Source of the DNA: an uncultured Verrucomicrobiota bacterium
GTDB lineage: Bacteria > Verrucomicrobiota > Verrucomicrobiia > Limisphaerales > UBA9464
DNA length: 63,518 nucleotides
Reading direction: 5' to 3'
Assembly (NCBI GenBank): GCA_903854475.1
Contig: CAINWP010000040.1
Span: 1-63,518, forward strand
Below the pieces are notes generated by a model. That model saw nothing but the letters and a program-made list of their open reading frames with translations, was not told where the DNA came from and made no database searches. A program made the translations under genes and the position numbers. Every line of letters starts with the position of its first letter. Within the stretch, counting starts at the first letter, position 1. Of this stretch, positions 1-63,518 are shown piece after piece.

Positions 1-76
1 CGGAGGTCCTTGGGTGAGGCTGAGTTTGCAGCAGGAATCTGCGATGTAGCCCGATGAGTCTCCTAGTCCGATTCTG

Positions 77-245
77 CTCCTAGGTAGGGACCGATCTCCG
101 AGCGGTCCGCGTGTGCCGACAGAGCCTCCTGGGTAGGGACCGATCTCCGAGCGGTCCGTGTGTGCCGACAGAGCCTCCTAGGTAGGGACCGATCTCCGAG
201 GGGTCCGTGTGTGCCGACGCGGCGCTTTCGGAGAAATCGCCCTAC
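77..245. repeat. REP-like cluster: three tandem 49-bp units, each containing GTAG+GGACCGATCTCCGAGCGGTCC hairpin, followed by an inverted second REP type (GTAG+GGCGATTTCTCCGAAAGCGCC)
   Basis: GTAG at 84, 133 and 182 (period 49), each followed by an imperfect palindrome with a TCC loop (third copy has one substitution). An inverted variant occupies 221-245. The cluster lies just downstream of the lptD stop. Confidence 0.85.
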
Positions 246-266
246 CTCGAGGCAGAGTTATCTAGC

Positions 267-2471
267 TCACATTCCTAGGAGCATGGAAGGATTCGCCCGA
301 TCGTCGCCCAGGTGGAATCGCGGAAACGCCTTGAGCGAGATGGTTAGAGCCACCGTGAAGTCCTGAGGCCCAATTCGATTCTCACGCAGTCGGAAGCCGA
401 GCCCAACGGTCCAACTTCGTAGATCTCGGTAGATTTGGTATTGCTGCTCCTCAAGGGTCCCGTCGCGGGCCTCAAACTGGTGAACACCTCGGACGGCCCA
501 GTTCTCATTCAATTTCGCGTGAAATCGACTGAAAATCACATTGTTGCCGGCCCCGTATAAGGTCCAGTCATCGCGCAAGAATCGGTGGCCAATGCTCCAG
601 TCGAACCACTCGGTGGGCGACCACGTGGCCCGATGATTTGATTCCCGGAACTCTCGGGTCACCGCATTAAACCGGGTTTCGGAAGTGAGCGTCAGCCAAG
701 AGCGGGGCGTGAAATCCACCTCGGAGTAGAGGTCCGAGAATTGCGTCTGATCGTTGCGTTGTTGGATGCGCCAGTCGCTCAGGAGGGACCAATTGAGGAC
801 GTTCTCCACCTGCTCTTCTCGCTTGGTTTGAACCTTGTTGCGAAGCCCCAATCGCACTGTGTTCTGGCTATCGACCGAATCAATTTGCGTGTAATCGGGA
901 AAATGAATGGGCAACAACTTCGGGCTGATGAGTTCCCGGTCGAACTGAGGTAATTCGGTCGGGGTCCGATTGGGTTCCGGCACGAAAACGTAGCTGAACT
1001 GGGGTTCAGCGATGTGGCGAGCCCCATTCATATCGAGCGCCGAACTGGAGAACGTCGGCCAAACTCTCGAGGCCTTGAACCCAACATCCACGCCGGTGTT
1101 GGCCACCCAGCGTTCCCGGTCACTGTTGACCGCGTTTAGGCCCTCTGGATCGCCGTAGTAAGTGGCCCGTGCGCCCAATCGCGGTGATATATTGAGCCAT
1201 CCCCCTACGGTATGAGGCGCCACCAACTGGTGGTAGGTATCGCCGCGGAAGGCCGCGTAGTTGGTGCCCCCAGCCAGTGCATCGCGGTACCGCAGATAAG
1301 CCAGTGAACTATCGCTCTCGTAGTAAATCGGCGTGACTCCGATTTGCTGCCGCAAGCCTCGCAGACGGACATCCGGCAGTCGCTCGACCGTCCGGAAGAA
1401 CTCGTTGACCTGGGCGTGCGCCAGAAAATCGAGGCTCCAATTCGAGTTGAGTTGGGACAACTCGACAAAGGTCTTGGGCTGGGGATCGGTGCGGAATTCG
1501 TACTCGAAGAAATCGCGAAGCACCATTGGGTCACTCTGGCCGCGCACGACACCCTTGAACTCGAAACCCGAATCATTGGTGATTGAGTGCCGTAAATCGA
1601 ATCGGTACCGGTCCGGATCAATGGGCCCATTGAACGAACTGAGCTCCGGGGCCTGATCTTGGATAAAGTAAAACCCTCCCCTCCCCTTGCCCAAGTCGCC
1701 CAAGTCATAGGAGAGACGTGGACCGCCGCCGATCCCTCGGCGTTGGCGATAATCCAGATCTACGACCGTCTCTAGGTTGGTTCGTGAAAGCCAGTGGTAG
1801 CTGCCCAGCACATAGGGTCCATACAAACTGCGGTACCCCGGAGTGATGCTGAAAAAGTTGGGATGTCGATCGGCCTTGCGGGTATACCACGGGAAGTACA
1901 TCACTGGCACCTTACCGATGTACAACAACGCATCTTCAGCCGAAATAGTTCGGTTACTGTCGATGCTCAAGGTCTTGGCCCGAATCTTGTAACCCGGTTC
2001 CACTGCGTCGTCCGTGGTCACTTCGCCACCGAGCACAACTTGATTGGTGCCGCCTTGGGTCACCGACAATCGATCACCCCGAAGGAAGAGTGGACCCGCC
2101 CCAAAGCGGAACGCCCCGGCTTCCACGCGTTTCTGGCGGAAATCAAAGCGAACCTTCTGGCCTTTCCACCGGATGCGTTCTCCGGTTTCTCGAGCGTAGT
2201 CTACGACGACATCTCCCTCGGCGGTGGCCTCTCCGGTTTCTTGGCTGAGTGTCACCGATTGTGCGCTGACCGCGCTGCCCATCCAGTGAACCACTACCCC
2301 GTTCTTGGCCGAGGCCGTCCGTGCATCCGGACTCAATTCAACCTCACCCAGACCGTCCCGCGATTCGATGCGGATCGACGACGGATCGACGGTGGCTGTC
2401 TTCGGAACCCCTTCCTGAGCCAAGGCCGTCAGCGTCCAGGCGACCCATGCGCCAGTGCGGGTGAGCTTCAT
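267..2471 (-). CDS. lptD: LPS-assembly outer membrane protein LptD
   Basis: OstA-like N-terminus, 'LYIGKVPVMYFPW' and 'TPGYRSLYG' motifs, long beta-strand-rich barrel. The ORF track starts at 2648; ATG 2471 precedes a signal-like segment, so the start is uncertain. Confidence 0.85.
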   Translation of the reverse strand: MKLTRTGAWVAWTLTALAQEGVPKTATVDPSSIRIESRDGLGEVELSPDARTASAKNGVVVHWMGSAVSAQSVTLSQETGEATAEGDVVVDYARETGERIRWKGQKVRFDFRQKRVEAGAFRFGAGPLFLRGDRLSVTQGGTNQVVLGGEVTTDDAVEPGYKIRAKTLSIDSNRTISAEDALLYIGKVPVMYFPWYTRKADRHPNFFSITPGYRSLYGPYVLGSYHWLSRTNLETVVDLDYRQRRGIGGGPRLSYDLGDLGKGRGGFYFIQDQAPELSSFNGPIDPDRYRFDLRHSITNDSGFEFKGVVRGQSDPMVLRDFFEYEFRTDPQPKTFVELSQLNSNWSLDFLAHAQVNEFFRTVERLPDVRLRGLRQQIGVTPIYYESDSSLAYLRYRDALAGGTNYAAFRGDTYHQLVAPHTVGGWLNISPRLGARATYYGDPEGLNAVNSDRERWVANTGVDVGFKASRVWPTFSSSALDMNGARHIAEPQFSYVFVPEPNRTPTELPQFDRELISPKLLPIHFPDYTQIDSVDSQNTVRLGLRNKVQTKREEQVENVLNWSLLSDWRIQQRNDQTQFSDLYSEVDFTPRSWLTLTSETRFNAVTREFRESNHRATWSPTEWFDWSIGHRFLRDDWTLYGAGNNVIFSRFHAKLNENWAVRGVHQFEARDGTLEEQQYQIYRDLRSWTVGLGFRLRENRIGPQDFTVALTISLKAFPRFHLGDDRANPSMLLGM

Positions 2472-2860
2472 GTGGAGGACAGCGTATCGCGAGACCCCTC
2501 GACGGAGCAATGCGCCAACGCAGCAGCTCGTTAGTTGATGCTCGCCGGAATCCCGCATCCAGAACCGTGTCTCCTTTGGGGAGGGATTTGCTTCTGGGAC
2601 AGGCAATTTACTCGAGGAACCGGACCGTTTCTCAATGCACCGCTTCAATCTTTACCGAGTTTTTGACCCACGGCTTCATCGAGGCGCTTGAAGGCGGCGT
2701 CGACGGATTTCACGAAAGGACGGTGCCGGCAGTAGGGGAACCGGGTCAAGCCAGGGACCAGTTCTCAGACCAAGCCCACTCGCATTGGAAGCCCCAAGCA
2801 CCCAGTCTGTGACGCTTTGGGCCTCGGCGGCGGGAGGCCTCATCGGGTATCGTGTTTCCG

Positions 2861-4216
2861 ATGGATGGATTCCTGCAGCAACTCCGCCGGCACTGGGCGG
2901 AGCGGTTCGGATCCGGGCCGCGGCACCTGGTGGTGGCCGTGTCCGGGGGCTTGGATTCCATGGTCCTGCTGCACAGCTTGGCCCGCCTGCGCCGGAAGTT
3001 TCCCTGGCAACTAACGGTGGCTCATTGCCACCACGGACTCCGCGGGACTGATGCAGATGGAGACGCGGACTGGGTTCGAGCGCAGTCGGCGGCCTTGGGG
3101 TTGCCCTGTATCGTGGAAGAAGTTTCCGTCCGCGCGGCCGCCGAGGCTTCACGCGAGTCCCTCGAAATGGCGGCCCGTCGGTTGCGACATGCCTTCCTCG
3201 CCCGGTCCGCGCTCTCAGTGGGGTCGGCCGATTCGATGGAAGTGGTCTTGGCCCATCATGCGCAGGATCAGGCCGAACTCATCCTCCTGCGGTTGCTCCG
3301 CGGAGCCGGATCGGAGGGGTTGGCCGGCATGAAGGAACGCGCGCCGTCTCCGGCAGACCAGCGAGTTTCCCTGCTCCGGCCCTTCCTCGGATTCGATCGG
3401 GGTACGCTAGAAGCCTTCGCCCGAAGCCAGGGGATTGGGCATCGCGAGGACGCCTCGAACCGGGATTTATCCATTCCCCGAAACCGTATCCGCCATCAAT
3501 TAATTCCGGACTGGATGGCCCATCACAGCCCCGCCCTGCCCCGTGTTTTGGCGCGGATTGCCGACATCGCGGCGCACGAGTCGGATTACCTGCGGGAGCA
3601 GGCTCAGCGTTGGCGCGATTCATTACATCCAGAACCCTGGGCCTCGCTCCACGTCGCGTTGCAGCGGGCCATCTTGCGAATGGAACTCATCGAGCACGGA
3701 CGGAATGCTGAGTTCGAAACGGTTGAGCGGTTGCGTCGGGCCCGCTGCGGTTCGGCGCTAGACACGCTCTCAATCGACAAGGCGGTAGCCACCCAAGCCC
3801 CAGCGAACCCATTGAATCGAGCGGGACCCTCAGAAACGGTGTCGGTGGCTTTTCGCGGAGTGCGAGGTCAGCGGGTGTTGCCAGAGGGGAGCCTCTTTCG
3901 GTGGAAACGACTGAAGCGCCCCCTGCCCTTCGGCCACGGCTGGGAACAACTCGATGCCACGACCGTCCCTGAAACAGCCGCACTGCGTCACCGCCGGCCG
4001 GGCGACCGGTTCCAGCGTCTGGGGCAGTCGAACGCGGCGCGCCTCCAGAACCTCTTCATCAATCAACACGTGGCCGCTGCCGAGCGCGACCAACGGTGGG
4101 TGCTCGACCTTGGCGACGGAAATCTGGCATGGGTGGAGGGTTTTTCGGCGGGTGAACGCCACCGATTGACCCCCTCTACCACGGAGATTCTGGCCATCCA
4201 AATTCAGAAACCGTAG
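2861..4216 (+). CDS. tilS: tRNA(Ile)-lysidine synthetase
   Basis: PP-loop 'VAVSGGLDSMVLL', 'HGLRG', 'AHHAQDQAE', 'EDASN...RNRIRH' and C-terminal 'RRPGDRF' TilS_C motif. Confidence 0.95.
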   Translation: MDGFLQQLRRHWAERFGSGPRHLVVAVSGGLDSMVLLHSLARLRRKFPWQLTVAHCHHGLRGTDADGDADWVRAQSAALGLPCIVEEVSVRAAAEASRESLEMAARRLRHAFLARSALSVGSADSMEVVLAHHAQDQAELILLRLLRGAGSEGLAGMKERAPSPADQRVSLLRPFLGFDRGTLEAFARSQGIGHREDASNRDLSIPRNRIRHQLIPDWMAHHSPALPRVLARIADIAAHESDYLREQAQRWRDSLHPEPWASLHVALQRAILRMELIEHGRNAEFETVERLRRARCGSALDTLSIDKAVATQAPANPLNRAGPSETVSVAFRGVRGQRVLPEGSLFRWKRLKRPLPFGHGWEQLDATTVPETAALRHRRPGDRFQRLGQSNAARLQNLFINQHVAAAERDQRWVLDLGDGNLAWVEGFSAGERHRLTPSTTEILAIQIQKP

Positions 4217-4246
4217 CGGTCACGTTCACCCACCGCTCCCATCATT

Positions 4247-6514
4247 TCAGAACCCGACAGGCCTCGCCGGACCCGTGTAGGGTTCGGCCCCTTGTTCCCG
4301 GAAATCGGTGTGTTCCACCCGAAGCAGTTCAGGATCCGATACCGTGGGGGCTCCGATGAATCCGTGATGGCGCCCCATCCAATAGGCCAGCAACCAAGCG
4401 CTCGGTTCCACCACGTCTTGGCCGCCGGCACCTCCATCGGCTTGCATGAGCCAATGGTCCCAGCGCAAGGGTTCGGTCTCCCTCGGCGGGAAGGTTCGAG
4501 TCCCTCCTTTCAAAGCGACATAGCCCGGCGGTGTCCGCAAGTCGGTGCGGTGAGAGTTCTGGTAGGACCAAATCCGGAGGTCCAACGGCCAACCGCGGAG
4601 GTGTTCCGCGCTGGCTGCAGCCTCCGCATCGTTGCCGGTCAGGGTGCCGTAGAGATAATTGAACCAAGCGTTCTGTTCGACGCGAACCACTTCGTGTCCC
4701 CGCTCATATCCCCGGCGGTAGAGTGCGCGCAAATCCGGGTTTTCCTCATAGCGAAGGAGGTTCCAGTAGCTCCAAAACGCCAACTCATCGAGGAAGTGCA
4801 AAATGCTATCGGGTGGCGACGTGTTTCGGGCCCGCAGCGTGAACTCCGGATAACCCAGTCGGACCAAATCCCGGTAGGCCGCAGTGAACGTGGCGTCGCC
4901 TGTCCAACGTTCGGCCGTCTTGATGAAAGAGAGCAACTCGACGGCCTGAAGGCCTCGATCGAACTTGCCTTCGTCCGTTTGAAAATACTCCGGATCCCAA
5001 CGACCCCAACGGGTGGGTTTTCCATCCACATCAATGAGTTTCCATCGATTGCACACCAAGTGTGAGGCGATTCGGGCCAACTGGCCTTTGGCTTGATCCA
5101 CCTCCGGACCCTCAGCCACCAGTTCCAGAAACAGTCCGAAGGAGTAGAACTGCGAGCACAGTTCGTCACTGGAAGTGTCACCCTTCCATTCAAAGCGACC
5201 GTCCTGCGTGTCGTGCCACTCCGCCGCATAGCCGCCAGAACCGTGGTCGGCTTGATGACCGACCTCGCCCTTGGCCCAAACCGATCGCGCCGGGAATCCA
5301 GAAATACCTGTCATTCCTTCGAGCCACCGGAGCGCATGGAACGTGTTGGTGGCTTCCCGACGCGCCTCGGGATCGCGAGTCACGGCGTACCGGTACACTT
5401 GCGCGGCCAAATAATTGCCACTGTAGCCGCCATCATTGTCGCTGACTTCCCGGACAAAACGTTTTCGCGACGGATCCCATTCTAACTTGTGGACAAAGCC
5501 CAAGCGCTTCTGTCCCCACTCCTCGAGGTGCCGTTCGTAGTAGGCCGCTTTCTTGGCCAAGGTATAGGGCCGGTACTCGATGACCCCCAAGCCCTGGGCC
5601 GTGGCGAGATAGACGGTTTGACCTGCCACGGCGATGGCAGAAACCCGCTCGTCCGGAAGCCAACGACGGCCCGAAAAATAATCGAATCGCCCGCTCACTT
5701 GGCGGATCGCGCCGCGGGATGTGCCAATCCATAAATCATTGGTAAACCCGGCAGCCAAACAGAGAGTGTCTTCGAACGGAAGCCCCTGCTCACCGCGAAC
5801 CGAGGTCATGGACATCCCTCGCAGCACTCCCAATCCACGATCGGTAGCCACCACCAACGCAGACCCATGGCTCAGCGCATCGCGAGTGGTCTTGGACGGG
5901 AGGGTGCCCCAGTCCCAGCCCAAATCAGACGGCCAAGTGTAAGCGTCTTCGCCTCCAAAACGGCCACGGCTGTAGGGACTGATTCTCCCCGATCCCACGA
6001 CGTAAATCAGGTCCTGGTGGGCTACCAGACGTTGGATTTCAAAGCGGGCCTTGGCTTCGGAAAAGGATTCGAGCGCGTGGCCTTGGACCCGCAGCAGTCG
6101 GGATCCCACCGAGGCGAGAACCTCACCGCGAAACTCTTGAATGTCGCTGACGGGAGACGTGCTAATTTGCCTCCAGAGGCGCGCCTCCCGAACCCAGAGG
6201 CCCGGGACACCGATGGCCCAGATCTGGTCCCGCGCCACCACCAGTCGCTGGACGGCCTGAGTCATCCCCGTGTCCGGTTCCCAATGGCGATCCTTTAAAG
6301 CAATCACCCCTCGCCCGGTTCCGACCAGTACCTCACCGCGATGGGCCACCACGGCGGTCAAAGCAACTTCAGAGGGCAGCGTCCATCCCGCTTCCTGCAA
6401 GTACGGCGCATCTGGGATAGTGGTGGCCGATCGATGAACACGCGATAACTCAGCCCCGAACAGGTTTTTTAATACGGCCAACGAGAGAACTAGCCAGCGC
6501 CAACATGAGAGCAT
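4247..6514 (-). CDS. Exported hypothetical protein: N-terminal beta-propeller (two-component-regulator-propeller-like) plus helical C-terminal domain
   Basis: Repeats such as 'LWIGTSRG', 'VVATDRGLG' and 'YLATAQGLG'; acidic motifs 'DNDGGYSG' and 'WKGDTSSDE'; signal-like N-terminus from ATG 6514. The ORF-track start at 6655 overlaps the next gene. Confidence 0.7.
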   Translation of the reverse strand: MLSCWRWLVLSLAVLKNLFGAELSRVHRSATTIPDAPYLQEAGWTLPSEVALTAVVAHRGEVLVGTGRGVIALKDRHWEPDTGMTQAVQRLVVARDQIWAIGVPGLWVREARLWRQISTSPVSDIQEFRGEVLASVGSRLLRVQGHALESFSEAKARFEIQRLVAHQDLIYVVGSGRISPYSRGRFGGEDAYTWPSDLGWDWGTLPSKTTRDALSHGSALVVATDRGLGVLRGMSMTSVRGEQGLPFEDTLCLAAGFTNDLWIGTSRGAIRQVSGRFDYFSGRRWLPDERVSAIAVAGQTVYLATAQGLGVIEYRPYTLAKKAAYYERHLEEWGQKRLGFVHKLEWDPSRKRFVREVSDNDGGYSGNYLAAQVYRYAVTRDPEARREATNTFHALRWLEGMTGISGFPARSVWAKGEVGHQADHGSGGYAAEWHDTQDGRFEWKGDTSSDELCSQFYSFGLFLELVAEGPEVDQAKGQLARIASHLVCNRWKLIDVDGKPTRWGRWDPEYFQTDEGKFDRGLQAVELLSFIKTAERWTGDATFTAAYRDLVRLGYPEFTLRARNTSPPDSILHFLDELAFWSYWNLLRYEENPDLRALYRRGYERGHEVVRVEQNAWFNYLYGTLTGNDAEAAASAEHLRGWPLDLRIWSYQNSHRTDLRTPPGYVALKGGTRTFPPRETEPLRWDHWLMQADGGAGGQDVVEPSAWLLAYWMGRHHGFIGAPTVSDPELLRVEHTDFREQGAEPYTGPARPVGF

Positions 6515-6613
6515 CGGCACATCAAGGCAGAGGGGGCGGTGAGGGCAAGTTGACAATGCCTGTACCCGATCGGTTGCCACCAGAGAAAGAACCACGTACG
6601 GTCTCTCCATTCG

Positions 6614-8149
<1,536 letters not shown>

Positions 8150-8325
8150 TGATTCGCTCTTCTCTACCCGTTGAGTCAGCCCTGGACGTTCGATGAGTCC
8201 TGGTTGCGCGGTAAGCCTGAAACTCTGGGCAAACTCTGGGCAGCAACCAAGCCGACCCGCCGGAAGTCAGCCCGAGCGAGCACGAAGCCCGCTCGGCGCC
8301 CCAATTCAAAGCCCGCAAAGAAGGC

Positions 8326-8760
8326 TTACACCAAGGGTGAGCGGCCTTCGTCGGCGTCAATGTAGTCGACGAAGGTGGTGATATCGGTGCGATGAGCTAG
8401 GCCGGATTGCTCTTTGCGCAAGGCAAGCCTTGCCCGGAGTTCGGGGTCTTCCTCGGACCCGTAGTTCATAATCCATTGATTGAAGGCCGCCTGCTCGGCC
8501 GGCCTGTGGACATGGGCTCGAACCCAGTCCGCTACCTGTCCATCGGTGATCGTAGGACGCACGCAATCGATGAAGGCTTCGGACTCCAGCCCAGCTGCCT
8601 TCAGCCATTGAGCATCGAATCCCCGCGTTGCGAAATTCTGCTGATAGTCGGAGTGGAGTCGGCCCGCCAAGGACAGGCGAATCTTATCCACGAAACGGGG
8701 CAGATACAGCCAGCCAGACATCGTTTCGCGGGCACTCCGGGGATGGATCACATCATTCAT
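8326..8760 (-). CDS. DUF5069-like protein
   Basis: 'PRSARE...GWLYLPRFVDKIRL' N-terminus and 'DYIDADEGR' C-terminus resemble DUF5069. Confidence 0.7.
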   Translation of the reverse strand: MNDVIHPRSARETMSGWLYLPRFVDKIRLSLAGRLHSDYQQNFATRGFDAQWLKAAGLESEAFIDCVRPTITDGQVADWVRAHVHRPAEQAAFNQWIMNYGSEEDPELRARLALRKEQSGLAHRTDITTFVDYIDADEGRSPLV

Positions 8761-8769
8761 AATAAAGAC

Positions 8770-9906
8770 TTACTGTTCGGTGAGCAGTTTCTCCACCTTG
8801 GTGGCCAGATCATTGCGTGCTTCAAGGTCCCGAAGGTTCCCCTTCTTGTCCACCAACCACATGGCGGGAATGCCACGGATGCCAAATTCAGAACCAAACT
8901 TGTTCTTCCAACCTTCTCCGTCGAAGTACTGCGCCCAGTTCATCTTATGCTTGGCAGTGAAGGCCTTCAACGCGTCGACCTCTTCGTCGAAGCTGATGCC
9001 CACGATTTCGAAGCCCTTCGGGTGAAGCCGCTCGTAGGCGGCCACCACATTGGGGACCTCGGCGACGCACGGCCCACACCACGTGGCCCAAAAGTCGATC
9101 AAGACCACTTTGCCCTTCATCTGGGCGAGATCCACCTTGCGACCATCCGTTGCGGTGAAGGCTATGTTGAGGGGTTTTCCAATGCGTTCCTGAGTTTTCT
9201 GCATCCCATCGGCCATGGCACGCACCTGGGCTGGCACCTTGTCGGACTTGAGAATCTTGGCCAGCAGCTCCTTGGACTTTTCGCCGCCGCGCAATTGAGC
9301 AATCTCAAGGTAGGCTGCATAAATCTCTCCGCGTGCGGGAAATTCCTTTTCAAGCACTAAAAGGCGCTTCTCGAACTCACCGAGTACGGCATCCATCCCT
9401 TGAGACTGGAGTTTGCGTGCCTCAACCACTGCCTCCTGTAGTTTCACCCCCACCGCAGTGGCGGTGGCCTCTTCCTGGACCTTCGCGGGGTCAGGACCCA
9501 GCGCTTGCAGTTCGGCCGCTTTACCCTCGTTGCCGAGGCTCACCGCGGCCTCCAGTAATTCTCGATACAAGCGCCGAGACTCGGCCGCTTTGGGGTGATC
9601 TTTAAAACGCTCGCTAAACTCACGGGCCTTGTCGGCGGCGATACCTGAACCAGTGGCCTTCTGCTGGCGGAAGGCCTTCACCTCGTCGGAAGTCGGCTGT
9701 CGCCCCTTCCACTCCGCCGGCGGAGTCGGAGGTTTCCCCTCCGCCTCCACGAGGACCCACGCCTTATCGGCATCGTTCGGCAGCAACCGGCGCGCAGGAA
9801 CAGCAGCCGTGCTTCCTTGGGTTGGAGCAGTTGTTGCCGACTCAGCCGATTGTGCTCTTTCGAAAGACAGAGCCAATCCCAACATCACCATCACCAAGTG
9901 CTTCAT
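8770..9906 (-). CDS. TlpA-family thiol-disulfide oxidoreductase, exported
   Basis: 'GKVVLIDFWATWCGPC' motif, 'GIPAMWLVDKKG' and a signal peptide. Confidence 0.92.
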   Translation of the reverse strand: MKHLVMVMLGLALSFERAQSAESATTAPTQGSTAAVPARRLLPNDADKAWVLVEAEGKPPTPPAEWKGRQPTSDEVKAFRQQKATGSGIAADKAREFSERFKDHPKAAESRRLYRELLEAAVSLGNEGKAAELQALGPDPAKVQEEATATAVGVKLQEAVVEARKLQSQGMDAVLGEFEKRLLVLEKEFPARGEIYAAYLEIAQLRGGEKSKELLAKILKSDKVPAQVRAMADGMQKTQERIGKPLNIAFTATDGRKVDLAQMKGKVVLIDFWATWCGPCVAEVPNVVAAYERLHPKGFEIVGISFDEEVDALKAFTAKHKMNWAQYFDGEGWKNKFGSEFGIRGIPAMWLVDKKGNLRDLEARNDLATKVEKLLTEQ

Positions 9907-9996
9907 TATCCATAAACGTGAACCGGGAGGATGAGATTGCTAGTCGTTTTTTCACCCGATCCCAGAACTGTTTCCGGGATCGGGTCCGAGAGGTCT

Positions 9997-12147
9997 TCAG
10001 CGAGTCAGGTAGTACTTCTTGGTGTACTCTTGGACCATGCGCCAAGTGCTGTACTCGGCAGCGAGCGTGGACCAGGACTCACGAATCTTAGAGATCCACT
10101 GCCGAGGGATACCGTCGGCGTCCCGGTTGAAATAGGTGGGAATCACCTCTCGGGTCAGGACGTTGTAGAGATTCTCGCTGTCCACCCGGTCCTGCTCATT
10201 CACGTCCTCCGGATGGGAATCCGGTCCGATGGAAAACCCGTTGGAACCATTATAACCCTCACGCCACCAGCCATCCATAATGCTCATGTTGAGGCATCCA
10301 TGGGCGGTGGTTTTCATGCCACTGGTGCCGCTGGCTTCCAACGGACGGCGCGGGTTGTTGAGCCACACATCGCAGCCCGAGACCATCTGACGGGCGACGT
10401 GGATATCGTAGTTCTCGATGAACACCAAATGTCCCTTGAGTTCACTGAACTTCGAAAGATGGATCACCTTCTGGATGAAGGCCTTGCCGTGGTCGTCTCG
10501 CGGATGGGCTTTGCCGGCAAAGACGAACTGGATGGGATGCCCAGAGTCCTTGACCATTTTCACCACCGCTTCGAACTGGTCGAAAATCAGCGGTGCTCGC
10601 TTGTAAGTGGCGAAGCGCCGAGCAAACCCAATGGTGAGGGCATCGGGGTTGAGGAATGAATCAAAGGTGATGAAGTCGCCCTGATGGAAAGTTCCGCCCT
10701 GCAGCAACAACCGACGCCGGGCAAACTCGATCAACTCGCGCCGGAGGCGATACCGTATGGCCCAGATCTCCTCGTCGGAGACCACCTTAGGATCGGCCAA
10801 GCGCTTCCAAAACTCCGGGGAGTTGGCATCGGCGAACCAATCCACCTCGGACTTGGCGGGATAGAGTTCGTGGAATTTCTTCTGCCAGACCTTGCGAACT
10901 GTTCCCTTCATCCAACCGACCAAATGGATGCCATTGGTGACATGCCCGATAGGCACCTCGTCCGGTTTCTTGGCTCCGTAGAGTTCCATCCACATTTCGC
11001 GGCTCACAGCCCCATGCAGTTCGCTCACACCGTTGGCGGCCCGGGAATACTTCAAGGCCAGGACGGTCATGCAGAACGGCTCGGCTTCGTTGTCGGCGAC
11101 CACGCGGCCGAGATTCATCAGCGCCTGGTGGGTGATGTGCAGGTCTGAAGTAAAGGGGTGTCCGGCGTAGCCCATGAGATCGCTGCTGAACCGATCATGG
11201 CCTGCTTCCACCGGCGTGTGTGTGGTGAAGAGGCATTGCTTTCGGGTTTCAATGCCCGCCTCGGTGTAGCCCGTGCCAGCGGCGATCTTCTCGCGCATGA
11301 GCTCGAGCGTGAGAAACGCCGCATGACCTTCATTCATGTGGAAGGTGGACGGTTGAATGCCCAACGTTCGCAACAACCGCACGCCACCCACACCCAGGAG
11401 GATTTCCTGCATGATGCGCGTGGTGCTGTCACCACCGTACACCCGGAGTGTTAGGTCGCGGTACATCGGCTCGTTCTCCGGTCGATTGGTGTCCAGTAGG
11501 TAAACCGGAATCCTCCCGATGTTCACGCGCCACGCCTGAAAACGAACGGTGCTCGACGCGATCTTGACCGAGCAAACCACGGGTTCGCCCTGGGCATCCA
11601 AGACCGGTTCCAGAGGCAGGTTGGCCGGGTTGAGATGCGTGTAGAACTCGGTCTGCCAGTTCTCATGGTTGACCGTCTGTTGGAAGTATCCCTCTCGGTA
11701 AAAGAGTGAGATGCCCACGAAGCCCAATCCGAGGTCGCTGGCAGATTTGGCATGATCGCCTGCCAAAGCACCCAGCCCTCCGGCCGCGATAGGCAGCGTC
11801 TCGTGGAAGGCGAATTCCGCCGAAAAATAGGCCACGGGGTTGGCCGCCAGCGCTGGAGCATTGAGGGCACCCCAAGTGGCTGTGTCGGACAAATAGGCAT
11901 CGAATCGGCGCAATACCGATCGGACCCGGTCGGCAAAACCCGGCTCCTGTAGGCGGACGCGCAATTCGTAGGCGGAGACCTCTCTTAGAATAGCCACGGC
12001 ATTGTGGTAGAGGTTCTGCCAGCCTCGCGGTGAGAGATCGTAGAACACCTCCTGAGCCTGTTGATCCCAACTCCACCAGAGGTTTCGGGCGAGTCGGTTG
12101 AGTCCAGCGGCCAGTTCGGTCAGTTCAGCAGGATGGATCGGATTCAT
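9997..12147 (-). CDS. glgP: Alpha-glucan (glycogen/maltodextrin) phosphorylase
   Basis: 'LARNLWWSW', 'GGLGALAGDH', 'HMNEGH', 'FARRFATYKR' and PLP-lysine motif 'EASGTSGMK'. Confidence 0.95.
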   Translation of the reverse strand: MNPIHPAELTELAAGLNRLARNLWWSWDQQAQEVFYDLSPRGWQNLYHNAVAILREVSAYELRVRLQEPGFADRVRSVLRRFDAYLSDTATWGALNAPALAANPVAYFSAEFAFHETLPIAAGGLGALAGDHAKSASDLGLGFVGISLFYREGYFQQTVNHENWQTEFYTHLNPANLPLEPVLDAQGEPVVCSVKIASSTVRFQAWRVNIGRIPVYLLDTNRPENEPMYRDLTLRVYGGDSTTRIMQEILLGVGGVRLLRTLGIQPSTFHMNEGHAAFLTLELMREKIAAGTGYTEAGIETRKQCLFTTHTPVEAGHDRFSSDLMGYAGHPFTSDLHITHQALMNLGRVVADNEAEPFCMTVLALKYSRAANGVSELHGAVSREMWMELYGAKKPDEVPIGHVTNGIHLVGWMKGTVRKVWQKKFHELYPAKSEVDWFADANSPEFWKRLADPKVVSDEEIWAIRYRLRRELIEFARRRLLLQGGTFHQGDFITFDSFLNPDALTIGFARRFATYKRAPLIFDQFEAVVKMVKDSGHPIQFVFAGKAHPRDDHGKAFIQKVIHLSKFSELKGHLVFIENYDIHVARQMVSGCDVWLNNPRRPLEASGTSGMKTTAHGCLNMSIMDGWWREGYNGSNGFSIGPDSHPEDVNEQDRVDSENLYNVLTREVIPTYFNRDADGIPRQWISKIRESWSTLAAEYSTWRMVQEYTKKYYLTR

Positions 12148-12237
12148 AGATAGTCAGGGGGTTGAGCGACAGTTCACCTGTCGGTTGCCGGGTCAGCACC
12201 GCGAGGTTGATGAGGTTTTCAAAAAATGGAAACCCCG

Positions 12238-12277
12238 AAAAAAACGAAAGGGCGTTCTCCTATTACAGAGAACGCCC
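12238..12277 (-). terminator. Intrinsic terminator downstream of the aldolase gene
   Basis: Perfect 10-bp stem GGGCGTTCTC/GAGAACGCCC (12250-12259 and 12268-12277), followed on the minus strand by TTTCGTTTTTTT. Confidence 0.75.
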
Positions 12278-12316
12278 CAATTGCTCGATCCCCACTCCAG
12301 CCTATCCGACTCTGGA

Positions 12317-13147
12317 TTAGACCAGATAGCCCGCCGCTTGCACCGCCGTAGTGCCGTCGTGGACCAGAGACATCAGGGCGCGCGTCATCCCGGCCGGATT
12401 GGTGTGTTGAATAATATTGCGGCCGTACACGATGCCTGATGCACCCTGGGCGATGAGTTGTTCGGTGCGCTGCAGAATTTCCGTGTCGGAAGCCTTGCCG
12501 CCGCCGCGGACGAGCACTGGAATGCCGCAGGCAATTTGCACCACGCGGTGGTACACCGACACGTCATCGGTGGGATCGGCCTTGATGATGTCGGCCCCGA
12601 GCTCCACGGCTTGGCGCACCAACGGCAGGATCTTCAGGAGATCGCCATCGACCATGTATCCGCCGGCTTTGGCATTGGGCTGGAATACCAAGGGCTCGAT
12701 CATCAGCGGCATGGCGTACCGGTCGCACTCGGGCTTGATGCGAAGGATATTTTGGATGCACTGATCGGTCACCTCGGGTTGCCCGGGGATCCGGAAGAGG
12801 TTCACCACCACGCACGTGGCATCGAGGCGCAGAGCCTGCTCGACCGGAGCCTCGATCATGCGGCTGAAGAGAGTCCGTGGAAGATCTTGGCCGTAAACAT
12901 TGGCCACATCGGTGCGAAGGACCAACGCGGGCTTCTCCTTGCCGGGAAGCGCCTGGAGGTGTCGGGCCTGCCCCACGGTCAATTGAACCGCGTCGGGTGC
13001 TGCGGTCACCACGGTTTGCACGGCCTTGCCAAGATCCTCAATGCCGGAGAGGAACCCGTATTCGTTGAAGAAGCCATGGTCCATCGCCACATCAAAGCAG
13101 CGATTGGACTTGGCATTGAACAGCCGATGGAGGCGGTAGGATTTCAT
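12317..13147 (-). CDS. Class I aldolase, DhnA/FbaB/LsrF family
   Basis: 'VAMDHG', Schiff-base motif 'ELGADIIKA', 'VRGGGK' and 'VYGRNIIQ'; start taken at ATG 13147. Confidence 0.88.
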   Translation of the reverse strand: MKSYRLHRLFNAKSNRCFDVAMDHGFFNEYGFLSGIEDLGKAVQTVVTAAPDAVQLTVGQARHLQALPGKEKPALVLRTDVANVYGQDLPRTLFSRMIEAPVEQALRLDATCVVVNLFRIPGQPEVTDQCIQNILRIKPECDRYAMPLMIEPLVFQPNAKAGGYMVDGDLLKILPLVRQAVELGADIIKADPTDDVSVYHRVVQIACGIPVLVRGGGKASDTEILQRTEQLIAQGASGIVYGRNIIQHTNPAGMTRALMSLVHDGTTAVQAAGYLV

Positions 13148-13149
13148 GA

Positions 13150-14439
<1,290 letters not shown>

Positions 14440-14531
14440 TTCAGTCCCCGGCGGATTCAAGGTAGAGGCGGGCGGTGCCCTCCAGGGTTCCGAGTGACGG
14501 GTGCCGCTTGCGTCAATAGGGACTCTGAGTC

Positions 14532-17282
14532 TTGATCACTGACTACCCAATGATACGCCCTCTGACATGGTTTCAAGGAGACTGCCTCTGGCGAGTTTTC
14601 TCTCTCTGCGGGGGCATTGCCGGGATGTCTGCGGTTCTGATGTTTTCGGCTCCAGTTTCGGCTGCCGAAACTCGGCCCATGGCGTCGACGGTCCCAGCGT
14701 CGAACCACTGGTCTTTCCAACCGCTCGCTCGGCCCGCAGTTCCCGCAGGGGACCACCCGGTGGACGCCTTCATTCGCTCCGCCTTGAAGACCCAAGGACT
14801 GGCACCGAATCCTCCGGCCTCCCCGCGCGATCTCATTCGTCGCCTCTATTGGGACCTCGTGGGCTTGCCGCCGGAGCCGCAGCTCGTGGCCGAGTTTGAG
14901 AGGGATCCGTCACGCGAACGATATGAGGCGCTGGTGGAGCAGCTTCTGGCGTCACCGCGCTACGGAGAACGCTGGGCCCGGCATTGGTTGGACATCGTCC
15001 GCTACACGGAAAGCCAGGGCTTCGAATACGACCGACCGCGAGACCATGCCTGGCAGTTTCGCGATTACGTCATCCGCAGCTTCAACGCCGACACCCCCTA
15101 CGACCGCTTCATGCGGGAGCAGGTGGCGGGAGATGTGTTAGAACCCGTCACCTCGGAAGGAGTCATCGCTTCGAGCATGTTGGTTTCGGGACCTTGGGAT
15201 CAGGCCGGCAATTCGCAGGCCAATGCCACGCAACGGGCCATCACCCGGGAAGAAGAGATGGATGATCTGGTCAGCGTCGTTGGGCAAACCTTCCTGGGAC
15301 TCACCGTCAATTGCGCTCGCTGCCACGATCACAAGTTCGACCCCATACCCATTGGTGACTACTACCGCGTCAAGGCGGTCTTCGACGGGGTTCGTCATGG
15401 GGATCGATCCGTCGAAGGCTCTGAAGATCTTCGTCTGCGCGAACAGCGCAAGGAACAGGGACGTCGCGAAATCCAATCCGAAGTAAACCGGATCGCGTCC
15501 ATCGAGGCTCGGGGGATCGCCCGCATTCCGCGTACGGTCACCTCAACACCGATCGCGCCCCTGCCCCGATTTCAGTGGAACTTCGCGCACATCGAGGCCG
15601 CTGAGGTGACCGGCCAACTCCATGGCAGTGCTCAAATGACTGCGGGTGTCTTGGAACTTCCAAAGCCGGAAGCCTACTTCCAGTCGATGCCCATCACCCG
15701 AGACATTCGCGAGAAGACCCTGAGCGTCTGGGTTCGTCTCTCCGACCTCCAGCAAGGGGGCGGCGCAGCCCTTTCACTGGAGCAGTCTGACGGTCAGGTT
15801 TTCGATGCGCTCGTTTTCGGCGAACGGCAGCCCCGCAAATGGACCGCCGGCAGCGAGGGATTCCAGCGGACCCGTGATCTCCAAGCCCCGGAAGAATCCG
15901 AGGCCCTCGGTGGCTGGGTCCACATCGCCGCCGTGTATTCTGCAGACCGAAAGGTAGCCCTCTATCGCAATGGTCAACCGTATGGAGAACCGTATGAGGT
16001 TCCCGCCTTGGTGACCTTCCTCGCAGGGAATGCCCGGGTCGCCATTGGTCGTCGTCATGAGAACGGCGGCAAACCGTGGCTGACCGGAGCCGTCCGGCAG
16101 GCGGCCCTCCATGATCGGGCCCTCAGTCCACTCGAGATACAGGCCGTCTTCCGGGAGGGCGGAGGTGGACCCTTGCTGACCGACGCGCTGGCGCACCTGA
16201 CAGCCCAAGATCGTCGGGAGCGGGATGAGGCCCGGCACCGCCTCCAAGCAGCCCAGCGTCGATTGCAGGCCGAGGAAAAGCCGGCCGGCCTCGTCTACGC
16301 GGGCCGTCGCGAGCAACCGGCGCCAACACGGATTCTGCGGCGCGGTGATGTGAAATCGCCGGGAGACATCGTCAGCCCGTCGGGTTTATCCGCGCTCGGT
16401 TCGCTGCCCAAGGACCTGGGCTTGGCTCCGGATGCCCCGGAGGCCGATCGCCGTCGGCGCTTTGCCGATTGGTTGGCCGATCCCCGCAATCCCCTGCCCG
16501 CCCGAGTCTTGGTCAACCGAATCTGGGGGTTTCACTTTGGTCAGGGATTGGTGGGCACCCCCAGTGATCTAGGACGGAGCGGAGCTAAGCCGAGTCATCC
16601 AGAATTGCTCGACTGGTTGGCCAGCGAGTTCATTGCACGCGGTTGGAGCCGAAAAGCGCTGCACCGGCTCATCGTTTCTTCAGAAACCTACCGACAATCT
16701 TCCGAGGCCCGCAGTGACGCCGTGGCCACCGATGCCGACGCGGTGTTTCTCTGGCGCTTTCCACCCCGACGCCTCGAAGGTGAGACCATCCGCGATGGCA
16801 TGCTGGCGGTCAGCGGGCAGCTCAATTTGCACGCCGGGGGGCCGAGTTTTCGTCCGTTCACGACCAGTGAATATGGTGCTACGTTCTATCACCTTGTGGA
16901 CCGAGGGACCCCGGAGTTCAACCGCCGTACAGTGTACCGAATGAACATCAACTCGGGCAAAGAACCGCTTCTGGATGCCTTAGATTGTCCCGACCCGTCG
17001 GTGCGGACCCCGCGTCGTGGCGTGACCACCACGCCGTTGCAAGCGTTGGGACTCATGAACAGTGGCTTCGTCCAGCGTCAGGCCGATCAACTGGCCCATC
17101 GGGCGCTCACTCTGACAGCCAACGCGCCCGATGAGGCCATCACTGTGCTCTGGAAACTGGCCTTGGGTCGGAGCCCTGGCTTGGAGGAATCTCAAATGGC
17201 TCGCCAAACACTTCGAGAGCGGGGATTGCCCCATGTCGCTTGGGTGCTATTGAACACCACCGAGTTTGTTTATGTCCGCTGA
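14532..17282 (+). CDS. DUF1549 + LamG-like + DUF1553 protein (planctomycete PSD1/PSCyt type)
   Basis: 'HWSFQP', 'SPRYGERWARHWLD', 'CARCHDHKFDP', LamG-like middle region, 'PSHPELLDWLA' and 'TTPLQAL'; the true start is probably somewhat downstream. Confidence 0.9.
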   Translation: MITDYPMIRPLTWFQGDCLWRVFSLCGGIAGMSAVLMFSAPVSAAETRPMASTVPASNHWSFQPLARPAVPAGDHPVDAFIRSALKTQGLAPNPPASPRDLIRRLYWDLVGLPPEPQLVAEFERDPSRERYEALVEQLLASPRYGERWARHWLDIVRYTESQGFEYDRPRDHAWQFRDYVIRSFNADTPYDRFMREQVAGDVLEPVTSEGVIASSMLVSGPWDQAGNSQANATQRAITREEEMDDLVSVVGQTFLGLTVNCARCHDHKFDPIPIGDYYRVKAVFDGVRHGDRSVEGSEDLRLREQRKEQGRREIQSEVNRIASIEARGIARIPRTVTSTPIAPLPRFQWNFAHIEAAEVTGQLHGSAQMTAGVLELPKPEAYFQSMPITRDIREKTLSVWVRLSDLQQGGGAALSLEQSDGQVFDALVFGERQPRKWTAGSEGFQRTRDLQAPEESEALGGWVHIAAVYSADRKVALYRNGQPYGEPYEVPALVTFLAGNARVAIGRRHENGGKPWLTGAVRQAALHDRALSPLEIQAVFREGGGGPLLTDALAHLTAQDRRERDEARHRLQAAQRRLQAEEKPAGLVYAGRREQPAPTRILRRGDVKSPGDIVSPSGLSALGSLPKDLGLAPDAPEADRRRRFADWLADPRNPLPARVLVNRIWGFHFGQGLVGTPSDLGRSGAKPSHPELLDWLASEFIARGWSRKALHRLIVSSETYRQSSEARSDAVATDADAVFLWRFPPRRLEGETIRDGMLAVSGQLNLHAGGPSFRPFTTSEYGATFYHLVDRGTPEFNRRTVYRMNINSGKEPLLDALDCPDPSVRTPRRGVTTTPLQALGLMNSGFVQRQADQLAHRALTLTANAPDEAITVLWKLALGRSPGLEESQMARQTLRERGLPHVAWVLLNTTEFVYVR

Positions 17283-18696
17283 TACCAAACTGCTGAACCG
17301 TCGCCACTTCCTCTCCAGCAGTGTGGGCGGCCTCGGCAACATTGCGATGGCTTGGCTTTTGGCGCGTGACCGTGCGTTGGGTGCTCCCTCCGTGGTGCCC
17401 ACTGTACACCACCGCCCCCGCGCCAAGAGAATCGTGCAAGTGTTCTGCTGCGGCGGCGTCAGCCACCTCGACACCTTCGACTACAAGCCCGAGTTGGAAC
17501 GTCTCCACGGCACCGAACTCAAGGGTCGAGGCGAGAATCTGGGATTCTTCGGTCAGCCTGGAAAACTGATGAAGAGTGTCTACCCGTTCCGTCAGCGCGG
17601 CCAGAGCGGGGCCTGGGTCAGTGATCTGCTACCCAACTTGGCTGGTTGTGCCGATGACTTGTGCTTCATCCATTCGATGTTCGCCAAGAGCAACAACCAC
17701 ACGCCGGCGACCTTCCAGATGAACAGTGGCTTCACGCTCAATGGTTTCCCCTGCATGGGAGCTTGGCTGAGCTATGGACTGGGTTCCGAGAATGAGAACT
17801 TGCCGGCCTTCGTGGTGCTGCCCGACCCGCGCGGATTACCGGCCGGTGGATCCATTAATTGGACGTCGGGATTCTTACCGGCCAACCATCAGGGAGTTCC
17901 GTTCCGCACTCAGTCCCAAGAACCGATTGTGGATCTGGAGACCCCAGCCTCCGTTTCGGCCGAGGCTCGGTCGGCCGATTTGCAAATGCTCAACCGCATC
18001 AACGGTGAGTTTGCTTCGGCCCATCCCGGTGACCGCGCCTTTGCCGCCCGCCTGCGATCGTATGAGTTGGCGGCCCGAATGCAGGTAAGCATTCCTGAAG
18101 CGACCCGGATGACGGGTGAAAGCGAAGCCACTCGCCGGTTGTACGGCCTCGATGATCCCACCAACAAAGGATTCGCCCGCAACTGCCTGATGGCCCGTCG
18201 ACTCCTGGAGCGGGGTGTGCGCTTCGTGCAAATTATCAATGGTGGCGCGTTTGGAAGTCCCCGAATCAATTGGGATGGCCATGAAAACCTCCGTGAGAAT
18301 CACGACACCCAGGCGGCGACGATGGATCGCCCGGTGGCGGCGCTCATCCAGGATCTCAAGCAGCGTGGCATGCTGGAGGACACCCTATTTGTCTGGTCCA
18401 CGGAGTTCGGACGGAGCCCGGTCACTCAGGGCGTCGGTGCCTCGGGTCGCGACCATCATCCCATTGCGTTCACCAGTTTCTTAGCGGGAGCAGGAATCCG
18501 ACCGGGGCACCGGTATGGGTCCTCCGACGAGATCGGCTATTCGGTGGGCGAGAATCGAGTGACCATTCCGGATTTTCACGCGACCCTCCTCCACCTATTG
18601 GGCATCGATCACGAAAAACTCACCTTCTACCACAACGGTATCCAACGACGTCTGACCGATGTCCACGGCGAGGTGATCCAAGGGATTCTCGCCTAG
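17272..18696 (+). CDS. DUF1501 family protein (Tat signal, sulfatase-like fold)
   Basis: 'NRRHFL' Tat motif, 'GGVSHLDTFDYKP', 'RRLLERGVRFVQ', 'EFGRSP' and 'GRDHHP'; overlaps the DUF1553 gene stop. Confidence 0.92.
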   Translation: MSADTKLLNRRHFLSSSVGGLGNIAMAWLLARDRALGAPSVVPTVHHRPRAKRIVQVFCCGGVSHLDTFDYKPELERLHGTELKGRGENLGFFGQPGKLMKSVYPFRQRGQSGAWVSDLLPNLAGCADDLCFIHSMFAKSNNHTPATFQMNSGFTLNGFPCMGAWLSYGLGSENENLPAFVVLPDPRGLPAGGSINWTSGFLPANHQGVPFRTQSQEPIVDLETPASVSAEARSADLQMLNRINGEFASAHPGDRAFAARLRSYELAARMQVSIPEATRMTGESEATRRLYGLDDPTNKGFARNCLMARRLLERGVRFVQIINGGAFGSPRINWDGHENLRENHDTQAATMDRPVAALIQDLKQRGMLEDTLFVWSTEFGRSPVTQGVGASGRDHHPIAFTSFLAGAGIRPGHRYGSSDEIGYSVGENRVTIPDFHATLLHLLGIDHEKLTFYHNGIQRRLTDVHGEVIQGILA

Positions 18697-18791
18697 AAAA
18701 TTGGGTCGAGTCGGGCGCATTGGGAATCTCCCAAGGTTGACTTCGGCCCGCGCGCCGCTATTGCTCCGCCCGTCCTTTTTTTTCGAACGCC

Positions 18792-19079
18792 ATGGCCACG
18801 ATCACTATTCTGCCCGCCCAGAAGTCTGCCGAAGTCCCCGATGGAGAGTTGCTGGTCGAGGCCGGCGAGTTGGCCGGAGTCGAAATGGAGGCCGGCTGTT
18901 TCAGTTGCTCCTGTGGCACTTGTGCCGCCGAGGTCGTCTCCGGCATGGAGAATCTCTCGCCGCCGACCGACGAAGAGTTGGACGTGCTCGACCAGTGGAA
19001 CAAAGACCCCGAGCGTTTCCGCCTGACCTGCTGTGTTCGATTGATCAAGGGTCAATGCACCTTGCGGGCAGGCCACTAG
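18792..19079 (+). CDS. 2Fe-2S ferredoxin
   Basis: Plant-type pattern C-x4-C-x2-C ('CFSCSCGTC') plus 'RLTCC'. Confidence 0.9.
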   Translation: MATITILPAQKSAEVPDGELLVEAGELAGVEMEAGCFSCSCGTCAAEVVSGMENLSPPTDEELDVLDQWNKDPERFRLTCCVRLIKGQCTLRAGH

Positions 19080-19168
19080 TCGGTCCTGTCCTCGTCGATC
19101 GCATCCGGTAAACCCGGCAATCGACGGTTGCCGATGGCCGTGGAGAGGATCCAGACTGCCGACACAAC

Positions 19169-20365
19169 ATGAAGTCTGGTTCTCCCCTGTTGGTTATATT
19201 CCTGACGGTCTTCATCGATCTGATCGGATTCGGCATCTGCTTGCCACTGCTCCCCAAATACGCAGAGCGATACGGCGCACAAGGGTGGCAAATCGGCGCG
19301 GCCATGGGCGTTTATTCGCTCATGCAGCTGGTCTTCGCTCCCTGGTGGGGACAGTTGAGCGACCGGATCGGACGCCGGCCAGTGCTGCTGGTGAGCAACT
19401 TCGGCTCCATCATCGCCTACGGACTCTTCGGACTCTCGGCCAGTTATATCGGCGACACGGGTTTCTGGATTCTAATCGGTTCCCGCGTCTTTGCAGGCAT
19501 CTGTGGTGCCAATTTATCCGTGGCTTCGGCCTACATTGCGGATGTCACGACTCCCGATAAACGCTCCAAAGGCATGGGACTCATTGGTATGGCCTTTGGC
19601 TTGGGCTTCATTCTGGGGCCGGTGATCGGTTCACAGGCATTTAAACATTTTGGACTGGCGGGTCCTGGTGCCGTGGCTGCGGTGATTTGTGCGATCAATT
19701 TTCTGCTAGGGTGCTTCATTCTACCGGAAACCCGAAAGAAGGACGCAGCTCCGCCCATCCGGCGTCCGCGTTTTGCCCAGATCCGCCATGTGTTGGGCAT
19801 GAAAGAGGTCGGATTCTTAATCGGGATCTACTTCCTTGGAACCTTCGCCTTCACGGCGTTCGAATCCACCCTCCCCCTGCTGCTCGACGCCAAACTGCGG
19901 TTCGACGAAGAACATGTCGGCTACGTCTTTGCCTTTTGTGGCATCATGGCGGCCATGGTTCAGGGCGGAGGTATCGGACGCCTGGTCAAATCCTTCGGCG
20001 AACGTCGTCTAATTGGGGCCAGCCTCATCGTGGTCGCGGTCAGTCTGGTGCTCATGCCCTTGGCCAACTCGTTGCCCACGATGCTCGCGGCCCTCGCGGT
20101 CTTTGCGATTGGTTCGGGCATCAACCGTGCTCCCACGATGGGCCTGATTTCACAGCTCAGCCCTGCCGATGAACAAGGAACCACTCTCGGAGTGGCCCAA
20201 AGCGCCGGCACCCTTGCCCGCGTCCTTGGACCGACCGTCGCCACAACCCTCTACGACCTGTGGCTTCCCGCTCCCTATTTGGCCTGTGCCACCATCGCCC
20301 TCTTGGCCGGACTGCTTGCCGTGCTGCGGCTAATGGGGTCCACTGCGAAATCCCCTTCGGCATGA
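19169..20365 (+). CDS. MFS transporter, TetA/DHA1-like
   Basis: Motif A 'GQLSDRIGRRPVL', motif C 'GLGFILGPVIG' and about 12 hydrophobic segments. Confidence 0.92.
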   Translation: MKSGSPLLVIFLTVFIDLIGFGICLPLLPKYAERYGAQGWQIGAAMGVYSLMQLVFAPWWGQLSDRIGRRPVLLVSNFGSIIAYGLFGLSASYIGDTGFWILIGSRVFAGICGANLSVASAYIADVTTPDKRSKGMGLIGMAFGLGFILGPVIGSQAFKHFGLAGPGAVAAVICAINFLLGCFILPETRKKDAAPPIRRPRFAQIRHVLGMKEVGFLIGIYFLGTFAFTAFESTLPLLLDAKLRFDEEHVGYVFAFCGIMAAMVQGGGIGRLVKSFGERRLIGASLIVVAVSLVLMPLANSLPTMLAALAVFAIGSGINRAPTMGLISQLSPADEQGTTLGVAQSAGTLARVLGPTVATTLYDLWLPAPYLACATIALLAGLLAVLRLMGSTAKSPSA

Positions 20366-21657
20366 AACACCTTCTCTTGAGTCTGATGACCGCGGCCTCA
20401 CTGCTGGCCGCCGACAAACACTGGCCTGAATTCCGCGGGCCGCACGGTGACGGTGTCAGTTCAGCCGAAAAACTCCCGCTGAAGTGGTCCGAGCAGCAGA
20501 ACGTGGCCTGGAAGACTGCGATCCATGACAAGGGGTGGTCGTCGCCGGTCATTTGGGGAGACCAGGTTTGGGTCACCACGGCGACCGATGACGGCCGCCG
20601 ACTCTATGCGCTGTGCCTCGACCGAAATTCCGGCAAGGTGGTTCACGACATTTTGGTCTTTGAGGCGGAGCAACCGGATCTCTGGAAACGGTACAACAGC
20701 TACGCCTCGCCCACTCCGGTCATTGAAAAAGGCCGAATCTATGTGTCGTTCGGCGAAGCGGGCACCGCTTGCTTGGATACGCGCTCCGGCAAAATGCTCT
20801 GGGAGCGCCGCGACCTCAAGTGCAACCACTTCCGGGGGGCCGGGTCCTCGCCGATCTTGCATCAAGGGGCCCTCTTTCTGAACTTCGATGGCAGCGACCG
20901 GCAATTCCTGGTCGCGCTGGATGCCAAGACCGGAGCCACCCGCTGGCTGAAGGATCGTTCCGTCGACTACAAAGACCTCGGCCCCAACGGCAAGCCTGAG
21001 GCCGATGGCGATATGCGCAAGGCCTTCGCCACCTGCACCGTGACCACCGTCGAGGGTATTCCTCATCTGGTCAGTCAGGGAGCTAAAGCAGTGTATGGAC
21101 TCGATGCTCGAGATGGACGCGAGTTGTGGCGGGTCGAGGAGCGCACCAGCCATTCGGCAGGCACGCGTCCCGTGATCGGGCATGGGTTGATTTTTGTTCC
21201 CAGCGGATGGTCGCAAGGGCAGACCCTGGCTATTCGCCCCCATGCCGCCGGCACGGTGCTCGACGCCAATGGGGAATCGGCTCCGGCGGCGGGTGTCCAA
21301 CTCGCCTGGAAGTCGAAACGGGGAACACCGAAGAAGCCGTCGTTGACGCTGGTCGGCGATCTCCTCTTCGGAGTTGAGGACGGCGGCGTGGCCAATTGTT
21401 GGGAGGCCACCACTGGCAAGCTTGTCTGGAGTGAGCGGTTGGGAGGCAATTACTCGGCCTCACCCTTGGCCACCCGGGATCGCTTGTATTGTTTCAGTGA
21501 AGGCGGTGCTGCGGTTGTGATCGCCGCTGACCGGACGTTCCGTCGGTTGGCCGACAACCAGCTCGACGGAGGGTGCATGGCCTCCCCCGCGGCCGCTGGA
21601 GAGGCTCTCTGGGTCCGGACTCAAACCCACCTCTACCGATTGGAAGAGCGGCACTAA
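20362..21657 (+). CDS. PQQ-like beta-propeller repeat protein, exported
   Basis: 'WPEFRGP', 'GWSSPVIW', 'YASPTPV' and repeated 'LDAKTG...W'; ATGA overlap with the MFS stop. Confidence 0.88.
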   Translation: MKHLLLSLMTAASLLAADKHWPEFRGPHGDGVSSAEKLPLKWSEQQNVAWKTAIHDKGWSSPVIWGDQVWVTTATDDGRRLYALCLDRNSGKVVHDILVFEAEQPDLWKRYNSYASPTPVIEKGRIYVSFGEAGTACLDTRSGKMLWERRDLKCNHFRGAGSSPILHQGALFLNFDGSDRQFLVALDAKTGATRWLKDRSVDYKDLGPNGKPEADGDMRKAFATCTVTTVEGIPHLVSQGAKAVYGLDARDGRELWRVEERTSHSAGTRPVIGHGLIFVPSGWSQGQTLAIRPHAAGTVLDANGESAPAAGVQLAWKSKRGTPKKPSLTLVGDLLFGVEDGGVANCWEATTGKLVWSERLGGNYSASPLATRDRLYCFSEGGAAVVIAADRTFRRLADNQLDGGCMASPAAAGEALWVRTQTHLYRLEERH

Positions 21658-21739
21658 TCCTTTGGATCCGCGGGCGCTCAACAAAAGGTGTGCGAGTGCT
21701 CTTTGACTTCGGCTCTAACCTCCCGTTTCTTGTGTGTGC

Positions 21740-22063
21740 ATGTCGTTCGACGGTAAAAAACTTGGGATCCTGATCTCCGCGCCGCCCGAGGCTCCGGCCT
21801 TCCTCCACGGGGTCCGTTTTGCTGCGGCCGCGTTGCAAGCCGGCTGCTCGGTTTACCTGTATTGCATTGATTCAGCGGTGGCAGGTGTAGGACACCCCGA
21901 ATTGCAGGCACTGCGTCCCCAGGGCTTGAAGTTTTACGCCTGCGCCTATGGAGCACACCACCACGGCGTCCCCGTCGACGATCGAGCCACCTTTGCCGGA
22001 CTCACCGTCGTGAGCGATCTCATCGCCAGCACCGATCGATTCGTTAGTTTCAACGCGCCATGA
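21740..22063 (+). CDS. DsrE/TusD-like sulfur-relay protein
   Basis: DsrE-fold pattern 'VYLYCIDSAV', candidate active Cys in 'FYACAYGA' and C-terminal 'DRFVSF'. Confidence 0.75.
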   Translation: MSFDGKKLGILISAPPEAPAFLHGVRFAAAALQAGCSVYLYCIDSAVAGVGHPELQALRPQGLKFYACAYGAHHHGVPVDDRATFAGLTVVSDLIASTDRFVSFNAP

Positions 22064-22410
22064 AACCCCGAGTTCTGATTGTCGTGGATTCAGATCCTCG
22101 GACCAGCGGCCGGCCGGCGGAGGCCATTCGAATGGCAGCAGGAATCGGAACCTGGAAGAAGGTTGAGGTACTTCTCTATCTGCGCGGCGCAGCCATCTTG
22201 TCGTTGTCGGAGTATTCCGATGAGTGGATCGACGAAGACAATTTCACTCGGTATTTGCCGATCCTTCAAGAGTGGGGACGCCCGGTTTACGTTCAGAAGG
22301 GGGCTTCTGAGTTGACGCTGCTCGGCGAACCGTTGACCCCATTCGAGGAGGTCTCCGATGCCCAGTGGGCCACCTTGGCCGCCCAATCCACCTACGTGTT
22401 TCGATTCTGA
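22060..22410 (+). CDS. DsrF/TusC-like protein
   Basis: 'VLIVVDSDP...AEAIRMAAG' and 'LYLRGAA'; ATGA overlap with the DsrE-like gene. Confidence 0.6.
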   Translation: MKPRVLIVVDSDPRTSGRPAEAIRMAAGIGTWKKVEVLLYLRGAAILSLSEYSDEWIDEDNFTRYLPILQEWGRPVYVQKGASELTLLGEPLTPFEEVSDAQWATLAAQSTYVFRF

Positions 22411-22424
22411 GTCTCTACCCCGCC

Positions 22425-22604
22425 ATGAAGCGTATCCTTCACATTCTGACTCATCCTGCGAAGCCCGCGGTCGAACAGTTGATCGTCGACCAGCGACAAT
22501 TGCCGGATCAAGAGGTAGTGGTCATCTCGCTGAACCAAGAGAACCCGGATTATCATCTCCTTCTCGAGAAGGTCTTTCAGTCGGATTCCATTCAATGCTG
22601 GTGA
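22425..22604 (+). CDS. Small DsrH/TusB-like protein
   Basis: 59 aa, 'MKRILHIL...DYHLLLEKVFQSDSIQCW', resembling the DsrH termini; third gene of the trio. Confidence 0.55.
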   Translation: MKRILHILTHPAKPAVEQLIVDQRQLPDQEVVVISLNQENPDYHLLLEKVFQSDSIQCW

Positions 22605-22635
22605 CGGCTTGCTGTGTTGCTTAAGAGCTCTTCAA

Positions 22636-23013
22636 TCAGGTGAAGTGCTCCCAAAGTGTCGGACTAGGCGCTGGGGTGCCATAGCTCCGGCGCAATTGGT
22701 GAGATTGCTTAAGCATGACATTGGATTGCTGGCGTTCGGCTTCCAAAGCTACCACGGCCTGTTTGAACTCTGGGCCCATCGCCAACTCCTGTTCAAGAAC
22801 GGCTCTCAGGTGCCGTCGCTGATCGGGGGTCAAACAATGGTTGGGAGGCAGAAGCACTTCGAGATCCCGTTGACACCCAGATTTCCGATCCAAAATCGAC
22901 TCCACTTCGGTCCAATCCCGACGATGAACAGCTTCCTTTAAAAGTTCGTTGAGATCTTCCCAAGATCGCAGGGCGGTCTGGACTTGGTCAGTAGATTCCG
23001 GGACCGCGTCCAT
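22636..23013 (-). CDS. FliT/FlgN-like helical flagellar chaperone (putative)
   Basis: 'EAVHRRDWTEVESILDRK' pattern; directly coupled (TGATG) downstream of fliS. Confidence 0.5.
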   Translation of the reverse strand: MDAVPESTDQVQTALRSWEDLNELLKEAVHRRDWTEVESILDRKSGCQRDLEVLLPPNHCLTPDQRRHLRAVLEQELAMGPEFKQAVVALEAERQQSNVMLKQSHQLRRSYGTPAPSPTLWEHFT

Positions 23014-23486
23014 CAGACACTCATGTTGAAATTGACCCGCTCGGTACCCGTCGCGCTAGCGGGCCGTGTTCCAGGTGATTCGATGACGGAACCAGTGACT
23101 TGAGCGGCCAACATCTCGCGCCATGCTTCTTGGATCACCTTAAGATGTCGTTGAGCCTCCCTTAATGGCTCAGGTTCCTTACGGACATTGCCCTGGATCA
23201 AATGGTCTCCAATGTAGCCATACAAACCGAAGAGTTTACGCGCAAAATCACCACCAACCTCCAGATCCAATGCTACCCGCAACTGGTTCACGATCGCTGC
23301 TGCCTTGGTGATTTGGTTGTGGATCGTCTGCTGGCGTAAACCAAATTCTTCAATCTCAAACCCATCAATGGACCGCTGGATTGCCAGTACTGCTCCATCG
23401 AGCAGCATCTGAACAATACGATGCTTCGAGACGGTGGCCTCCGTGGCCGAACGGTAAGCCGCAAACGCATTACGGGCCTGTGACAT
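23013..23486 (-). CDS. fliS: Flagellin export chaperone FliS
   Basis: 'AYR...IVQMLLDGA', 'LDLEVGGDFARKLFGLYGY' and 'EAWREM'. Confidence 0.92.
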   Translation of the reverse strand: MSQARNAFAAYRSATEATVSKHRIVQMLLDGAVLAIQRSIDGFEIEEFGLRQQTIHNQITKAAAIVNQLRVALDLEVGGDFARKLFGLYGYIGDHLIQGNVRKEPEPLREAQRHLKVIQEAWREMLAAQVTGSVIESPGTRPASATGTERVNFNMSV

Positions 23487-23514
23487 ACGCTCAGTGATTA
23501 GGAATAGTTTGGTA

Positions 23515-23778
23515 CTAGGGTCCGCCGAACAAGGCCACTATACGGTCAACCCCATCTAACGGGGGATATGGACTGTCTGGGCTCGACTTACGAACCATTT
23601 CCTTCACCAACTTGAAATCGCTCTCGGCTCGTTCTTTTGCTTGGAGTATCTCCTCGCGGGTAATCTTTGGCGGTGGCCGCAAAGAGACCGACTCACCCGG
23701 CTCGGGCGGCCGGCCCGTCTTGACCTTGACCTCTGTAGGCAAGGTCGGTTCCTGAGTTTTAATCGCTTCTATTTTCAC
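23515..23778 (-). CDS. Putative anti-sigma-28 factor, FlgM-like
   Basis: 87 aa with low-complexity N-terminus, 'ESVSL' and C-terminal 'YPPLDGVDRIVALF'; GAGGAGG RBS before the GTG start and a sigma-28-type promoter upstream. Confidence 0.5.
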   Translation of the reverse strand: MKIEAIKTQEPTLPTEVKVKTGRPPEPGESVSLRPPPKITREEILQAKERAESDFKLVKEMVRKSSPDSPYPPLDGVDRIVALFGGP

Positions 23779-23798
23779 AGTACCTCCTCAACCATCAA

Positions 23799-23826
23799 AT
23801 TGCGGCAGGATGAGCCTGCACTTAAG
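23799..23826 (-). promoter_or_regulatory. Sigma-28 (FliA)-type promoter of the flgM-like/fliS/fliT-like genes
   Basis: Minus strand cTTAAG-TGCAGGCTCATC-CTGCCGCAAT, i.e. TTAA-N15-GCCGCAAT versus consensus TAAA-N15-GCCGATAA; the same motif recurs at 55161-55186. Confidence 0.7.
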
Positions 23827-23843
23827 GGGAAATGTGATTCTCG

Positions 23844-24602
23844 TCAGGTTTTTTTGGATTGTGTCCCCGATGAACCCTTCTGGATGCCATTGGTGGCACC
23901 CGAAGGCGGAGTGGTGGCGGGCTGAAAATCCCTCTTGAGCAGGCGCACGGACCGCGAAACTCCATATCGGATGAAGCGCAGCGGGCTATCCACCGACAAG
24001 GCGGGCGGTGGATCGGTCTCGACACCTAGGGATTCTCTGAGGTACTTCCGTGCGTCATTCAATGTGGCGGCTTCTCCAGCATTGAACCCGTCATCGAATT
24101 GCCAAAGCACTGCGCCATCATGAACTCGTACGAGGGTCAACTTGATGCCGATGCGCAGCGGTGGGTAAGGTTGGTAGGTTGAGAGGCTGGAAAAGAGGAT
24201 CGCCTCTGCGGAAGTCTGACGCTGGACATCTTGGAGCAACTGGCTCGGGAGAGCTTCGGTCGTCCGCAGTTCTAATGCGCCCTGCAGCCAGCGTCCTTTG
24301 GGTGGCACATAAAACACTACTTCGAACGGGCCATCTTGTCTCAGTTCGGCAATAAGGCTGGCTTGAACCTCGGTGGCCGCCTCGGATTGAGGTGTTCCCA
24401 ACCCGCCTTCAGGCAAAGCGGTCGGCAGAATTGCAACACGGGTGACGGTCTTTAGAACGTCAAAGCCCATCGATGAGTGGTTGAACTGGCTTCGAAACGG
24501 ACCCGTGTAGGAAGGATCGGTGAGTCGCTTGGCAACCGAGCTGCAACCCATGGCCAGACCGAGCGCAACTCCCAGACTGAGGATATGCACTGGCCTAATC
24601 AT
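23844..24602 (-). CDS. Flagellar-locus lipoprotein of unknown function (possible CsgG/FlgO/PelC-like alpha/beta fold)
   Basis: Lipobox 'LAMGC', 'RVAILP' and 'IGIKLTLVRVHDGAVLWQFD'; ATGA overlap with the fliD stop. Confidence 0.7.
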   Translation of the reverse strand: MIRPVHILSLGVALGLAMGCSSVAKRLTDPSYTGPFRSQFNHSSMGFDVLKTVTRVAILPTALPEGGLGTPQSEAATEVQASLIAELRQDGPFEVVFYVPPKGRWLQGALELRTTEALPSQLLQDVQRQTSAEAILFSSLSTYQPYPPLRIGIKLTLVRVHDGAVLWQFDDGFNAGEAATLNDARKYLRESLGVETDPPPALSVDSPLRFIRYGVSRSVRLLKRDFQPATTPPSGATNGIQKGSSGTQSKKT

Positions 24603-26407
24603 GAGGATATTCCGAGTTTCTGGTTGAGAAATTGCATCTGGGAATTGGATTTGGCTTGGGCTGCCTCCATGGCTCGAAATCCAGCCAATAGTCGCTCTCG
24701 GTTGGCTTGGACACGCCGTTCCATGGCAACCAGCTGGTCATCTAGTCGTGCGGATTGTTCGGTCAATCCCTTCTGGCGCTGAGGCAAAGTGCCTGAAATC
24801 TCTTCCACCATCGGCTTCACGAAGGTGGTGATCCGCGCGCTTAGACCGGTCGTCGTCGTCGAGAAGAACTTCTGAACTTCGGATAACTGGCTCGAAAGCG
24901 CTGTATTGAGAGAGGCCGAGTTTGTCGCGCTCAGTTCATTGGTGTAACCCGTCGTGCTATACCCTAAGTCGGCCAGCCCTCGAATGGTTGTGCTAGGCCC
25001 TCCCGACAACTGGAAACTCAACAAGCCACGGAGGCTTGAACCTAGTTGAAAGATCGTCTGATCGTAAGCCAAGACACCGGATGTGATTTTCCCCGCAGCG
25101 TCGCGATTACTGACAGTCAAAGATGAGATCAGCGACTGAACCCGATTCACTGAGTTGACCAGCGCATCAATGGCCGATCGGGCGGCGCTCGTGTCGTTGG
25201 TACTGTTAATTGTTGTTGTCCCCACCTTGGAGGCGGTGATCGTTAAACCCGTGAGCCCTGAATCGGCGGCACTAATGGAGTTAGATCGGGACTTCGATGT
25301 GGCACCACCGTTAACCGAATACACCAAATCAGTACCACTGCTGAGCGTACCCCCTGTCAGGCCAAAAGCTGTCAGAAAATTGCTGCTGCCGCTTTGATCC
25401 AATACAACGCCTCGGTTTCCCGGTTCCTTGTTCTTGAGTACGATGCGGTTGAGCCCGGAATCAAAAGAGGCCTGAACTCCGGCAGCCGAGTCATTAATGC
25501 TGTTGAGCACCGTGGCCAAGGTGCTGCTGGAAGAGTAATCGATTGAAACCCCGTTGACTGAGAAGGCGCCCGTCGTCTCAGTGGTTCCGTAGGTCAGCGG
25601 TGTCATCAAGGGCTGACTCGACAAACTGGAGGAGAGCCGGAGGGATCCCAACTTGGAGTCGCTGACAGCGCTGGAACCGGAAGCTGGAGTAAATAGTTTG
25701 AGACAACTCAAGAGATTGGAGGTGTCCGAGGTAGCTCCGAGGATCAGGTTTTTCCCATCAGGTCGCGCGATGGTGACCTGATCGTTAGTGCTGGAATAGG
25801 TGGCGCTTCCCGTCGTACCGATGGCGGTGTCCAGTTTGACGAGCAAGTCTTTAAGGGTGTCGCTCGTTGCCACGGTTACGGTGGAGTTAGTCACCGCGCC
25901 AGTGCTGCTGTCTTGGACTCCGATGGTCAAAGTGCCGGCCGTCAGTGTGCTCCCCCACCCTGCTGCCGAAAGAACAGGCCCCGTATCGGTGTTGACAGCC
26001 ACCGGCGGAGTTCCGGAGTAGGTGTTAACATCCGCTGTGTGCAGCGGACTAATGATCCCCGACGTGGCTCCCAACCAACTTGCAGGCGTGGCCAGGGTAG
26101 TCACGGTGACAGAATAACTTCCGGTCACCGCCCCTTCAGTCGCACTCACTGAGGCAACGGAAGTGTCCGACGAAGTCACCGATCTACGACTGTAAAGGTT
26201 GGAATCGCCCAGCGCCGTGGCTTTGGTCTGAAGATCGGTCAGTTGCGTTGCGATCTGCCCGAGGGCGGTGCGGCGACTAGCTAAGGTGGCCTGCTCGGTC
26301 CGGACCTTGGTCTGAGGAGTCCGCTCCACAGACGTGAGCTGATCCACCACTGACTTCCAGTCAAAACCGGAGGCCAAACCCGATATGCTCATGTCCAAAC
26401 CAGCCAT
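24599..26407 (-). CDS. fliD: Flagellar filament cap protein FliD
   Basis: N-terminus 'SGLASGFDWKSVVDQL', 'GSYSVTVTTLA' and C-terminal coiled coil 'RLLAGFRAMEAA'; Ser/Thr-rich. Confidence 0.95.
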   Translation of the reverse strand: MAGLDMSISGLASGFDWKSVVDQLTSVERTPQTKVRTEQATLASRRTALGQIATQLTDLQTKATALGDSNLYSRRSVTSSDTSVASVSATEGAVTGSYSVTVTTLATPASWLGATSGIISPLHTADVNTYSGTPPVAVNTDTGPVLSAAGWGSTLTAGTLTIGVQDSSTGAVTNSTVTVATSDTLKDLLVKLDTAIGTTGSATYSSTNDQVTIARPDGKNLILGATSDTSNLLSCLKLFTPASGSSAVSDSKLGSLRLSSSLSSQPLMTPLTYGTTETTGAFSVNGVSIDYSSSSTLATVLNSINDSAAGVQASFDSGLNRIVLKNKEPGNRGVVLDQSGSSNFLTAFGLTGGTLSSGTDLVYSVNGGATSKSRSNSISAADSGLTGLTITASKVGTTTINSTNDTSAARSAIDALVNSVNRVQSLISSLTVSNRDAAGKITSGVLAYDQTIFQLGSSLRGLLSFQLSGGPSTTIRGLADLGYSTTGYTNELSATNSASLNTALSSQLSEVQKFFSTTTTGLSARITTFVKPMVEEISGTLPQRQKGLTEQSARLDDQLVAMERRVQANRERLLAGFRAMEAAQAKSNSQMQFLNQKLGISS

Positions 26408-26416
26408 AAGAAAAAA

Positions 26417-26815
26417 TCAGTAAACGCAGTCGAGTGAGATTCGCTCACCGCACGGGCATTCGACGGTGACTTTTTGGACTAAATCACCCACTCGGGTGAC
26501 CACGATGCCCGGCGCCTTGGGCTCCTGAGTCTCAACAGGAACCACTACTTCGGGAGCGTACAAATTCCTCAATGAAATCGGCCTCGTCTTGGTCAGCATT
26601 CTTGGGGAACGGATGCCGGAAAGGATGGTTTCTATGATCGACTCATCGAGGCCCATTCGCAGGGCGTCCGATAGATCAGCGAGCGCCTTATCCGCTGGAA
26701 CCAACACCGAGGGTTTGGTGTCGACCGGTGGGGTGACGGCTAAAAATTCCGGGAGTGCCGAAGCCAAAGCCGGAGCAAACTCGTAACGAGGAAATGGAAC
26801 AAACCCAGCAGCCAT
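26417..26815 (-). CDS. Hypothetical protein with C-terminal CPCG...C motif
   Basis: 132-aa ORF filling the gap between motB (2 nt) and fliD (9 nt); ends 'VECPCGERISLDCVY'. Confidence 0.7.
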   Translation of the reverse strand: MAAGFVPFPRYEFAPALASALPEFLAVTPPVDTKPSVLVPADKALADLSDALRMGLDESIIETILSGIRSPRMLTKTRPISLRNLYAPEVVVPVETQEPKAPGIVVTRVGDLVQKVTVECPCGERISLDCVY

Positions 26816-26817
26816 GG

Positions 26818-27549
26818 TTACTCGGTTTTGGCAGGCGTCTTGCCGGCCCTCACTACAATGGCGACCCGCCGGTTGCCTGGGTCGTCACGCAAGCGATCCG
26901 GCAGCGGTTGTTCACTGCCCATTCCTGAAATCTTGCGAATCTGTGAGGACTTCACTCCGAAGGATTGCAGCAATTGGCGGGCCGAGTTAGCTCGGTTGGC
27001 CGACAATTCCCATGGATCGCCTTCTGCCGTACCTGCCTCGCCGGCGGTATGCCCATTCAATTCCAATTCTATCTGAGGATAGCGAGCCAACTCCCAACCC
27101 ACCGTCTCGAATACCAATTGACCATACTCAGTCATGCCCCTGGCCCCGGCTTGAAACAGCGGTTTGCTAGGACTGTCGAAAAAGGTGATCAGCAGACCTT
27201 CACTCGACCGCTCCACTTTTACCGAGCGGGTGTCCTTCCATTCGGGATTCTCCATAACGGCCCGTTCCAAGCGTTCATCCAAGCGTTGCATGTATTCTAA
27301 CGGGACTGCCGATTGATTCTCAAAGAGCTTTGAGCGGTTCTGGGCGCCATCCGATTCAGAGGTCTTCTGAGGCAAAACACCTAAGGAGTTCTTAACCGTA
27401 GACATCATCCGGTTGCGGAAGTAGCTGGCCAGTTCCCCCTTGGTCTTTTCGTCCTGAGCAACGATCCACATGACCATGAAAAAGGCCATCATACCCGTGA
27501 CAAAGTCGGCATAAGCCACTTTCCATGCACCTCCTCCTCCTGCTGCCAT
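26818..27549 (-). CDS. motB: Flagellar stator protein MotB
   Basis: 'GAWKVAYADFVTGMMAFF' and OmpA-like C-terminus 'GHT...WELSANRA...NRRV'. Confidence 0.95.
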   Translation of the reverse strand: MAAGGGGAWKVAYADFVTGMMAFFMVMWIVAQDEKTKGELASYFRNRMMSTVKNSLGVLPQKTSESDGAQNRSKLFENQSAVPLEYMQRLDERLERAVMENPEWKDTRSVKVERSSEGLLITFFDSPSKPLFQAGARGMTEYGQLVFETVGWELARYPQIELELNGHTAGEAGTAEGDPWELSANRANSARQLLQSFGVKSSQIRKISGMGSEQPLPDRLRDDPGNRRVAIVVRAGKTPAKTE

Positions 27550-27574
27550 AGGTCAGATTATTAGGAAAACAAAC

Positions 27575-28429
27575 TCACTTCATGGTCTTCAGCATCGTCT
27601 CCAACTCGGAGGATGCCGGGCGAACGTCGTCACTCAGGACGCGGCGACCCACTTCACAGGCCAACAACGGTGCAGCTCCATTGGCGAAGCTCACGGTGGC
27701 CTCCTTAATTACATTCATATACATGGCCTCAGCGCGGCCAATGAAATCGATGTTCGTGGCCAACGGTGCCACGACGCCGTAGGAAGCAAAGATGCCGTAG
27801 AACGTTCCGCACAATGCCGAGCTAATGCTCGCTCCGACGACCGTGGTTCCTTGGTCGATCTTACCCATCGTCAACACAATGCCCAACACCGCGGCCACGA
27901 TACCGAACGCCGGCATTGAGTCGGCCACTTTACCCAGCACTTCAACCGGTTCATGATGCTCAGCATGGGCGGTGACCAGAGATTGCTTCATGAGGGACTC
28001 CAGCTGGTCGGGCTTGATGCGGCCATCCACCACGGGCTTCAGTCCATCGCAAAGAAAGTCCATCGCGTGATGGTTGCTGTAAAACTTAGGGTACTTCTTG
28101 AAGAGGCTACTTCCAGTCGGGTTCATTACGTGTTCTTCCAGGGCGATCATTCCGCCGCGGCGCCCGAGCACGAAGAGTTCATAAAGGCACTTCAGCAATT
28201 CCTCGTAGTGGCCCTTGTTGTAAGGAGCCCCTTTCAGGGTCGCTGTTAGACCGTGGACGATTCCCTTCAGCGTCTTGACCGGGGCCATAATAACCAAGGC
28301 TCCGGCTCCCATCCCGAAGATGGGGATGACCTCTCCAGTATGATACAGTCCGGCAGGGTTGCCACCGTTCATAACGAAGCCAAGACAGGTGAGACCGATA
28401 ATGATGACGAATCCAATGATGACGACCAT
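27575..28429 (-). CDS. motA: Flagellar stator protein MotA
   Basis: 'GMIALEEHV', 'PAFGIVAAVLG', 'GTFYGIFASYG' and 'EVGRR'. Confidence 0.95.
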   Translation of the reverse strand: MVVIIGFVIIIGLTCLGFVMNGGNPAGLYHTGEVIPIFGMGAGALVIMAPVKTLKGIVHGLTATLKGAPYNKGHYEELLKCLYELFVLGRRGGMIALEEHVMNPTGSSLFKKYPKFYSNHHAMDFLCDGLKPVVDGRIKPDQLESLMKQSLVTAHAEHHEPVEVLGKVADSMPAFGIVAAVLGIVLTMGKIDQGTTVVGASISSALCGTFYGIFASYGVVAPLATNIDFIGRAEAMYMNVIKEATVSFANGAAPLLACEVGRRVLSDDVRPASSELETMLKTMK

Positions 28430-28434
28430 AGGGT

Positions 28435-29235
28435 TTAGATGGGATTGACTCGCTTGATGTAGGCACTCAGGGCCGAGACGGCCTGCACATGAATTTGGCA
28501 GGCTCGGGCTTCGGTGAATCCGAGGATCTCTCCGATATCCTTCAATCGGAGACCCTCGTAATAGAACATGCTTAGAACCTTTTTCTGGACGTCGGGCAGC
28601 ACCTGGATTCGGTCCCGGATCAGTAGGTGCAATTCCCGCTGTACCAGCATTTCAAAGGGGCCCTGTTGATTCAGGTCCGCCAACTCCCGTGACGGTAGCT
28701 CATCGCTCGCCAAGAAGGCAGGTTCCGAGAGACTTTCAAAGATCACTCCGCGCAGCCGGTCGAGCAGTTGTCGATACTCCGGCATGCTAATACCCAGTCG
28801 CGAGGCGATTTGGTCCTCGGAGGGCGGCCCGCCCAGCTCAGTAGTTAGCGTATCGATGGTCTCTTCGAGCGCCTGACGCCGCGCCAAGTCGGAGCGGGAG
28901 AGCGGACTAATGCGGCGCAGTTCATCAAAGATCGCGTTTTTGATGCGGATGCGCGCAAAATGGGGAAAGGAAGCCCCTTTGAGCGGATCATAGGTTCTTC
29001 CGGCCTGCACCAAGGCGAAGAGTCCAAGATTAATCCAATCATCCAGGTCGGTGCCTGCTGGGAGCGCCGGGCAGTACCGTTGAACAGTTCTGACCACCAG
29101 AGGGGCGTATCGGCGCAGCAAATCCTCCTCACCATCCGCCGGCCCTACGGAGTCCCGGTAGCTGTGCAGAGCCCGAACCTTGTGAGTCAAGGAACTCAGT
29201 ACGGTCGGAGCTTCTGTGAACTCAGTGGCTGGCAT
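28435..29235 (-). CDS. fliA: RNA polymerase sigma-28 factor FliA
   Basis: 'YAPLV', 'YDPLKGASFPHFARIRIKNAIFDELR' and region 4 'YYEGLRLKDIGEILGFTEARACQIH'; start taken at ATG 29235. Confidence 0.92.
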   Translation of the reverse strand: MPATEFTEAPTVLSSLTHKVRALHSYRDSVGPADGEEDLLRRYAPLVVRTVQRYCPALPAGTDLDDWINLGLFALVQAGRTYDPLKGASFPHFARIRIKNAIFDELRRISPLSRSDLARRQALEETIDTLTTELGGPPSEDQIASRLGISMPEYRQLLDRLRGVIFESLSEPAFLASDELPSRELADLNQQGPFEMLVQRELHLLIRDRIQVLPDVQKKVLSMFYYEGLRLKDIGEILGFTEARACQIHVQAVSALSAYIKRVNPI

Positions 29236-29479
29236 TACCCCTCGTATTCGTTGGGTTTTCCGCAACCGGCTTCTCGTCACCACTGGTCGTGGCGGAGTCC
29301 GTTTCTTGGCTGGCGCGATAAATAAGTCGGCACCACTGGCGAGAAATGAGCGCCATGACCCCACCCGAGATGGCCGCATGAAAGAGACTATCGACCCAGT
29401 CAACGCCATTGAAGAGAGAGATCGCCAGCAACAGCAGGGCGACTCCCGTTCCGATGGCAGCGCTGACGAGTTGAATCAT
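29222..29479 (-). CDS. Small two-TM membrane protein
   Basis: 85 aa from ATG 29479 with two hydrophobic segments; ATGA overlap with the upstream stop, and its own end overlaps the fliA start. Confidence 0.6.
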   Translation of the reverse strand: MIQLVSAAIGTGVALLLLAISLFNGVDWVDSLFHAAISGGVMALISRQWCRLIYRASQETDSATTSGDEKPVAENPTNTRGNASH

Positions 29480-30603
29480 ACGTTGAGGGATTCCAGGACC
29501 TTCGAACGGGACTGGAGCACTTCGAGGATGGCGTCGTCGCTGACAAAGGGCTTCTGAGCATCCAACTCCCCTTCCCACTCAATCATCGCGGATGAGAGGA
29601 GTCGGGCCTTCATGGCAGGATGCGTAGGGATTTCGTCTTGAGAAGCGCGGCTGCGGACCAAACGCATCTCCCGTTCCAGCCAAGACACCGAGGACAAGGG
29701 GGTGTGAAGCTCTCTGGGTAAATCTACTACCGAGAGTGTCGAAGCTTGAGCAGGAGCCGGGGTCTTCACCCAAGATGAAATAGGATGCCCTTCGGACAAA
29801 TGCTTGGCCCAGCTCTCAGCGAGAAGCATCGGATCGCCACGGAATCCCGGGTGCGACCGTCGAGCTTTGACATTCGAAGTCGCCCCGCGAACTCGTGACA
29901 CAAACTGACGTTGGCAAACCTGCAATCGGGCCTGTGACCACTGTGCAGCTGCGGCCTCGAAGAGCCCGGGGGTCATCCGTGCAGTTAACCCACAAATCTC
30001 CCCAATGCCTCGCTGATCTAGGGCTCGAAAAATCTCGGGCCAGTTGGGATTGCTGGCCGCACCCAAGGTGAAATCCGCTACCATGCGATACCCATGCTGA
30101 TCCACGGCCACCAGACACGTGGCTGGCAGGCACTCGGATCCAGAGTTCTGGCTAATTCGCTCCCGCCAAGTCAGCACGAAGAGCCAAAAGTGCCTCGGGA
30201 GTCGACGACGTCGCCACCCGCGGATTTGTGAATCTAGAGTGAGGGCTGCTCGCTCGACTTGAGACTCGTCAAAGCGCAAACCGCACCGTTCATCCAGCCA
30301 ATCTCTGGCCGGATTCGGTGCCTCTCTCCGGAGAAATGCTGCCGCGATTGCCACCTGCCGGGCTCTATCCATCCAGGTGCCCTGATCCAGCGGCGGTGGC
30401 CGAAACGGTGTGAAGACAACATTTCCCTCGTCCGGCGACCGAGATCCCTGAGTTGATGAGGGAAACTCGTGGGGCAAATTGGCTACCAGTTCCCGCAGGA
30501 TCGAAGCCAGCCGCGAGTGCCCTTCGCGGTTCAGCACCTGGATCGGGTTCTGGGGATTCACGGAATCCTGAAGTTCCATGGCAGATGAGTTTTCCAGAGT
30601 CAT
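29476..30603 (-). CDS. IS256/Mutator-family transposase homologue with degenerate catalytic site (putatively domesticated)
   Basis: Colinear IS256-like blocks 'CGLRFDESQVERAALTLDSQIRGWRRRRL', 'VAVDQHGYR', 'WPEIFRALDQRGI', 'PGLFEAA...ARLQVC' and 'LPRELH...WLERE'; uninterrupted 375-aa ORF with ATGA overlaps at both ends. Confidence 0.75.
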   Translation of the reverse strand: MTLENSSAMELQDSVNPQNPIQVLNREGHSRLASILRELVANLPHEFPSSTQGSRSPDEGNVVFTPFRPPPLDQGTWMDRARQVAIAAAFLRREAPNPARDWLDERCGLRFDESQVERAALTLDSQIRGWRRRRLPRHFWLFVLTWRERISQNSGSECLPATCLVAVDQHGYRMVADFTLGAASNPNWPEIFRALDQRGIGEICGLTARMTPGLFEAAAAQWSQARLQVCQRQFVSRVRGATSNVKARRSHPGFRGDPMLLAESWAKHLSEGHPISSWVKTPAPAQASTLSVVDLPRELHTPLSSVSWLEREMRLVRSRASQDEIPTHPAMKARLLSSAMIEWEGELDAQKPFVSDDAILEVLQSRSKVLESLNV

Positions 30604-32396
30604 GGAAGCAATGATGAGTAGGTAGTCACGTGTACCAGAGAGTTATTGGCGACCATCGGAGCAGGTGGCGCCATCTCACCCCGCTCCTCCACCTGCATCC
30701 CCGGCTCGGCAGTGATGCCGCTGATGCGAAGGAAGTCGTGGATGTAGCGGGCTGAAAGAGCGACGGCCCCGGAGTTGGGGTAAGCCTTGGGCGCAGGATC
30801 GGTCACGATTCCGAGGATCTGACCAGAAACATCGAGCACCGGGGCACCCACCGTGGACAAGGGCATCCGGTCTGAAAGGGTGAAGTAGCGGGGATCGGCC
30901 TTGAGCCCCGAGTTGCGAGCAACACGGGACCGATGCGCGCTGGGTTGCAGCGTGTCGCGCGAACTAGTTCCCGGCTCCATGTGCATGCAGAACACCCATG
31001 AGCCGGGTCTTATGGAACTACGGTTGGTTTGGACCGCCAACGAGTGGAAAGAGCGGGCTCCACCTTGGATTTGAACAATAGCCAGGCCGAGGAGCGGATC
31101 CACCTTGACGGGAGTTGCCCGGAGTTTGCCCCCGACAATGCTCACTGTGATATTACGGGAAGAACTGGATACATGCCTCGCGCTGGTCAGAACATGCCCG
31201 GCTCCGGACACAATGAAGCCCGCTCCGAAGGCGCTGGGCATCTCATCAGTCATCCGGGCGTTGGCTTGGATGGCGGCCACCCCGTCATCCCGGAAAGTTG
31301 AGGCAACGGGTTTAAACTCGTTAACCAAAGTCTGTCCGCGATCCAAGTCGATCGGGGCAATAATACGCATCAATTGACGTCGAGCGGCCGAGGCCACCTC
31401 CAACCCCCCCACCTCGGCGAGAGTCCACCAACGGTAAGTTTCGGCCATGTCTGGTTTTATTACGCGACCTCGGTAGTAATATTGCCCCAGAAGGTACTGA
31501 GATTCGCGGTGTCCATGTTCGGCAGCCTTTCGCAGATAGTTCTCGGCCATGACCGGATTTTGAACACTGCTTCCCGAATCATAGATCACCCCCAATTGAT
31601 ACTGGGCGTGCACGAAGTCAGAGTCTGCTGCCCTGCGGTACCATTGGATCGCTCGCGACAAATCCACAGGCGTCCCACGACCGTAGTGATGGAGGCTTGC
31701 CAAACTGCACATCGAAGGAACAAAGCCGTGCTCCGCCGCTCGGGTGAACCAAACCACTGCATTGGATGCCTGGTTTTGATCCAAATTAAGTTGCCCCAAC
31801 AGGTGTTGAGCGGCGACGAGTCCTTCACCGGACGCATGATCCAGATATTTCCGGGCAGCAGACCAGTCCAAGGGCAATCCATTGGTTCCTGTGTAATAGC
31901 TCCGTCCCAGATTATAGAGAGCCACGGGATTTCCTAATTCAGCGGCCTGCCGGTAATACGACATGGCCTTGGCAATGTCTTTGGGCACTCCCCGCCCCGT
32001 CTCATGCAAGTACCCCAAATTCACCAATGCAGGTGAACTCTGGCTTTGTGCCGCCCTTGAATAGGCATCCAAAGACATCGGGATGGAGCCAGCCACCTGT
32101 TTAAGTTGGTTGGATAAACCGACGTTAAACCAAGACCAGGACGCATCCGATGGCCCGGATGTGTCAGGAACATGCACCATGGGAGGGAAAGCATCGCTGG
32201 ATGGGACGTTGCTCTCAGCCGTAGGGGGTGCGTCAGCGATTGAAGCCGGTTGAGCGGGTTGAGCGGGTTTCTCAACAGGTGGATCGACGGCCCAGAGCGA
32301 GCCACCACCCGCGGAGATCATTGCAATCACAAGGAGTCCAGACAGAGCCCTTCTCACTCGGGTCTCCGTGGATTGCATTGTTCGCGATACCAACAT
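30600..32396 (-). CDS. Exported Sel1-repeat protein with C-terminal trypsin-like domain lacking the catalytic triad
   Basis: Signal/TM segment, 6-7 Sel1 repeats ('NLGYLHETGRGVPKD...AAELG'), and S1-protease scaffold 'GAGFIV...HVLT' and 'GAPVLDVSGQILGIV'; start at ATG 32396 or 32378. Confidence 0.85.
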   Translation of the reverse strand: MLVSRTMQSTETRVRRALSGLLVIAMISAGGGSLWAVDPPVEKPAQPAQPASIADAPPTAESNVPSSDAFPPMVHVPDTSGPSDASWSWFNVGLSNQLKQVAGSIPMSLDAYSRAAQSQSSPALVNLGYLHETGRGVPKDIAKAMSYYRQAAELGNPVALYNLGRSYYTGTNGLPLDWSAARKYLDHASGEGLVAAQHLLGQLNLDQNQASNAVVWFTRAAEHGFVPSMCSLASLHHYGRGTPVDLSRAIQWYRRAADSDFVHAQYQLGVIYDSGSSVQNPVMAENYLRKAAEHGHRESQYLLGQYYYRGRVIKPDMAETYRWWTLAEVGGLEVASAARRQLMRIIAPIDLDRGQTLVNEFKPVASTFRDDGVAAIQANARMTDEMPSAFGAGFIVSGAGHVLTSARHVSSSSRNITVSIVGGKLRATPVKVDPLLGLAIVQIQGGARSFHSLAVQTNRSSIRPGSWVFCMHMEPGTSSRDTLQPSAHRSRVARNSGLKADPRYFTLSDRMPLSTVGAPVLDVSGQILGIVTDPAPKAYPNSGAVALSARYIHDFLRISGITAEPGMQVEERGEMAPPAPMVANNSLVHVTTYSSLLP

Positions 32397-32409
32397 CTCG
32401 CCATCCCGC

Positions 32410-32425
32410 AGCAACTCGCAGGCCA
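32410..32425 (-). promoter_or_regulatory. Sigma-54 (-24/-12) promoter of the leftward operon
   Basis: Minus strand TGGCCTGCGAGTTGCT: GG-N10-GC with TTGC. Confidence 0.65.
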
Positions 32426-32444
32426 ATCATTCTCTGATAACTAA

Positions 32445-32460
32445 TGGCACGACCCATGCT
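32445..32460 (+). promoter_or_regulatory. Sigma-54 (-24/-12) promoter of the flgB operon
   Basis: TGGCACGACCCATGCT: perfect TGGCACG and GG-N10-GC. Confidence 0.7.
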
Positions 32461-32471
32461 GCGGGGAGGGT

Positions 32472-32855
32472 ATGACTGAAGCGCTGTTTAGCAGCGTTAA
32501 TTACATGGCGGAGAAGCGAAGTCTGGATGCGTGTGTCGAACGGCAGCGCGCCTTGGCGTCGAACATCGCTAATCTTGAGACGCCCGGGTTTCGGCGGATG
32601 GACGTCCCTGCTCAGTTTCGCAGTCAACTCTCTGAGGCGGTCCGACGTCAGGATGTTTCGGCGATGAACACTCTTCGGCCGAGTGCTGCGGTCGACACTT
32701 CAGCTCCGGCGCGGACCCCTGATGGTAATTCAGTCAATTTGACCGACGAGTTAGTTGCCATGCAGGACAACGGGTTGGAGCACAGCCTGCATGTTCAAAT
32801 GATTTCCGGTCGTATGTCCCGGCTTCGAGCCGCCATCAGTGGGAGGATGTCGTGA
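32472..32855 (+). CDS. flgB: Flagellar basal-body rod protein FlgB
   Basis: 'RQRALASNIANLETPGF' and 'DGNSVNL'. Confidence 0.93.
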   Translation: MTEALFSSVNYMAEKRSLDACVERQRALASNIANLETPGFRRMDVPAQFRSQLSEAVRRQDVSAMNTLRPSAAVDTSAPARTPDGNSVNLTDELVAMQDNGLEHSLHVQMISGRMSRLRAAISGRMS

Positions 32856-33277
32856 ATCTCATTCCGGGAGCCAATAGCGCATCGCAGGGGCTCCGCGCTG
32901 AGCAAGTCCGACTGGAAATCATCAGTCAGAACATTGCCAACGCGCGCACCACAAAGACAGCCGATGGCGGGCCTTATCAGCGGCAGTCGGTCCGATTTAA
33001 GGCGGCACTCGGGGATGCCATGGCAGCGCAGTCGTCGTCTTCGGCCAAAAATGAACCGACGCTAGAAATCGTCCGGGATCCCCGCCCTGCCGTACGGGTC
33101 TACCAACCCGGTCATCCGGACTCCGACAAAGAGGGGTTCGTGGCCTATCCCGCCATCAATATCCACGAGGAGATGGCAGACCTGATTTCCGCCAATCGTT
33201 CGTATGAGGCCAATATCGCCGTCATGCGCAACGGGCGGGCTTTGGCACAACAAGCCCTCTCCATCGGGAAGCGTTGA
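32852..33277 (+). CDS. flgC: Flagellar basal-body rod protein FlgC
   Basis: 'SQNIANA', 'GGPYQR', 'YQPGHPD' and 'RSYEAN'. Confidence 0.95.
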   Translation: MNLIPGANSASQGLRAEQVRLEIISQNIANARTTKTADGGPYQRQSVRFKAALGDAMAAQSSSSAKNEPTLEIVRDPRPAVRVYQPGHPDSDKEGFVAYPAINIHEEMADLISANRSYEANIAVMRNGRALAQQALSIGKR

Positions 33278-33303
33278 GTACTGACTGACACCGGCCCGAC
33301 ACC

Positions 33304-33645
33304 ATGACACCCATCACCAACAGCTTCTCCAGCAATCTCGCCGCAGCCTGGGCGCGGCCCGCGATGGCCAAGACGGCGGGAACGGCGTCCAGTGTCGCTG
33401 GCGAAACTTCCGTTGCAGCACCCGGATCCCGATTTGGGGATTTGCTCTCCGAAATGGTGCAGAAGACCGACGCCAGTCAGAAGACCTCCGCAGCAACGAC
33501 CGGTGCCATGCTCTCCGGTCAGAATGTTCCGTTGCATCAAGTGATGATCGCTTCGGAGGAAGCCAGTATTTCGTTCCAACTGATGCTGGAGGTCCGCAAC
33601 AAGCTGCTGGATGGCTATCAGGAACTCATGCGTATGCAGGTCTGA
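33304..33645 (+). CDS. fliE: Flagellar hook-basal body protein FliE
   Basis: 'LHQVMIA...EVRNKLLDGYQELMRMQV'. Confidence 0.95.
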   Translation: MTPITNSFSSNLAAAWARPAMAKTAGTASSVAGETSVAAPGSRFGDLLSEMVQKTDASQKTSAATTGAMLSGQNVPLHQVMIASEEASISFQLMLEVRNKLLDGYQELMRMQV

Positions 33646-33708
33646 AATAGCACCTGAATCCACGTGCAAACCTGAGTCCAAGTCTAGAAGCCCCGTTTGA
33701 TTTCACCC

Positions 33709-35457
33709 ATGGAAGTTGTCCAAAAACTGACCAAGCAGTTGCGAGACATTCTCGCCAAGCTGAGCGTCACCCAGAAGGTGTTGTTCGGATTGGCCGGTCT
33801 CGGAATAGTGATCGCTGGTATCGCCGTCGCCCTGCTCGGTGGCAGGACTGATTGGCGCCTGTTGTACGGTCGATTGGACGCGGCCGAAGTAGGCCGGATT
33901 GTTGGTGTCCTAGAAGCCCAAAAGGTTCCTCACCGCATTGTCTCGGGTGGATCTGCGATTCAGGTTTCCGCCGAACAAGTTCATTCCCTGCGGGCTCAGC
34001 TTGCCGCCAAGGGCATGCCCAAGGCCGACGGAACGGGTTTTGAAATTTTTGACCGCCCCGCCTTCGGCATGTCGGACTTCGTTCAAAAAGCCAATTATGT
34101 ACGAGCCCTGCAGGGAGAATTGGCTCGCACCTTGCAGCAAATCGACGGTGTCGAAAGTGCGCGGGTCATGATCGTTCTCCCCGAAAACCGGCTAGTGATC
34201 GACGCCCAGAGGAAGGCCACTGCGTCAGTCTTCCTGAATGTTCGCATGGCTGGTTTGCTCACGCAGGAGGCCGTCAGCGCCATTCGTTTCCTGGTCTCCA
34301 ATTCTGTGGAGGGGTTGCAAGCTCGAGATGTCACCGTGGTGGACAACTACGGAGCGATTTTGTCAGAGCCGTCCGACGAAGGTGGAGGTGCTTCGGCGGT
34401 CGGTGGTCAATTGCAGCAGCGCAAAAACATTGAGCGGTACCTGACTGAGAAGCTGCGGTCCATGTTCGAGACCATACTGGGTCCGGGCCAGGCCGTGGTG
34501 CGTGTCTCGGCTGAGATCTCCTTCGACGCTGTGACGCGCAGTTCCGAATACTATGATCCGGCCGGATCGGTTCCTAAGAATCAGAAGAGGACTCAGGAGA
34601 CCACCGAATCTATTAATCCGATCGCTGGCGGGGTAGCTGGGGTCGCCCCAAATACCGGAACCAACGTTAATTCGGCCGGAAATCAGGGTTCCCGACTCCA
34701 GAAACTGGACCAGACCGATGACTTCTACGTCAGCCGCAGCCAGACCAATATCGTGGGTGGTATCGGTGGGCTTCGTAGAGTCAGTGCGGCGGTTTTCGTC
34801 AATCAGCGCTACGAAGGCAAAGGAGCCGATCGCAAGGCAATCCCTCGGACCCAGTTAGACATGGATAAATTGAAGCGGGCCGCAGAGCGCGCTCTGGGTC
34901 TGACGAAGGGTGACGAAGCTTTGGGAGACGTTGCCGTAGAGGAGCTGTCCTTCAACGAAGAACCGAAAATCGAGGAGACCGCGCGATTGGATCGAGAAGC
35001 TCTCTGGTTCAAGGGTGTAGAGGCTGCCCGTGTGGGTGGTATGTTGCTGGGTAGCTTTCTTATCTTGTTCTTGCTCTGGCGAATGCTGCGCCGTGGTTCC
35101 GAAGAGATGATCGCCGCAGGGGTCCCCGTTGGCCAATTGATGGCGGGCCAACAAATGATTCTTGCCAATGGCATGGTTGCGGCTGGAGGCGCTCCCGGAA
35201 CCGCCCCGGGCGGAGCGGTCGTTGCCGGCGCACCTGTTTCAGCCAAAACCGACTCAAATAACGCTGGAGAAGAAGAGGACCTTGAGGCTGCCCAAGAGCA
35301 GAAGAAGAAGATGAAGATGGATTTCGGACTGAGCAAACAGCGTCCGGAGCGGGTCACGCTCGAAGTGCTCAAGGACCTCATCCGAGACAACCCACAAAAG
35401 ATGACCCAAGCCGCACGAGCCTGGCTTACAGCGAAGCCTGAGGAGGACGGCGAATGA
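33709..35457 (+). CDS. fliF: Flagellar MS-ring protein FliF
   Basis: 'GFEIFD...FGMSDF', 'RALQGELARTL', 'ATASVFL' and two TM segments. Confidence 0.95.
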   Translation: MEVVQKLTKQLRDILAKLSVTQKVLFGLAGLGIVIAGIAVALLGGRTDWRLLYGRLDAAEVGRIVGVLEAQKVPHRIVSGGSAIQVSAEQVHSLRAQLAAKGMPKADGTGFEIFDRPAFGMSDFVQKANYVRALQGELARTLQQIDGVESARVMIVLPENRLVIDAQRKATASVFLNVRMAGLLTQEAVSAIRFLVSNSVEGLQARDVTVVDNYGAILSEPSDEGGGASAVGGQLQQRKNIERYLTEKLRSMFETILGPGQAVVRVSAEISFDAVTRSSEYYDPAGSVPKNQKRTQETTESINPIAGGVAGVAPNTGTNVNSAGNQGSRLQKLDQTDDFYVSRSQTNIVGGIGGLRRVSAAVFVNQRYEGKGADRKAIPRTQLDMDKLKRAAERALGLTKGDEALGDVAVEELSFNEEPKIEETARLDREALWFKGVEAARVGGMLLGSFLILFLLWRMLRRGSEEMIAAGVPVGQLMAGQQMILANGMVAAGGAPGTAPGGAVVAGAPVSAKTDSNNAGEEEDLEAAQEQKKKMKMDFGLSKQRPERVTLEVLKDLIRDNPQKMTQAARAWLTAKPEEDGE

Positions 35458-36497
35458 GTGGCATGGAAATAGCCGCCCGGGAGATGCTTCGTGGGAAAAC
35501 GGTCCCAACGGGGCCCGTTCGCCTCACTCCCTCGCAGAAGATGGCAGCCTTACTAGTGCTGCTTGGCGAGGAAAGCGCCAGCATCTTGCTTAAGAGTCTC
35601 GATGACAACGAACGCGAGCTCGTGTCATCGGAAATGGTCAATTTGCCGCTCATGACCGTCGAGCAGCAGACCTCTGTGCTCAAAGAGTTCACGGAGATGG
35701 CAATTCAAGCCAATTCCGGGGTGAGCGGATCGGTCGAATACACGCGGATAGTGCTCGAGAAGGCAGTGGGTCTCTTTAAAGCAGCGGAGGTCATCGGACG
35801 CGTGGGTACTCGGCGTACCTCAGTGGCTGCGATGCAGCAAATCATCGATCTCGATGCCACCTCTATATGCAATCTTCTTAAGGAGGAGCAGCCGCAAACC
35901 GTTGCGCTGGTGGTCAGTTATCTGACGGCCCAGAAGGGATCAGAAGTGCTAAAGAGTCTTCCTGAAAGTCTTCAGGAACAGGTCATTGAGCGTCTCGCGA
36001 CACTGGCTTCTACCCCGATCGAGGTGGTGGAGACGGTGGGCGAGGTTCTTTCCAAGAAAATTGGTCGCAAGGTGACCAAAGCACTCAACCAGACCGGAGG
36101 TATCAAGGCGGCGGCGGCTACCCTGAACGCGATGGAAAAGACCATCCGCCTGGGAATCCTCAACAAACTTGATGAGCGGGTGCCGGATCTGGTGCGGTCG
36201 ATCCGCATGAAGATGTTCACCTTCGACGATCTGGCCACTCTGGACGTCAAGTCCCTCCAAAAGGTTCTCCGTGAGGTCGAGGCCGCCCGACTGGCCATTG
36301 CGCTGAGCGCAGCCAACGAGAATCTGAGACAGTCCCTTCTGGGGGCGCTGTCGAAGCGTGCGGCCGAAACGGTCAACGACGAAATTTCCAACCTCGGGAA
36401 AATCAGTCTTCGCGAAATCGAGCAGGCACAAGAAGGCATCGTGGATGTCGTACGCAAGCTCGAGACCGACGGTGAGATCTCCCTCGACTCCAATTAA
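35454..36497 (+). CDS. fliG: Flagellar motor switch protein FliG
   Basis: 'KMAALLVLLG', 'EQPQTVALV', 'GG' linker and 'MFTFDDL'. Confidence 0.95.
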   Translation: MSGMEIAAREMLRGKTVPTGPVRLTPSQKMAALLVLLGEESASILLKSLDDNERELVSSEMVNLPLMTVEQQTSVLKEFTEMAIQANSGVSGSVEYTRIVLEKAVGLFKAAEVIGRVGTRRTSVAAMQQIIDLDATSICNLLKEEQPQTVALVVSYLTAQKGSEVLKSLPESLQEQVIERLATLASTPIEVVETVGEVLSKKIGRKVTKALNQTGGIKAAAATLNAMEKTIRLGILNKLDERVPDLVRSIRMKMFTFDDLATLDVKSLQKVLREVEAARLAIALSAANENLRQSLLGALSKRAAETVNDEISNLGKISLREIEQAQEGIVDVVRKLETDGEISLDSN

Positions 36498-36505
36498 ATG
36501 ATCCT

Positions 36506-37138
36506 ATGACTCAAACACTGCTGCAACATTCGTCCGCGCTTCGGGACATTCGGCTCTCGGTGCTGGGCTTCCACCGCGAAGAGCGATTGTCTCCGCCGGT
36601 AGACCTCGAAGCAATGCGTCGCAAGATCGAACATGAGGCGTATCGTCGTGGTGTGGCGACAGCCACCGAAGCGTGCGAAGAGCGGGTTCGGGTCCTGCGC
36701 GAGGAAATCGAGATGAAGCACCGGCAAGAGGTCGGCGTGTTTCTTGAGCAATTGTCCCAAAAGATGTCCACCCAGTTGGCTGAGCGGATGGAGATTCTGG
36801 AGAAAGCCTTGCTCCAACTGACGGTCGAGGCCGTAGCCAAGATCGTCGGGAGCCTGCCCATCACCGTGGACGTCATTGAGGCCAGCCTTCGAGAGACACT
36901 CGGAGCAGCCCTGGGCTCTCAGGTGCTGCGAGTGATGCTCAATCCGGAGGATTTGAAGATGCTCGAGAATGCTTCCTACAGCGAGGTTCGATCCCAATGC
37001 GCGGCCCGTGGAATCCAGCTGACACCCGATTCGGCCGTGGATCGTGGCGGATGTCTCATAGAGACCCAGTCTGGTTTCGTCGACGGACTCCGATCCTCGC
37101 GCATCGCCAGCTTCAGCAGCGCCCTTGAGGGAGCTTGA
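36506..37138 (+). CDS. fliH: Flagellar export protein FliH
   Basis: 'AYRRG', 'LNPEDL' and 'VDRGGCLIETQSGFVD'; lies between fliG and fliI. Confidence 0.85.
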   Translation: MTQTLLQHSSALRDIRLSVLGFHREERLSPPVDLEAMRRKIEHEAYRRGVATATEACEERVRVLREEIEMKHRQEVGVFLEQLSQKMSTQLAERMEILEKALLQLTVEAVAKIVGSLPITVDVIEASLRETLGAALGSQVLRVMLNPEDLKMLENASYSEVRSQCAARGIQLTPDSAVDRGGCLIETQSGFVDGLRSSRIASFSSALEGA

Positions 37139-38550
37139 TGTTTGAACTGGTTCCAGACAGCCCGACCGGTCTTCGGTTTATACAGCAGGCGCAGCAGCGC
37201 TTGCGAGAAGCGCGCCTGACCACCCCTGTGGGGTCCGTGGTGCGCGTTGCGGGGCTAACAGTCGAGTCCTTGGGCCCCAAGGCGGCCCTTGGCGATGTGT
37301 GTCATATCCGCTGCTCCAACGGTCGTGAGATTAGCGTCGAGGTAGTGGGTTTCCATAATCAAAACCTCATTCTAATGCCTCTCGACACGATCGACGGATT
37401 GTGTCCCGGGGACGAAGTTCGTACTAGTCCCCAGCGGCGACGGGTTCCTCTGGCCTCAGGTCTTTCCGGCAGGGTCATCGATGCCTTGGGAAAGCCCATA
37501 GACACTGGACCTCCTCTACAATGGATTGCGTCCACAGGAGATGGCGCGGTGCCAAACCCCTTAACTCGGGCCCGAATCCACCATCCGCTCATCACCGGAG
37601 TCCGGGCCATCGACAGCTTCACCCCACTGGGGCGAGGTCAACGTGTGGGAATCTTCGCCGGAAGCGGCGTGGGTAAATCAACTCTCTTAGGAATGATCGC
37701 CCGCCGCTCGGATGCGGACATCAATGTGGTGGCACTGATCGGCGAGCGCGGACGCGAGGTGCGTGAGTTCCTCGAAAATGATCTCAGCGAGGTGGGGCGT
37801 GCCCGCTCCATTGTCATCGTTGCAACGGCCGACCAACCGGCATTGCTCCGGGTGAAGGCGGCTTTTCTGGCACTGCAAATCTCGGAGCAACTCCGAGATG
37901 AGGGGCGCAAGGTGTTGCTGATGATGGACTCGGTCACCCGGTTCGCCATGGCGCAAAGAGAAATCGGTCTCGCCGTCGGAGAACCGCCCACTGCCCGGGG
38001 TTATACGCCTTCGGTCTTCGCGGCCCTGCCTCGGCTTCTGGAGCGCGCAGGAAACTCCGATCGCGGGTCGATCACCGGTATTTTCACAGTTTTGGTGGAG
38101 GGTGATGACCTGACTGAACCCATCGCCGACGCCACCCGTTCCATTCTCGATGGTCACATCGTCCTTACCCGTGAATTGGCGGACCGCAATCACTGGCCAG
38201 CCATCGAGGTGCTCGGAAGTATTAGTCGCTTGAACCGGGATTTGTTGAGCTCGGATCAAATCATTCTTCAAGGAGAAGCCCGCGAATTACTGGCGTTATA
38301 CCGCCAGAACCGGGATTTGATCGGAGTGGGGGCCTATGTGGCCGGTTCGAACCCCAAACTCGATCGGGCCATAGCAACCCTGCCCCACCTCGATGGATTC
38401 TTGCGGCAGGGCCAGACGGATGCGCCGTCTCCGACTCCCTTATGGGAAATGTTGGCGATGGCGTTGCGTCACGGAATGACACCGATCGGCAACGCCTTGG
38501 GAGACCGTTCAAAACCTGCTGGCGCGTTTCGTGCTGCGACGACCCGATAA
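37138..38550 (+). CDS. fliI: Flagellar export ATPase FliI
   Basis: Walker A 'AGSGVGKS', 'GERGREVREF', 'MDSVTRFAMAQRE' and 'ILDGHIVL'. Confidence 0.96.
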   Translation: MFELVPDSPTGLRFIQQAQQRLREARLTTPVGSVVRVAGLTVESLGPKAALGDVCHIRCSNGREISVEVVGFHNQNLILMPLDTIDGLCPGDEVRTSPQRRRVPLASGLSGRVIDALGKPIDTGPPLQWIASTGDGAVPNPLTRARIHHPLITGVRAIDSFTPLGRGQRVGIFAGSGVGKSTLLGMIARRSDADINVVALIGERGREVREFLENDLSEVGRARSIVIVATADQPALLRVKAAFLALQISEQLRDEGRKVLLMMDSVTRFAMAQREIGLAVGEPPTARGYTPSVFAALPRLLERAGNSDRGSITGIFTVLVEGDDLTEPIADATRSILDGHIVLTRELADRNHWPAIEVLGSISRLNRDLLSSDQIILQGEARELLALYRQNRDLIGVGAYVAGSNPKLDRAIATLPHLDGFLRQGQTDAPSPTPLWEMLAMALRHGMTPIGNALGDRSKPAGAFRAATTR

Positions 38551-38553
38551 GGT

Positions 38554-38967
38554 ATGGGTCGATTCCGATTTAGCCTGGAAACGTTGCTTCAGATACGCGC
38601 CTCTCAGGAGAGTGCGGCGGCTCAAGCGTTGGCTCGGGCTAATCAGGACCAGATGCGCTGCCAAAACGATCTGGACCGGGTGATGTCCGACAGTCGTTCG
38701 CTCAACGATTCGCTCTCCGAAGGTGGAATCGCTGCATCAATCTCTATAGCGCTGCGACCCGGACTGCGACTCAACGCCGAGCGCGCTCGAGTCGCTCTGG
38801 CAGCCCAACAAGTAGTGGTTGTCCAACGTTTGGAGGAGTGGAAACAAGCCAAGCTCCGTCTAAGCCTTCTCGAAAAACTCCGCGAAACCCGTCTCAAGGA
38901 ATATCAGCGATCCGAACGGTTGGCCGAAGAGCGCAACCTCGACGAACGCGTCATCCAAAGCTTGTGA
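38554..38967 (+). CDS. fliJ: Flagellar export protein FliJ
   Basis: 'FRFSLETLLQIR' N-terminus, 'LEKLRE...LDE' coiled coil; follows fliI. Confidence 0.85.
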   Translation: MGRFRFSLETLLQIRASQESAAAQALARANQDQMRCQNDLDRVMSDSRSLNDSLSEGGIAASISIALRPGLRLNAERARVALAAQQVVVVQRLEEWKQAKLRLSLLEKLRETRLKEYQRSERLAEERNLDERVIQSL

Positions 38968-38972
38968 CTCTC

Positions 38973-39728
38973 ATGCGCACACTTCTCCTCGCCTTATTAA
39001 TCATCCTGCTCGGCATTGGCACCTCGGTCGCCACGTTCCTTTGGGGTGGCAAAGTGGCGCGGGCGCGCATTCAAACGGCCCTTTCCCAAATCGTCGAAGC
39101 CTCTCAGGCGTCGGCGGCGATCAAGTCCCCTGAGCAGGACATCCTCCACGATCCCCCCGATGCCCAACCGGCGGGGGACGAACGCCAGACTGAGCTAAGC
39201 TTGGCCGCTTTGGAGGCCATGCGGGAAACCTCCGAACCTGGCTCGCTGCGGTTCGACAATCCGGATGTTGTCAATTTGCTCAACCAACTGCGCAGTCGCC
39301 AAGAGTACCAGGACAGTCGCGAAAAGCGTCTGAAGGAAGTCGAAGAGCGTATCCGTCTGGAGATGCAGAACCTCAACCTGGCCACACAGTGGATTTCTCA
39401 GGCCCGCATCGCCCAAGACCACCTCTTAACCAATCGGATCGTCTATTTGCGGGTAGAGGAACAACGAAGCCTTCTGGAGCATGGTCGCCGTATATCGGCG
39501 CTCCCGCCGGCTCAGGCCGTGGCCATTTTGACCAACTATACGCCGGATGAGATTGCCCGAACGCTGACCGTCATCAACTCCACCAATGCCTCGTCGCTGC
39601 TGGGTGCCTTGGTGAGCACGGGAGAATCTGGTGTCCGTCTGGCTGCGGACATTTCTCGTAGAATGATGAACATCTCGCTGCGGTCGCCCGATGGAACCAA
39701 TTCCACCGCGGGTTCACCTGCTCTATGA
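38973..39728 (+). CDS. YlxF/FlbB/MotE-like membrane-anchored coiled-coil protein
   Basis: N-terminal TM, coiled coil and MgtE_N-like 'ALPPAQAVAIL...ASSLLGAL'; syntenic position between fliJ and fliK. Confidence 0.65.
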   Translation: MRTLLLALLIILLGIGTSVATFLWGGKVARARIQTALSQIVEASQASAAIKSPEQDILHDPPDAQPAGDERQTELSLAALEAMRETSEPGSLRFDNPDVVNLLNQLRSRQEYQDSREKRLKEVEERIRLEMQNLNLATQWISQARIAQDHLLTNRIVYLRVEEQRSLLEHGRRISALPPAQAVAILTNYTPDEIARTLTVINSTNASSLLGALVSTGESGVRLAADISRRMMNISLRSPDGTNSTAGSPAL

Positions 39729-42337
39729 TTTCAAGCGACCTGAAGGCGCTGGAGTTAAGTCCTCGTGCCTCCCTGCCCTTTTCATGGAATTCCGACGGTG
39801 ATTCCGGGGTCGCAACCGGCGGGCAAAATGGGGTGACAGAATTCCAGCAACACCTGAAGTCGGCCCAATCTGCTCAGTCTTTGGAGACGAGTTCTTCATC
39901 GGTCGCCGTCGACCCGACGAGAGCGGAAACGGCCCCCTCCCCTGATCTTTCATCGAGAGTTTCACCCCAGATTCCTTCGACCCACCCACCGGCTCGGCCT
40001 TCGAGCAAACCCGTCCGCAAGGCGTCTTTCAATCTCCGAGCGATGGTCGACTCCAAGGTGCGATTTATTGGCCCGAGTACCGCACCTATTTCAACGGCAT
40101 TCGGAACCTCTTTGCTTCCATCGGCCCAATCCGGGATGTCCTCTTTGGCGGAGCCCTTGGGGCATGCTGAAGGATTCGAGTCGGAGTTGCGAAGGCCACC
40201 GGCCTTGAATTCTGGGAGCTCACCCCGGAATGAAGGTTTTCAAGGACTGCCAGAGCGCCCATTGATGGATTCTCGACGTTTACCCGATGCAGAGGTTGTC
40301 CTAGTGCGTAATGGGCGGGCTGATCCACAGGCAGTACCTAGTTCCAAGCAGATATCGGCCGATGTATTCTCAACCCCTTCTGACGCGGGTCAGACTTATG
40401 CGTCGAGGATGGTTCTCAAGAGACCCAACTACGCGTCCTCACCAGAATCGAATTTCGAGATGCAGACGGATTTTGCATCGGGTCTTGAGGAGTTGCCGGC
40501 TTCGGTTTCGACAAACCCGGGCGGCGGTGAATCGACTTCACCCCCCCAAACGATTGCAGCCATCGGGGCACGAGTAGGAGCGGTGCAAATACCGGCCAAC
40601 GGGCCACTGCGGGTCGTCGGAAAGACAGAGACATTTCAGTCGTTCCCTACTTCACAATCCGCCACCGTTTCCTATCCGTCGATGGGCAGCGATTCGATCG
40701 CGAGCGGGATCCGAGAAACTGCCCGTCGTGCCGTGGCCCAATCGCAAATCCTGGGCACACCACCGGCCTCAGTCACGTCAGTTCGTCCCGCCAACAACAA
40801 TCATGCTTTTCGCAGTCTAATCCTAGAACCTGGGACCGGAACCCTCCCGAGTTTTGCTACCGATTTGGCCCCTCTTTCCGGGGAGCTCTCGAGCGATAAC
40901 GCCTTGAGATCGGATTCTGTTACACCCCCGGCCTTCAGCCAGGCCTCCTTCCCACCGTCGTGGACTTCTGAACCCAATGGCGCTGAACTCTCTGTGAGCA
41001 ATTCTGGAGGGAAATCGGGCTTACTTACGGCAACCGGATCGAACCTCCAGCCCATCATTCCTGTCGAATCGGGCTCGCAAAACGGGGGGGGCATTCAGCG
41101 CGAGGCGCGCTCGTTGAACCCGAGTTCGGAGTTCATTAAGAACGCTCCTGCGAACCCTCCACTGGAGACTGTCCCCAATGGGGTTCCCAACCTAATACGG
41201 GTCCAGCGGAACATCGCGGCGGTCACTCCGACTCCTCCTATTTCCAAAGAAGTGTCCGGCACCGCGCAGGGTCTTTCAGAATTGGAGACTGGCCTTTCGG
41301 AAAACCAAGGCCTTGCGAATACTATTGGAGGGAAATCGGGCTTACTTACGGCAACCGGATCGAACCTCCAGCCCATCATTCCTGTCGAATCGGGCTCGCA
41401 AAACGGGGGGGGCATTCAGCGCGAGGCACGCTCGTCGAACCCGAGTTTGGAGTTGATTAAGAACGATTCGCCTGTTGAAGCGGTGGGCTTAACTGCGTCG
41501 AGCGAATCGAGTGTCGCCGAATCGCAGGCATCACCCAAGCCGTCGGTACAACCACTGCGACCGGCGAATCGATCACCACGCGCCAAGGGTGCTGATACAG
41601 TTGCATCGAACGCTTCCTCGCGAACTTCCCTCGAGGCGGATAACAGGTTTCCAACGCCCTTGGCTCTGGATAACGGCGCTGAAGATCGGATGCGGTTCGA
41701 TACCCTGGGCCGTGATGCGGGCTCCGGCTCCTCGTCAGATCCAGGTCATGGGCATTCTCAAGCGACTGGAACTCCCGCAACTGGACTGTTCCCCGGAGTT
41801 CCGCAGGGCTCATCGGTCCAAGATCCATTGGTTGATGGACCATCGAATTCACCCAAAACCTCTGACGCCGGCACTTCAGCCTCGCTCCTTCACGAATCTC
41901 ACAAATCGAGTGCGGTACGGCTGGTTCATCTGGATTCCCCAGGATCTGGCGGCTTGGAACTGCGTATTCAAGAACTTGGCGATAAGCTCATCGTTCGGAC
42001 ACAGGATCTTGTAGGTTCCCTCGACGGGCAAAGCACCCAATGGAAAGAGCTCCAGCAGCGTTTGGAGACCAGCGGGATTGTTCTCATGCCCGTGGATGCT
42101 TCATTGGGTGCAACGGCCGCACCGATCGAGCCTCGAAACTCATCCGAGGAATTGCGGCACACAATTTGCTACGACGGTAACATGGGTTCTACAGGGCGCG
42201 ATAGTTCGGATCCTCGCTCGTCGAGTGGTCGGGCACGCTCCTTAGGAGAACCTTCTCACTCGGCCTCTCCGGAGTTGCCCGATGAATCCATAGACTCTGC
42301 CGAGGCGCCGCCAGCCTCTCGGCAGTGGTGGGCCTGA
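39725..42337 (+). CDS. fliK: FliK-like hook-length control protein (870 aa)
   Basis: Ser/Pro-rich low-complexity body and degenerate T3S4-like C-terminus 'LDSPGSGGLELRIQE...LQQRLETSG'; immediately upstream of flgD. Confidence 0.65.
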   Translation: MISSDLKALELSPRASLPFSWNSDGDSGVATGGQNGVTEFQQHLKSAQSAQSLETSSSSVAVDPTRAETAPSPDLSSRVSPQIPSTHPPARPSSKPVRKASFNLRAMVDSKVRFIGPSTAPISTAFGTSLLPSAQSGMSSLAEPLGHAEGFESELRRPPALNSGSSPRNEGFQGLPERPLMDSRRLPDAEVVLVRNGRADPQAVPSSKQISADVFSTPSDAGQTYASRMVLKRPNYASSPESNFEMQTDFASGLEELPASVSTNPGGGESTSPPQTIAAIGARVGAVQIPANGPLRVVGKTETFQSFPTSQSATVSYPSMGSDSIASGIRETARRAVAQSQILGTPPASVTSVRPANNNHAFRSLILEPGTGTLPSFATDLAPLSGELSSDNALRSDSVTPPAFSQASFPPSWTSEPNGAELSVSNSGGKSGLLTATGSNLQPIIPVESGSQNGGGIQREARSLNPSSEFIKNAPANPPLETVPNGVPNLIRVQRNIAAVTPTPPISKEVSGTAQGLSELETGLSENQGLANTIGGKSGLLTATGSNLQPIIPVESGSQNGGGIQREARSSNPSLELIKNDSPVEAVGLTASSESSVAESQASPKPSVQPLRPANRSPRAKGADTVASNASSRTSLEADNRFPTPLALDNGAEDRMRFDTLGRDAGSGSSSDPGHGHSQATGTPATGLFPGVPQGSSVQDPLVDGPSNSPKTSDAGTSASLLHESHKSSAVRLVHLDSPGSGGLELRIQELGDKLIVRTQDLVGSLDGQSTQWKELQQRLETSGIVLMPVDASLGATAAPIEPRNSSEELRHTICYDGNMGSTGRDSSDPRSSSGRARSLGEPSHSASPELPDESIDSAEAPPASRQWWA
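41005..41465 (+). repeat. 140-bp in-frame direct repeat within fliK (41005-41144 and 41326-41465)
   Basis: Offset 321 bp (107 codons), 4 mismatches; both copies encode GGKSGLLTATGSNLQPIIPVESGSQNGGGIQREARS. Confidence 0.95.
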
Positions 42338-42356
42338 AACCAGAGACGACACTGAC

Positions 42357-42809
42357 ATGAGCATTCCATCTTACATGGCCTCCACGACCGCCACCCAGGC
42401 GGCGCAGGCCAACACGGCGACACAGCGTCCCTTGGCCAAAACACTGGGGCAGGATGATTTCCTGAAGCTGCTAACCATGCAGATGCAGAATCAGGATCCG
42501 ATGAACCCTCAGACAAATACGGATTTTGTCGCTCAAATGGCGCAGTTTACCACGCTGGAGCAGTCACGGAGCATGACCACCAGCCTGCAGAGTATCCAGG
42601 CCCGCCAAGATGTCCAAACGGCAGTCCAACTTCTGGGTAAGCCGGTCCAACTGGCCGATGGCACCCTAGGAGTGGTTGAAAAGGTAACCCTCGACAAGAC
42701 CGGAGCACCATCCCTGCAAGTGGGTTCCAAGCATTACAGCCTCGACAAGGTTGTGGCTTACGACCAACCCGCGAACTTGCTGTCCACGCCCTATCCAGTA
42801 GGTCCGTGA
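42357..42809 (+). CDS. flgD: Flagellar hook capping protein FlgD
   Basis: 'LGQDDFLKLLTMQMQNQDPMNP...FVAQMAQF'. Confidence 0.95.
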   Translation: MSIPSYMASTTATQAAQANTATQRPLAKTLGQDDFLKLLTMQMQNQDPMNPQTNTDFVAQMAQFTTLEQSRSMTTSLQSIQARQDVQTAVQLLGKPVQLADGTLGVVEKVTLDKTGAPSLQVGSKHYSLDKVVAYDQPANLLSTPYPVGP

Positions 42810-42863
42810 GAATCCCTTTAATACGTTGAGTCCGCACCAATAACCAATAACCGACAAACACTC

Positions 42864-43781
42864 ATGATCAGATCCCTGAATACCGCGAGTCTCGGAATCC
42901 GACAGTTTCAATCTTCATTAGATGTTCTAGCCAACAACCTCGCAAACCTCAATACGGTAGGTTACAAGGCGAGCCGAGCTGATTTTGTTGAGTCACTGAA
43001 CTCGGTGCTTCGGGCTCCGACTCCTGATACGGCGACCGGAAGCGGCACCTCCGGTGTGTCCGTGGGCAATGGTGTGGCGACATCCACCATTCGCTCTAAT
43101 TTCTCCCAGGGTTCCGTTAACCAAACGGGGTTGGCGACGGATTTCTCTGTGACTGGTAACGGATATTTCTTGGTCAGAAATACTACGTCGGGTGAAGTGT
43201 TCGCGACACGCTCGGGCAACTTCCGCCTCGACTCAACGGGATACCTGGTTACCGACGGCGGCATGCGAGTGCAGGGTGTGGAAGATTCTCAGAAGGATCC
43301 CAACAAGATCGGTGACATCCGCTTCGACAAGGGAACGTTGCCTTCCACGGCACCCACCTCGGCCGCAGCAGCTTCGATCACCAATATCAGTGTCGATGGC
43401 GCCGGTCGGTTGAACACACTCTTGGACGACGGCACTCAATATGTGCGGGGCCAGGTAGTTCTTCAAACTTTCAGCAATGAGCAGGCTATGGTTCGAGCGG
43501 GCAACAACTTGTTCACCAATCTGGGAGCTGCCGGTGCCGCAACGCCCGCTACCACCGGTGCTTTTACTTCGACTCCCAACAGCGCGGTTTTGAATGGGGC
43601 CCGCAAGGCCAACCAAGATGGTATGGGCCGCATCGAACAGGGCGCGCTCGAGCTCTCCAACGTCGACGTATCGAGGGAGTTCTCGAACATGATTACCACC
43701 CAACGCGCATTTCAGGCGAACGCCCGCATGATTACCACCAGCGACTCGATTATTGAGGAGTTGGTTAACTTGAAGCGCTGA
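42864..43781 (+). CDS. flgE: Flagellar hook protein FlgE (short form)
   Basis: 'ANNLANLNTVGYK', 'TRSGNF' and 'LELSNVD...MITTQRAFQANARMITTSD...LVNLKR'; follows flgD. Confidence 0.88.
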   Translation: MIRSLNTASLGIRQFQSSLDVLANNLANLNTVGYKASRADFVESLNSVLRAPTPDTATGSGTSGVSVGNGVATSTIRSNFSQGSVNQTGLATDFSVTGNGYFLVRNTTSGEVFATRSGNFRLDSTGYLVTDGGMRVQGVEDSQKDPNKIGDIRFDKGTLPSTAPTSAAAASITNISVDGAGRLNTLLDDGTQYVRGQVVLQTFSNEQAMVRAGNNLFTNLGAAGAATPATTGAFTSTPNSAVLNGARKANQDGMGRIEQGALELSNVDVSREFSNMITTQRAFQANARMITTSDSIIEELVNLKR

Positions 43782-43800
43782 GCCTCTTCCGGAAATTCCC

Positions 43801-44577
43801 ATGTCCGACGCACACGACAAAGAAAAAAAGCCTGCAGCGGAGGAAGCGGCTGGCGCACCGAAAGCTGCCAAGGGCGGGATGATGGTCCCGTTGATCGCAG
43901 CTGCCATGATCTCGGTGGGTGGAAGCTTTGGCGTGGGTTTCTTTCTCAACAAACAGCTGCTCACCGGTATCAACAAGGAGTTGACACTCGCTCTAGCGCA
44001 GGTTGGGGCTTCCGACGATCACGGCGATGGCCACGGTGCTGCCAAAGACCCCAAGACCACGGCAGCGGCTCATGGGGCTCATGGAGCAGACGCGAGCCAC
44101 GGCAAAGGATCAAAAGAAGACACTCACTCCAGCGGATCTGACCATGGTTCCGCTCCTAAGAAGCCGGATGCAGCGGCCGGCCACGACGCTCCAAAAGCTA
44201 AGGATGACGGCCACGGTGGCGCCCCAGCCAAGAAGGAGACCCCCGAGGAAATTACCAAGGCGGCGCAAACGAAGGCTGGGCTTTTCCCGCTTGGCGTCGA
44301 TCCGATTGTCGCCAACCCATCAGGAGACACCCGTTTTGTGGTGGTAAAGGTAACACTACTCAGTGTGGGCCAAACCGACATATCCGGACCGGTGGAGGCC
44401 AACATAGACCGGTTGCGGGATGCAGTTTCAGCATTCCTTGCCGACCAGCGCATCGATGACATGCAGAAGCGCGGCTTCCGTAGTCAGATGGCTGCACAAC
44501 TGGCCTTGGCCTTCAATCGGATCCTGGGTCCGGGGACAGTCAAGGACATCATCTTCCCTCAGTTTGTGATTCAGTGA
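43801..44577 (+). CDS. fliL: Flagellar protein FliL with His-rich linker
   Basis: Single TM, 'IVANP...RF', 'RLRDAV' and C-terminal 'FPQFVIQ'; upstream of fliM. Confidence 0.85.
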   Translation: MSDAHDKEKKPAAEEAAGAPKAAKGGMMVPLIAAAMISVGGSFGVGFFLNKQLLTGINKELTLALAQVGASDDHGDGHGAAKDPKTTAAAHGAHGADASHGKGSKEDTHSSGSDHGSAPKKPDAAAGHDAPKAKDDGHGGAPAKKETPEEITKAAQTKAGLFPLGVDPIVANPSGDTRFVVVKVTLLSVGQTDISGPVEANIDRLRDAVSAFLADQRIDDMQKRGFRSQMAAQLALAFNRILGPGTVKDIIFPQFVIQ

Positions 44578-45500
44578 GTACTTCCGACAAATCGGCCTCG
44601 GCAGTGGGTGCCAAGAAGCCGTCTGAGGTAAAACCCTTTGTGGTGGGTCAGGCAAGTTCCCTGTCCGCCCAAGAGCTCAACCGCTTCCGAATCCACAATG
44701 AAGGGATCATGCGCTCGGTGGGCGCACGTCTTTCGCTGTTTCTCCGCGCTGAGTTTGCCTTCGATCTGGAGAACCTGGATGCCATGGAGCTCGGGCGCTA
44801 TGCGGCCAAGGCAGAGCCCATTAATAATTACATCCTTTTCCAGGTAGAGCGTTTTCCGGGCACCGGGGTGGTTGGTTTTCCAAAACCTTTAGCTCTGGCG
44901 ATCGGTGACCGAATGCTCGGAGGCCGTGGGTTTGGAGCCAATCCCGACCGGGAGTTGCGTGAGGTCGAGTTGGCCCTGTTGAACCAGGCAGTCTTGTTGG
45001 CACTCAAGGAGTACTTCTCCAAATGGAGCGATTCGGCGGATGAAGCCAAGGTCCGCATCGTGGGGCGAGAGACGAACATCAAGCTCCTCGCCGAGGATCA
45101 TCCCACAGCGGTGGTCTATATTCTGAAGGTGCAGGCCATCATCGGCGATTGCTTCGCCACTGTGGATATCATTCTGCCATTGGAGATGATGGCGCAGAGC
45201 ATTCAGAAAGCCATGGTGAGCATGGGTGAAGCTGGCTCGGATGCAGGCAATTTGACCAAGGATGAGGTCCAGTGGAATCCCGCCTACAACGACCTGACGA
45301 TGCGGATCTCCGCCCTTTGGGCCGGTTTGTCCATCACCCCCCGCGAAATACTTCAGATGCGGGCCGGAGACATGATTCCCCTAGACCCATCGAAGATCGA
45401 TGAGGTCGAGCTACAAATCGAAGGCCTCCCTCGGTTTCGCGGCAAACTCGGTAGTGCCAACCGCAAGGTGGCCATCGAGATCACTGAACGACTTACCTGA
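44574..45500 (+). CDS. fliM: Flagellar motor switch protein FliM (no N-terminal CheY-binding peptide)
   Basis: 'DRMLGGRG', 'RELREVE' and C-terminal SpoA domain; GTGA overlap with fliL. Confidence 0.88.
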   Translation: MSTSDKSASAVGAKKPSEVKPFVVGQASSLSAQELNRFRIHNEGIMRSVGARLSLFLRAEFAFDLENLDAMELGRYAAKAEPINNYILFQVERFPGTGVVGFPKPLALAIGDRMLGGRGFGANPDRELREVELALLNQAVLLALKEYFSKWSDSADEAKVRIVGRETNIKLLAEDHPTAVVYILKVQAIIGDCFATVDIILPLEMMAQSIQKAMVSMGEAGSDAGNLTKDEVQWNPAYNDLTMRISALWAGLSITPREILQMRAGDMIPLDPSKIDEVELQIEGLPRFRGKLGSANRKVAIEITERLT

Positions 45501-45508
45501 CAATCACC

Positions 45509-45787
45509 ATGACCAACGACAGCAGCGACAACCCCTCCATTGAGTTCCTACTCGACGTCCCCATTCAGTTGAACGCTGAACTCGGCTCATGCGAGATGAC
45601 CTGCCGTGAGTTGCTTAAACTCGACATCGGATCCGTGGTCCAGTTGGACAAACCGGCGCACGCCTCAGTGGATCTCTTCGTGAACACGAAGTTAGTGGCT
45701 CGCGGTGAAGTCGTCGTGGCTGAGGGTAATTTTGGAATCAAAATCAAGGAAGTCGTGTCCCGCCCAGGTTCCCTACCCAAGGCATGA
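45509..45787 (+). CDS. fliN: Flagellar motor switch protein FliN
   Basis: 'LLDVPIQLNAELG' and 'ARGEVVV...NFGIKI'. Confidence 0.95.
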   Translation: MTNDSSDNPSIEFLLDVPIQLNAELGSCEMTCRELLKLDIGSVVQLDKPAHASVDLFVNTKLVARGEVVVAEGNFGIKIKEVVSRPGSLPKA

Positions 45788-46185
45788 CCAACCTGACCCC
45801 AGTATTGCCCGCTGCAGCCGTCGGATCGTCGCTACTGGCAGATTGGACCCGGATGTTGGGAACTCTGTGCTTGCTGTTGGCCACCGTCTGGGTGGGTCTT
45901 ATTTGGCTGAAGGGTCGCAACTGGTTTAAAACGGCGATAGATCGACGGATACGCCTCCGAGTGGATGAAAGCCGTGGACTCGGCAATCGTTCCTTCTTGC
46001 ACTTGGTATCCTGTGGTAGCCAGCAGTTTCTGGTTTCCTCATCACCTGCTGGGGTTTCAATGATCGCAGAACTGATGCCGGAGGAATCCCCTTCATCGGC
46101 GACTGCTCTTGAGACCTCCGATTTTTCTCAGCGTCTGAACGAGGCGCTTCCCAAGGTCCCCACCGGCAGGCCGGGCGCACCATGA
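45784..46185 (+). CDS. fliO: Flagellar biogenesis protein FliO
   Basis: TM followed by 'LRVDESRGLGNRSFLHLV...FLV'; between fliN and fliP. Confidence 0.8.
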   Translation: MTNLTPVLPAAAVGSSLLADWTRMLGTLCLLLATVWVGLIWLKGRNWFKTAIDRRIRLRVDESRGLGNRSFLHLVSCGSQQFLVSSSPAGVSMIAELMPEESPSSATALETSDFSQRLNEALPKVPTGRPGAP

Positions 46186-47024
46186 ACTTCGCGGACTCTT
46201 ACCTAGGTTTGCTGCGATTACCGCCGATCCCCAACTGCCGCGGGATCGCGTCCGTCGTACGGTGGGTTTTCGCCGCCATGATGCTGGCTTTAGGGACCTC
46301 TTATCTCCACGCACAGGTGGACTCATCCGTCATCACGAACACTGCCTCTGCTGTGCCCACCGGGGTCACTTTCAGCATCAACGGACTTCCGAAACCCCAA
46401 GACGTAGATGTCAGCATCCAGATTGTCGGTGCGCTTACCCTGCTGTCGTTAGCTCCCTCGTTGCTCATGCTGATGACGAGTTTCCCGCGGATCATTATTG
46501 TCTTCTCGTTGGCGAAGAATGCCTTAGGAGTGGCATCCGCCATTCCTAGCCAGTTGGTGATGGGGTTTTCGCTCATCCTCACCTTCTTCATTATGCGCCC
46601 GGTCATCCGGGACATTGAGACGACCGCCTTAGCACCGTATCGCACGAGTCAGATCACCAGCACCGAGGCGCTGGATCGGGCCTCCCTACGGATCAAGGCA
46701 TTCATGCTCCGACAAACCCGGACCGATCAGGTGGAATTCTTCGCTGGACTGGCCGGCATTCCCCCGACCGAGGCCAAGGACCTTCCGCTGTCGGTGGTGG
46801 TTCCAGCCTTCCTCATCAATGAACTCCGTACGGCGTTCCAAATGGGATTCTTGGTGTTTCTACCCTTTCTCCTCATCGACTACGTGGTTGCGATCATCCT
46901 CATGAGTCTGGGGCTCATGTTCCTGCCACCGGCCAACATTTCCCTGCCCCTCAAGATCCTTTTGTTCGTCCTCGTGGATGGCTGGGGGCTCATCACCAAG
47001 TCCTTGGTCAACAGCTTCATCTGA
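46182..47024 (+). CDS. fliP: Flagellar export gate FliP
   Basis: 'LSLAPS...MTSFPRI', 'PAFLINELRTAFQMGF' and 'SLPLKILLFVLVDGW'. Confidence 0.96.
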   Translation: MNFADSYLGLLRLPPIPNCRGIASVVRWVFAAMMLALGTSYLHAQVDSSVITNTASAVPTGVTFSINGLPKPQDVDVSIQIVGALTLLSLAPSLLMLMTSFPRIIIVFSLAKNALGVASAIPSQLVMGFSLILTFFIMRPVIRDIETTALAPYRTSQITSTEALDRASLRIKAFMLRQTRTDQVEFFAGLAGIPPTEAKDLPLSVVVPAFLINELRTAFQMGFLVFLPFLLIDYVVAIILMSLGLMFLPPANISLPLKILLFVLVDGWGLITKSLVNSFI

Positions 47025-47055
47025 GCGCTGTCGACATATTTAAGATACGCATCGC

Positions 47056-47325
47056 ATGACACCGGAACTAGCTGTGGACCTCCTCAAGCAACTGGTCGAG
47101 CGGATCTTCATCGTGGCTTCGCCACTGCTGCTGACGGCCATGATCACGGGACTCATCGTGAGTCTCATACAGACGGTCACGTCGCTGCAGGAACAAACCC
47201 TCAGTTTTGTGCCCAAAGCGCTCACTGTCCTAGGAGTCTTGTTGATGATCCTACCGTGGGCGCTCCAAATCGTGATGGACTACACCACCGGCGTCATCGG
47301 CCTCATGGGACGCATCAACCGATAG
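47056..47325 (+). CDS. fliQ: Flagellar export gate FliQ
   Basis: 'QTVTSLQEQTLSFVPK'. Confidence 0.96.
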   Translation: MTPELAVDLLKQLVERIFIVASPLLLTAMITGLIVSLIQTVTSLQEQTLSFVPKALTVLGVLLMILPWALQIVMDYTTGVIGLMGRINR

Positions 47326-47333
47326 GACGCCCA

Positions 47334-48116
47334 ATGGACCAATTGTGGACAGGTTGGTGGGTGCTGTGGAGGACTGGTGCCTGCCTGTCCGCATCTCCAA
47401 TCACCTCGGGGCGCGGGATCCCGGTGCGGGTACGGCTTATGGTCACAGTGGCCGTGGTGTGGGCCATGATTCCGGTGGCCCAACGGCTGCCCGTCCCGTC
47501 GATGACATCGGGCTGGTTTGAAATCTCATTGCTGACTGCCCGAGAAACACTCATTGGCCTGCTGTTGGGCTTCAGTTCCCGTTTTGCGATCTTCGCCGCA
47601 CAAGGGGCAGGCCATTTGATCTCCAATGAGATGGGGCTCCAAAGCTCCCAAATCTTCTCACCAAGCTCCGGTGAGCCCACCAGTGAGCCCAGCATGATGC
47701 TCGAATTTCTGGCCCAATTGATCATGTTTGGAGGAGGTTTCTACGATCGCTGGTTATTGGCCTTCGCCGAAAGCTTCCAGTTGCTGCCGATGGTCGCGAC
47801 AGGCACGACGGATGCCTCGGGACTGCTGAACTGGATGGGTGGAATGACCGCGGCCACGCTGCTGCTTACGGTCAAACTTGCGATGCCTGTGATTGCCGGA
47901 GGATTTCTTCTCAATGTCGCTCTACTTCTCCTGGGGCGAGCACTTCCCCAGCTGCCTGTCTTCCAAGACAGCTTTTTGTTTCGCGCGGTAATTGGGCTGT
48001 TCCTCTTCGGTGCCAGCCTCCATTTGGCAGCGCTGCACCTCAGCGCCCGTGCCCAGCGATTGCCGGGAGACCTGCTCGACGCTGCCGGTCTGTTGCGGGT
48101 GATTCCGGGCAATTGA
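47334..48116 (+). CDS. fliR: Flagellar export gate FliR
   Basis: 'ETLIGLLLG', 'AGHLISNEMGL' and 'RALPQL'; between fliQ and flhB. Confidence 0.88.
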   Translation: MDQLWTGWWVLWRTGACLSASPITSGRGIPVRVRLMVTVAVVWAMIPVAQRLPVPSMTSGWFEISLLTARETLIGLLLGFSSRFAIFAAQGAGHLISNEMGLQSSQIFSPSSGEPTSEPSMMLEFLAQLIMFGGGFYDRWLLAFAESFQLLPMVATGTTDASGLLNWMGGMTAATLLLTVKLAMPVIAGGFLLNVALLLLGRALPQLPVFQDSFLFRAVIGLFLFGASLHLAALHLSARAQRLPGDLLDAAGLLRVIPGN

Positions 48117-48126
48117 AAGGCGATCC

Positions 48127-49218
48127 ATGGCTGACGATCCCGAGAGTAAAACAGAGCAGGCGACACCCAAGCGCCTTGAGGAATCCATCACCAAAGGCCA
48201 GTTCGCCCGAAGCGCCGAGATCAACACCCTCTTTAGCATCCTGACGACCCTCATTATCCTGAAATGGCTGGGCTCCGATCTCTGGACTGAGCTGTCATAT
48301 CAATTCCGAGGCCTCTTAGGAAACATCCGACCTGATCTTCCGTCTGCAGACTCGGTCGTAGCCGGAGCCTATTCCAGCGGACTGAGACTGGCGCTCTTCA
48401 TTTTGCCGCCGCTCGGAATGGCCATGGTATCCGGCATCATCGCCTCCGGGCTTCAGAGTCGATTCCATTTTACGCCGGGCGCCTTGAGCCTCAACTGGGG
48501 ACGATTGAATCCCTTGGATGGACTTCAGCAGCTCTTCAAGCCCGGAATGCTGGTCCGTACAGGGGTTAAGATGCTCAATCTGGCGGTGATCCTGATGGTG
48601 GCCTGGGGTCTTGTTTTGGACTTGGTGAACGAACCGGTTTTTCTGACGGACTCCAGCCTCGAAGAGCTGCTGCGCTTCATGGGCAATGCGGTAGAGAGAC
48701 TCCTGGGACGGTTGCTCTTCGGGCTGGCGATCATTGTAGCAGCCGATTACGGCTATCAGGTTTGGAAAACGTCTGAGGATCTCAAGATGTCGAAGCAAGA
48801 GGTCAAGGAGGAGTCGCGCTCCAGCGAGGGTGATCCGGAGTCCAAGGCCCGCATGAAGAAGGAGCAGCGGAAAATGCGGGCGAGTTGGCGCAAGACAGTT
48901 CCAACGGCGGATGTTGTTGTTACCAACCCGACGCATATCTCAGTCGCACTCAAGTTCGACTCTGCCGTAGACAAAGCACCCCGCGTGGTCGCCAAAGGAC
49001 AGGGTTTCAATGCCCTCCGGATTCGTGAGATCGCCAAAGAATTCCAAGTGCCACTGGTAGAGAACAAGCCGGTCGCCCGGCTGCTGTTCCAGATTTGCGA
49101 GGAGGGAGACGCCATAGATCCGAGGGTCTATCAGGCGGTTGCCGAGATCCTCGCATTCGTCTATCGGACCAACCGTTACCGCTACTACCTCGGCAAGAAT
49201 ACCCCACCGAATGGCTAA
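48127..49218 (+). CDS. flhB: Flagellar export switch FlhB
   Basis: 'KTEQATPKR', 'EGDPE' and autocleavage motif 'NPTH'. Confidence 0.96.
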   Translation: MADDPESKTEQATPKRLEESITKGQFARSAEINTLFSILTTLIILKWLGSDLWTELSYQFRGLLGNIRPDLPSADSVVAGAYSSGLRLALFILPPLGMAMVSGIIASGLQSRFHFTPGALSLNWGRLNPLDGLQQLFKPGMLVRTGVKMLNLAVILMVAWGLVLDLVNEPVFLTDSSLEELLRFMGNAVERLLGRLLFGLAIIVAADYGYQVWKTSEDLKMSKQEVKEESRSSEGDPESKARMKKEQRKMRASWRKTVPTADVVVTNPTHISVALKFDSAVDKAPRVVAKGQGFNALRIREIAKEFQVPLVENKPVARLLFQICEEGDAIDPRVYQAVAEILAFVYRTNRYRYYLGKNTPPNG

Positions 49219-51292
49219 TCCCCTCTCACCCCCGGGTCTGTCGATCCGGATGCCGAAGTCCCAATTGGCGGTGGCGTTCTTCGTCTTGGGTTCGTTGCTG
49301 CTGCTCATCCAGCCCATCCCGTCATTCCTGCTCGATGTCCTCATCGTGCTGAGTCTCGGGAGCTCAATCCTCACGTTGATGGTGGTGCTCTTCCTCCGCG
49401 ACCCGGCGGAATTCTCAACGTTTCCCACGCTCCTGCTCATCACCACGTTGTTCCGTCTCGGCCTGAACGTGGCCTCGACTCGGCTCATTTTGAGCACGGG
49501 TGAGGCAGGCCAAATCATCTCGGCCTTCGGCGAACAGGTGGTCGGAGGTAATTATGTCATCGGCGTCATCATCTTCGCGCTGCTGACGGTCATTAATTTC
49601 GTGGTCATCACCAAGGGCGCAGGGCGCATTGCAGAGGTCGCGGCCCGCTTCACACTGGATGCTCTACCCGGCAAACAGATGGCCATCGACCAGGAACTCA
49701 ATTCCGGAGCCATTTCGGAGGTAGCTGCTCGGAACCGGCGACAAATGCTGCAACGCGAGATCGATTTCTATGGAGCCATGGACGGCTCATCGAAGTTCGT
49801 TCGTGGTGACGCCATCGCAGCGATCCTCATCGCGGTCATTAACATCGTGGGTGGGTTTTTAATCGGTGTTTTCCAGCGAAACGAGTCGGCCTTGGAGGTG
49901 TTGAGCCGGTACACAATCCTGTCCATCGGTGACGGTCTTGTCTCTCAGGTGCCGTCCTTGATTTTTTCGACTGCGGCGGCACTTCTCGTGACCCGAGCGG
50001 CGGCCCGGGAAGAACTCGGGACTGCGCTGGGTCAGCAGTTGGTGTTACAACAACGCCCCATCCTTCTCACTGCTGTTGCGATGGGCTTCATGGCCTTGAT
50101 GCCCGGGTTTCCCACGATTCTCTTGTTGTGCACCTCAGCCCTCCTCTTTGCCTTGTGGCGGACATTGCCCGAGCGACCTGCCGTCCCTGTTGGTTCGGAA
50201 TCTGGACCCAATGAAGCGGCGGTCAAAGATGCTCCCAAGGCCGGTCAGGAACCCATTCAGCAACTCCTCTCCGTGGATCCGCTGGAAGTTCAATTGGGAT
50301 TTGGATTGGTCACCTTGGCCGATGTCAGCAAGGGCGGAGATCTTCTGGAAAGGGTCACCGGAGTTCGAAAGAATTTCGCCCAGAGCATGGGCTTCGTAGT
50401 CCCTTCAGTTCGCCTGTGGGACAATCTCCAATTGGACTCGCAGGAGTACCAGATTCTCTTCCGCGGAAACATGGTGGGACGCGGGACATTGCGCCCAGGC
50501 CGCTGGCTCGCGATGAATATTAGTCATAGCGACCAGGTTATCGCCGGCGAGGCTACCACTGAGCCGGTCTTCAATTTGCCTGCCGTCTGGATCGATGAAC
50601 TCCATCGTAGCAGCGCGGAGTTGGCCGGGTACACCGTGGTGGATACGACCTCGGTACTCGTCACACATTTTCAAGAGTGCATCCGCCGGCACGCCCACCA
50701 ATTGCTCAGTCGACAAGATGTCGATGGACTTCTCGACAATCTGAAGAAGACCCAACCTGCCTTGGTCAATGAACTGGTGCCGGCACAACTCAATTTGGGT
50801 CAGATCCAGCGCATCCTCCAGAACTTGCTTATCGAAGGCATTTCGATTCGCAACCTAGTGAGTATTCTGGAGCGGGTGGCCGACAGCTCAACGATGACTA
50901 AGAACATCGACGAATTGTCCGAACAAGCCCGTCGATCCATCGGTCCAGAGTTGGTCAAAGGCTACCTGGATGACCGGGGTAATCTCTCGGCCATCACTTT
51001 GGAAAGTTGGCTCGAAGAAGAGTTGGCCAAAGGACTCCATCCGGGAATGACCGAGAATACGTTGGCTTTAACCCCCATGGCGGCGCAGCACCTCAGTTTC
51101 CATATCGGGAAGGCGATCCAACCCGCTGTGGCCGAAGGGCGCATTCCCCTATTGCTGTGTTCCGGAGTCATCCGCCTTGGGCTCCGCAAGTTCTTCGGAC
51201 CCACCTATCCTGACCTGCGCTTTCTGGCCTACGAAGAATTGCCTCCACGGCTCCGAGTGAACACCGAGTACTCGATCCCCAGTCTGCCTTGA
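49211..51292 (+). CDS. flhA: Flagellar export protein FlhA
   Basis: 'FPTLLL...RLGLNVASTR', 'RIAEVAARFTLDALPGKQMAID' and 'FYGAMDGSSKFVRGD'. Confidence 0.96.
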   Translation: MANPLSPPGLSIRMPKSQLAVAFFVLGSLLLLIQPIPSFLLDVLIVLSLGSSILTLMVVLFLRDPAEFSTFPTLLLITTLFRLGLNVASTRLILSTGEAGQIISAFGEQVVGGNYVIGVIIFALLTVINFVVITKGAGRIAEVAARFTLDALPGKQMAIDQELNSGAISEVAARNRRQMLQREIDFYGAMDGSSKFVRGDAIAAILIAVINIVGGFLIGVFQRNESALEVLSRYTILSIGDGLVSQVPSLIFSTAAALLVTRAAAREELGTALGQQLVLQQRPILLTAVAMGFMALMPGFPTILLLCTSALLFALWRTLPERPAVPVGSESGPNEAAVKDAPKAGQEPIQQLLSVDPLEVQLGFGLVTLADVSKGGDLLERVTGVRKNFAQSMGFVVPSVRLWDNLQLDSQEYQILFRGNMVGRGTLRPGRWLAMNISHSDQVIAGEATTEPVFNLPAVWIDELHRSSAELAGYTVVDTTSVLVTHFQECIRRHAHQLLSRQDVDGLLDNLKKTQPALVNELVPAQLNLGQIQRILQNLLIEGISIRNLVSILERVADSSTMTKNIDELSEQARRSIGPELVKGYLDDRGNLSAITLESWLEEELAKGLHPGMTENTLALTPMAAQHLSFHIGKAIQPAVAEGRIPLLLCSGVIRLGLRKFFGPTYPDLRFLAYEELPPRLRVNTEYSIPSLP

Positions 51293-51301
51293 TTCATCGA
51301 C

Positions 51302-52309
51302 ATGAATCTCCATTCCTCTGATCGATCTGCGATTCCCCAGACAGGCCTGATGCTCTTCAAGGGCCACACGGCCGAAGAAGCCTTGGCCAAGGTGCATCAG
51401 AGTCTTGGATCCTCGGCCATCGTGGTGCAACTCAAGCGTGTCCCATCGGCCGGCGTCGGCAGGATTTGGGGAGCCATGGAGATTGAGGCGTGGGCTCAGG
51501 CCCCTGCCCCACTGACTCCAATCCCAGCGGCAGCGGATGCACCGGTTGCCAGGGTCCGTTCCGCGCCGAAAGAAGCCCGGACGATGGAGCTGCTCAGGAG
51601 TCTAGGTCTCAATGAGGAATCGGCCCGGAGGGTACACCAATCCATTCCTGTCTCGGGTGCGGCATTGACCAACCAAGAGGCCTGTCTTCAGCTCGGTGCT
51701 GCGCTGCTCGCTGCGTGGGACAAAGGCACCACGAGGATTCCAAAAACACCCCATCGGATTGCCCTGATCGGGGCGGCGGGCTCGGGCAAAAGCATTGCCA
51801 CAGCTAAGTGGATTACCATCGAATCCCTTCGCCATCGCCAGGATTGCCGGATCTGGTGCCTTGATGGAATCGTCGCCAATTCGGCGGAATTTTTATCACA
51901 GCACGCCGAACTGCTGGGGATTCCCGTGGAAACCACCTGGAACCCTGGGCTACCGCCGTGTTCTCGAGAATTTTTGGACCTACCCGGTTGGAATCCCACT
52001 GATCCCGATGTCTCCGATCGAATGGCCAACCTGCTTGACCGTTTTGAACCCGACTGCCTGCTACTGACACTCAATGCAGCGTATGAGGCGTCCATCCTTC
52101 AGAATCAGGTGGTGCAGTTCATGCCCTTCCGGCCGCATGGGTTGTTCCTCACGCATTTAGACGAGTGTCAGTCGCCATCCAAAGTCTGGGATCTGGTCCT
52201 CGCGAGCGGTATCGCTGTCTTTGGGACATCAAGCGGTCGATTCATCCCGGGCGGTTTCGACCGAACAGGAGGCGAGGCTTGGATGGAACGATTGTTTGAG
52301 CAGGTTTGA
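51302..52309 (+). CDS. flhF: FlhF-like SRP-family GTPase, divergent
   Basis: N-terminal 'AEEALAKVHQSLGSSAIVV', P-loop 'GAAGSGKS', 'DLPG' and 'THLDE'; follows flhA. Confidence 0.75.
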   Translation: MNLHSSDRSAIPQTGLMLFKGHTAEEALAKVHQSLGSSAIVVQLKRVPSAGVGRIWGAMEIEAWAQAPAPLTPIPAAADAPVARVRSAPKEARTMELLRSLGLNEESARRVHQSIPVSGAALTNQEACLQLGAALLAAWDKGTTRIPKTPHRIALIGAAGSGKSIATAKWITIESLRHRQDCRIWCLDGIVANSAEFLSQHAELLGIPVETTWNPGLPPCSREFLDLPGWNPTDPDVSDRMANLLDRFEPDCLLLTLNAAYEASILQNQVVQFMPFRPHGLFLTHLDECQSPSKVWDLVLASGIAVFGTSSGRFIPGGFDRTGGEAWMERLFEQV

Positions 52310-52320
52310 ACGGACCTCCT

Positions 52321-52352
52321 CTTGCCAGCGGGATTCCCCGCTCTCAAGCAAG
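52321..52352. terminator. Hairpin between convergent flhF and HDOD genes
   Basis: AGCGGG-ATTC-CCCGCT stem flanked by CTTGC/GCAAG; no clear U-tract. Confidence 0.3.
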
Positions 52353-52362
52353 TCGAAGACTC

Positions 52363-53631
52363 TCAGAAGAGCTTCGCGAGTTCCGCGGCCTTGCTAATGG
52401 AGTTGTTGCAAACGTCATCCAAAGCCTCCCGGGGCACCTGATATCGCTGTCCCACCTTATTGGCAAAGATCTCGTTCCATTCCTCGCCATGAGACGGGTG
52501 AAGAGAACTCACATAGTGGGCCGCATCAGGCCGTGTCTGGGCCACAGCATCGTTGTGATCTTTCATGCAAAGCATCACATCTTCCGGCAATTCCCAGTTC
52601 AATGCGATCAAGGCCCCGACTTCGGCATGATCCCATCCTAGGGTCTCATGCTCCAGCGTGTGGAGGTCCCGCTTTTCTTCGATCGCGGTCGAAAAAATCT
52701 TCATGTAGTCGTCCTTCTTACTGCTGACGATGAGCGGCACACTGAGGTCCTGAAGAAATCCTGCGGTGAAGGACAGATTGGCTTTGGACGGTTGGACGAT
52801 GTCGGCGAGTTCTCGAGCCAGCACCGCACGGCGTGAACTCGCTCGCCAAAAGTCGCCGAGCGCGAACTTGGCATGGGTCTGACTGGGCATCGCCGCCTTC
52901 GAACCGACAATCATGACGATGCGCTCTAAGTCCGCATTTCCCATGAGCATGATGGCGTGATCCAGGGACTGAACCTTGCTCTTCGGAGAGTAAGCGGTGG
53001 AGTTCACCGTGTTCATCACCTTGCCGACCAACTGGGCATCGATCGACATGACCTCCATGATTTTTCCGGGAGTCGTGTCGGGATCTCGGAGCCGGCGCAA
53101 GGTTTCGAAGACGGCCTTCCGGAATCGAGGAACCTCAACATCCCCGAGGAGTTGTCGGAGGCGATTCTGGATGTCGCTCTGTGACCATCCCGCATACGGA
53201 TTGATGATCGCCGGCGCAGTCGGAACGATGAGGCCGGACGCCGTGGTGACGGATCCTGGAACCGCCTTACCGCGGATCAAGGACGGTCGTGGCCGCTCGA
53301 TGACTTGAATGATCGGCCGGCGCGGCGCGACGACGGACCCTTTGCCCCGGCGTCCGCCCTTTCCGGCCGGCACCTTGGGCTTCGCAGCCGGTTTGGGCTG
53401 CGGTGGTGGAACGACCGGCTTTGCCCCTCCGTGCCCATGGGTTGCTTTCCAGATCGACAACGTCGGGTTGGACTCCGCGTTCTGGGCGGCCGCCTTTCGG
53501 CTTATTCCTCCTAAGGCGCTTTGAAGCCACGACCCCAGCGAACGAGCCAACCGAACGGTGCTTCCGGGTTTCTGATCCTGAGAAACCGACGAGGGTGCTG
53601 GTTTGTTGGAAGATCCTTCGCCCGGTTTCAT
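52363..53631 (-). CDS. HDOD-domain protein with disordered Pro/Lys/Arg-rich N-terminus
   Basis: 'DAQLVGKVMNTVNS', 'SLDHAIMLMG', 'FWRAS', 'GFLQDL' and 'LGWDHAEVGALIALNWELP'. Confidence 0.88.
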   Translation of the reverse strand: MKPGEGSSNKPAPSSVSQDQKPGSTVRLARSLGSWLQSALGGISRKAAAQNAESNPTLSIWKATHGHGGAKPVVPPPQPKPAAKPKVPAGKGGRRGKGSVVAPRRPIIQVIERPRPSLIRGKAVPGSVTTASGLIVPTAPAIINPYAGWSQSDIQNRLRQLLGDVEVPRFRKAVFETLRRLRDPDTTPGKIMEVMSIDAQLVGKVMNTVNSTAYSPKSKVQSLDHAIMLMGNADLERIVMIVGSKAAMPSQTHAKFALGDFWRASSRRAVLARELADIVQPSKANLSFTAGFLQDLSVPLIVSSKKDDYMKIFSTAIEEKRDLHTLEHETLGWDHAEVGALIALNWELPEDVMLCMKDHNDAVAQTRPDAAHYVSSLHPSHGEEWNEIFANKVGQRYQVPREALDDVCNNSISKAAELAKLF

Positions 53632-53639
53632 AAGATTTT

Positions 53640-55112
53640 CTATTCGCCGCGGCGGCCCAACTGGTTGCTGAAGATGGTGAGTAATCCACCCAGCCCTACA
53701 TAGCCCACCAGGGTCAGCAGGTTTACGACAAATTGGGCAGGCACGGTCTTAGGGAGGATATCTCCGAATCCGAGGGTCAGTGCCACGACGAAGGAAAAAT
53801 AAATAGTCTCATACCCACTGCGTTGGAAGTCCGACGGGACAAACAGTGCCGGAGTCACTACTCCGAGCGGGGTGGAACTTTGCCAACTCGATTCCTTGCC
53901 CTCGGCCGCCGCCAAATTAGAGGCCGCTAAAAGATTCCCCCCGTCCTGATCCTTCAGTTCCAGGGACGATTGAGTCGACCACAACGCCAACGTGTCGTCT
54001 TTGGGTAGATAGGCCGCGGTGATCGCCTGGTGGGTGGACTCATGAATCTTCTCACAAAGATGATTCAGAGAGTCTTTTTCAGGATCATAGTGAACCACTG
54101 TTCCATTGATGCTCAGCGCCCCCCCTTTGACGGGGGTTGCGAAGCCAGCAGATTTCATCGGAAGATCCGGATCCACCTTAGTGAGACTGTCCGGAAGCAG
54201 TGCGAAAACGACGGCAAAGGCACCGATCAACAGAAAATTGAGCACCACCCATCGGAACAGACTTCGTCCGCAATCGGAGGTGAGCCACCACAGCCAATAA
54301 ACCACCCGAGCCATCTTGCCCTGGTTGCGAAATTCCTCGAGGTAGTTCTCATCCACGATGTGGCGGCGCACTAAATACGCTCCAGTGAAGTCGATGTCCC
54401 GAATGTCCGAACCAATCCAATTGGAGGTCGTGTAGTTCTTCAACCCACGCAATTGGATTGCGTGCAAGTCCGCCTTGCCAAAGTCGGCCTGGCTGACATC
54501 GCATTCACGTAAGTCGCTTCCGGTCAGGTTTGCCTGGTTGAACTCAGTCTCAATTAATCGGCATTCCAAAAGGCGCGCATCTTGAATAGAGGCCAGATGG
54601 ACTCGTGCCTTAGCCCAAGTCGATTTTATAGCGCTGGCACCATCCAAGTTGGCACGGATCAAATTGGCGCCGTCGAAGATTGCTTCGCCAAAACCAGCCC
54701 CCTGCGCTGATGCTTCACTCAAATTGGCACCCCGGAAGGAGGATGCCATAAACTCTCCTCCATCGAGGCATGCCTGGAACAGCGTCGCCTCATCAAACTT
54801 GGCATGAGTCGCTACGACCCCCTTGAAGTTACAGCGACTCAGCTCACTGCCGGTAAAATCGCAACCGGACAGGTCCAGGCCGCTGAAATCTCGCCCCAGA
54901 AAATTCATCCCCGAGAGGCGTTGCAACTCGATCGGAAGAGCCTCTCCGCCCGTCTGCGCCTGACGGTAGCGGATTAGGATTTCATCTTCCCGACTCAACG
55001 TCTCGACGGCCACCGGGGTTTCCGTCTCCAGAGAATCCGGGGTGACAGCAGCCTCCGTCTCAAGAGAGATCGGGTTCTTTAATGGATCGTTTTCGGTCAA
55101 CTCGGTGGACAT
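53640..55112 (-). CDS. Pentapeptide-repeat protein fused to a 2-TM K+-channel-like pore domain with a FliD-like insertion
   Basis: A(N/D)Lxx-type repeats at aa ~65-245; TM1 at aa ~285-306; pore helix and filter 'YFSFVVALTLGFGDILP'; TM2 at aa ~460-482. Confidence 0.88.
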   Translation of the reverse strand: MSTELTENDPLKNPISLETEAAVTPDSLETETPVAVETLSREDEILIRYRQAQTGGEALPIELQRLSGMNFLGRDFSGLDLSGCDFTGSELSRCNFKGVVATHAKFDEATLFQACLDGGEFMASSFRGANLSEASAQGAGFGEAIFDGANLIRANLDGASAIKSTWAKARVHLASIQDARLLECRLIETEFNQANLTGSDLRECDVSQADFGKADLHAIQLRGLKNYTTSNWIGSDIRDIDFTGAYLVRRHIVDENYLEEFRNQGKMARVVYWLWWLTSDCGRSLFRWVVLNFLLIGAFAVVFALLPDSLTKVDPDLPMKSAGFATPVKGGALSINGTVVHYDPEKDSLNHLCEKIHESTHQAITAAYLPKDDTLALWSTQSSLELKDQDGGNLLAASNLAAAEGKESSWQSSTPLGVVTPALFVPSDFQRSGYETIYFSFVVALTLGFGDILPKTVPAQFVVNLLTLVGYVGLGGLLTIFSNQLGRRGE

Positions 55113-55158
55113 GAGATTGGTCTGGAGGAAACAGATCGGTAACAGTCCCCGGAGTAGG

Positions 55159-55186
55159 CATGCGGCAGAATCCCCACCTCCTTAAG
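55159..55186 (-). promoter_or_regulatory. Sigma-28 (FliA)-type promoter of the channel-HDOD operon
   Basis: Minus strand cTTAAG-GAGGTGGGGATT-CTGCCGCATG; boxes and spacing identical to 23801-23826. Confidence 0.7.
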
Positions 55187-55381
55187 TGTGGATTGCGATT
55201 TGATCGCCCTGCGGATGTCTGTAACTTCCTCCAGCGACCGGTCAGGCGCGGCGGTCTTCGTGTCGCAATGCCAAATCGAAGCGGTTGAAATCCGTCAGCG
55301 TTCCAATCCGTATCACTACCGACTTTTGTTCGTCCTTGTCGGATTTTGATGTCGAATTTTGAATCACCGATAGAGCTTCTA

Positions 55382-56011
55382 ATGACTACTGTTCTTCTTG
55401 CGGACGACCATGCGATTGTACGCCGAGGCTTCAGCATGATCCTCGCAGCTCAGCCTGATTTTCATATCGTCGCCGAGGTTTCTAACGGTCGCGAGGCGGT
55501 CGCGCAGGGAGAACAACTCCAACCGGCACTGTGCGTCATGGACGTGAGCATGCCCGACCTGAATGGCATCGAGGCAACACGGCGTCTGCTCAAGGTTTCC
55601 CCACGGACCCGAGTCATCGCCGTATCCATGCACAAAGACTCTGTTTATGTGCGGGAAATCCTTCGAGCAGGCGCTAAAGGATATGTGCTGAAAGACAGCA
55701 ATGAGTCGGAGTTTTTGAAGGCAGTCCGGGCTGTTTCGGCCGGCAAAGGCTACCTCAGCCCGGAGATCGCTGATGCAGTGCTCGACGATTACCGGAAGCA
55801 TGTTACCAATCCGATCGATCACCTGACGACTCGGGAGCGCGAGGTTCTTCAAATGATTGCCGAGAGCAAGACCAACAAGGAAATCGCGATGTCCTTGAAA
55901 CTCAGTGTCTATACGGTCGAATCCCATCGTGGACGCATCATGGAGAAGCTCAATATGCACAGCATCAGCGAGCTCGTCCGCTTCGCTTTCCGCAACGGTC
56001 TGATCGACTGA
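55382..56011 (+). CDS. NarL/LuxR-family response regulator
   Basis: 'VLLADDHAIVRRG', 'MDVSMP' and LuxR HTH 'LTTREREVLQMIAE...TVESHR'. Confidence 0.95.
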   Translation: MTTVLLADDHAIVRRGFSMILAAQPDFHIVAEVSNGREAVAQGEQLQPALCVMDVSMPDLNGIEATRRLLKVSPRTRVIAVSMHKDSVYVREILRAGAKGYVLKDSNESEFLKAVRAVSAGKGYLSPEIADAVLDDYRKHVTNPIDHLTTREREVLQMIAESKTNKEIAMSLKLSVYTVESHRGRIMEKLNMHSISELVRFAFRNGLID

Positions 56012-56017
56012 TCTGCC

Positions 56018-57337
56018 ATGCCCCGGTTCCTTTGGCTGAATGATCGGATCACCCAGCACACGGTGCTTCGAGGGTTGGTTCCCGGATTTGCCCTCGTGAT
56101 GGTGCTTCTCGGTGCTGCCGGTCTGGTCGCCGTCCGACAAAGCCGTCAAATTCGCCGAAGTGCTGCCGCAATTGTCAGCAATCAACTGACCGTGACCCGG
56201 CTGATCCAAGAGGCTCAGGCTGAAGAAGACACACTCGCAGTCACTCTATACCGACTCCGATCCGAGGAATCCTCCGACCGACGAATCCAGCGCCTGCAGG
56301 AATTGAAGGAGGCCGATCGCTCTCTGGCTCGATTGGCTGAGGAGGCCTCACGAACTCCGGACGCGCTCCGGTGGAAAGATCTAGCGATCGAGACCCAATT
56401 GTTCTCCCGGGAAGCCGAACAAGCCCTTCGAAAAGGCATCTTGGTTTCGGATCAGGCCATGGCTCCCTTGTTTGCCAGGCATCAGCGCGTGTTAGCACTC
56501 ATTCGCGAACTCATCCAAACCAGCAACCAGCGTCTCATCCGCGAGGAACGGGAGTTAAACCTACAAATCCAGGAAATGGCGGATGGATCCACCTGGCTAT
56601 TGGGAAGCTCCTTCATCTTAGCGGCCGCCTGCGCGATAGGAACCATCCTGTATGTTCGATGGAGCATCCGACGAATGGAACAGCACACCGATCAGTTGAA
56701 CCGTGTTTCTTGGCACATGCTTCAAACCCAAGAGGAAGCGGCTCGTCGCTTTTCTCACGAATTGCATGATGAGTTGGGTCAATCCCTGGCCGCGATTCGA
56801 GCCAATCTCACTTTTCGCTCAGACAGTGATACCGAACAGCGTCGCTTCGACTGCGTGGCATTGGTGGACGAGGCGATTGCCAACGTGCGGGAACTCTCCC
56901 AACTGTTACGACCGGTCATGCTCGATGATTTCGGCTTGGAGGCGGGTCTCCGCTGGTTGGTGGAGAAATTCGGGCAACGCACCCGAATCCAAGTCCACTT
57001 CAAGTCCTCCTTGGAAACACGTTTGAACGGTGACATCGAAACCCATTTATTCCGTATCACCCAAGAGTCCCTAACCAACGTTGCACGGCACTCCTCCGCG
57101 ACCGAGGTATCCATCTGTCTCAGTGCTAAAGACGGCCAAGTCTCCTTGGTGATCGAGGACAACGGTATCGGCATTGCCAACGAAGATTCCAGACCGATGA
57201 GCAGTCTGGGATTGGTCGGCATGACCGCACGGGCACAGCAATGCGGTGGGTGGGTTCGGTTGGAACCCTCTGCCCCATCCGGCTTGCGGGTGGTGGTGCA
57301 AGTGCCACTCGTCGCTTTGGACCCACCCGCTGGATGA
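56018..57337 (+). CDS. Membrane sensor histidine kinase, HisKA_3 (NarX/UhpB type)
   Basis: Two TMs, 'HELHDELGQSL', 'QESLTNVARHS', 'EDNGIG' and 'GLVGM'. Confidence 0.95.
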   Translation: MPRFLWLNDRITQHTVLRGLVPGFALVMVLLGAAGLVAVRQSRQIRRSAAAIVSNQLTVTRLIQEAQAEEDTLAVTLYRLRSEESSDRRIQRLQELKEADRSLARLAEEASRTPDALRWKDLAIETQLFSREAEQALRKGILVSDQAMAPLFARHQRVLALIRELIQTSNQRLIREERELNLQIQEMADGSTWLLGSSFILAAACAIGTILYVRWSIRRMEQHTDQLNRVSWHMLQTQEEAARRFSHELHDELGQSLAAIRANLTFRSDSDTEQRRFDCVALVDEAIANVRELSQLLRPVMLDDFGLEAGLRWLVEKFGQRTRIQVHFKSSLETRLNGDIETHLFRITQESLTNVARHSSATEVSICLSAKDGQVSLVIEDNGIGIANEDSRPMSSLGLVGMTARAQQCGGWVRLEPSAPSGLRVVVQVPLVALDPPAG

Positions 57338-57467
57338 GGCCTACGGCCCAAACCATCAACGCTTTTTCATTCGGGCCAGCAGGACCTGGATTCTGGGATA
57401 AGGTATCCAGTTGGGCTTCTTGGTGTCGGAATTTCGGCGCCGAGCCGCCGGCCCGCACCGTTACCGA

Positions 57468-58973
57468 CTAGGGCTTCGGCCGGCCGGGGGCCTTGATCGT
57501 CGCCTTCGGAAGGGTCGACGAGTAGTCTCTCGAATCGGGCACCCCCCCACCGAGGGCCTTGTAAGCCTTCACCGCTGCCATGAGTTGAGTTTGTTTCATC
57601 TCGACGAGCTCTACCCGGGACTCGAGGGCTTCTCTTTGGGTGAGGAGCACCTCGGTGTAGTCGGCGCGCGCGGAGTTGAAGAGTTGAGAAGACATCGTAG
57701 CTGCCTCGGAAAGAGCTTCCACTTGCCGGGACTTCAATTCATATCCCTGCCCCACGTTGCGGACCTGGGAGAGCGCATTGACCACCTCGACGTAAGCCTT
57801 GAGCACTGTTTGCTGGTACCGGTAAACGGCAGCCACCTGGCGCGCTGACGCGCCTTTGAACGCTGCCTTGATGGCGCTGCGGTTGATGAGTGGACCGACC
57901 AAATTGGCAGTCGCGCCGTAGGCCATGTTCTCCTTTGCCAATATGGGAGAACCTAGAGTGAACGACTCGATGCCCAGGACCGCGGAGACGTTGAGCGCTG
58001 GATAGAATCGGGCCGCAGCAACCTTCACTTCCAACCCGGCCGCTTTGAGTTCCAGCTCCGCCTGTCGCACATCGGGTCTGTGCCGCAGCAGTTCCGAGGG
58101 GACACCGGCCTGCAGCGGGCTCAGCATCCGAATTTCAAAGCCGTCGGGACTGCGTTCTATGGGCTGGGGATAACGTCCGGTTAGCACGTTCAACCGGTTC
58201 TCGTTCTCAATGATTTGCTGTTGAATTGCGAAGAGCTTGCTCCGGTTCTTGGAAACCTCCGCCTCGAAACGGCGCACCGCCAACTCCGTCACACGGGCAG
58301 CGGACTTTTTGATCCGGACCGATTCAAGTGCCTTCTCCTGCATCTCCAGCATCCGTCGATAAATGGCCAACTGGCCATCCAGAGACAGCAGATCGTAGTA
58401 GGTTTCGGAAATCTCAGCGACGAGGTGAGTCACCATGAAATTCCGCCCCTCCTGCGTGGCGAGGTAGCGCTGGATAGCGGCATCGCGCTCGTTGCGCAGC
58501 TTCCTCCAGATGTCGACCTCCCAGTCCAGATCTGCCGCAACACCGTAGTTCGGCAACGGATCGGGAAACCTCTTTCCAGGTTGAATCTCGAGATTCTCTT
58601 CGACTGCCCCGTTGCGCGAGTTGACCGAAACTTTGTCGACCCCCGCGGTGCCCCCAAGCCGGACGAAGGGCAATAGCGCCCCCCTCCGCGCATCCGTCTC
58701 GGCCTTCGCTACGGCAACCTCCTGCATCAGGATGTTGAGTTCCTGATTGTTGGTCAACGCGGTGGAGATTAGAGAGATCAGCGCCGGATCTTGAAAATAT
58801 TCACGCCATCCAATGACCACAGCATTAGTGGCAGCCTCGGTGCCCGGAAAGCGATCCGGCAACGGGGCGACGGCAGAGGGCAGTGGGCCCGGCTTGGGGG
58901 CCACGCAACCCGGTGCGACCGCGAGGACCGCGGCGGCGACGAGAGTCCGGGTGAGCGTATAAGCGGATTTCAT
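57468..58973 (-). CDS. RND efflux outer-membrane lipoprotein (NodT/OprM/TolC family)
   Basis: Lipobox 'APGC', 'WEVDIWRKLR', 'PSELLRHRPDVRQAE' and 'YKALGGG'. Confidence 0.95.
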   Translation of the reverse strand: MKSAYTLTRTLVAAAVLAVAPGCVAPKPGPLPSAVAPLPDRFPGTEAATNAVVIGWREYFQDPALISLISTALTNNQELNILMQEVAVAKAETDARRGALLPFVRLGGTAGVDKVSVNSRNGAVEENLEIQPGKRFPDPLPNYGVAADLDWEVDIWRKLRNERDAAIQRYLATQEGRNFMVTHLVAEISETYYDLLSLDGQLAIYRRMLEMQEKALESVRIKKSAARVTELAVRRFEAEVSKNRSKLFAIQQQIIENENRLNVLTGRYPQPIERSPDGFEIRMLSPLQAGVPSELLRHRPDVRQAELELKAAGLEVKVAAARFYPALNVSAVLGIESFTLGSPILAKENMAYGATANLVGPLINRSAIKAAFKGASARQVAAVYRYQQTVLKAYVEVVNALSQVRNVGQGYELKSRQVEALSEAATMSSQLFNSARADYTEVLLTQREALESRVELVEMKQTQLMAAVKAYKALGGGVPDSRDYSSTLPKATIKAPGRPKP

Positions 58974-58981
58974 GGGCCGAT

Positions 58982-61900
58982 TTATTCCTTTTCGTGCTCT
59001 TCGCTGAGAGGCAATTGATCCTCGTCGGGCAACAGCTTGGAGCGCTGCGAGAGGCTGGCGAAGATGTAGTAGAGCCCCGGGATCACTATCGCTCCCATCA
59101 CCGTACCGAGGAGCATTCCACCTGCGGCGGAAGCTCCGATCGTGCGACTGGCGATGGCCCCTGCCCCGGTGGCGCGGAGCAGCGGGATCATGCCTGCGAT
59201 GAAGGCGAAAGAGGTCATCAAGATCGGACGAAACCGAGCCTTCGCCCCCTCGATCGCGGCATCGAAAATCGACATGCCTTGGAGTTGCTTTTGGGTGGCG
59301 AATTCCACGATGAGGATCGCGTTCTTGCCCAGCAATCCAACCAACATGATGAGTCCCACCTGAGCATAAATGTCATTGTCCAATCCCATCCACTTCAGCA
59401 GGAAGAACGAGCCCATGACACCGACCGGCAAAGAAAGGATCACTGCCAGCGGCAACAGGAAACTCTCATACTGCCCGACGAGCACGAGATAGACGAACAT
59501 CAGCACGACGATGAAGATGTAAATGGCTTCATTGCCGCGGCGCGCTTCATCGAAGGAGAGGCCTGCCCAAGCAATGTCGAAGCCGCGCGGAAGGGTCTTG
59601 GCTGCCACTTCCTGAATGGCCTTGATGGCGTCGCCCGAGCTGAATCCATCGGCGGGAGCACCCTGAATAGTGGGCGCCGGATAGGCATTGTAACGAGTGA
59701 TCTCGTTGAGTCCCAACTTGGGCTTCATCGTGACGAACGCCGAGTACGGGACCATATCCCCCTTGTCGTTAGCGACGTAGAGGTCGTTGAGATCCTTGGG
59801 AAGCCGTCGAAACTTAGGATCAGCTTGGATGTAGAGCTTGAAGAATTGACCAAACTTGATGAATCCCTGCTCGTAGGTGCTACCAATGAGGATTGAGAGA
59901 TTGTCCATGGCCTTGCCAATGGAGACGCCCTTTTGCATCGCGGTTTGGTTGTCGATGACCAACTCGATTTGCGGGTAGTTGGCGCTGAAGAACGTGAAGA
60001 GGCCCCGCAATTCTTTGCGCTTGGCCAATGCCTCCATGAACTCGCCGTTGACGACCTGAAGACGGTCGTAGTCACCCGTCGCGGTCTTGTCTAGAAGGCG
60101 GAGCGAGAAGCCGCCGGCGGCCCCATATCCAGGCACGGCGGGAGGTTCATAGAACTCGATCAGCACGCCCGGAATTGCCCGACAACGGCGTTCCAGCTCC
60201 GCGATGATCTGTGCCGCGGTCAGTTTGCGCTTCGACCAATTCTTAAGGTTGATGAGGCAGGTGCCGGCATTCGATCCGCGTCCCTCGGTCAATACCTCAT
60301 ATCCCGCGAGCGATGAGACCGACTCAACACCTTCGATCTGCCGAGCAATTTGCTGCAGTTCGGTGGACTTAGCGGAGGTACGCTCCAGCGTGGAACCGGG
60401 CGGCGTCTGAAGGATCGCGTAAATCATGCCTTGGTCCTCGGCCGGGATGAAGCCGGCGGGGATGCGCTCTCCCACCTGTTGGATCGCCACCATGGAGAGG
60501 ACGATGATAAGCAGGGTTACGAACCTGCGGTTTACGATACGCTTGAGTAGGCCAATATAGGAGTTGGTAAACTTATCAAAAAAGCGGTTAAACAGGGCGA
60601 GTAGCCAACCGATGGGACCCTTTGGCGCAGCATGCGCGTTGGGCGTTTTGAGGATCATCCCGCACAAGACTGGGGTTAGGGTCAACGCCATGACGCCCGA
60701 GAGCACGATGGAAACGGCCATGGTGATGGAAAACTCACGGTAGAACACCCCCACCGGACCGCTCATAAACGTCACTGGGACGAACACGGCCGTCATAACC
60801 AGAGTAATGGCGATCACCGCGCCGCCGATTTCATGCATCACCAGTTGTGTCGCCTTGTAGGGAGACAAACCGGTGTCATGCATCTTCGCGTGCACCGCTT
60901 CGACCACGACGATGGCGTTGTCGACGACGATACCGATGGCCATCACCAGAGCGAAGAGCGTGATGAGGTTAATGGTGATGCCCATCATCTTCATCAGGAA
61001 GAAGGTTCCGATGAGGGAGACCGGGATCGCGAGCGTCGGGATGAGTGTCGACCGGACGTCGCCCAGGAAGACGAAAACTACCAGCGCAACGAGGATGAAC
61101 GCCTCAATGAGGGTGTGGAGAACCTTCTCGAAGGATGCATCGAGGAAGGTCGAGACATCGTAGCTAATCTTGTAATCCATTCCTGACGGGAAGGATTTTG
61201 CTTTGAACTCGGCGAGCTTGGCCTTGACCTGACGGATGACGTCGTTGGCGTTACTGCCATAGCTCTGCTTGATCACGATCGCGGCGGAGGGACTGCCGTC
61301 GAGGTCTGAGTAAAGATCATAGAATTCGCTACCTAATTCAACGGTCGCAACGTCCTTCAGCCTCAGAAGTTCCCCCTTGTCCGTGGCCCGCAGGATGATG
61401 TTTTCATACTGTTCCACCTCGTTGAAACGGCCCACATAAGTCAGCACGTATTCGAGCGATTGCGAGGTCTTGCTGTCGGCGCGTCCGAGACGTCCGGGGG
61501 ATCCGATCACGCTCTGTTCGGCCAGGGATTTCATCACCTCTTCGGTGGCTATCTTGTAGGCACGCATCCGGTCCGGATTGAGCCAAACGCGCATGGCGTA
61601 CTGACGGGTGCCGAGGATCTTTGCCGAGCCGACGCCCGTAATTCGACTCAACTCGGGGATGAGGTTGACGTACCCGTAGTTGAAGAGGAACTGCATGTCC
61701 GCGTTCTTGTCTGTCGAATACAAGTTCACATACATCAGCATGTTCGGGCTGAGATTGTTCACGATCACGCCTTCGCGCTGAACCAGTGGCGGCAGACGGC
61801 TCATGACCTGATTCACACGGTTCATGACGTTCACCGTGGCCTGGTTGGGGTCGGTGCCCATGTTGAACACGACCTGAATCGTGGCCTCTCCCGCGCTGGT

Positions 61901-62146
61901 CGCGTCGGAAGTCATGTACTTCATGTTCGGAACACCGTTGATGGAGCGTTCCAGCGGGATGAGGCAGGACTCCTCGAGCACCTTGGCGCTCGCCCCCGGG
62001 TAGTCGAGGGTGACCATCACCACCACCGGAGCAACGTCCGGAAACTGGGAGATCGGCATGGTTGCGATCGACAACCCTCCCAGGAACAGAATCAGCAGAG
62101 AGATGACGATGGCCAGCGCGGGCCGGCGGAGAATTTGGGTAAACAT
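58982..62146 (-). CDS. RND efflux permease (HAE1/AcrB family)
   Basis: 'GIVVDNAIVVVE', 'KNAILIVEFA' and 'RFRPILMTS'; 1054 aa. Confidence 0.96.
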   Translation of the reverse strand: MFTQILRRPALAIVISLLILFLGGLSIATMPISQFPDVAPVVVMVTLDYPGASAKVLEESCLIPLERSINGVPNMKYMTSDATSAGEATIQVVFNMGTDPNQATVNVMNRVNQVMSRLPPLVQREGVIVNNLSPNMLMYVNLYSTDKNADMQFLFNYGYVNLIPELSRITGVGSAKILGTRQYAMRVWLNPDRMRAYKIATEEVMKSLAEQSVIGSPGRLGRADSKTSQSLEYVLTYVGRFNEVEQYENIILRATDKGELLRLKDVATVELGSEFYDLYSDLDGSPSAAIVIKQSYGSNANDVIRQVKAKLAEFKAKSFPSGMDYKISYDVSTFLDASFEKVLHTLIEAFILVALVVFVFLGDVRSTLIPTLAIPVSLIGTFFLMKMMGITINLITLFALVMAIGIVVDNAIVVVEAVHAKMHDTGLSPYKATQLVMHEIGGAVIAITLVMTAVFVPVTFMSGPVGVFYREFSITMAVSIVLSGVMALTLTPVLCGMILKTPNAHAAPKGPIGWLLALFNRFFDKFTNSYIGLLKRIVNRRFVTLLIIVLSMVAIQQVGERIPAGFIPAEDQGMIYAILQTPPGSTLERTSAKSTELQQIARQIEGVESVSSLAGYEVLTEGRGSNAGTCLINLKNWSKRKLTAAQIIAELERRCRAIPGVLIEFYEPPAVPGYGAAGGFSLRLLDKTATGDYDRLQVVNGEFMEALAKRKELRGLFTFFSANYPQIELVIDNQTAMQKGVSIGKAMDNLSILIGSTYEQGFIKFGQFFKLYIQADPKFRRLPKDLNDLYVANDKGDMVPYSAFVTMKPKLGLNEITRYNAYPAPTIQGAPADGFSSGDAIKAIQEVAAKTLPRGFDIAWAGLSFDEARRGNEAIYIFIVVLMFVYLVLVGQYESFLLPLAVILSLPVGVMGSFFLLKWMGLDNDIYAQVGLIMLVGLLGKNAILIVEFATQKQLQGMSIFDAAIEGAKARFRPILMTSFAFIAGMIPLLRATGAGAIASRTIGASAAGGMLLGTVMGAIVIPGLYYIFASLSQRSKLLPDEDQLPLSEEHEKE

Positions 62147-62163
62147 GGTGGGATACCTAGGGG

Positions 62164-63282
62164 CTATTCCGCACGGAGCTTCAAATTCTTGAAGGCCGCT
62201 TCTGGCTCGAGGAATTCAAACTCAGCCTTCTCTCCCGGTTTTGCCTGTCGAATTCCTTCAACCACGATCCGGTCCTTGTCGGTCACCCCGCTGCTCACGA
62301 GGAACACGTCTTCAATCTCCTCGCTAATGTGGATCCGTTGCTGACTCACAACGTCGTCCTTTCCAACCACCAGGACATAGTGGTGGTCGAGCACCTCGAA
62401 AGTGGCCTTCTGCGGCACCAGAACTGCGTCCTTTACCAACTTCCGCATTCGAATGGTGCCGGTTTCGCCATGGCGAAGCAGCTGGTTTGGATTCGGGAAA
62501 TCCGCGCGGAACGGAATTGTGCCGGTTTCGTTGTTAAACTCCGCCTCGATGGCATTAATACGGCCGGGATGCGGGAAGACCTTCCGGTTGGCCATGACCA
62601 GCTCCACGATCTTGCGGTCCTCCGGTTGGGCCTGGGAGGCGTACTCGAGATAATCCGATTCGGGCACATTGAAGTAGACCCAAACCTCGCTGTTGTCGGA
62701 GAGCGTGGTGAGCAAATCCCCCTCGTCCACCAGACTTCCGTTCCGCAAATGGAGTCGATCGACAAGTCCTGGGAACGGCGCCCGGATGTCAGTGAATCCG
62801 AGGTGTGCCTGAGCCAGATTCACGTGAGCTTTTTCTTTCTCCAGTTTGGCCCAAGCGATCGCTAACTCGGTCTCCGAGACAATCTTAGTGTCGGCCAATC
62901 GTTTGGTGTTGTCGTACTCCACCTTCGCAACCTGAGCCTCTGCCTCCGCCCGCCTCAGTTCTGCTTGATACACCAATGGCAGAATCTTGAACATGGCATC
63001 CCCCTGTTTGACCGTCTGACCCTCGGTGACCGCCACGCTTTCCAAATAACCCCGTTCCAAGGCCCGGATTTCGATATTACGGGACGAACGGATCTGACAA
63101 ACGAAGTCGCGGGACACCACCGTGTCCTTCCGCATGGGACGCGAGACCACGAGTTTCGCCTTTTCCTCCTCCTTCTCATGCTCGTGGCCCTCCTGAGGTT
63201 TATGGCATCCGCCCAGCAAAAAGGCGGTTGCAACGCCTCCGCACAAAAACGTTATCCAACCGCCAGATCCTCGCAGTTTCAT
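62164..63282 (-). CDS. RND efflux periplasmic adaptor (MFP), lipoprotein
   Basis: Lipobox 'LGGC', 'VTEGQTVKQG', 'IRAPFPG' and 'TGTIPFRADFPNP'. Confidence 0.94.
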   Translation of the reverse strand: MKLRGSGGWITFLCGGVATAFLLGGCHKPQEGHEHEKEEEKAKLVVSRPMRKDTVVSRDFVCQIRSSRNIEIRALERGYLESVAVTEGQTVKQGDAMFKILPLVYQAELRRAEAEAQVAKVEYDNTKRLADTKIVSETELAIAWAKLEKEKAHVNLAQAHLGFTDIRAPFPGLVDRLHLRNGSLVDEGDLLTTLSDNSEVWVYFNVPESDYLEYASQAQPEDRKIVELVMANRKVFPHPGRINAIEAEFNNETGTIPFRADFPNPNQLLRHGETGTIRMRKLVKDAVLVPQKATFEVLDHHYVLVVGKDDVVSQQRIHISEEIEDVFLVSSGVTDKDRIVVEGIRQAKPGEKAEFEFLEPEAAFKNLKLRAE

Positions 63283-63395
63283 CCTGCCAACAGTCTGGCA
63301 AGGTCAACCGCTACTCCGGTATCCCCTCCTCAAGGAGTATTGGCAACCGTGCATGGGGGCTACCACACCCTGAGCCTCGCCTGAGAACCTCCGAG

Positions 63396-63475
63396 GTACG
63401 GCGATTTCTCCGAAAGCGCCGCGTCCACAGACACGGACCGCCGCAGGGGCGGACCGCTCGGAGATCGGTCCCTAC
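63396..63475. repeat. REP-like unit, inverted copy of the element at the window start
   Basis: GTAC+GGCGATTTCTCCGAAAGCGCC at 63396-63420 and GGACCGCTCGGAGATCGGTCC+CTAC at 63451-63475; these are reverse complements of 221-245 (one mismatch) and 84-108. Confidence 0.85.
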
Positions 63476-63518
63476 CTAGGAACAGCATCGGAACGTCGGC
63501 AGAGTCGGATGATCGGAC

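What the first reader, a model, noticed from the sequence alone, without database searches (positions are those of the whole stretch)
22636..55186. Candidate undescribed system: a PVC flagellar regulon built with co-opted modules and possibly CheY-independent control
Seen in one locus: a sigma-54 tier containing a triad-less Sel1-protease, a DDE-degenerate IS256 homologue, a Cys-motif protein and a lipoprotein, all tightly coupled to fliA-motAB-fliD; a sigma-28 tier containing flgM-like/fliS/fliT-like and a FliD-capped K+-channel plus HDOD operon; and a FliM without the CheY-binding peptide. Inference: motor or assembly control may run through ion flux or membrane potential and pseudo-enzyme scaffolds rather than the classical Che pathway. 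This is a hypothesis joining separate observations listed individually.
Basis: inference. Interest (0 to 1): 0.8.

Follow-up and report, generated by a model that had tools for sequence, protein, structure and literature searches.

The report
Second, chemotaxis-blind flagellar gene island
This stretch encodes a complete extra set of flagellar motor genes in a freshwater Verrucomicrobium that has no chemotaxis genes, and it carries a fixed set of lineage-specific add-on genes (a dead protease, a dead transposase, small unknown proteins, a potassium channel) whose roles are still untested.

Summary
Nearly all the gene observations hold. Window 22.6-52.3 kb is an intact flagellar island: a B. subtilis-like flgB-to-flhF operon, and a divergent operon running Sel1/pseudo-protease, dead IS256 transposase, a new 85-aa membrane ORF, fliA, motAB, a Cys-motif protein, fliD, a lipoprotein, an FlgM-like gene, fliS and a FliT-like gene. 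Two back-to-back sigma-54 promoters conserved across lineages drive them. The genome has a second, canonical flagellar set on other contigs. It has no CheW or MCP domain. The island's FliM lacks the CheY-binding peptide in every lineage seen.

This is best read as a paralogous, CheY-blind flagellar system, like the non-chemotactic lateral or secondary flagella of gamma-proteobacteria. Its lineage-specific add-ons are probably periplasmic scaffolds (MotX-like Sel1 protein, PelC/FlgT-fold lipoprotein), plus its own sigma-28/anti-sigma pair.

The dead transposase is strictly island-linked: 7 of 7 island genomes, 0 of 54 others, and always between the Sel1 gene and fliA. The scan had already noted this gene in another genome. 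The K+ channel-HDOD pair co-occurs with the island and shares a sigma-28-like motif, but "control by ion flux" remains untested speculation.

Verdict: a new variant of a known kind, of moderate interest.

The parts
22636..23013 (-). FliT-like small helical protein (orf125), last gene of the minus-strand operon
   Evidence: 5 of 7 family members give weak Pfam FliT hits, best E 2.6e-4. It is conserved after fliS in all loci that reach that far.
23013..23486 (-). fliS (flagellin chaperone)
   Evidence: Pfam FliS, 7.3e-26.
23515..23778 (-). FlgM-like small protein (orf87), candidate anti-sigma-28 factor
   Evidence: No Pfam family in 0 of 10 members. The complex model with FliA scores 0.79 against a best control of 0.00, and contacts sigma regions 2 and 4. 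dN/dS is 0.06.
23800..23826 (-). sigma-28-like promoter motif CTTAAG-N15-CCGCAA upstream of orf87
   Evidence: Present at the same place in 11 lineages, down to about 45% protein identity; the -35 hexamer CTTAA(G/T) is conserved in all, the -10 part varies.
23844..24602 (-). outer-membrane-type lipoprotein (orf252) with a PelC/TolB-N/LpoB/FlgT-like fold
   Evidence: Lipobox AMGC. AF2 model pLDDT 66.7, pTM 0.65. Foldseek hits: PelC 1.8e-6, FlgT 8.1e-5, LPHT ring 5.4e-4. A paralogue lies beside fliS of the second system on C57.
24599..26407 (-). fliD (filament cap)
   Evidence: Pfam FliD_N and FliD_C.
26417..26815 (-). Cys-motif protein (orf132), function unknown
   Evidence: C-terminus KVTVECPCGERISLDCVY is invariant in 11 of 12 lineages. 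No family found. Model is poor, pTM 0.24. dN/dS is 0.11.
26818..27549 (-). motB (stator)
   Evidence: Pfam MotB_plug and OmpA. NCBIfam MotB PRK09041.
27575..28429 (-). motA (stator)
   Evidence: NCBIfam MotA1 TIGR03818, 3.1e-90.
28435..29235 (-). fliA (sigma-28), 266 aa from the corrected start
   Evidence: NCBIfam FliA_WhiG, 3.9e-50. The upstream 58 codons carry stops in relatives.
29222..29479 (-). unlisted conserved 85-aa protein with two predicted membrane helices; its ATG overlaps the transposase-homologue stop (ATGA)
   Evidence: Found in 41 of 41 loci with a full IS256-like gene.
29476..30603 (-). IS256-derived protein without the two catalytic Asp (exapted transposase)
   Evidence: Single copy in the genome. 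dN/dS is 0.10. Only 2 other full-length clusters among 1.84 billion representatives.
30600..32396 (-). exported Sel1-repeat protein with a C-terminal HtrA-like pseudo-protease domain; the likely start is ATG 32396 or 32378, not TTG 32426
   Evidence: Weak MotX hits (1.4e-10; 2.8e-4).
32410..32425 (-). sigma-54 -24/-12 motif TGGCCTGCGAGTTGCT for the Sel1-to-fliT-like operon
   Evidence: Conserved in G075 as TGGTCTGTGACTTGCT. Present in 32 of 32 loci.
32445..32460 (+). sigma-54 -24/-12 motif TGGCACGACCCATGCT for the flgB operon
   Evidence: Present in 32 of 32 loci.
32472..38967 (+). flgB, flgC, fliE, fliF, fliG, fliH, fliI, fliJ
   Evidence: Pfam hits for each.
38838..39728 (+). FlbB/YlxF-like membrane protein (orf296)
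   Evidence: NCBIfam collar_FlbB, weak at 9.6e-4. One membrane helix at residues 39-71. Sits where the B. subtilis operon has ylxF (operon order recalled).
39725..42337 (+). FliK-like Ser/Pro-rich protein (orf870)
   Evidence: No family hit. Assigned by its position between the FlbB-like gene and flgD. The second system has a paralogous slot of 890 aa.
42156..42170 (+). candidate internal sigma-54 motif GGCACACAATTTGCT about 190 nt upstream of flgD
   Evidence: G075 has GGCACGCCGCATGCT at the same place, although the FliK-like protein is only 31% identical there.
42357..44577 (+). flgD, flgE (short hook protein), fliL
   Evidence: Pfam and NCBIfam.
44574..45500 (+). fliM lacking the N-terminal CheY-binding peptide
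   Evidence: The same lack is seen in G075 and G078.
45509..52309 (+). fliN, fliO, fliP, fliQ, fliR, flhB, flhA, flhF
   Evidence: Pfam. FlhF is weak in Pfam; NCBIfam gives 9.1e-13.
52363..53631 (-). HDOD-domain protein, soluble
   Evidence: Pfam HDOD, 3.1e-38. No membrane helix.
53640..55112 (-). pentapeptide-repeat protein fused to a two-helix K+ channel pore (TLGFGD)
   Evidence: Pfam Pentapeptide and Ion_trans_2. Membrane helices at 284-313 and 460-481.
55160..55186 (-). second copy of the sigma-28-like motif (CTTAAG-N15-CCGCAT) upstream of the channel gene
   Evidence: Conserved in the 6 genus contigs shown: 5 have CCGCAT and 1 has ACGCAT (position). Absent upstream of the channel gene in G075 and G078.

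Best explanation
The region is a self-contained, paralogous flagellar gene island that exists beside a canonical flagellar gene set in the same genome.

Shown:
- It encodes the export apparatus, MS ring and C ring, proximal rod, hook, stator, filament cap and chaperones, and its own sigma-28.
- Its two divergent operons carry conserved sigma-54-type promoters.
- Its FliM has no CheY-binding peptide.
- The genome has no CheA/CheW or MCP.

Inferred:
- The motor runs without switching input from a Che pathway, like the non-chemotactic lateral or secondary flagella of gamma-proteobacteria.
- Expression follows a sigma-54 to sigma-28 cascade. The small orf87 protein acts as the FlgM-type anti-sigma factor.
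- The exported Sel1/pseudo-protease protein and the PelC/FlgT-fold lipoprotein are periplasmic scaffold parts around the basal body and stator, working like MotX and FlgT of Vibrio.
- The IS256-derived protein, the 85-aa membrane protein and the Cys-motif protein are fixed lineage-specific components of unknown role. My best guess for the dead transposase is a DNA- or protein-binding regulator of the fliA operon.
- The K+ channel-HDOD pair is a co-inherited late (sigma-28-type) module whose link to motility is likely but unproven.
For: Gene content.

Second system: a second full set at 30-56% identity lies on contigs C127, C182, C9, C214, C57, C247 and C274.

Not an assembly mix: 10 of 24 genus genomes hold both FliM types.

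Chemotaxis genes:
- No CheW or MCP domain in the own genome.
- None of those 10 dual-FliM genomes has CheW.
- In the 61-genome family sample, 6 of 7 island genomes lack CheW.

FliM: the N-terminal peptide is missing in the window and in G075 and G078. The paralogue on C127 has LSQSEVERLL.

Origin: the closest FlhA in a 201-genome phylum sample is the genome's own paralogue at 56%; all others are at or below 51%.

Regulation:
- Sigma-54 motifs are present on both strands in 32 of 32 loci, and RpoN is present.
- The orf87-FliA complex model scores 0.79 (median of 3 runs) against a best control of 0.00. That mark was reached by 58 of 80 solved complexes and 2 of 110 mismatched pairs. The runs agree in at least 62% of contacts, and partner pLDDT is at least 56. 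A sigma-28/FlgM complex is solved, so the pass may reflect likeness to it.

Fixed synteny: of 45 loci, Sel1prot lies upstream in 39 of 39 with room and fliA downstream in 40 of 40 with room. The small ORF is present in 41 of 41.

Selection: dN/dS is 0.06-0.13 for all accessory genes, including the dead domains.

Co-occurrence: IS256-like orthologues are in 7 of 7 island genomes and 0 of 54 others. The channel and HDOD orthologues are in 7 of 7 plus G012.

Rearrangement test: in G075 the channel-HDOD pair sits at the other end of the island, on the same strand, after the FliT-like gene.

Expression hint: contigs from RNA libraries of two studies, mostly 90-95% alike, cover 23 of 30 and 26 of 30 bins of 22636-42635, including the Sel1 and IS256-like genes.
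Against: - No function was measured. The organism is known only as a metagenome-assembled genome.
- The island lacks distal rod, P/L ring, hook-junction and flagellin genes. I did not assign which of the scattered copies serve it.
- The canonical FliM of the second system keeps a CheY-type peptide although CheA/CheW are missing. A 135-aa single receiver-domain protein lies on C247. An unrecognised CheY-like input therefore cannot be excluded.
- G078 carries the island together with a CheA-CheW pair.
- The MotX and FlgT resemblances are weak. MotX scores 41 bits against a cut-off of 330. The lipoprotein model has TM-scores of 0.3-0.6 and pLDDT 66.7.
- The sigma-28-like motif departs from the classical consensus and is not enriched genome-wide.
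- RNA-library contigs can contain DNA and come from relatives.
- The sampled genomes are kin: about two clades carry the island, so the co-occurrence counts overstate independence.
Confidence: 0.7

Rival explanations
1. The island is an undescribed control system in which motor or assembly control runs through K+ flux or membrane potential (channel plus HDOD protein) and through pseudo-enzyme scaffolds, in place of the Che pathway.
For: - There are no Che genes, and FliM lacks the CheY peptide.
- The channel-HDOD pair is restricted to the same narrow lineage. It is in 8 of 61 family genomes, 7 of which carry the island, and in 0 of 200 other phylum genomes at E<=1e-15.
- The pair stays next to the island in two different arrangements.
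- It shares the CTTAAG-N15-CCGCA motif with the orf87-fliS unit.
- HDOD proteins have a precedent in motility and biofilm control: SadB (passages of PMC12075610).
Against: - No evidence links the channel to the motor.
- Both MotA/MotB pairs score best with ordinary MotA1/MotB models.
- G012 keeps the pair without the island.
- The motif is absent upstream of the channel gene in G075 and G078 and is at chance frequency genome-wide.
- The pseudo-enzymes have simpler structural readings.
Confidence: 0.12
2. The K+ channel-HDOD pair, and possibly other add-ons, are passengers. They would be neighbours co-inherited with the island by descent or transfer, with no role in motility.
For: - Co-occurrence rests on about two related clades.
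- The pair occurs without the island in G012.
- In the window it is convergent with flhF and divergent from a NarL-type two-component pair.
Against: - The pair has kept its adjacency to the island through a rearrangement.
- It shares the promoter-like motif.
- For the operon-internal genes (Sel1, IS256-like, small ORF, orf132, orf252), overlapping stops and starts and 39/39 and 40/40 synteny make a passenger role unlikely.
Confidence: 0.3
3. Assembly artefact: the two flagellar sets come from two organisms binned into one genome.
For: The genome is a 340-contig bin with 3.2% estimated contamination.
Against: - 10 of 24 genomes of the genus, from separate bins, carry both FliM types.
- The island's left flank (DsrE-like gene, orf116) is the same in many independent contigs.
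- The nearest relative of the island's FlhA is the same genome's paralogue.
Confidence: 0.03
4. The island is a decaying, non-functional relic.
For: - FliM and FliA score below their family cut-offs.
- Two of its genes are dead enzymes.
Against: - All genes are intact across lineages that have diverged to about 50% identity.
- dN/dS is 0.02-0.13.
- In G075 and G078 it appears to be the only flagellar set.
- RNA-library contigs cover it.
Confidence: 0.05

Closest known systems
Secondary or lateral flagellar systems of gamma-proteobacteria (Vibrio, Aeromonas, Shewanella putrefaciens CN-32)
   Same: - A second complete flagellar gene set sits beside a primary one.
- The second motor does not respond to chemotaxis and has a diverged C ring. 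Passages of PMC8042155 state that lateral motors are non-chemotactic and cite Bubendorfer 2014.
- That the Shewanella secondary FliM lacks the CheY-binding peptide is recalled, not read here.
   Different: - Different phylum.
- Here the whole genome lacks CheA, CheW and MCP, so neither system has a Che input.
- In G075 and G078 the island seems to be the only set.
- It carries add-on genes not known from those systems.
Bacillus subtilis fla/che operon (gene order recalled)
   Same: The order flgB flgC fliE fliF fliG fliH fliI fliJ ylxF fliK flgD flgE fliL fliM fliN/Y fliO fliP fliQ fliR flhB flhA flhF matches the plus-strand operon.
   Different: - No cheY between fliN and fliO.
- No flhG, and no che genes after flhF.
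- sigma-28 lies in the divergent operon, together with motAB and fliD.
Vibrio T-ring protein MotX and H-ring protein FlgT
   Same: - An exported Sel1-repeat protein is encoded with the stator genes. It gives weak MotX hits (1.4e-10, PDB 9yed, 2.8e-4).
- The lipoprotein's predicted fold matches FlgT 3w1e and the LPHT ring 8z5n, among other ring-forming lipoproteins.
   Different: - Scores are far below family cut-offs.
- The Sel1 protein is 608 aa and carries an HtrA-like pseudo-protease domain.
- No MotY was found in the island.
- The stator scores as ordinary MotA1/MotB.
IS256-family (Mutator superfamily) DDE transposases
   Same: The homology is recognisable over about 250 residues, and the third catalytic residue (E) and its flanking motif are kept.
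   Different: - Both catalytic Asp are replaced, and there is a 7-residue deletion at the CQxH motif.
- It is single copy, at a fixed place in an operon, and under purifying selection.
- The family is tiny.
- Eukaryotic FHY3/FAR1, derived from Mutator-like transposases, is the nearest analogy (recalled).
Sigma-28/FlgM pair and sigma-54-headed flagellar hierarchies (Vibrio, Pseudomonas, Campylobacter, Caulobacter; recalled)
   Same: - Sigma-54-type promoters lie in front of the early operons, including fliA.
- A small protein is predicted to clamp sigma regions 2 and 4.
- A sigma-28-like motif precedes that protein's own gene.
   Different: - No enhancer-binding activator is encoded in the island.
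- orf87 matches no FlgM model.
- The promoter motif differs from TAAA-N15-GCCGATAA.
SadB of Pseudomonas (YbaK-like plus HDOD domains)
   Same: It is an HDOD-domain protein tied to the switch between motility and attachment (passages).
   Different: - The window protein has a 160-residue low-complexity N-terminus instead of a YbaK-like domain.
- It is paired with a K+ channel.

Membership tests
Bacterial flagellum (core gene set) | Export gate FlhA, FlhB, FliP, FliQ, FliR; ATPase complex FliH/I/J; MS ring FliF; C ring FliG/M/N; proximal rod; hook; stator MotA/B | tested here: met
   Pfam and NCBIfam hits for every one.
Bacterial flagellum (core gene set) | Distal rod, P/L rings, hook-filament junction and flagellin encoded for this system | tested here: inconclusive
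   These genes are not in the island. The genome holds 5 flagellin and 2 FlgL-like matches and two FlgG-like loci on other contigs. I did not assign them to either system.
Dual (primary plus secondary) flagellar systems | Two complete, divergent flagellar gene sets in one genome | tested here: met
   Paralogues at 30-56% identity for 25 of the 37 island and flanking reading frames queried. Both FliM types occur in 10 of 24 genus genomes.
FliM (switch protein able to take CheY-P) | FliM middle domain plus FliN-like C-terminal domain | tested here: met
   Pfam FliM 1.7e-16 and FliMN_C 8.6e-15.
FliM (switch protein able to take CheY-P) | N-terminal LSQxEIDxLL-type CheY-binding peptide (motif recalled) | tested here: not met
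   Absent in the window, G075 and G078. Present in the C127 paralogue as LSQSEVERLL.
Che chemotaxis pathway | CheW-domain proteins (CheA, CheW) and MCP signalling domain in the genome | tested here: not met
   0 matches for PF01584 and PF00015 in the 97%-complete genome. The control genomes ring.
IS256 transposase | DDE catalytic triad | tested here: not met
   D1 is L/H and D2 is R/K; E is kept. This holds in three lineages.
IS256 transposase | Score over the family cut-off; multiple mobile copies | tested here: not met
   56 bits against 150. No second copy in the genome. Fixed position in 39/39 and 40/40 loci.
HtrA/S1C serine protease | His-Asp-Ser triad | tested here: not met
   Asp is Gly in 32/32 and Ser is V/R/L in 32/32.
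MotX (Vibrio T ring) | NCBIfam equivalog score; exported Sel1-repeat protein associated with the stator | tested here: inconclusive
   41 bits against a cut-off of 330. It does have a signal-like N-terminus and Sel1 repeats and shares an operon with motAB. Generic Sel1 proteins score higher.
FlgM (anti-sigma-28) | Family model match | tested here: not met
   0 of 10 members match PF04316 at E<=5. No NCBIfam hit.
FlgM (anti-sigma-28) | Binds sigma-28 across regions 2 and 4 | tested here: inconclusive
   The model supports binding but does not show it: score 0.79, best control 0.00, with 58 of 80 solved and 2 of 110 mismatched pairs reaching the mark.
K+ channel (two-helix pore type) | Pore helix with a TxGxGD selectivity filter between two membrane helices | tested here: met
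   Ion_trans_2, 2.3e-7. TLGFGD is in the sequence. Helices at 284-313 and 460-481.
Sigma-54 promoter | GG-N10-GC elements (TGGCAC-N5-TTGCW, recalled) conserved upstream of the operons; RpoN in the genome | tested here: met
   Transcription starts were not measured.
Sigma-28 promoter | TAAA-N15-GCCGATAA-type element (recalled) upstream of late genes | tested here: inconclusive
   No hit at 10 or more of 12 positions at the expected sites. A variant, CTTAAG-N15-CCGCA(A/T), is conserved upstream of orf87 and of the channel gene, but is not enriched genome-wide.

The most novel reading that the evidence does not exclude
The island would be an autonomous, chemotaxis-free motility module with its own control logic. 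In this reading an exapted IS256 transposase, together with the 85-aa membrane protein encoded between it and fliA, acts as the island's dedicated regulator of the sigma-54 to sigma-28 cascade. A sigma-28-driven K+ channel-HDOD pair would feed membrane potential or K+ status back onto motor output. That would make it a sensory-motor route that replaces CheA-CheY.
Probability: 0.1. Interest if true: 0.8.

Novelty: new variant of a known kind. Interest (0 to 1): 0.5.

Why it matters
- It extends dual, CheY-blind flagellar systems from gamma- and alpha-proteobacteria to abundant freshwater Verrucomicrobiota, in genomes that have no chemotaxis pathway at all. That raises the question of what undirected swimming is for in these plankton.
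- It gives a clean bacterial case of a transposase turned into a fixed host gene inside a flagellar operon.
- It supplies a short list of conserved unknown proteins that are good candidates for new motor or regulatory parts: the Sel1/pseudo-protease protein, the PelC-fold lipoprotein, the Cys-motif protein, the 85-aa membrane protein and the K+ channel-HDOD pair.

Tried and rejected
- Classical sigma-28 consensus scan (TAAA-N14-16-GCCGATAA, at least 10 of 12 positions): no hit at the expected sites.
- Upstream regions of the five flagellin genes showed no clear shared motif by eye.
- Genome-wide scan for the CTTAAG-N15-CCGxA motif: 8 hits against about 10 expected. The other six hits precede no flagellar gene.
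- Protein atlas look-ups for orf252 and orf132 returned only unnamed Verrucomicrobiota clusters, plus one LpoB lead at 0.94.
- The AF2 model of orf132 was too poor to search with.
- A metagenome scan with the third-lineage protein P0002 found nothing. The repeat with an alignment found 33 loci, all of the two known lineages, so the context of the P0002 lineage stays unknown.
- Searching the records behind metagenome loci for the channel gene was not possible because they are not held.
- A single-domain CheY was sought among 27 receiver domains. Only a NarL-type 135-aa receiver on C247 turned up.
- RNA-library contigs are from relatives and can hold DNA. Parts without cover (fliK-like region, bins 39311-41978) mean nothing.
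- Literature searches for an IS256-derived gene in flagellar operons (75 papers hold 2 or more of the 3 terms, and the 10 listed are unrelated by title) and for flagella in Verrucomicrobia found no description.
- The search on Aquifex gave no usable passage. That Aquifex is flagellated without che genes is recalled only.

Full report
**What is there.** The window is a whole 63.5-kb contig (C40) of a 340-contig, 97%-complete genome. Earlier notes and the record titles of related contigs place it among freshwater Verrucomicrobiota/Verrucomicrobiales.

Pfam and NCBIfam scans show two divergent gene blocks:
- The plus strand from 32472 to 52309 carries flgB flgC fliE fliF fliG fliH fliI fliJ, an FlbB/YlxF-like membrane protein, a FliK-like Ser/Pro-rich protein, flgD flgE fliL fliM fliN fliO fliP fliQ fliR flhB flhA flhF. 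This is the order of the B. subtilis fla/che operon (recalled), without cheY and without the che genes.
- The minus strand from about 32396 to 22636 carries the Sel1/Trypsin_2 protein, the IS256 homologue, fliA, motA, motB, a 132-aa Cys-motif protein, fliD, a 252-aa lipoprotein, an 87-aa protein, fliS and a 125-aa protein.
- An HDOD protein (52363-53631) and a pentapeptide-repeat/K+ channel fusion (53640-55112) follow flhF convergently. They are divergent from a NarL-type two-component pair.

**Checks of the individual observations.**
- *Protease domain.* Aligned to HTRA2, it keeps the His but has Gly at the Asp position and Val at the Ser position. Among 32 distinct orthologues the Asp position is Gly in 32 and the Ser position is V, R or L in 32.
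- *IS256 homologue.* It aligns with real IS256 transposases of related genomes. The first catalytic Asp is L or H, the second is R or K, the Glu is kept, and seven residues of the CQxH motif are deleted. This holds in three lineages down to 43% identity.
- *Cys-motif protein.* It has an almost invariant C-terminus, KVTVECPCGERISLDCVY.
- *FliM.* It starts directly with the middle domain. The paralogue on contig C127 begins with GDVLSQSEVERLL.
- *Corrections.* The long fliA reading frame is not real over its first 58 codons, which carry stops in relatives. The space is filled by a conserved 85-aa reading frame with two hydrophobic helices. Its ATG overlaps the stop of the IS256 homologue, and it is present in 41 of 41 loci. 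I found no FliD likeness in the channel protein.

**Two flagellar systems and no Che pathway.** A tblastn of the island's proteins against the genome finds a second set at 30-56% identity on contigs C127, C182, C9, C214, C57, C247 and C274. This is not a binning artefact: 10 of 24 genomes of the genus hold both FliM types.

The genome has no CheW domain and no MCP signalling domain. None of the 10 dual-system genomes has CheW, whereas five other members of the genus do, one of them (G011) with a single weak match.

In a 61-genome sample of the family, the island-type FliM (at least 62% identity) occurs in 7 genomes of two genera. Six of these lack CheW. The seventh, G078, has a CheA-CheW pair that its genus also carries in genomes without FliM. 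G075 and G078 seem to have only the island-type FliF.

The island's FlhA is closest to the genome's own paralogue (56%). Other Verrucomicrobiota in a 201-genome sample reach at most 51%. The two sets therefore look like old paralogues within this lineage rather than a recent import from another phylum.

**Regulation.** The 93-bp divergent region holds two sigma-54-type -24/-12 elements, TGGCACGACCCATGCT towards flgB and TGGCCTGCGAGTTGCT towards the Sel1 gene. Both are conserved in G075, whose proteins are only 50-70% identical. Both are found in 32 of 32 loci that include the region. The relaxed pattern occurs only 8 times in the whole window on both strands. RpoN is present. A third candidate lies about 190 nt upstream of flgD and is also kept in G075.

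Upstream of orf87, a CTTAA(G/T) hexamer followed after about 15 nt by a CCG-rich element (CCGCAA in the window) is present in all 11 lineages compared. G012 has a one-mismatch version. In G075 and G078 the channel gene has no such motif but lies downstream of the FliT-like gene on the same strand. That would allow read-through from the orf87 promoter; this is an inference. The motif departs from the classical sigma-28 consensus and is not enriched genome-wide, so it remains a hypothesis.

orf87 matches no FlgM model. Even so, a complex model places its conserved C-terminal half across regions 2 and 4 of FliA. The score is 0.79 (median of three runs) against a best control of 0.00. That mark was reached by 58 of 80 solved complexes and 2 of 110 mismatched pairs. 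The runs agree in at least 62% of contacts, and partner pLDDT is at least 56. Because a sigma-28/FlgM complex is solved, the pass may show likeness only. The 125-aa protein is weakly FliT-like in 5 of 7 members.

**The add-on genes.** In 45 loci from genomes and metagenomes, the IS256 homologue is preceded by the Sel1 gene in 39 of 39 cases with room and followed by fliA in 40 of 40. Its orthologues occur in exactly the 7 island genomes of the family sample and in none of the other 54.

Among 1.84 billion representative proteins only two other full-length clusters exist (54% and 43% identity). Everything else is an ordinary transposase at about 25%. dN/dS against a relative at 87% identity is 0.10. 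For the pseudo-protease domain it is 0.08, and for the other add-ons it is 0.06-0.13. The scan had already noted the same dead transposase in another genome (e1-3969595); my tests agree.

The Sel1 part gives weak hits to Vibrio MotX. The lipoprotein's model (pLDDT 66.7, pTM 0.65) matches PelC, the TolB N-domain, LpoB, FlgT and the Vibrio LPHT ring. It also has a paralogue next to fliS of the second system. I therefore read these two as periplasmic scaffold parts. This reading is by analogy and was not tested. The roles of the dead transposase, the 85-aa membrane protein and the Cys-motif protein are unknown.

**The channel-HDOD pair.** Orthologues (at least 63% identity) occur in the 7 island genomes plus G012, which has only the canonical flagellar set. 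They occur in none of 200 other genomes of the phylum at E<=1e-15. In the genus the pair follows flhF. In G075 it lies at the other end of the island. This is good evidence of co-inheritance and some evidence of shared regulation, but it is no evidence of a role in motor control. Both stator pairs score as ordinary MotA1/MotB.

**Expression.** Contigs from two metatranscriptome libraries of different studies cover 23 and 26 of 30 bins of 22636-42635, including the Sel1 and IS256-like genes. Most are 90-95% alike (58 of 79 and 94 of 125 laid). Such contigs can contain DNA and show neither level nor strand.

**Comparison and verdict.** Non-chemotactic secondary or lateral flagella with diverged C rings are known in gamma-proteobacteria (passages of PMC8042155). 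Sigma-54 to sigma-28 cascades, MotX/FlgT-type scaffolds and FlgM are also known.

Four things are new here:
- the phylum;
- the complete lack of a Che pathway beside two flagellar sets;
- the fixed set of lineage-specific genes, above all the exapted transposase and the unlisted small membrane protein;
- the co-inherited K+ channel-HDOD pair.

I found no paper describing these (searches; listings and the cited passages only; supplements not seen). Its mechanism, control by ion flux and pseudo-enzymes, is not supported by any test here and stays a low-probability but interesting reading.

Noticed in passing
window 29222-29479 (-): An unlisted, conserved 85-97-aa reading frame with two hydrophobic helices and a charged tail lies between the IS256 homologue and fliA. 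It overlaps both neighbours.
   Followed up: partly
window 28435-29409 (-): The 324-aa fliA frame is over-long. Relatives have stop codons in the first 58 codons, so the real start is at 29235 (266 aa).
   Followed up: yes
window 39725-42337 (+): The FliK-like protein contains an almost exact internal duplication of about 40 residues (GGKSGLLTATGSNLQPIIPVESGSQNGGGIQREARS...), seen in the translation. Its length and sequence vary greatly between relatives (38-68% identity).
   Followed up: no
G000 contig C127 18137-19162: The canonical FliM of the second system keeps a CheY-type peptide (LSQSEVERLL) although the genome has no CheA, CheW or MCP. What binds there is open.
   Followed up: partly
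G000 contig C247 34179-39372: About 6-10 kb from an FlgG-like gene (27786-28565) of one flagellar set lie a receiver/sigma-54 activator, a histidine kinase, a 135-aa lone receiver domain and a receiver/HD-GYP protein. These are candidates for non-Che control.
   Followed up: no
G000 contig C57 (L083 3383-14095): A 3570-aa reading frame sits between fliD and the lipoprotein paralogue of the second flagellar system.
   Followed up: no
G000 contig C218 (L084 1658-5041): A 355-aa protein made of seven Sel1 repeats is divergently adjacent to a 471-aa flagellin gene.
   Followed up: no
G012 contig C158 (L028): A genus member without the island keeps the K+ channel-HDOD pair (about 60-69% identity), with a one-mismatch CTTAAG-N15-CAGCAA element upstream.
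   Followed up: partly
window 43801-44577 (+): FliL has an unusually long His/Gly/Ala/Lys-rich stretch of about 90 residues between its membrane helix and the FliL domain.
   Followed up: no
G075 contig C3 about 10580-11580 (L026): An FGE-sulfatase-like gene (identified by eye from the translation) lies between the FliT-like gene and the K+ channel gene. The same gene end precedes the channel in G078.
   Followed up: no
G000 contig C182 28670-28804: A second, partial RpoN DNA-binding-domain match lies at a contig end, about 7 kb from the fliOPQR-flhB genes of the second system.
   Followed up: no

Follow-up and report, generated by a model that had tools for sequence, protein, structure and literature searches.

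A conserved two-box element before two operons of an accessory flagellar island: a probable variant sigma-28-type promoter in an uncultured Verrucomicrobiota bacterium

Two operons of an accessory flagellar island in the genome of an uncultured Verrucomicrobiota bacterium are preceded by the same two-box element, CTTAAG-N12-CTGCCGCA, which to judge from its sequence is almost certainly a promoter and which is most likely read by the island's own FliA/WhiG-type sigma paralogue (28435-29235), with a probability that we put at about two in three. Both copies lie on the minus strand of the window, i.e. the whole stretch of 63,518 nucleotides that was analysed. Site B (55161..55186; full sequence CTTAAGGAGGTGGGGATTCTGCCGCA), with its -35-like box at 55186-55181 and its -10-like box at 55168-55161, stands before an operon for a channel and an HDOD protein, and site A (23801..23826; full sequence CTTAAGTGCAGGCTCATCCTGCCGCA) before an operon made up of an 87-aa ORF, fliS and a 125-aa ORF. 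A previous sequence-only reading had described two copies with identical boxes, the same spacing and differing spacers, both intergenic and oriented 22-48 nt before a start codon, and this description was confirmed when the sites were re-read: the boxes are identical at 14/14 positions, the spacer is 12 nt long in both and matches at only 3/12 positions, both sites are intergenic with ORFs of the same strand on either side, and the distance from the end of the motif to the start codon is 48 nt for site B (ATG at 55112) and 22 nt for site A (GTG at 23778).

The draft genome that was searched (labelled G000; 4,444,094 bases in 340 contigs, 97% complete; its contigs are given below as C9, C57, C61 etc. 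and other genomes by other G-numbers) contains the exact motif twice, at sites A and B only. As CTTAAG occurs 286 times in the genome and CTGCCGCA 271 times, 0.0174 pairs of this kind would be expected, with P(>=2)=1.5e-4. Shuffling of the window (n=100, up to two mismatches allowed), which is a weaker test, gave a mean of 0.30 matches, and one shuffle in 100 reached two. Beyond the boxes no extended similarity was found among the sites. The repeat is real and far beyond chance, and chance is ruled out because the motif is kept in 10 other genomes.

Site A was present in 11 of 11 genomes carrying the island, with CTTAAG, the 12-nt spacer and CTG(C/T)CGCA kept (a single C-to-T in one genome) and with an entirely different spacer in the two genomes that are most divergent (67-69% DNA identity). 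Site B was found as CTTAAG-N12-CTG(C/A)CGCA in all 10 island genomes with readable DNA upstream of the channel gene, so shared there by the channel-HDOD and fliS operons, and the DNA further upstream is unrelated in four of the 10. A scan of 24 genomes of the genus with CTTAAG-N12-CTGNCGCA returned 27 matches, every one of them in an island genome (two to four in each of the 11), against zero in the remaining 13; its reversed control had four matches in the 24 genomes, and the relaxed core CTTAAG-N14-GNCGCA returned 47 matches in the island genomes versus three in the others, with 31 versus 53 for its reversed control. The motif was matched in 16 of 200 further genomes of the order, once in 15 of them and twice in one. 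Across 37 sites, which were gathered by a regular expression that required the core, all 12 core positions (CTTAAG and G-N-CGCA) are invariant, every spacer column varies, and the position after the first G of the -10 box is free (C 19, A 17, T 1). The upstream region of the channel homologue in G212 was the sole one examined that had no core, and the two distant channel orthologues that were read (approximately 43% identity, from other families of the order) are preceded by unrelated DNA in which the motif is missing. In G212, a genome without the island, the 68% channel homologue lies at C158:1759-3165 and a relaxed match at 375-400, approximately 1.4 kb downstream on the same strand; the two may be a remnant of the island.

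The element was compared with the sigma-28 consensus of E. coli, TAAAGTTT-n11-GCCGATAA (PMC2859248), and with the fliC promoter of P. aeruginosa, which has TCTAAAG at -36..-30 and GCCGATAA at -15..-8 (PMC12784957). The G of the -35 box and the G of the extended -10 are 14 nt apart in 37/37 sites (the 12-nt spacer plus 2), which is the same distance as in canonical TAAAG-N14-GCCGATAA, and the register matches exactly. The element and the canonical promoters further have in common the AAG of the -35 box and the G-CG of the -10 box. With the final G as the anchor of the alignment, CTTAAG agrees with TAAAG at four of five positions, the T for A being invariant in 37/37 sites; of the canonical -10 GCCGATAA the G, C and G are kept, the second position is free and CA stands in place of AT in 37/37 sites. 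Strict register places a C at -11 and the A one base later, and the missing -11 A would mean either that the register shifts by one or that the pocket reads differently. The architecture of a sigma-28 promoter, which the sequence-only reading had proposed, is seen in the two-box layout with its exact register; the -10 core that is kept reads GNCGCA and differs from GCCGAT. Like class-3 sigma-28 promoters, the element precedes a flagellar chaperone operon and has a FliA-family sigma encoded nearby; unlike canonical sigma-28 promoters, it is absent before flagellin and hook-associated genes.

A promoter closer to the canonical form occurs in the same genome. The first of the primary flagellin genes on C61 has the promoter TCAGG-N14-TCCGATGA, which was recovered in 9/9 genomes with and without the island, and because this promoter is of the canonical type the genome holds two classes of sigma-28-type promoters. 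The primary FliA regulon could not be delimited by regular expression scans of the genome, as the matches to the primary-type motif and to canonical TAAA-N15-GCCGATAA contained too much noise, and the absence of the primary motif from the island therefore cannot be claimed. Among the papers listed by a literature search, judged by title and the beginning of the abstract, there was none on FliA promoters in Verrucomicrobia.

With the register given in PMC12784957, we infer a transcription start for site B at about 55151. For site A a start at about 23791 is predicted, which would leave a 13-nt leader with GAGGAGG. A conserved block, ATCAAAYCGCAAT(C/A)C, lies just upstream of site B in the 10-genome alignment (55190..55204, minus strand) and could act as an UP-like element or as a site for an activator; a stretch AATCRCA..C before site A loosely resembles it. 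A further conserved block, TGCCTACTCCGGGGAC (55145..55160, minus strand), comes right after the -10-like box of site B and spans the predicted start and the early leader. No family match around site B was obtained in an Rfam search of 54900-55450 (E<=1), and a scan for sigma-70-like promoters found none on the gene strand at site A or B. Logan contigs from four metatranscriptome runs (90% likeness) cover 52300-54962, only coding parts, and no contig from an RNA library lies over 55004-55211; such contigs can neither show starts nor prove expression. Small shares of the window were detected in 24 metatranscriptome runs, with a maximum of 0.14 of the sampled words.

The flagellar island was delimited with Pfam and NCBIfam models to 22636-55186, the genes to the left of 22636 being housekeeping genes. 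From left to right it contains the 125-aa ORF, fliS, the 87-aa ORF, an ORF for a 252-aa lipoprotein-like protein and fliD, followed by motB, motA, the FliA/WhiG-like sigma gene, a weakly IS256-like ORF and a Sel1-trypsin protein gene, then by fliF-G-H-I, flgD, a rod/hook protein gene, fliL-M-N-O-P-R, flhB, flhA and flhF, and at its end by the HDOD and channel genes, which are convergent with the preceding genes. Among the island ORFs no flgC, fliE, flgF/G, flgH/I or flgK/L was recognised. The FliS chaperone of this accessory system is encoded at 23013..23486 (minus strand; Pfam FliS, E 7.3e-26), and the 125-aa ORF (22636..23013, minus strand), which is the last gene of operon A and forms the left end of the island, has a faint match to FliT (E 0.63). 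Ten of the 23 further genomes in the genus have FliS of the window type (80-91% identical), and all 23 have another type of FliS; channel orthologues (85-95% identical) were found in the same 10 genomes, apart from the 68% homologue in G212. Because FliS and the channel are co-distributed, the accessory island is taken to be carried by 11 of the 24 genomes. G000 has two FlhA (C9 and window), two FliS (C57 and window) and two FliA-like sigma factors, the canonical one on C214 (246 bits, over the cut-off of 189.6) in the row flhF-fliA-motA and the other in the window. To the right of site B, at 55346-63282 and hence between sites B and D (the latter described below), lie genes for a LuxR-type response regulator, a histidine kinase and an RND efflux trio (OEP, AcrB, HlyD); this block is also present in G208 and absent from that place in G216, and it looks like an insertion into the island.

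The first gene of the operon behind site B (53640..55112, minus strand) encodes a 490-aa protein that according to Pfam and NCBIfam has pentapeptide repeats in its N-terminal part and, towards the C-terminus, a two-TM pore of the K-channel type (Ion_trans_2). It is followed after a gap of 8 nt by the gene for the 422-aa HDOD protein (52363..53631, minus strand; Pfam HDOD, E 3.1e-38). The channel had been described as FliD-capped; no FliD domain was found in it with Pfam, and the best BLASTP match to the island FliD had an E-value of 9.1. The first gene of operon A, the proline-rich 87-aa ORF with a GTG start (23515..23778, minus strand), had been called flgM-like, a name that the searches did not support: the ORF had no Pfam match even at E<=10, FlgM included, the PF04316 profile found nothing in the genome at E<=1, and a profile built from 14 homologues, run against the PDB at E<=10, brought up no FlgM chain. 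Only close, unnamed homologues (70-93% identity) were retrieved for it. The language-model Atlas gave leads only, one to the cluster of the type-III-secreted regulator ExsE (0.91) and one to a cluster with 24% FlgM carriers (0.81).

Two further sites were found in G000, one of them (site C; C300:3890-3915; CTTAAG-N12-CGGACGCA) before a gene for a 355-aa actin-like protein (locus L106; C300:2769-3836, minus strand; Pfam MreB_Mbl, 1.5e-17). The best PDB matches of this protein were the "Actin-like ATPase" chains 5jyg/5ljv/5ljw (E 1e-73), which we take to be MamK. It is 97-99% identical across nine island genomes, the start of the gene falling at a contig end in the tenth (G220), and has no close copy in island-less genomes, four of which contain 35% paralogues. 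The core and the 12-nt spacing of site C are kept in 10 of 10 upstream regions. Downstream of the actin-like gene, C300 carries a 466-aa ORF without known family and then a weak LysM ORF. Site D (C218:18890-18915; CTTAAG-N12-TCGACGCA) stands before a gene for a secreted Sel1-repeat protein and was read in seven genomes, and a fifth site, confined to G220 and G223, precedes the gene for a secreted protein of no fewer than 483 aa. The sites lie 22-84 nt upstream of start codons. A position weight matrix (PWM), trained on the same sites that it recovers, gave 27.8-29.1 bits for the four sites of G000 and 19.6 bits for the runner-up (C94:3815), which lies at the end of a likely coding region; the genome scan also gave a one-mismatch match at C207:89763. 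The regulon of G000 is thus predicted to comprise four operons, i.e. the 87-aa ORF-fliS-125-aa ORF operon, the channel-HDOD operon, the actin-like gene and the Sel1 gene. As had been suggested, the motif could be used to find further members of the regulon (sites C and D), but the flagellin was not among the genes it precedes.

The genome has five flagellins and two FlgK/FlgL-like genes, and the motif, which had been predicted to occur before fliC and flgK, was found before none of them (0/5 and 0/2, at no more than one mismatch or a PWM score of at least 12 bits). Site D lies approximately 55 nt from a fliW-csrA-flagellin operon (471-aa flagellin; C218:16657-18880, minus strand) and points away from it. 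The contig C134 of G208 is collinear with 53868-63482 of the window and then with C218 in reverse, and on C23 of G216 the order flagellin-csrA-fliW, site D-Sel1, site B-channel-HDOD is contiguous, without the equivalent of 55346-63282. Because of the gene order in these two genomes, C218 is placed next to the right end of the window and its flagellin is regarded as that of the island. Upstream of this flagellin operon stands TGGCAT-N5-CTGCT, kept in six further genomes, which by consensus we take to be sigma-54-like. An rpoN gene is present in the genome (C36), and the island flagellin appears to be sigma-54-driven.

The accessory sigma factor (28435..29235, minus strand; 266 aa) is FliA/WhiG-like: TIGR02479 was its best-scoring family at 170.7-171.7 bits, under the cut-off of 189.6, and the Sigma70 regions r2, r3 and r4 are all present (Pfam). 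The longest ORF at this place extends over 28435-29409 (324 aa), the orthologues have 265-266 aa, and the true start of the gene is probably the ATG at 29235. The best PDB matches were 6pfv ("RNA polymerase sigma factor") and FliA chains; we presume 6pfv and 6pfj to be the WhiG-RsiG complex. A 375-aa ORF with weak similarity to IS256/Mutator transposases (56 bits, cut-off 150) lies directly upstream of the sigma gene (29476-30603, minus strand). Relatives beyond its own lineage form a tier of 37-44% identity that includes Verrucomicrobia MAGs, and the named relatives beyond that tier are FliA/WhiG of spirochaetes (32-34% identity).

For FliA of P. aeruginosa PMC12784957 gives contacts of R80 to -12G, D87 to -13C, R97 to the extended -10 and Q228 and S224 to the -35 element, and a stacking of Y76 on the flipped -11A. 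These residues were mapped by a HMMER alignment to chain 9wsm_F, with an inferred offset of 5 from the numbering of that paper. The island sigma keeps the equivalents of R80, D87, R97 and Q228; Y76 is replaced by F and S224 by A. When 24 FliA-type sequences were aligned, F and A occurred together in 8/8 island-type rows and Y and S in the 16/16 others, which include the canonical FliA of G000, the 40% tier from other Verrucomicrobia and FliA/WhiG of spirochaetes. The island-type rows are 70-97% identical and form a starred clade. The positions at which the two promoter classes diverge would correspond to those at which the island sigma is changed, a correlation from one clade, which amounts to one evolutionary event.

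Six loci with relatives of the 40% tier in Verrucomicrobia MAGs were inspected, and the motif was found in none. Only one of the six has a similar order, namely L185 (9947-16810, in a record titled Akkermansia muciniphila), with sigma-motA...fliD-homologue of the 252-aa protein-small ORF-fliS-homologue of the 125-aa protein; the small ORF is homologous to the 87-aa ORF and lies in the equivalent place of this distant MAG. Its sigma keeps Y and S, and the locus is without the CTTAAG motif. A canonical-type cGAAG-N14-TCCGACAA stands before the small ORF, a single unconserved observation that can serve only as a hint.

Under the preferred reading CTTAAG-N12-CTGCCGCA would be the strong form of a conserved promoter with the core CTTAAG-N14-GNCGCA. 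The CTTAAG box would replace the sigma-28 -35 element TAAAG and be read by sigma region 4.2, GNCG would replace GCCG of the extended -10/-10 and be read by the conserved Arg/Asp of region 2-3, and CA would stand at -11/-10 where canonical promoters have AT. The transcript would begin about 10 nt past the last A, and the promoter would serve a small regulon of four operons from which the island flagellin operon is excluded. We infer in this way the identity of the sigma factor, the start sites and the 'late' timing. Counting against this reading are the C at -11 in strict register in place of the canonical A, the flagellin, the archetypal sigma-28 target, which is without the motif, and the score of the sigma below the FliA_WhiG cut-off.

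The element might instead be a sigma-28-type promoter that is read by the canonical FliA (C214), alone or together with the island sigma, in which case the late genes of the island would be slaved to the primary hierarchy. Co-occurrence cannot separate the two sigma factors, because the targets travel with the island and the canonical FliA is present in every genome; the canonical FliA of G000 scores 246 bits, over the cut-off, and the features contacted by canonical sigma-28, namely AAG in the -35 box, the spacing and G-CG, are all retained in the motif. This explanation is nevertheless judged unlikely, given that the primary flagellin promoter of nine genomes has CCGATGA and not CGCA, that CA for AT is invariant in 37/37 sites, and that the island has a sigma of its own with clade-specific changes at two DNA-contact positions.

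Quite unlikely, too, is that the boxes are the site of a transcription factor (e.g. the LuxR-type regulator beside site B) or belong to another class of sigma (e.g. ECF). CTTAAG is palindromic, a response regulator and histidine kinase pair is divergent from site B (55346-57337), and the extra conserved block upstream of site B would also suit this explanation, but G216 keeps the motif without the regulator-kinase-efflux block, neither box repeats the other in direct or inverted orientation, and the fixed 14-nt register at 22-84 nt before start codons fits a promoter. In addition, the Pfam scan of island ORFs brought up no ECF sigma, and no GG-N10-GC was present. A chance resemblance or the remnant of a repeat or mobile element, for which the mere two exact copies and the one shuffle in 100 with two loose matches could be cited, is hardly credible in view of the genome-wide expectation given above, the retention across 11 genomes despite diverged spacers and flanks, and the lack of extended similarity among the sites outside the boxes.

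A more far-reaching version of the preferred reading, in which the island sigma is the reader, would be that one cell contains two sigma-28 paralogues whose promoter specificities are insulated from each other, the island sigma being retuned and serving a private late regulon while the filament protein is placed under sigma-54. The replacement of Y by F in the -11 pocket and of S by A in region 4.2 would have retuned the island sigma to take CTTAAG-N14-GNCGCA and not the canonical ...AAG/AGG-N14-(G/T)CCGAT, and the regulon would couple an extra flagellar apparatus to the K-channel/HDOD pair, to a MamK-like actin filament that is almost invariant, and to Sel1 proteins. As a joint claim this is tentative, and we consider it possible, somewhat short of probable.

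Sigma-28 promoters and dual flagellar systems with two FliA are known kinds, and the present case is a variant of both. Dual flagellar systems with a second sigma-28 (LafS/FliAL) occur in Vibrio parahaemolyticus, Aeromonas and Plesiomonas (e.g. PMC11242183 and PMC4481668). As in these systems, one genome contains two sets of flagellar genes and a separate FliA-type sigma for each of them; unlike in these systems, the host is a member of the Verrucomicrobiota, the second set is present in only 11 of the 24 genomes of the genus and the island flagellin appears to be sigma-54-driven. The predicted regulon also differs in having non-flagellar-looking genes (channel, HDOD, actin-like, Sel1), a comparison that leaves aside the LafS promoters. 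WhiG of Streptomyces is a sigma of the sigma-28 family that controls non-flagellar genes (PMC12871210), and like WhiG the island sigma belongs to this family and has a predicted regulon that extends beyond flagellar parts; unlike Streptomyces WhiG, it is encoded inside a flagellar cluster, beside motA/motB.

The element provides a sharply defined and testable promoter for an uncultured lineage of the Verrucomicrobiota (12 invariant positions in 37 sites, with almost no background) and allows a putative regulon to be defined without expression data, by which a K-channel, an HDOD protein, a MamK-like actin and a Sel1 protein would be tied to an accessory flagellar system. It may also represent a natural case of divergence of sigma-28 paralogues in the reading of the -35 and -10 elements, in which the candidate specificity residues could be swapped. 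The motif further led to the flagellin that had been "missing", beside site D on C218.

Additional observations were made on both flagellar systems. In the island, two ORFs of 296 and 870 aa without family lie between fliI and flgD (38838-42337, plus strand), and the 296-aa ORF has a faint match to the spirochaete collar protein FlbB (E 1e-3). In the primary system, long and highly conserved GGA-rich leaders are found upstream of both primary flagellin genes on C61 (locus L135), and the GGA motifs in these leaders are presumably candidate CsrA sites.
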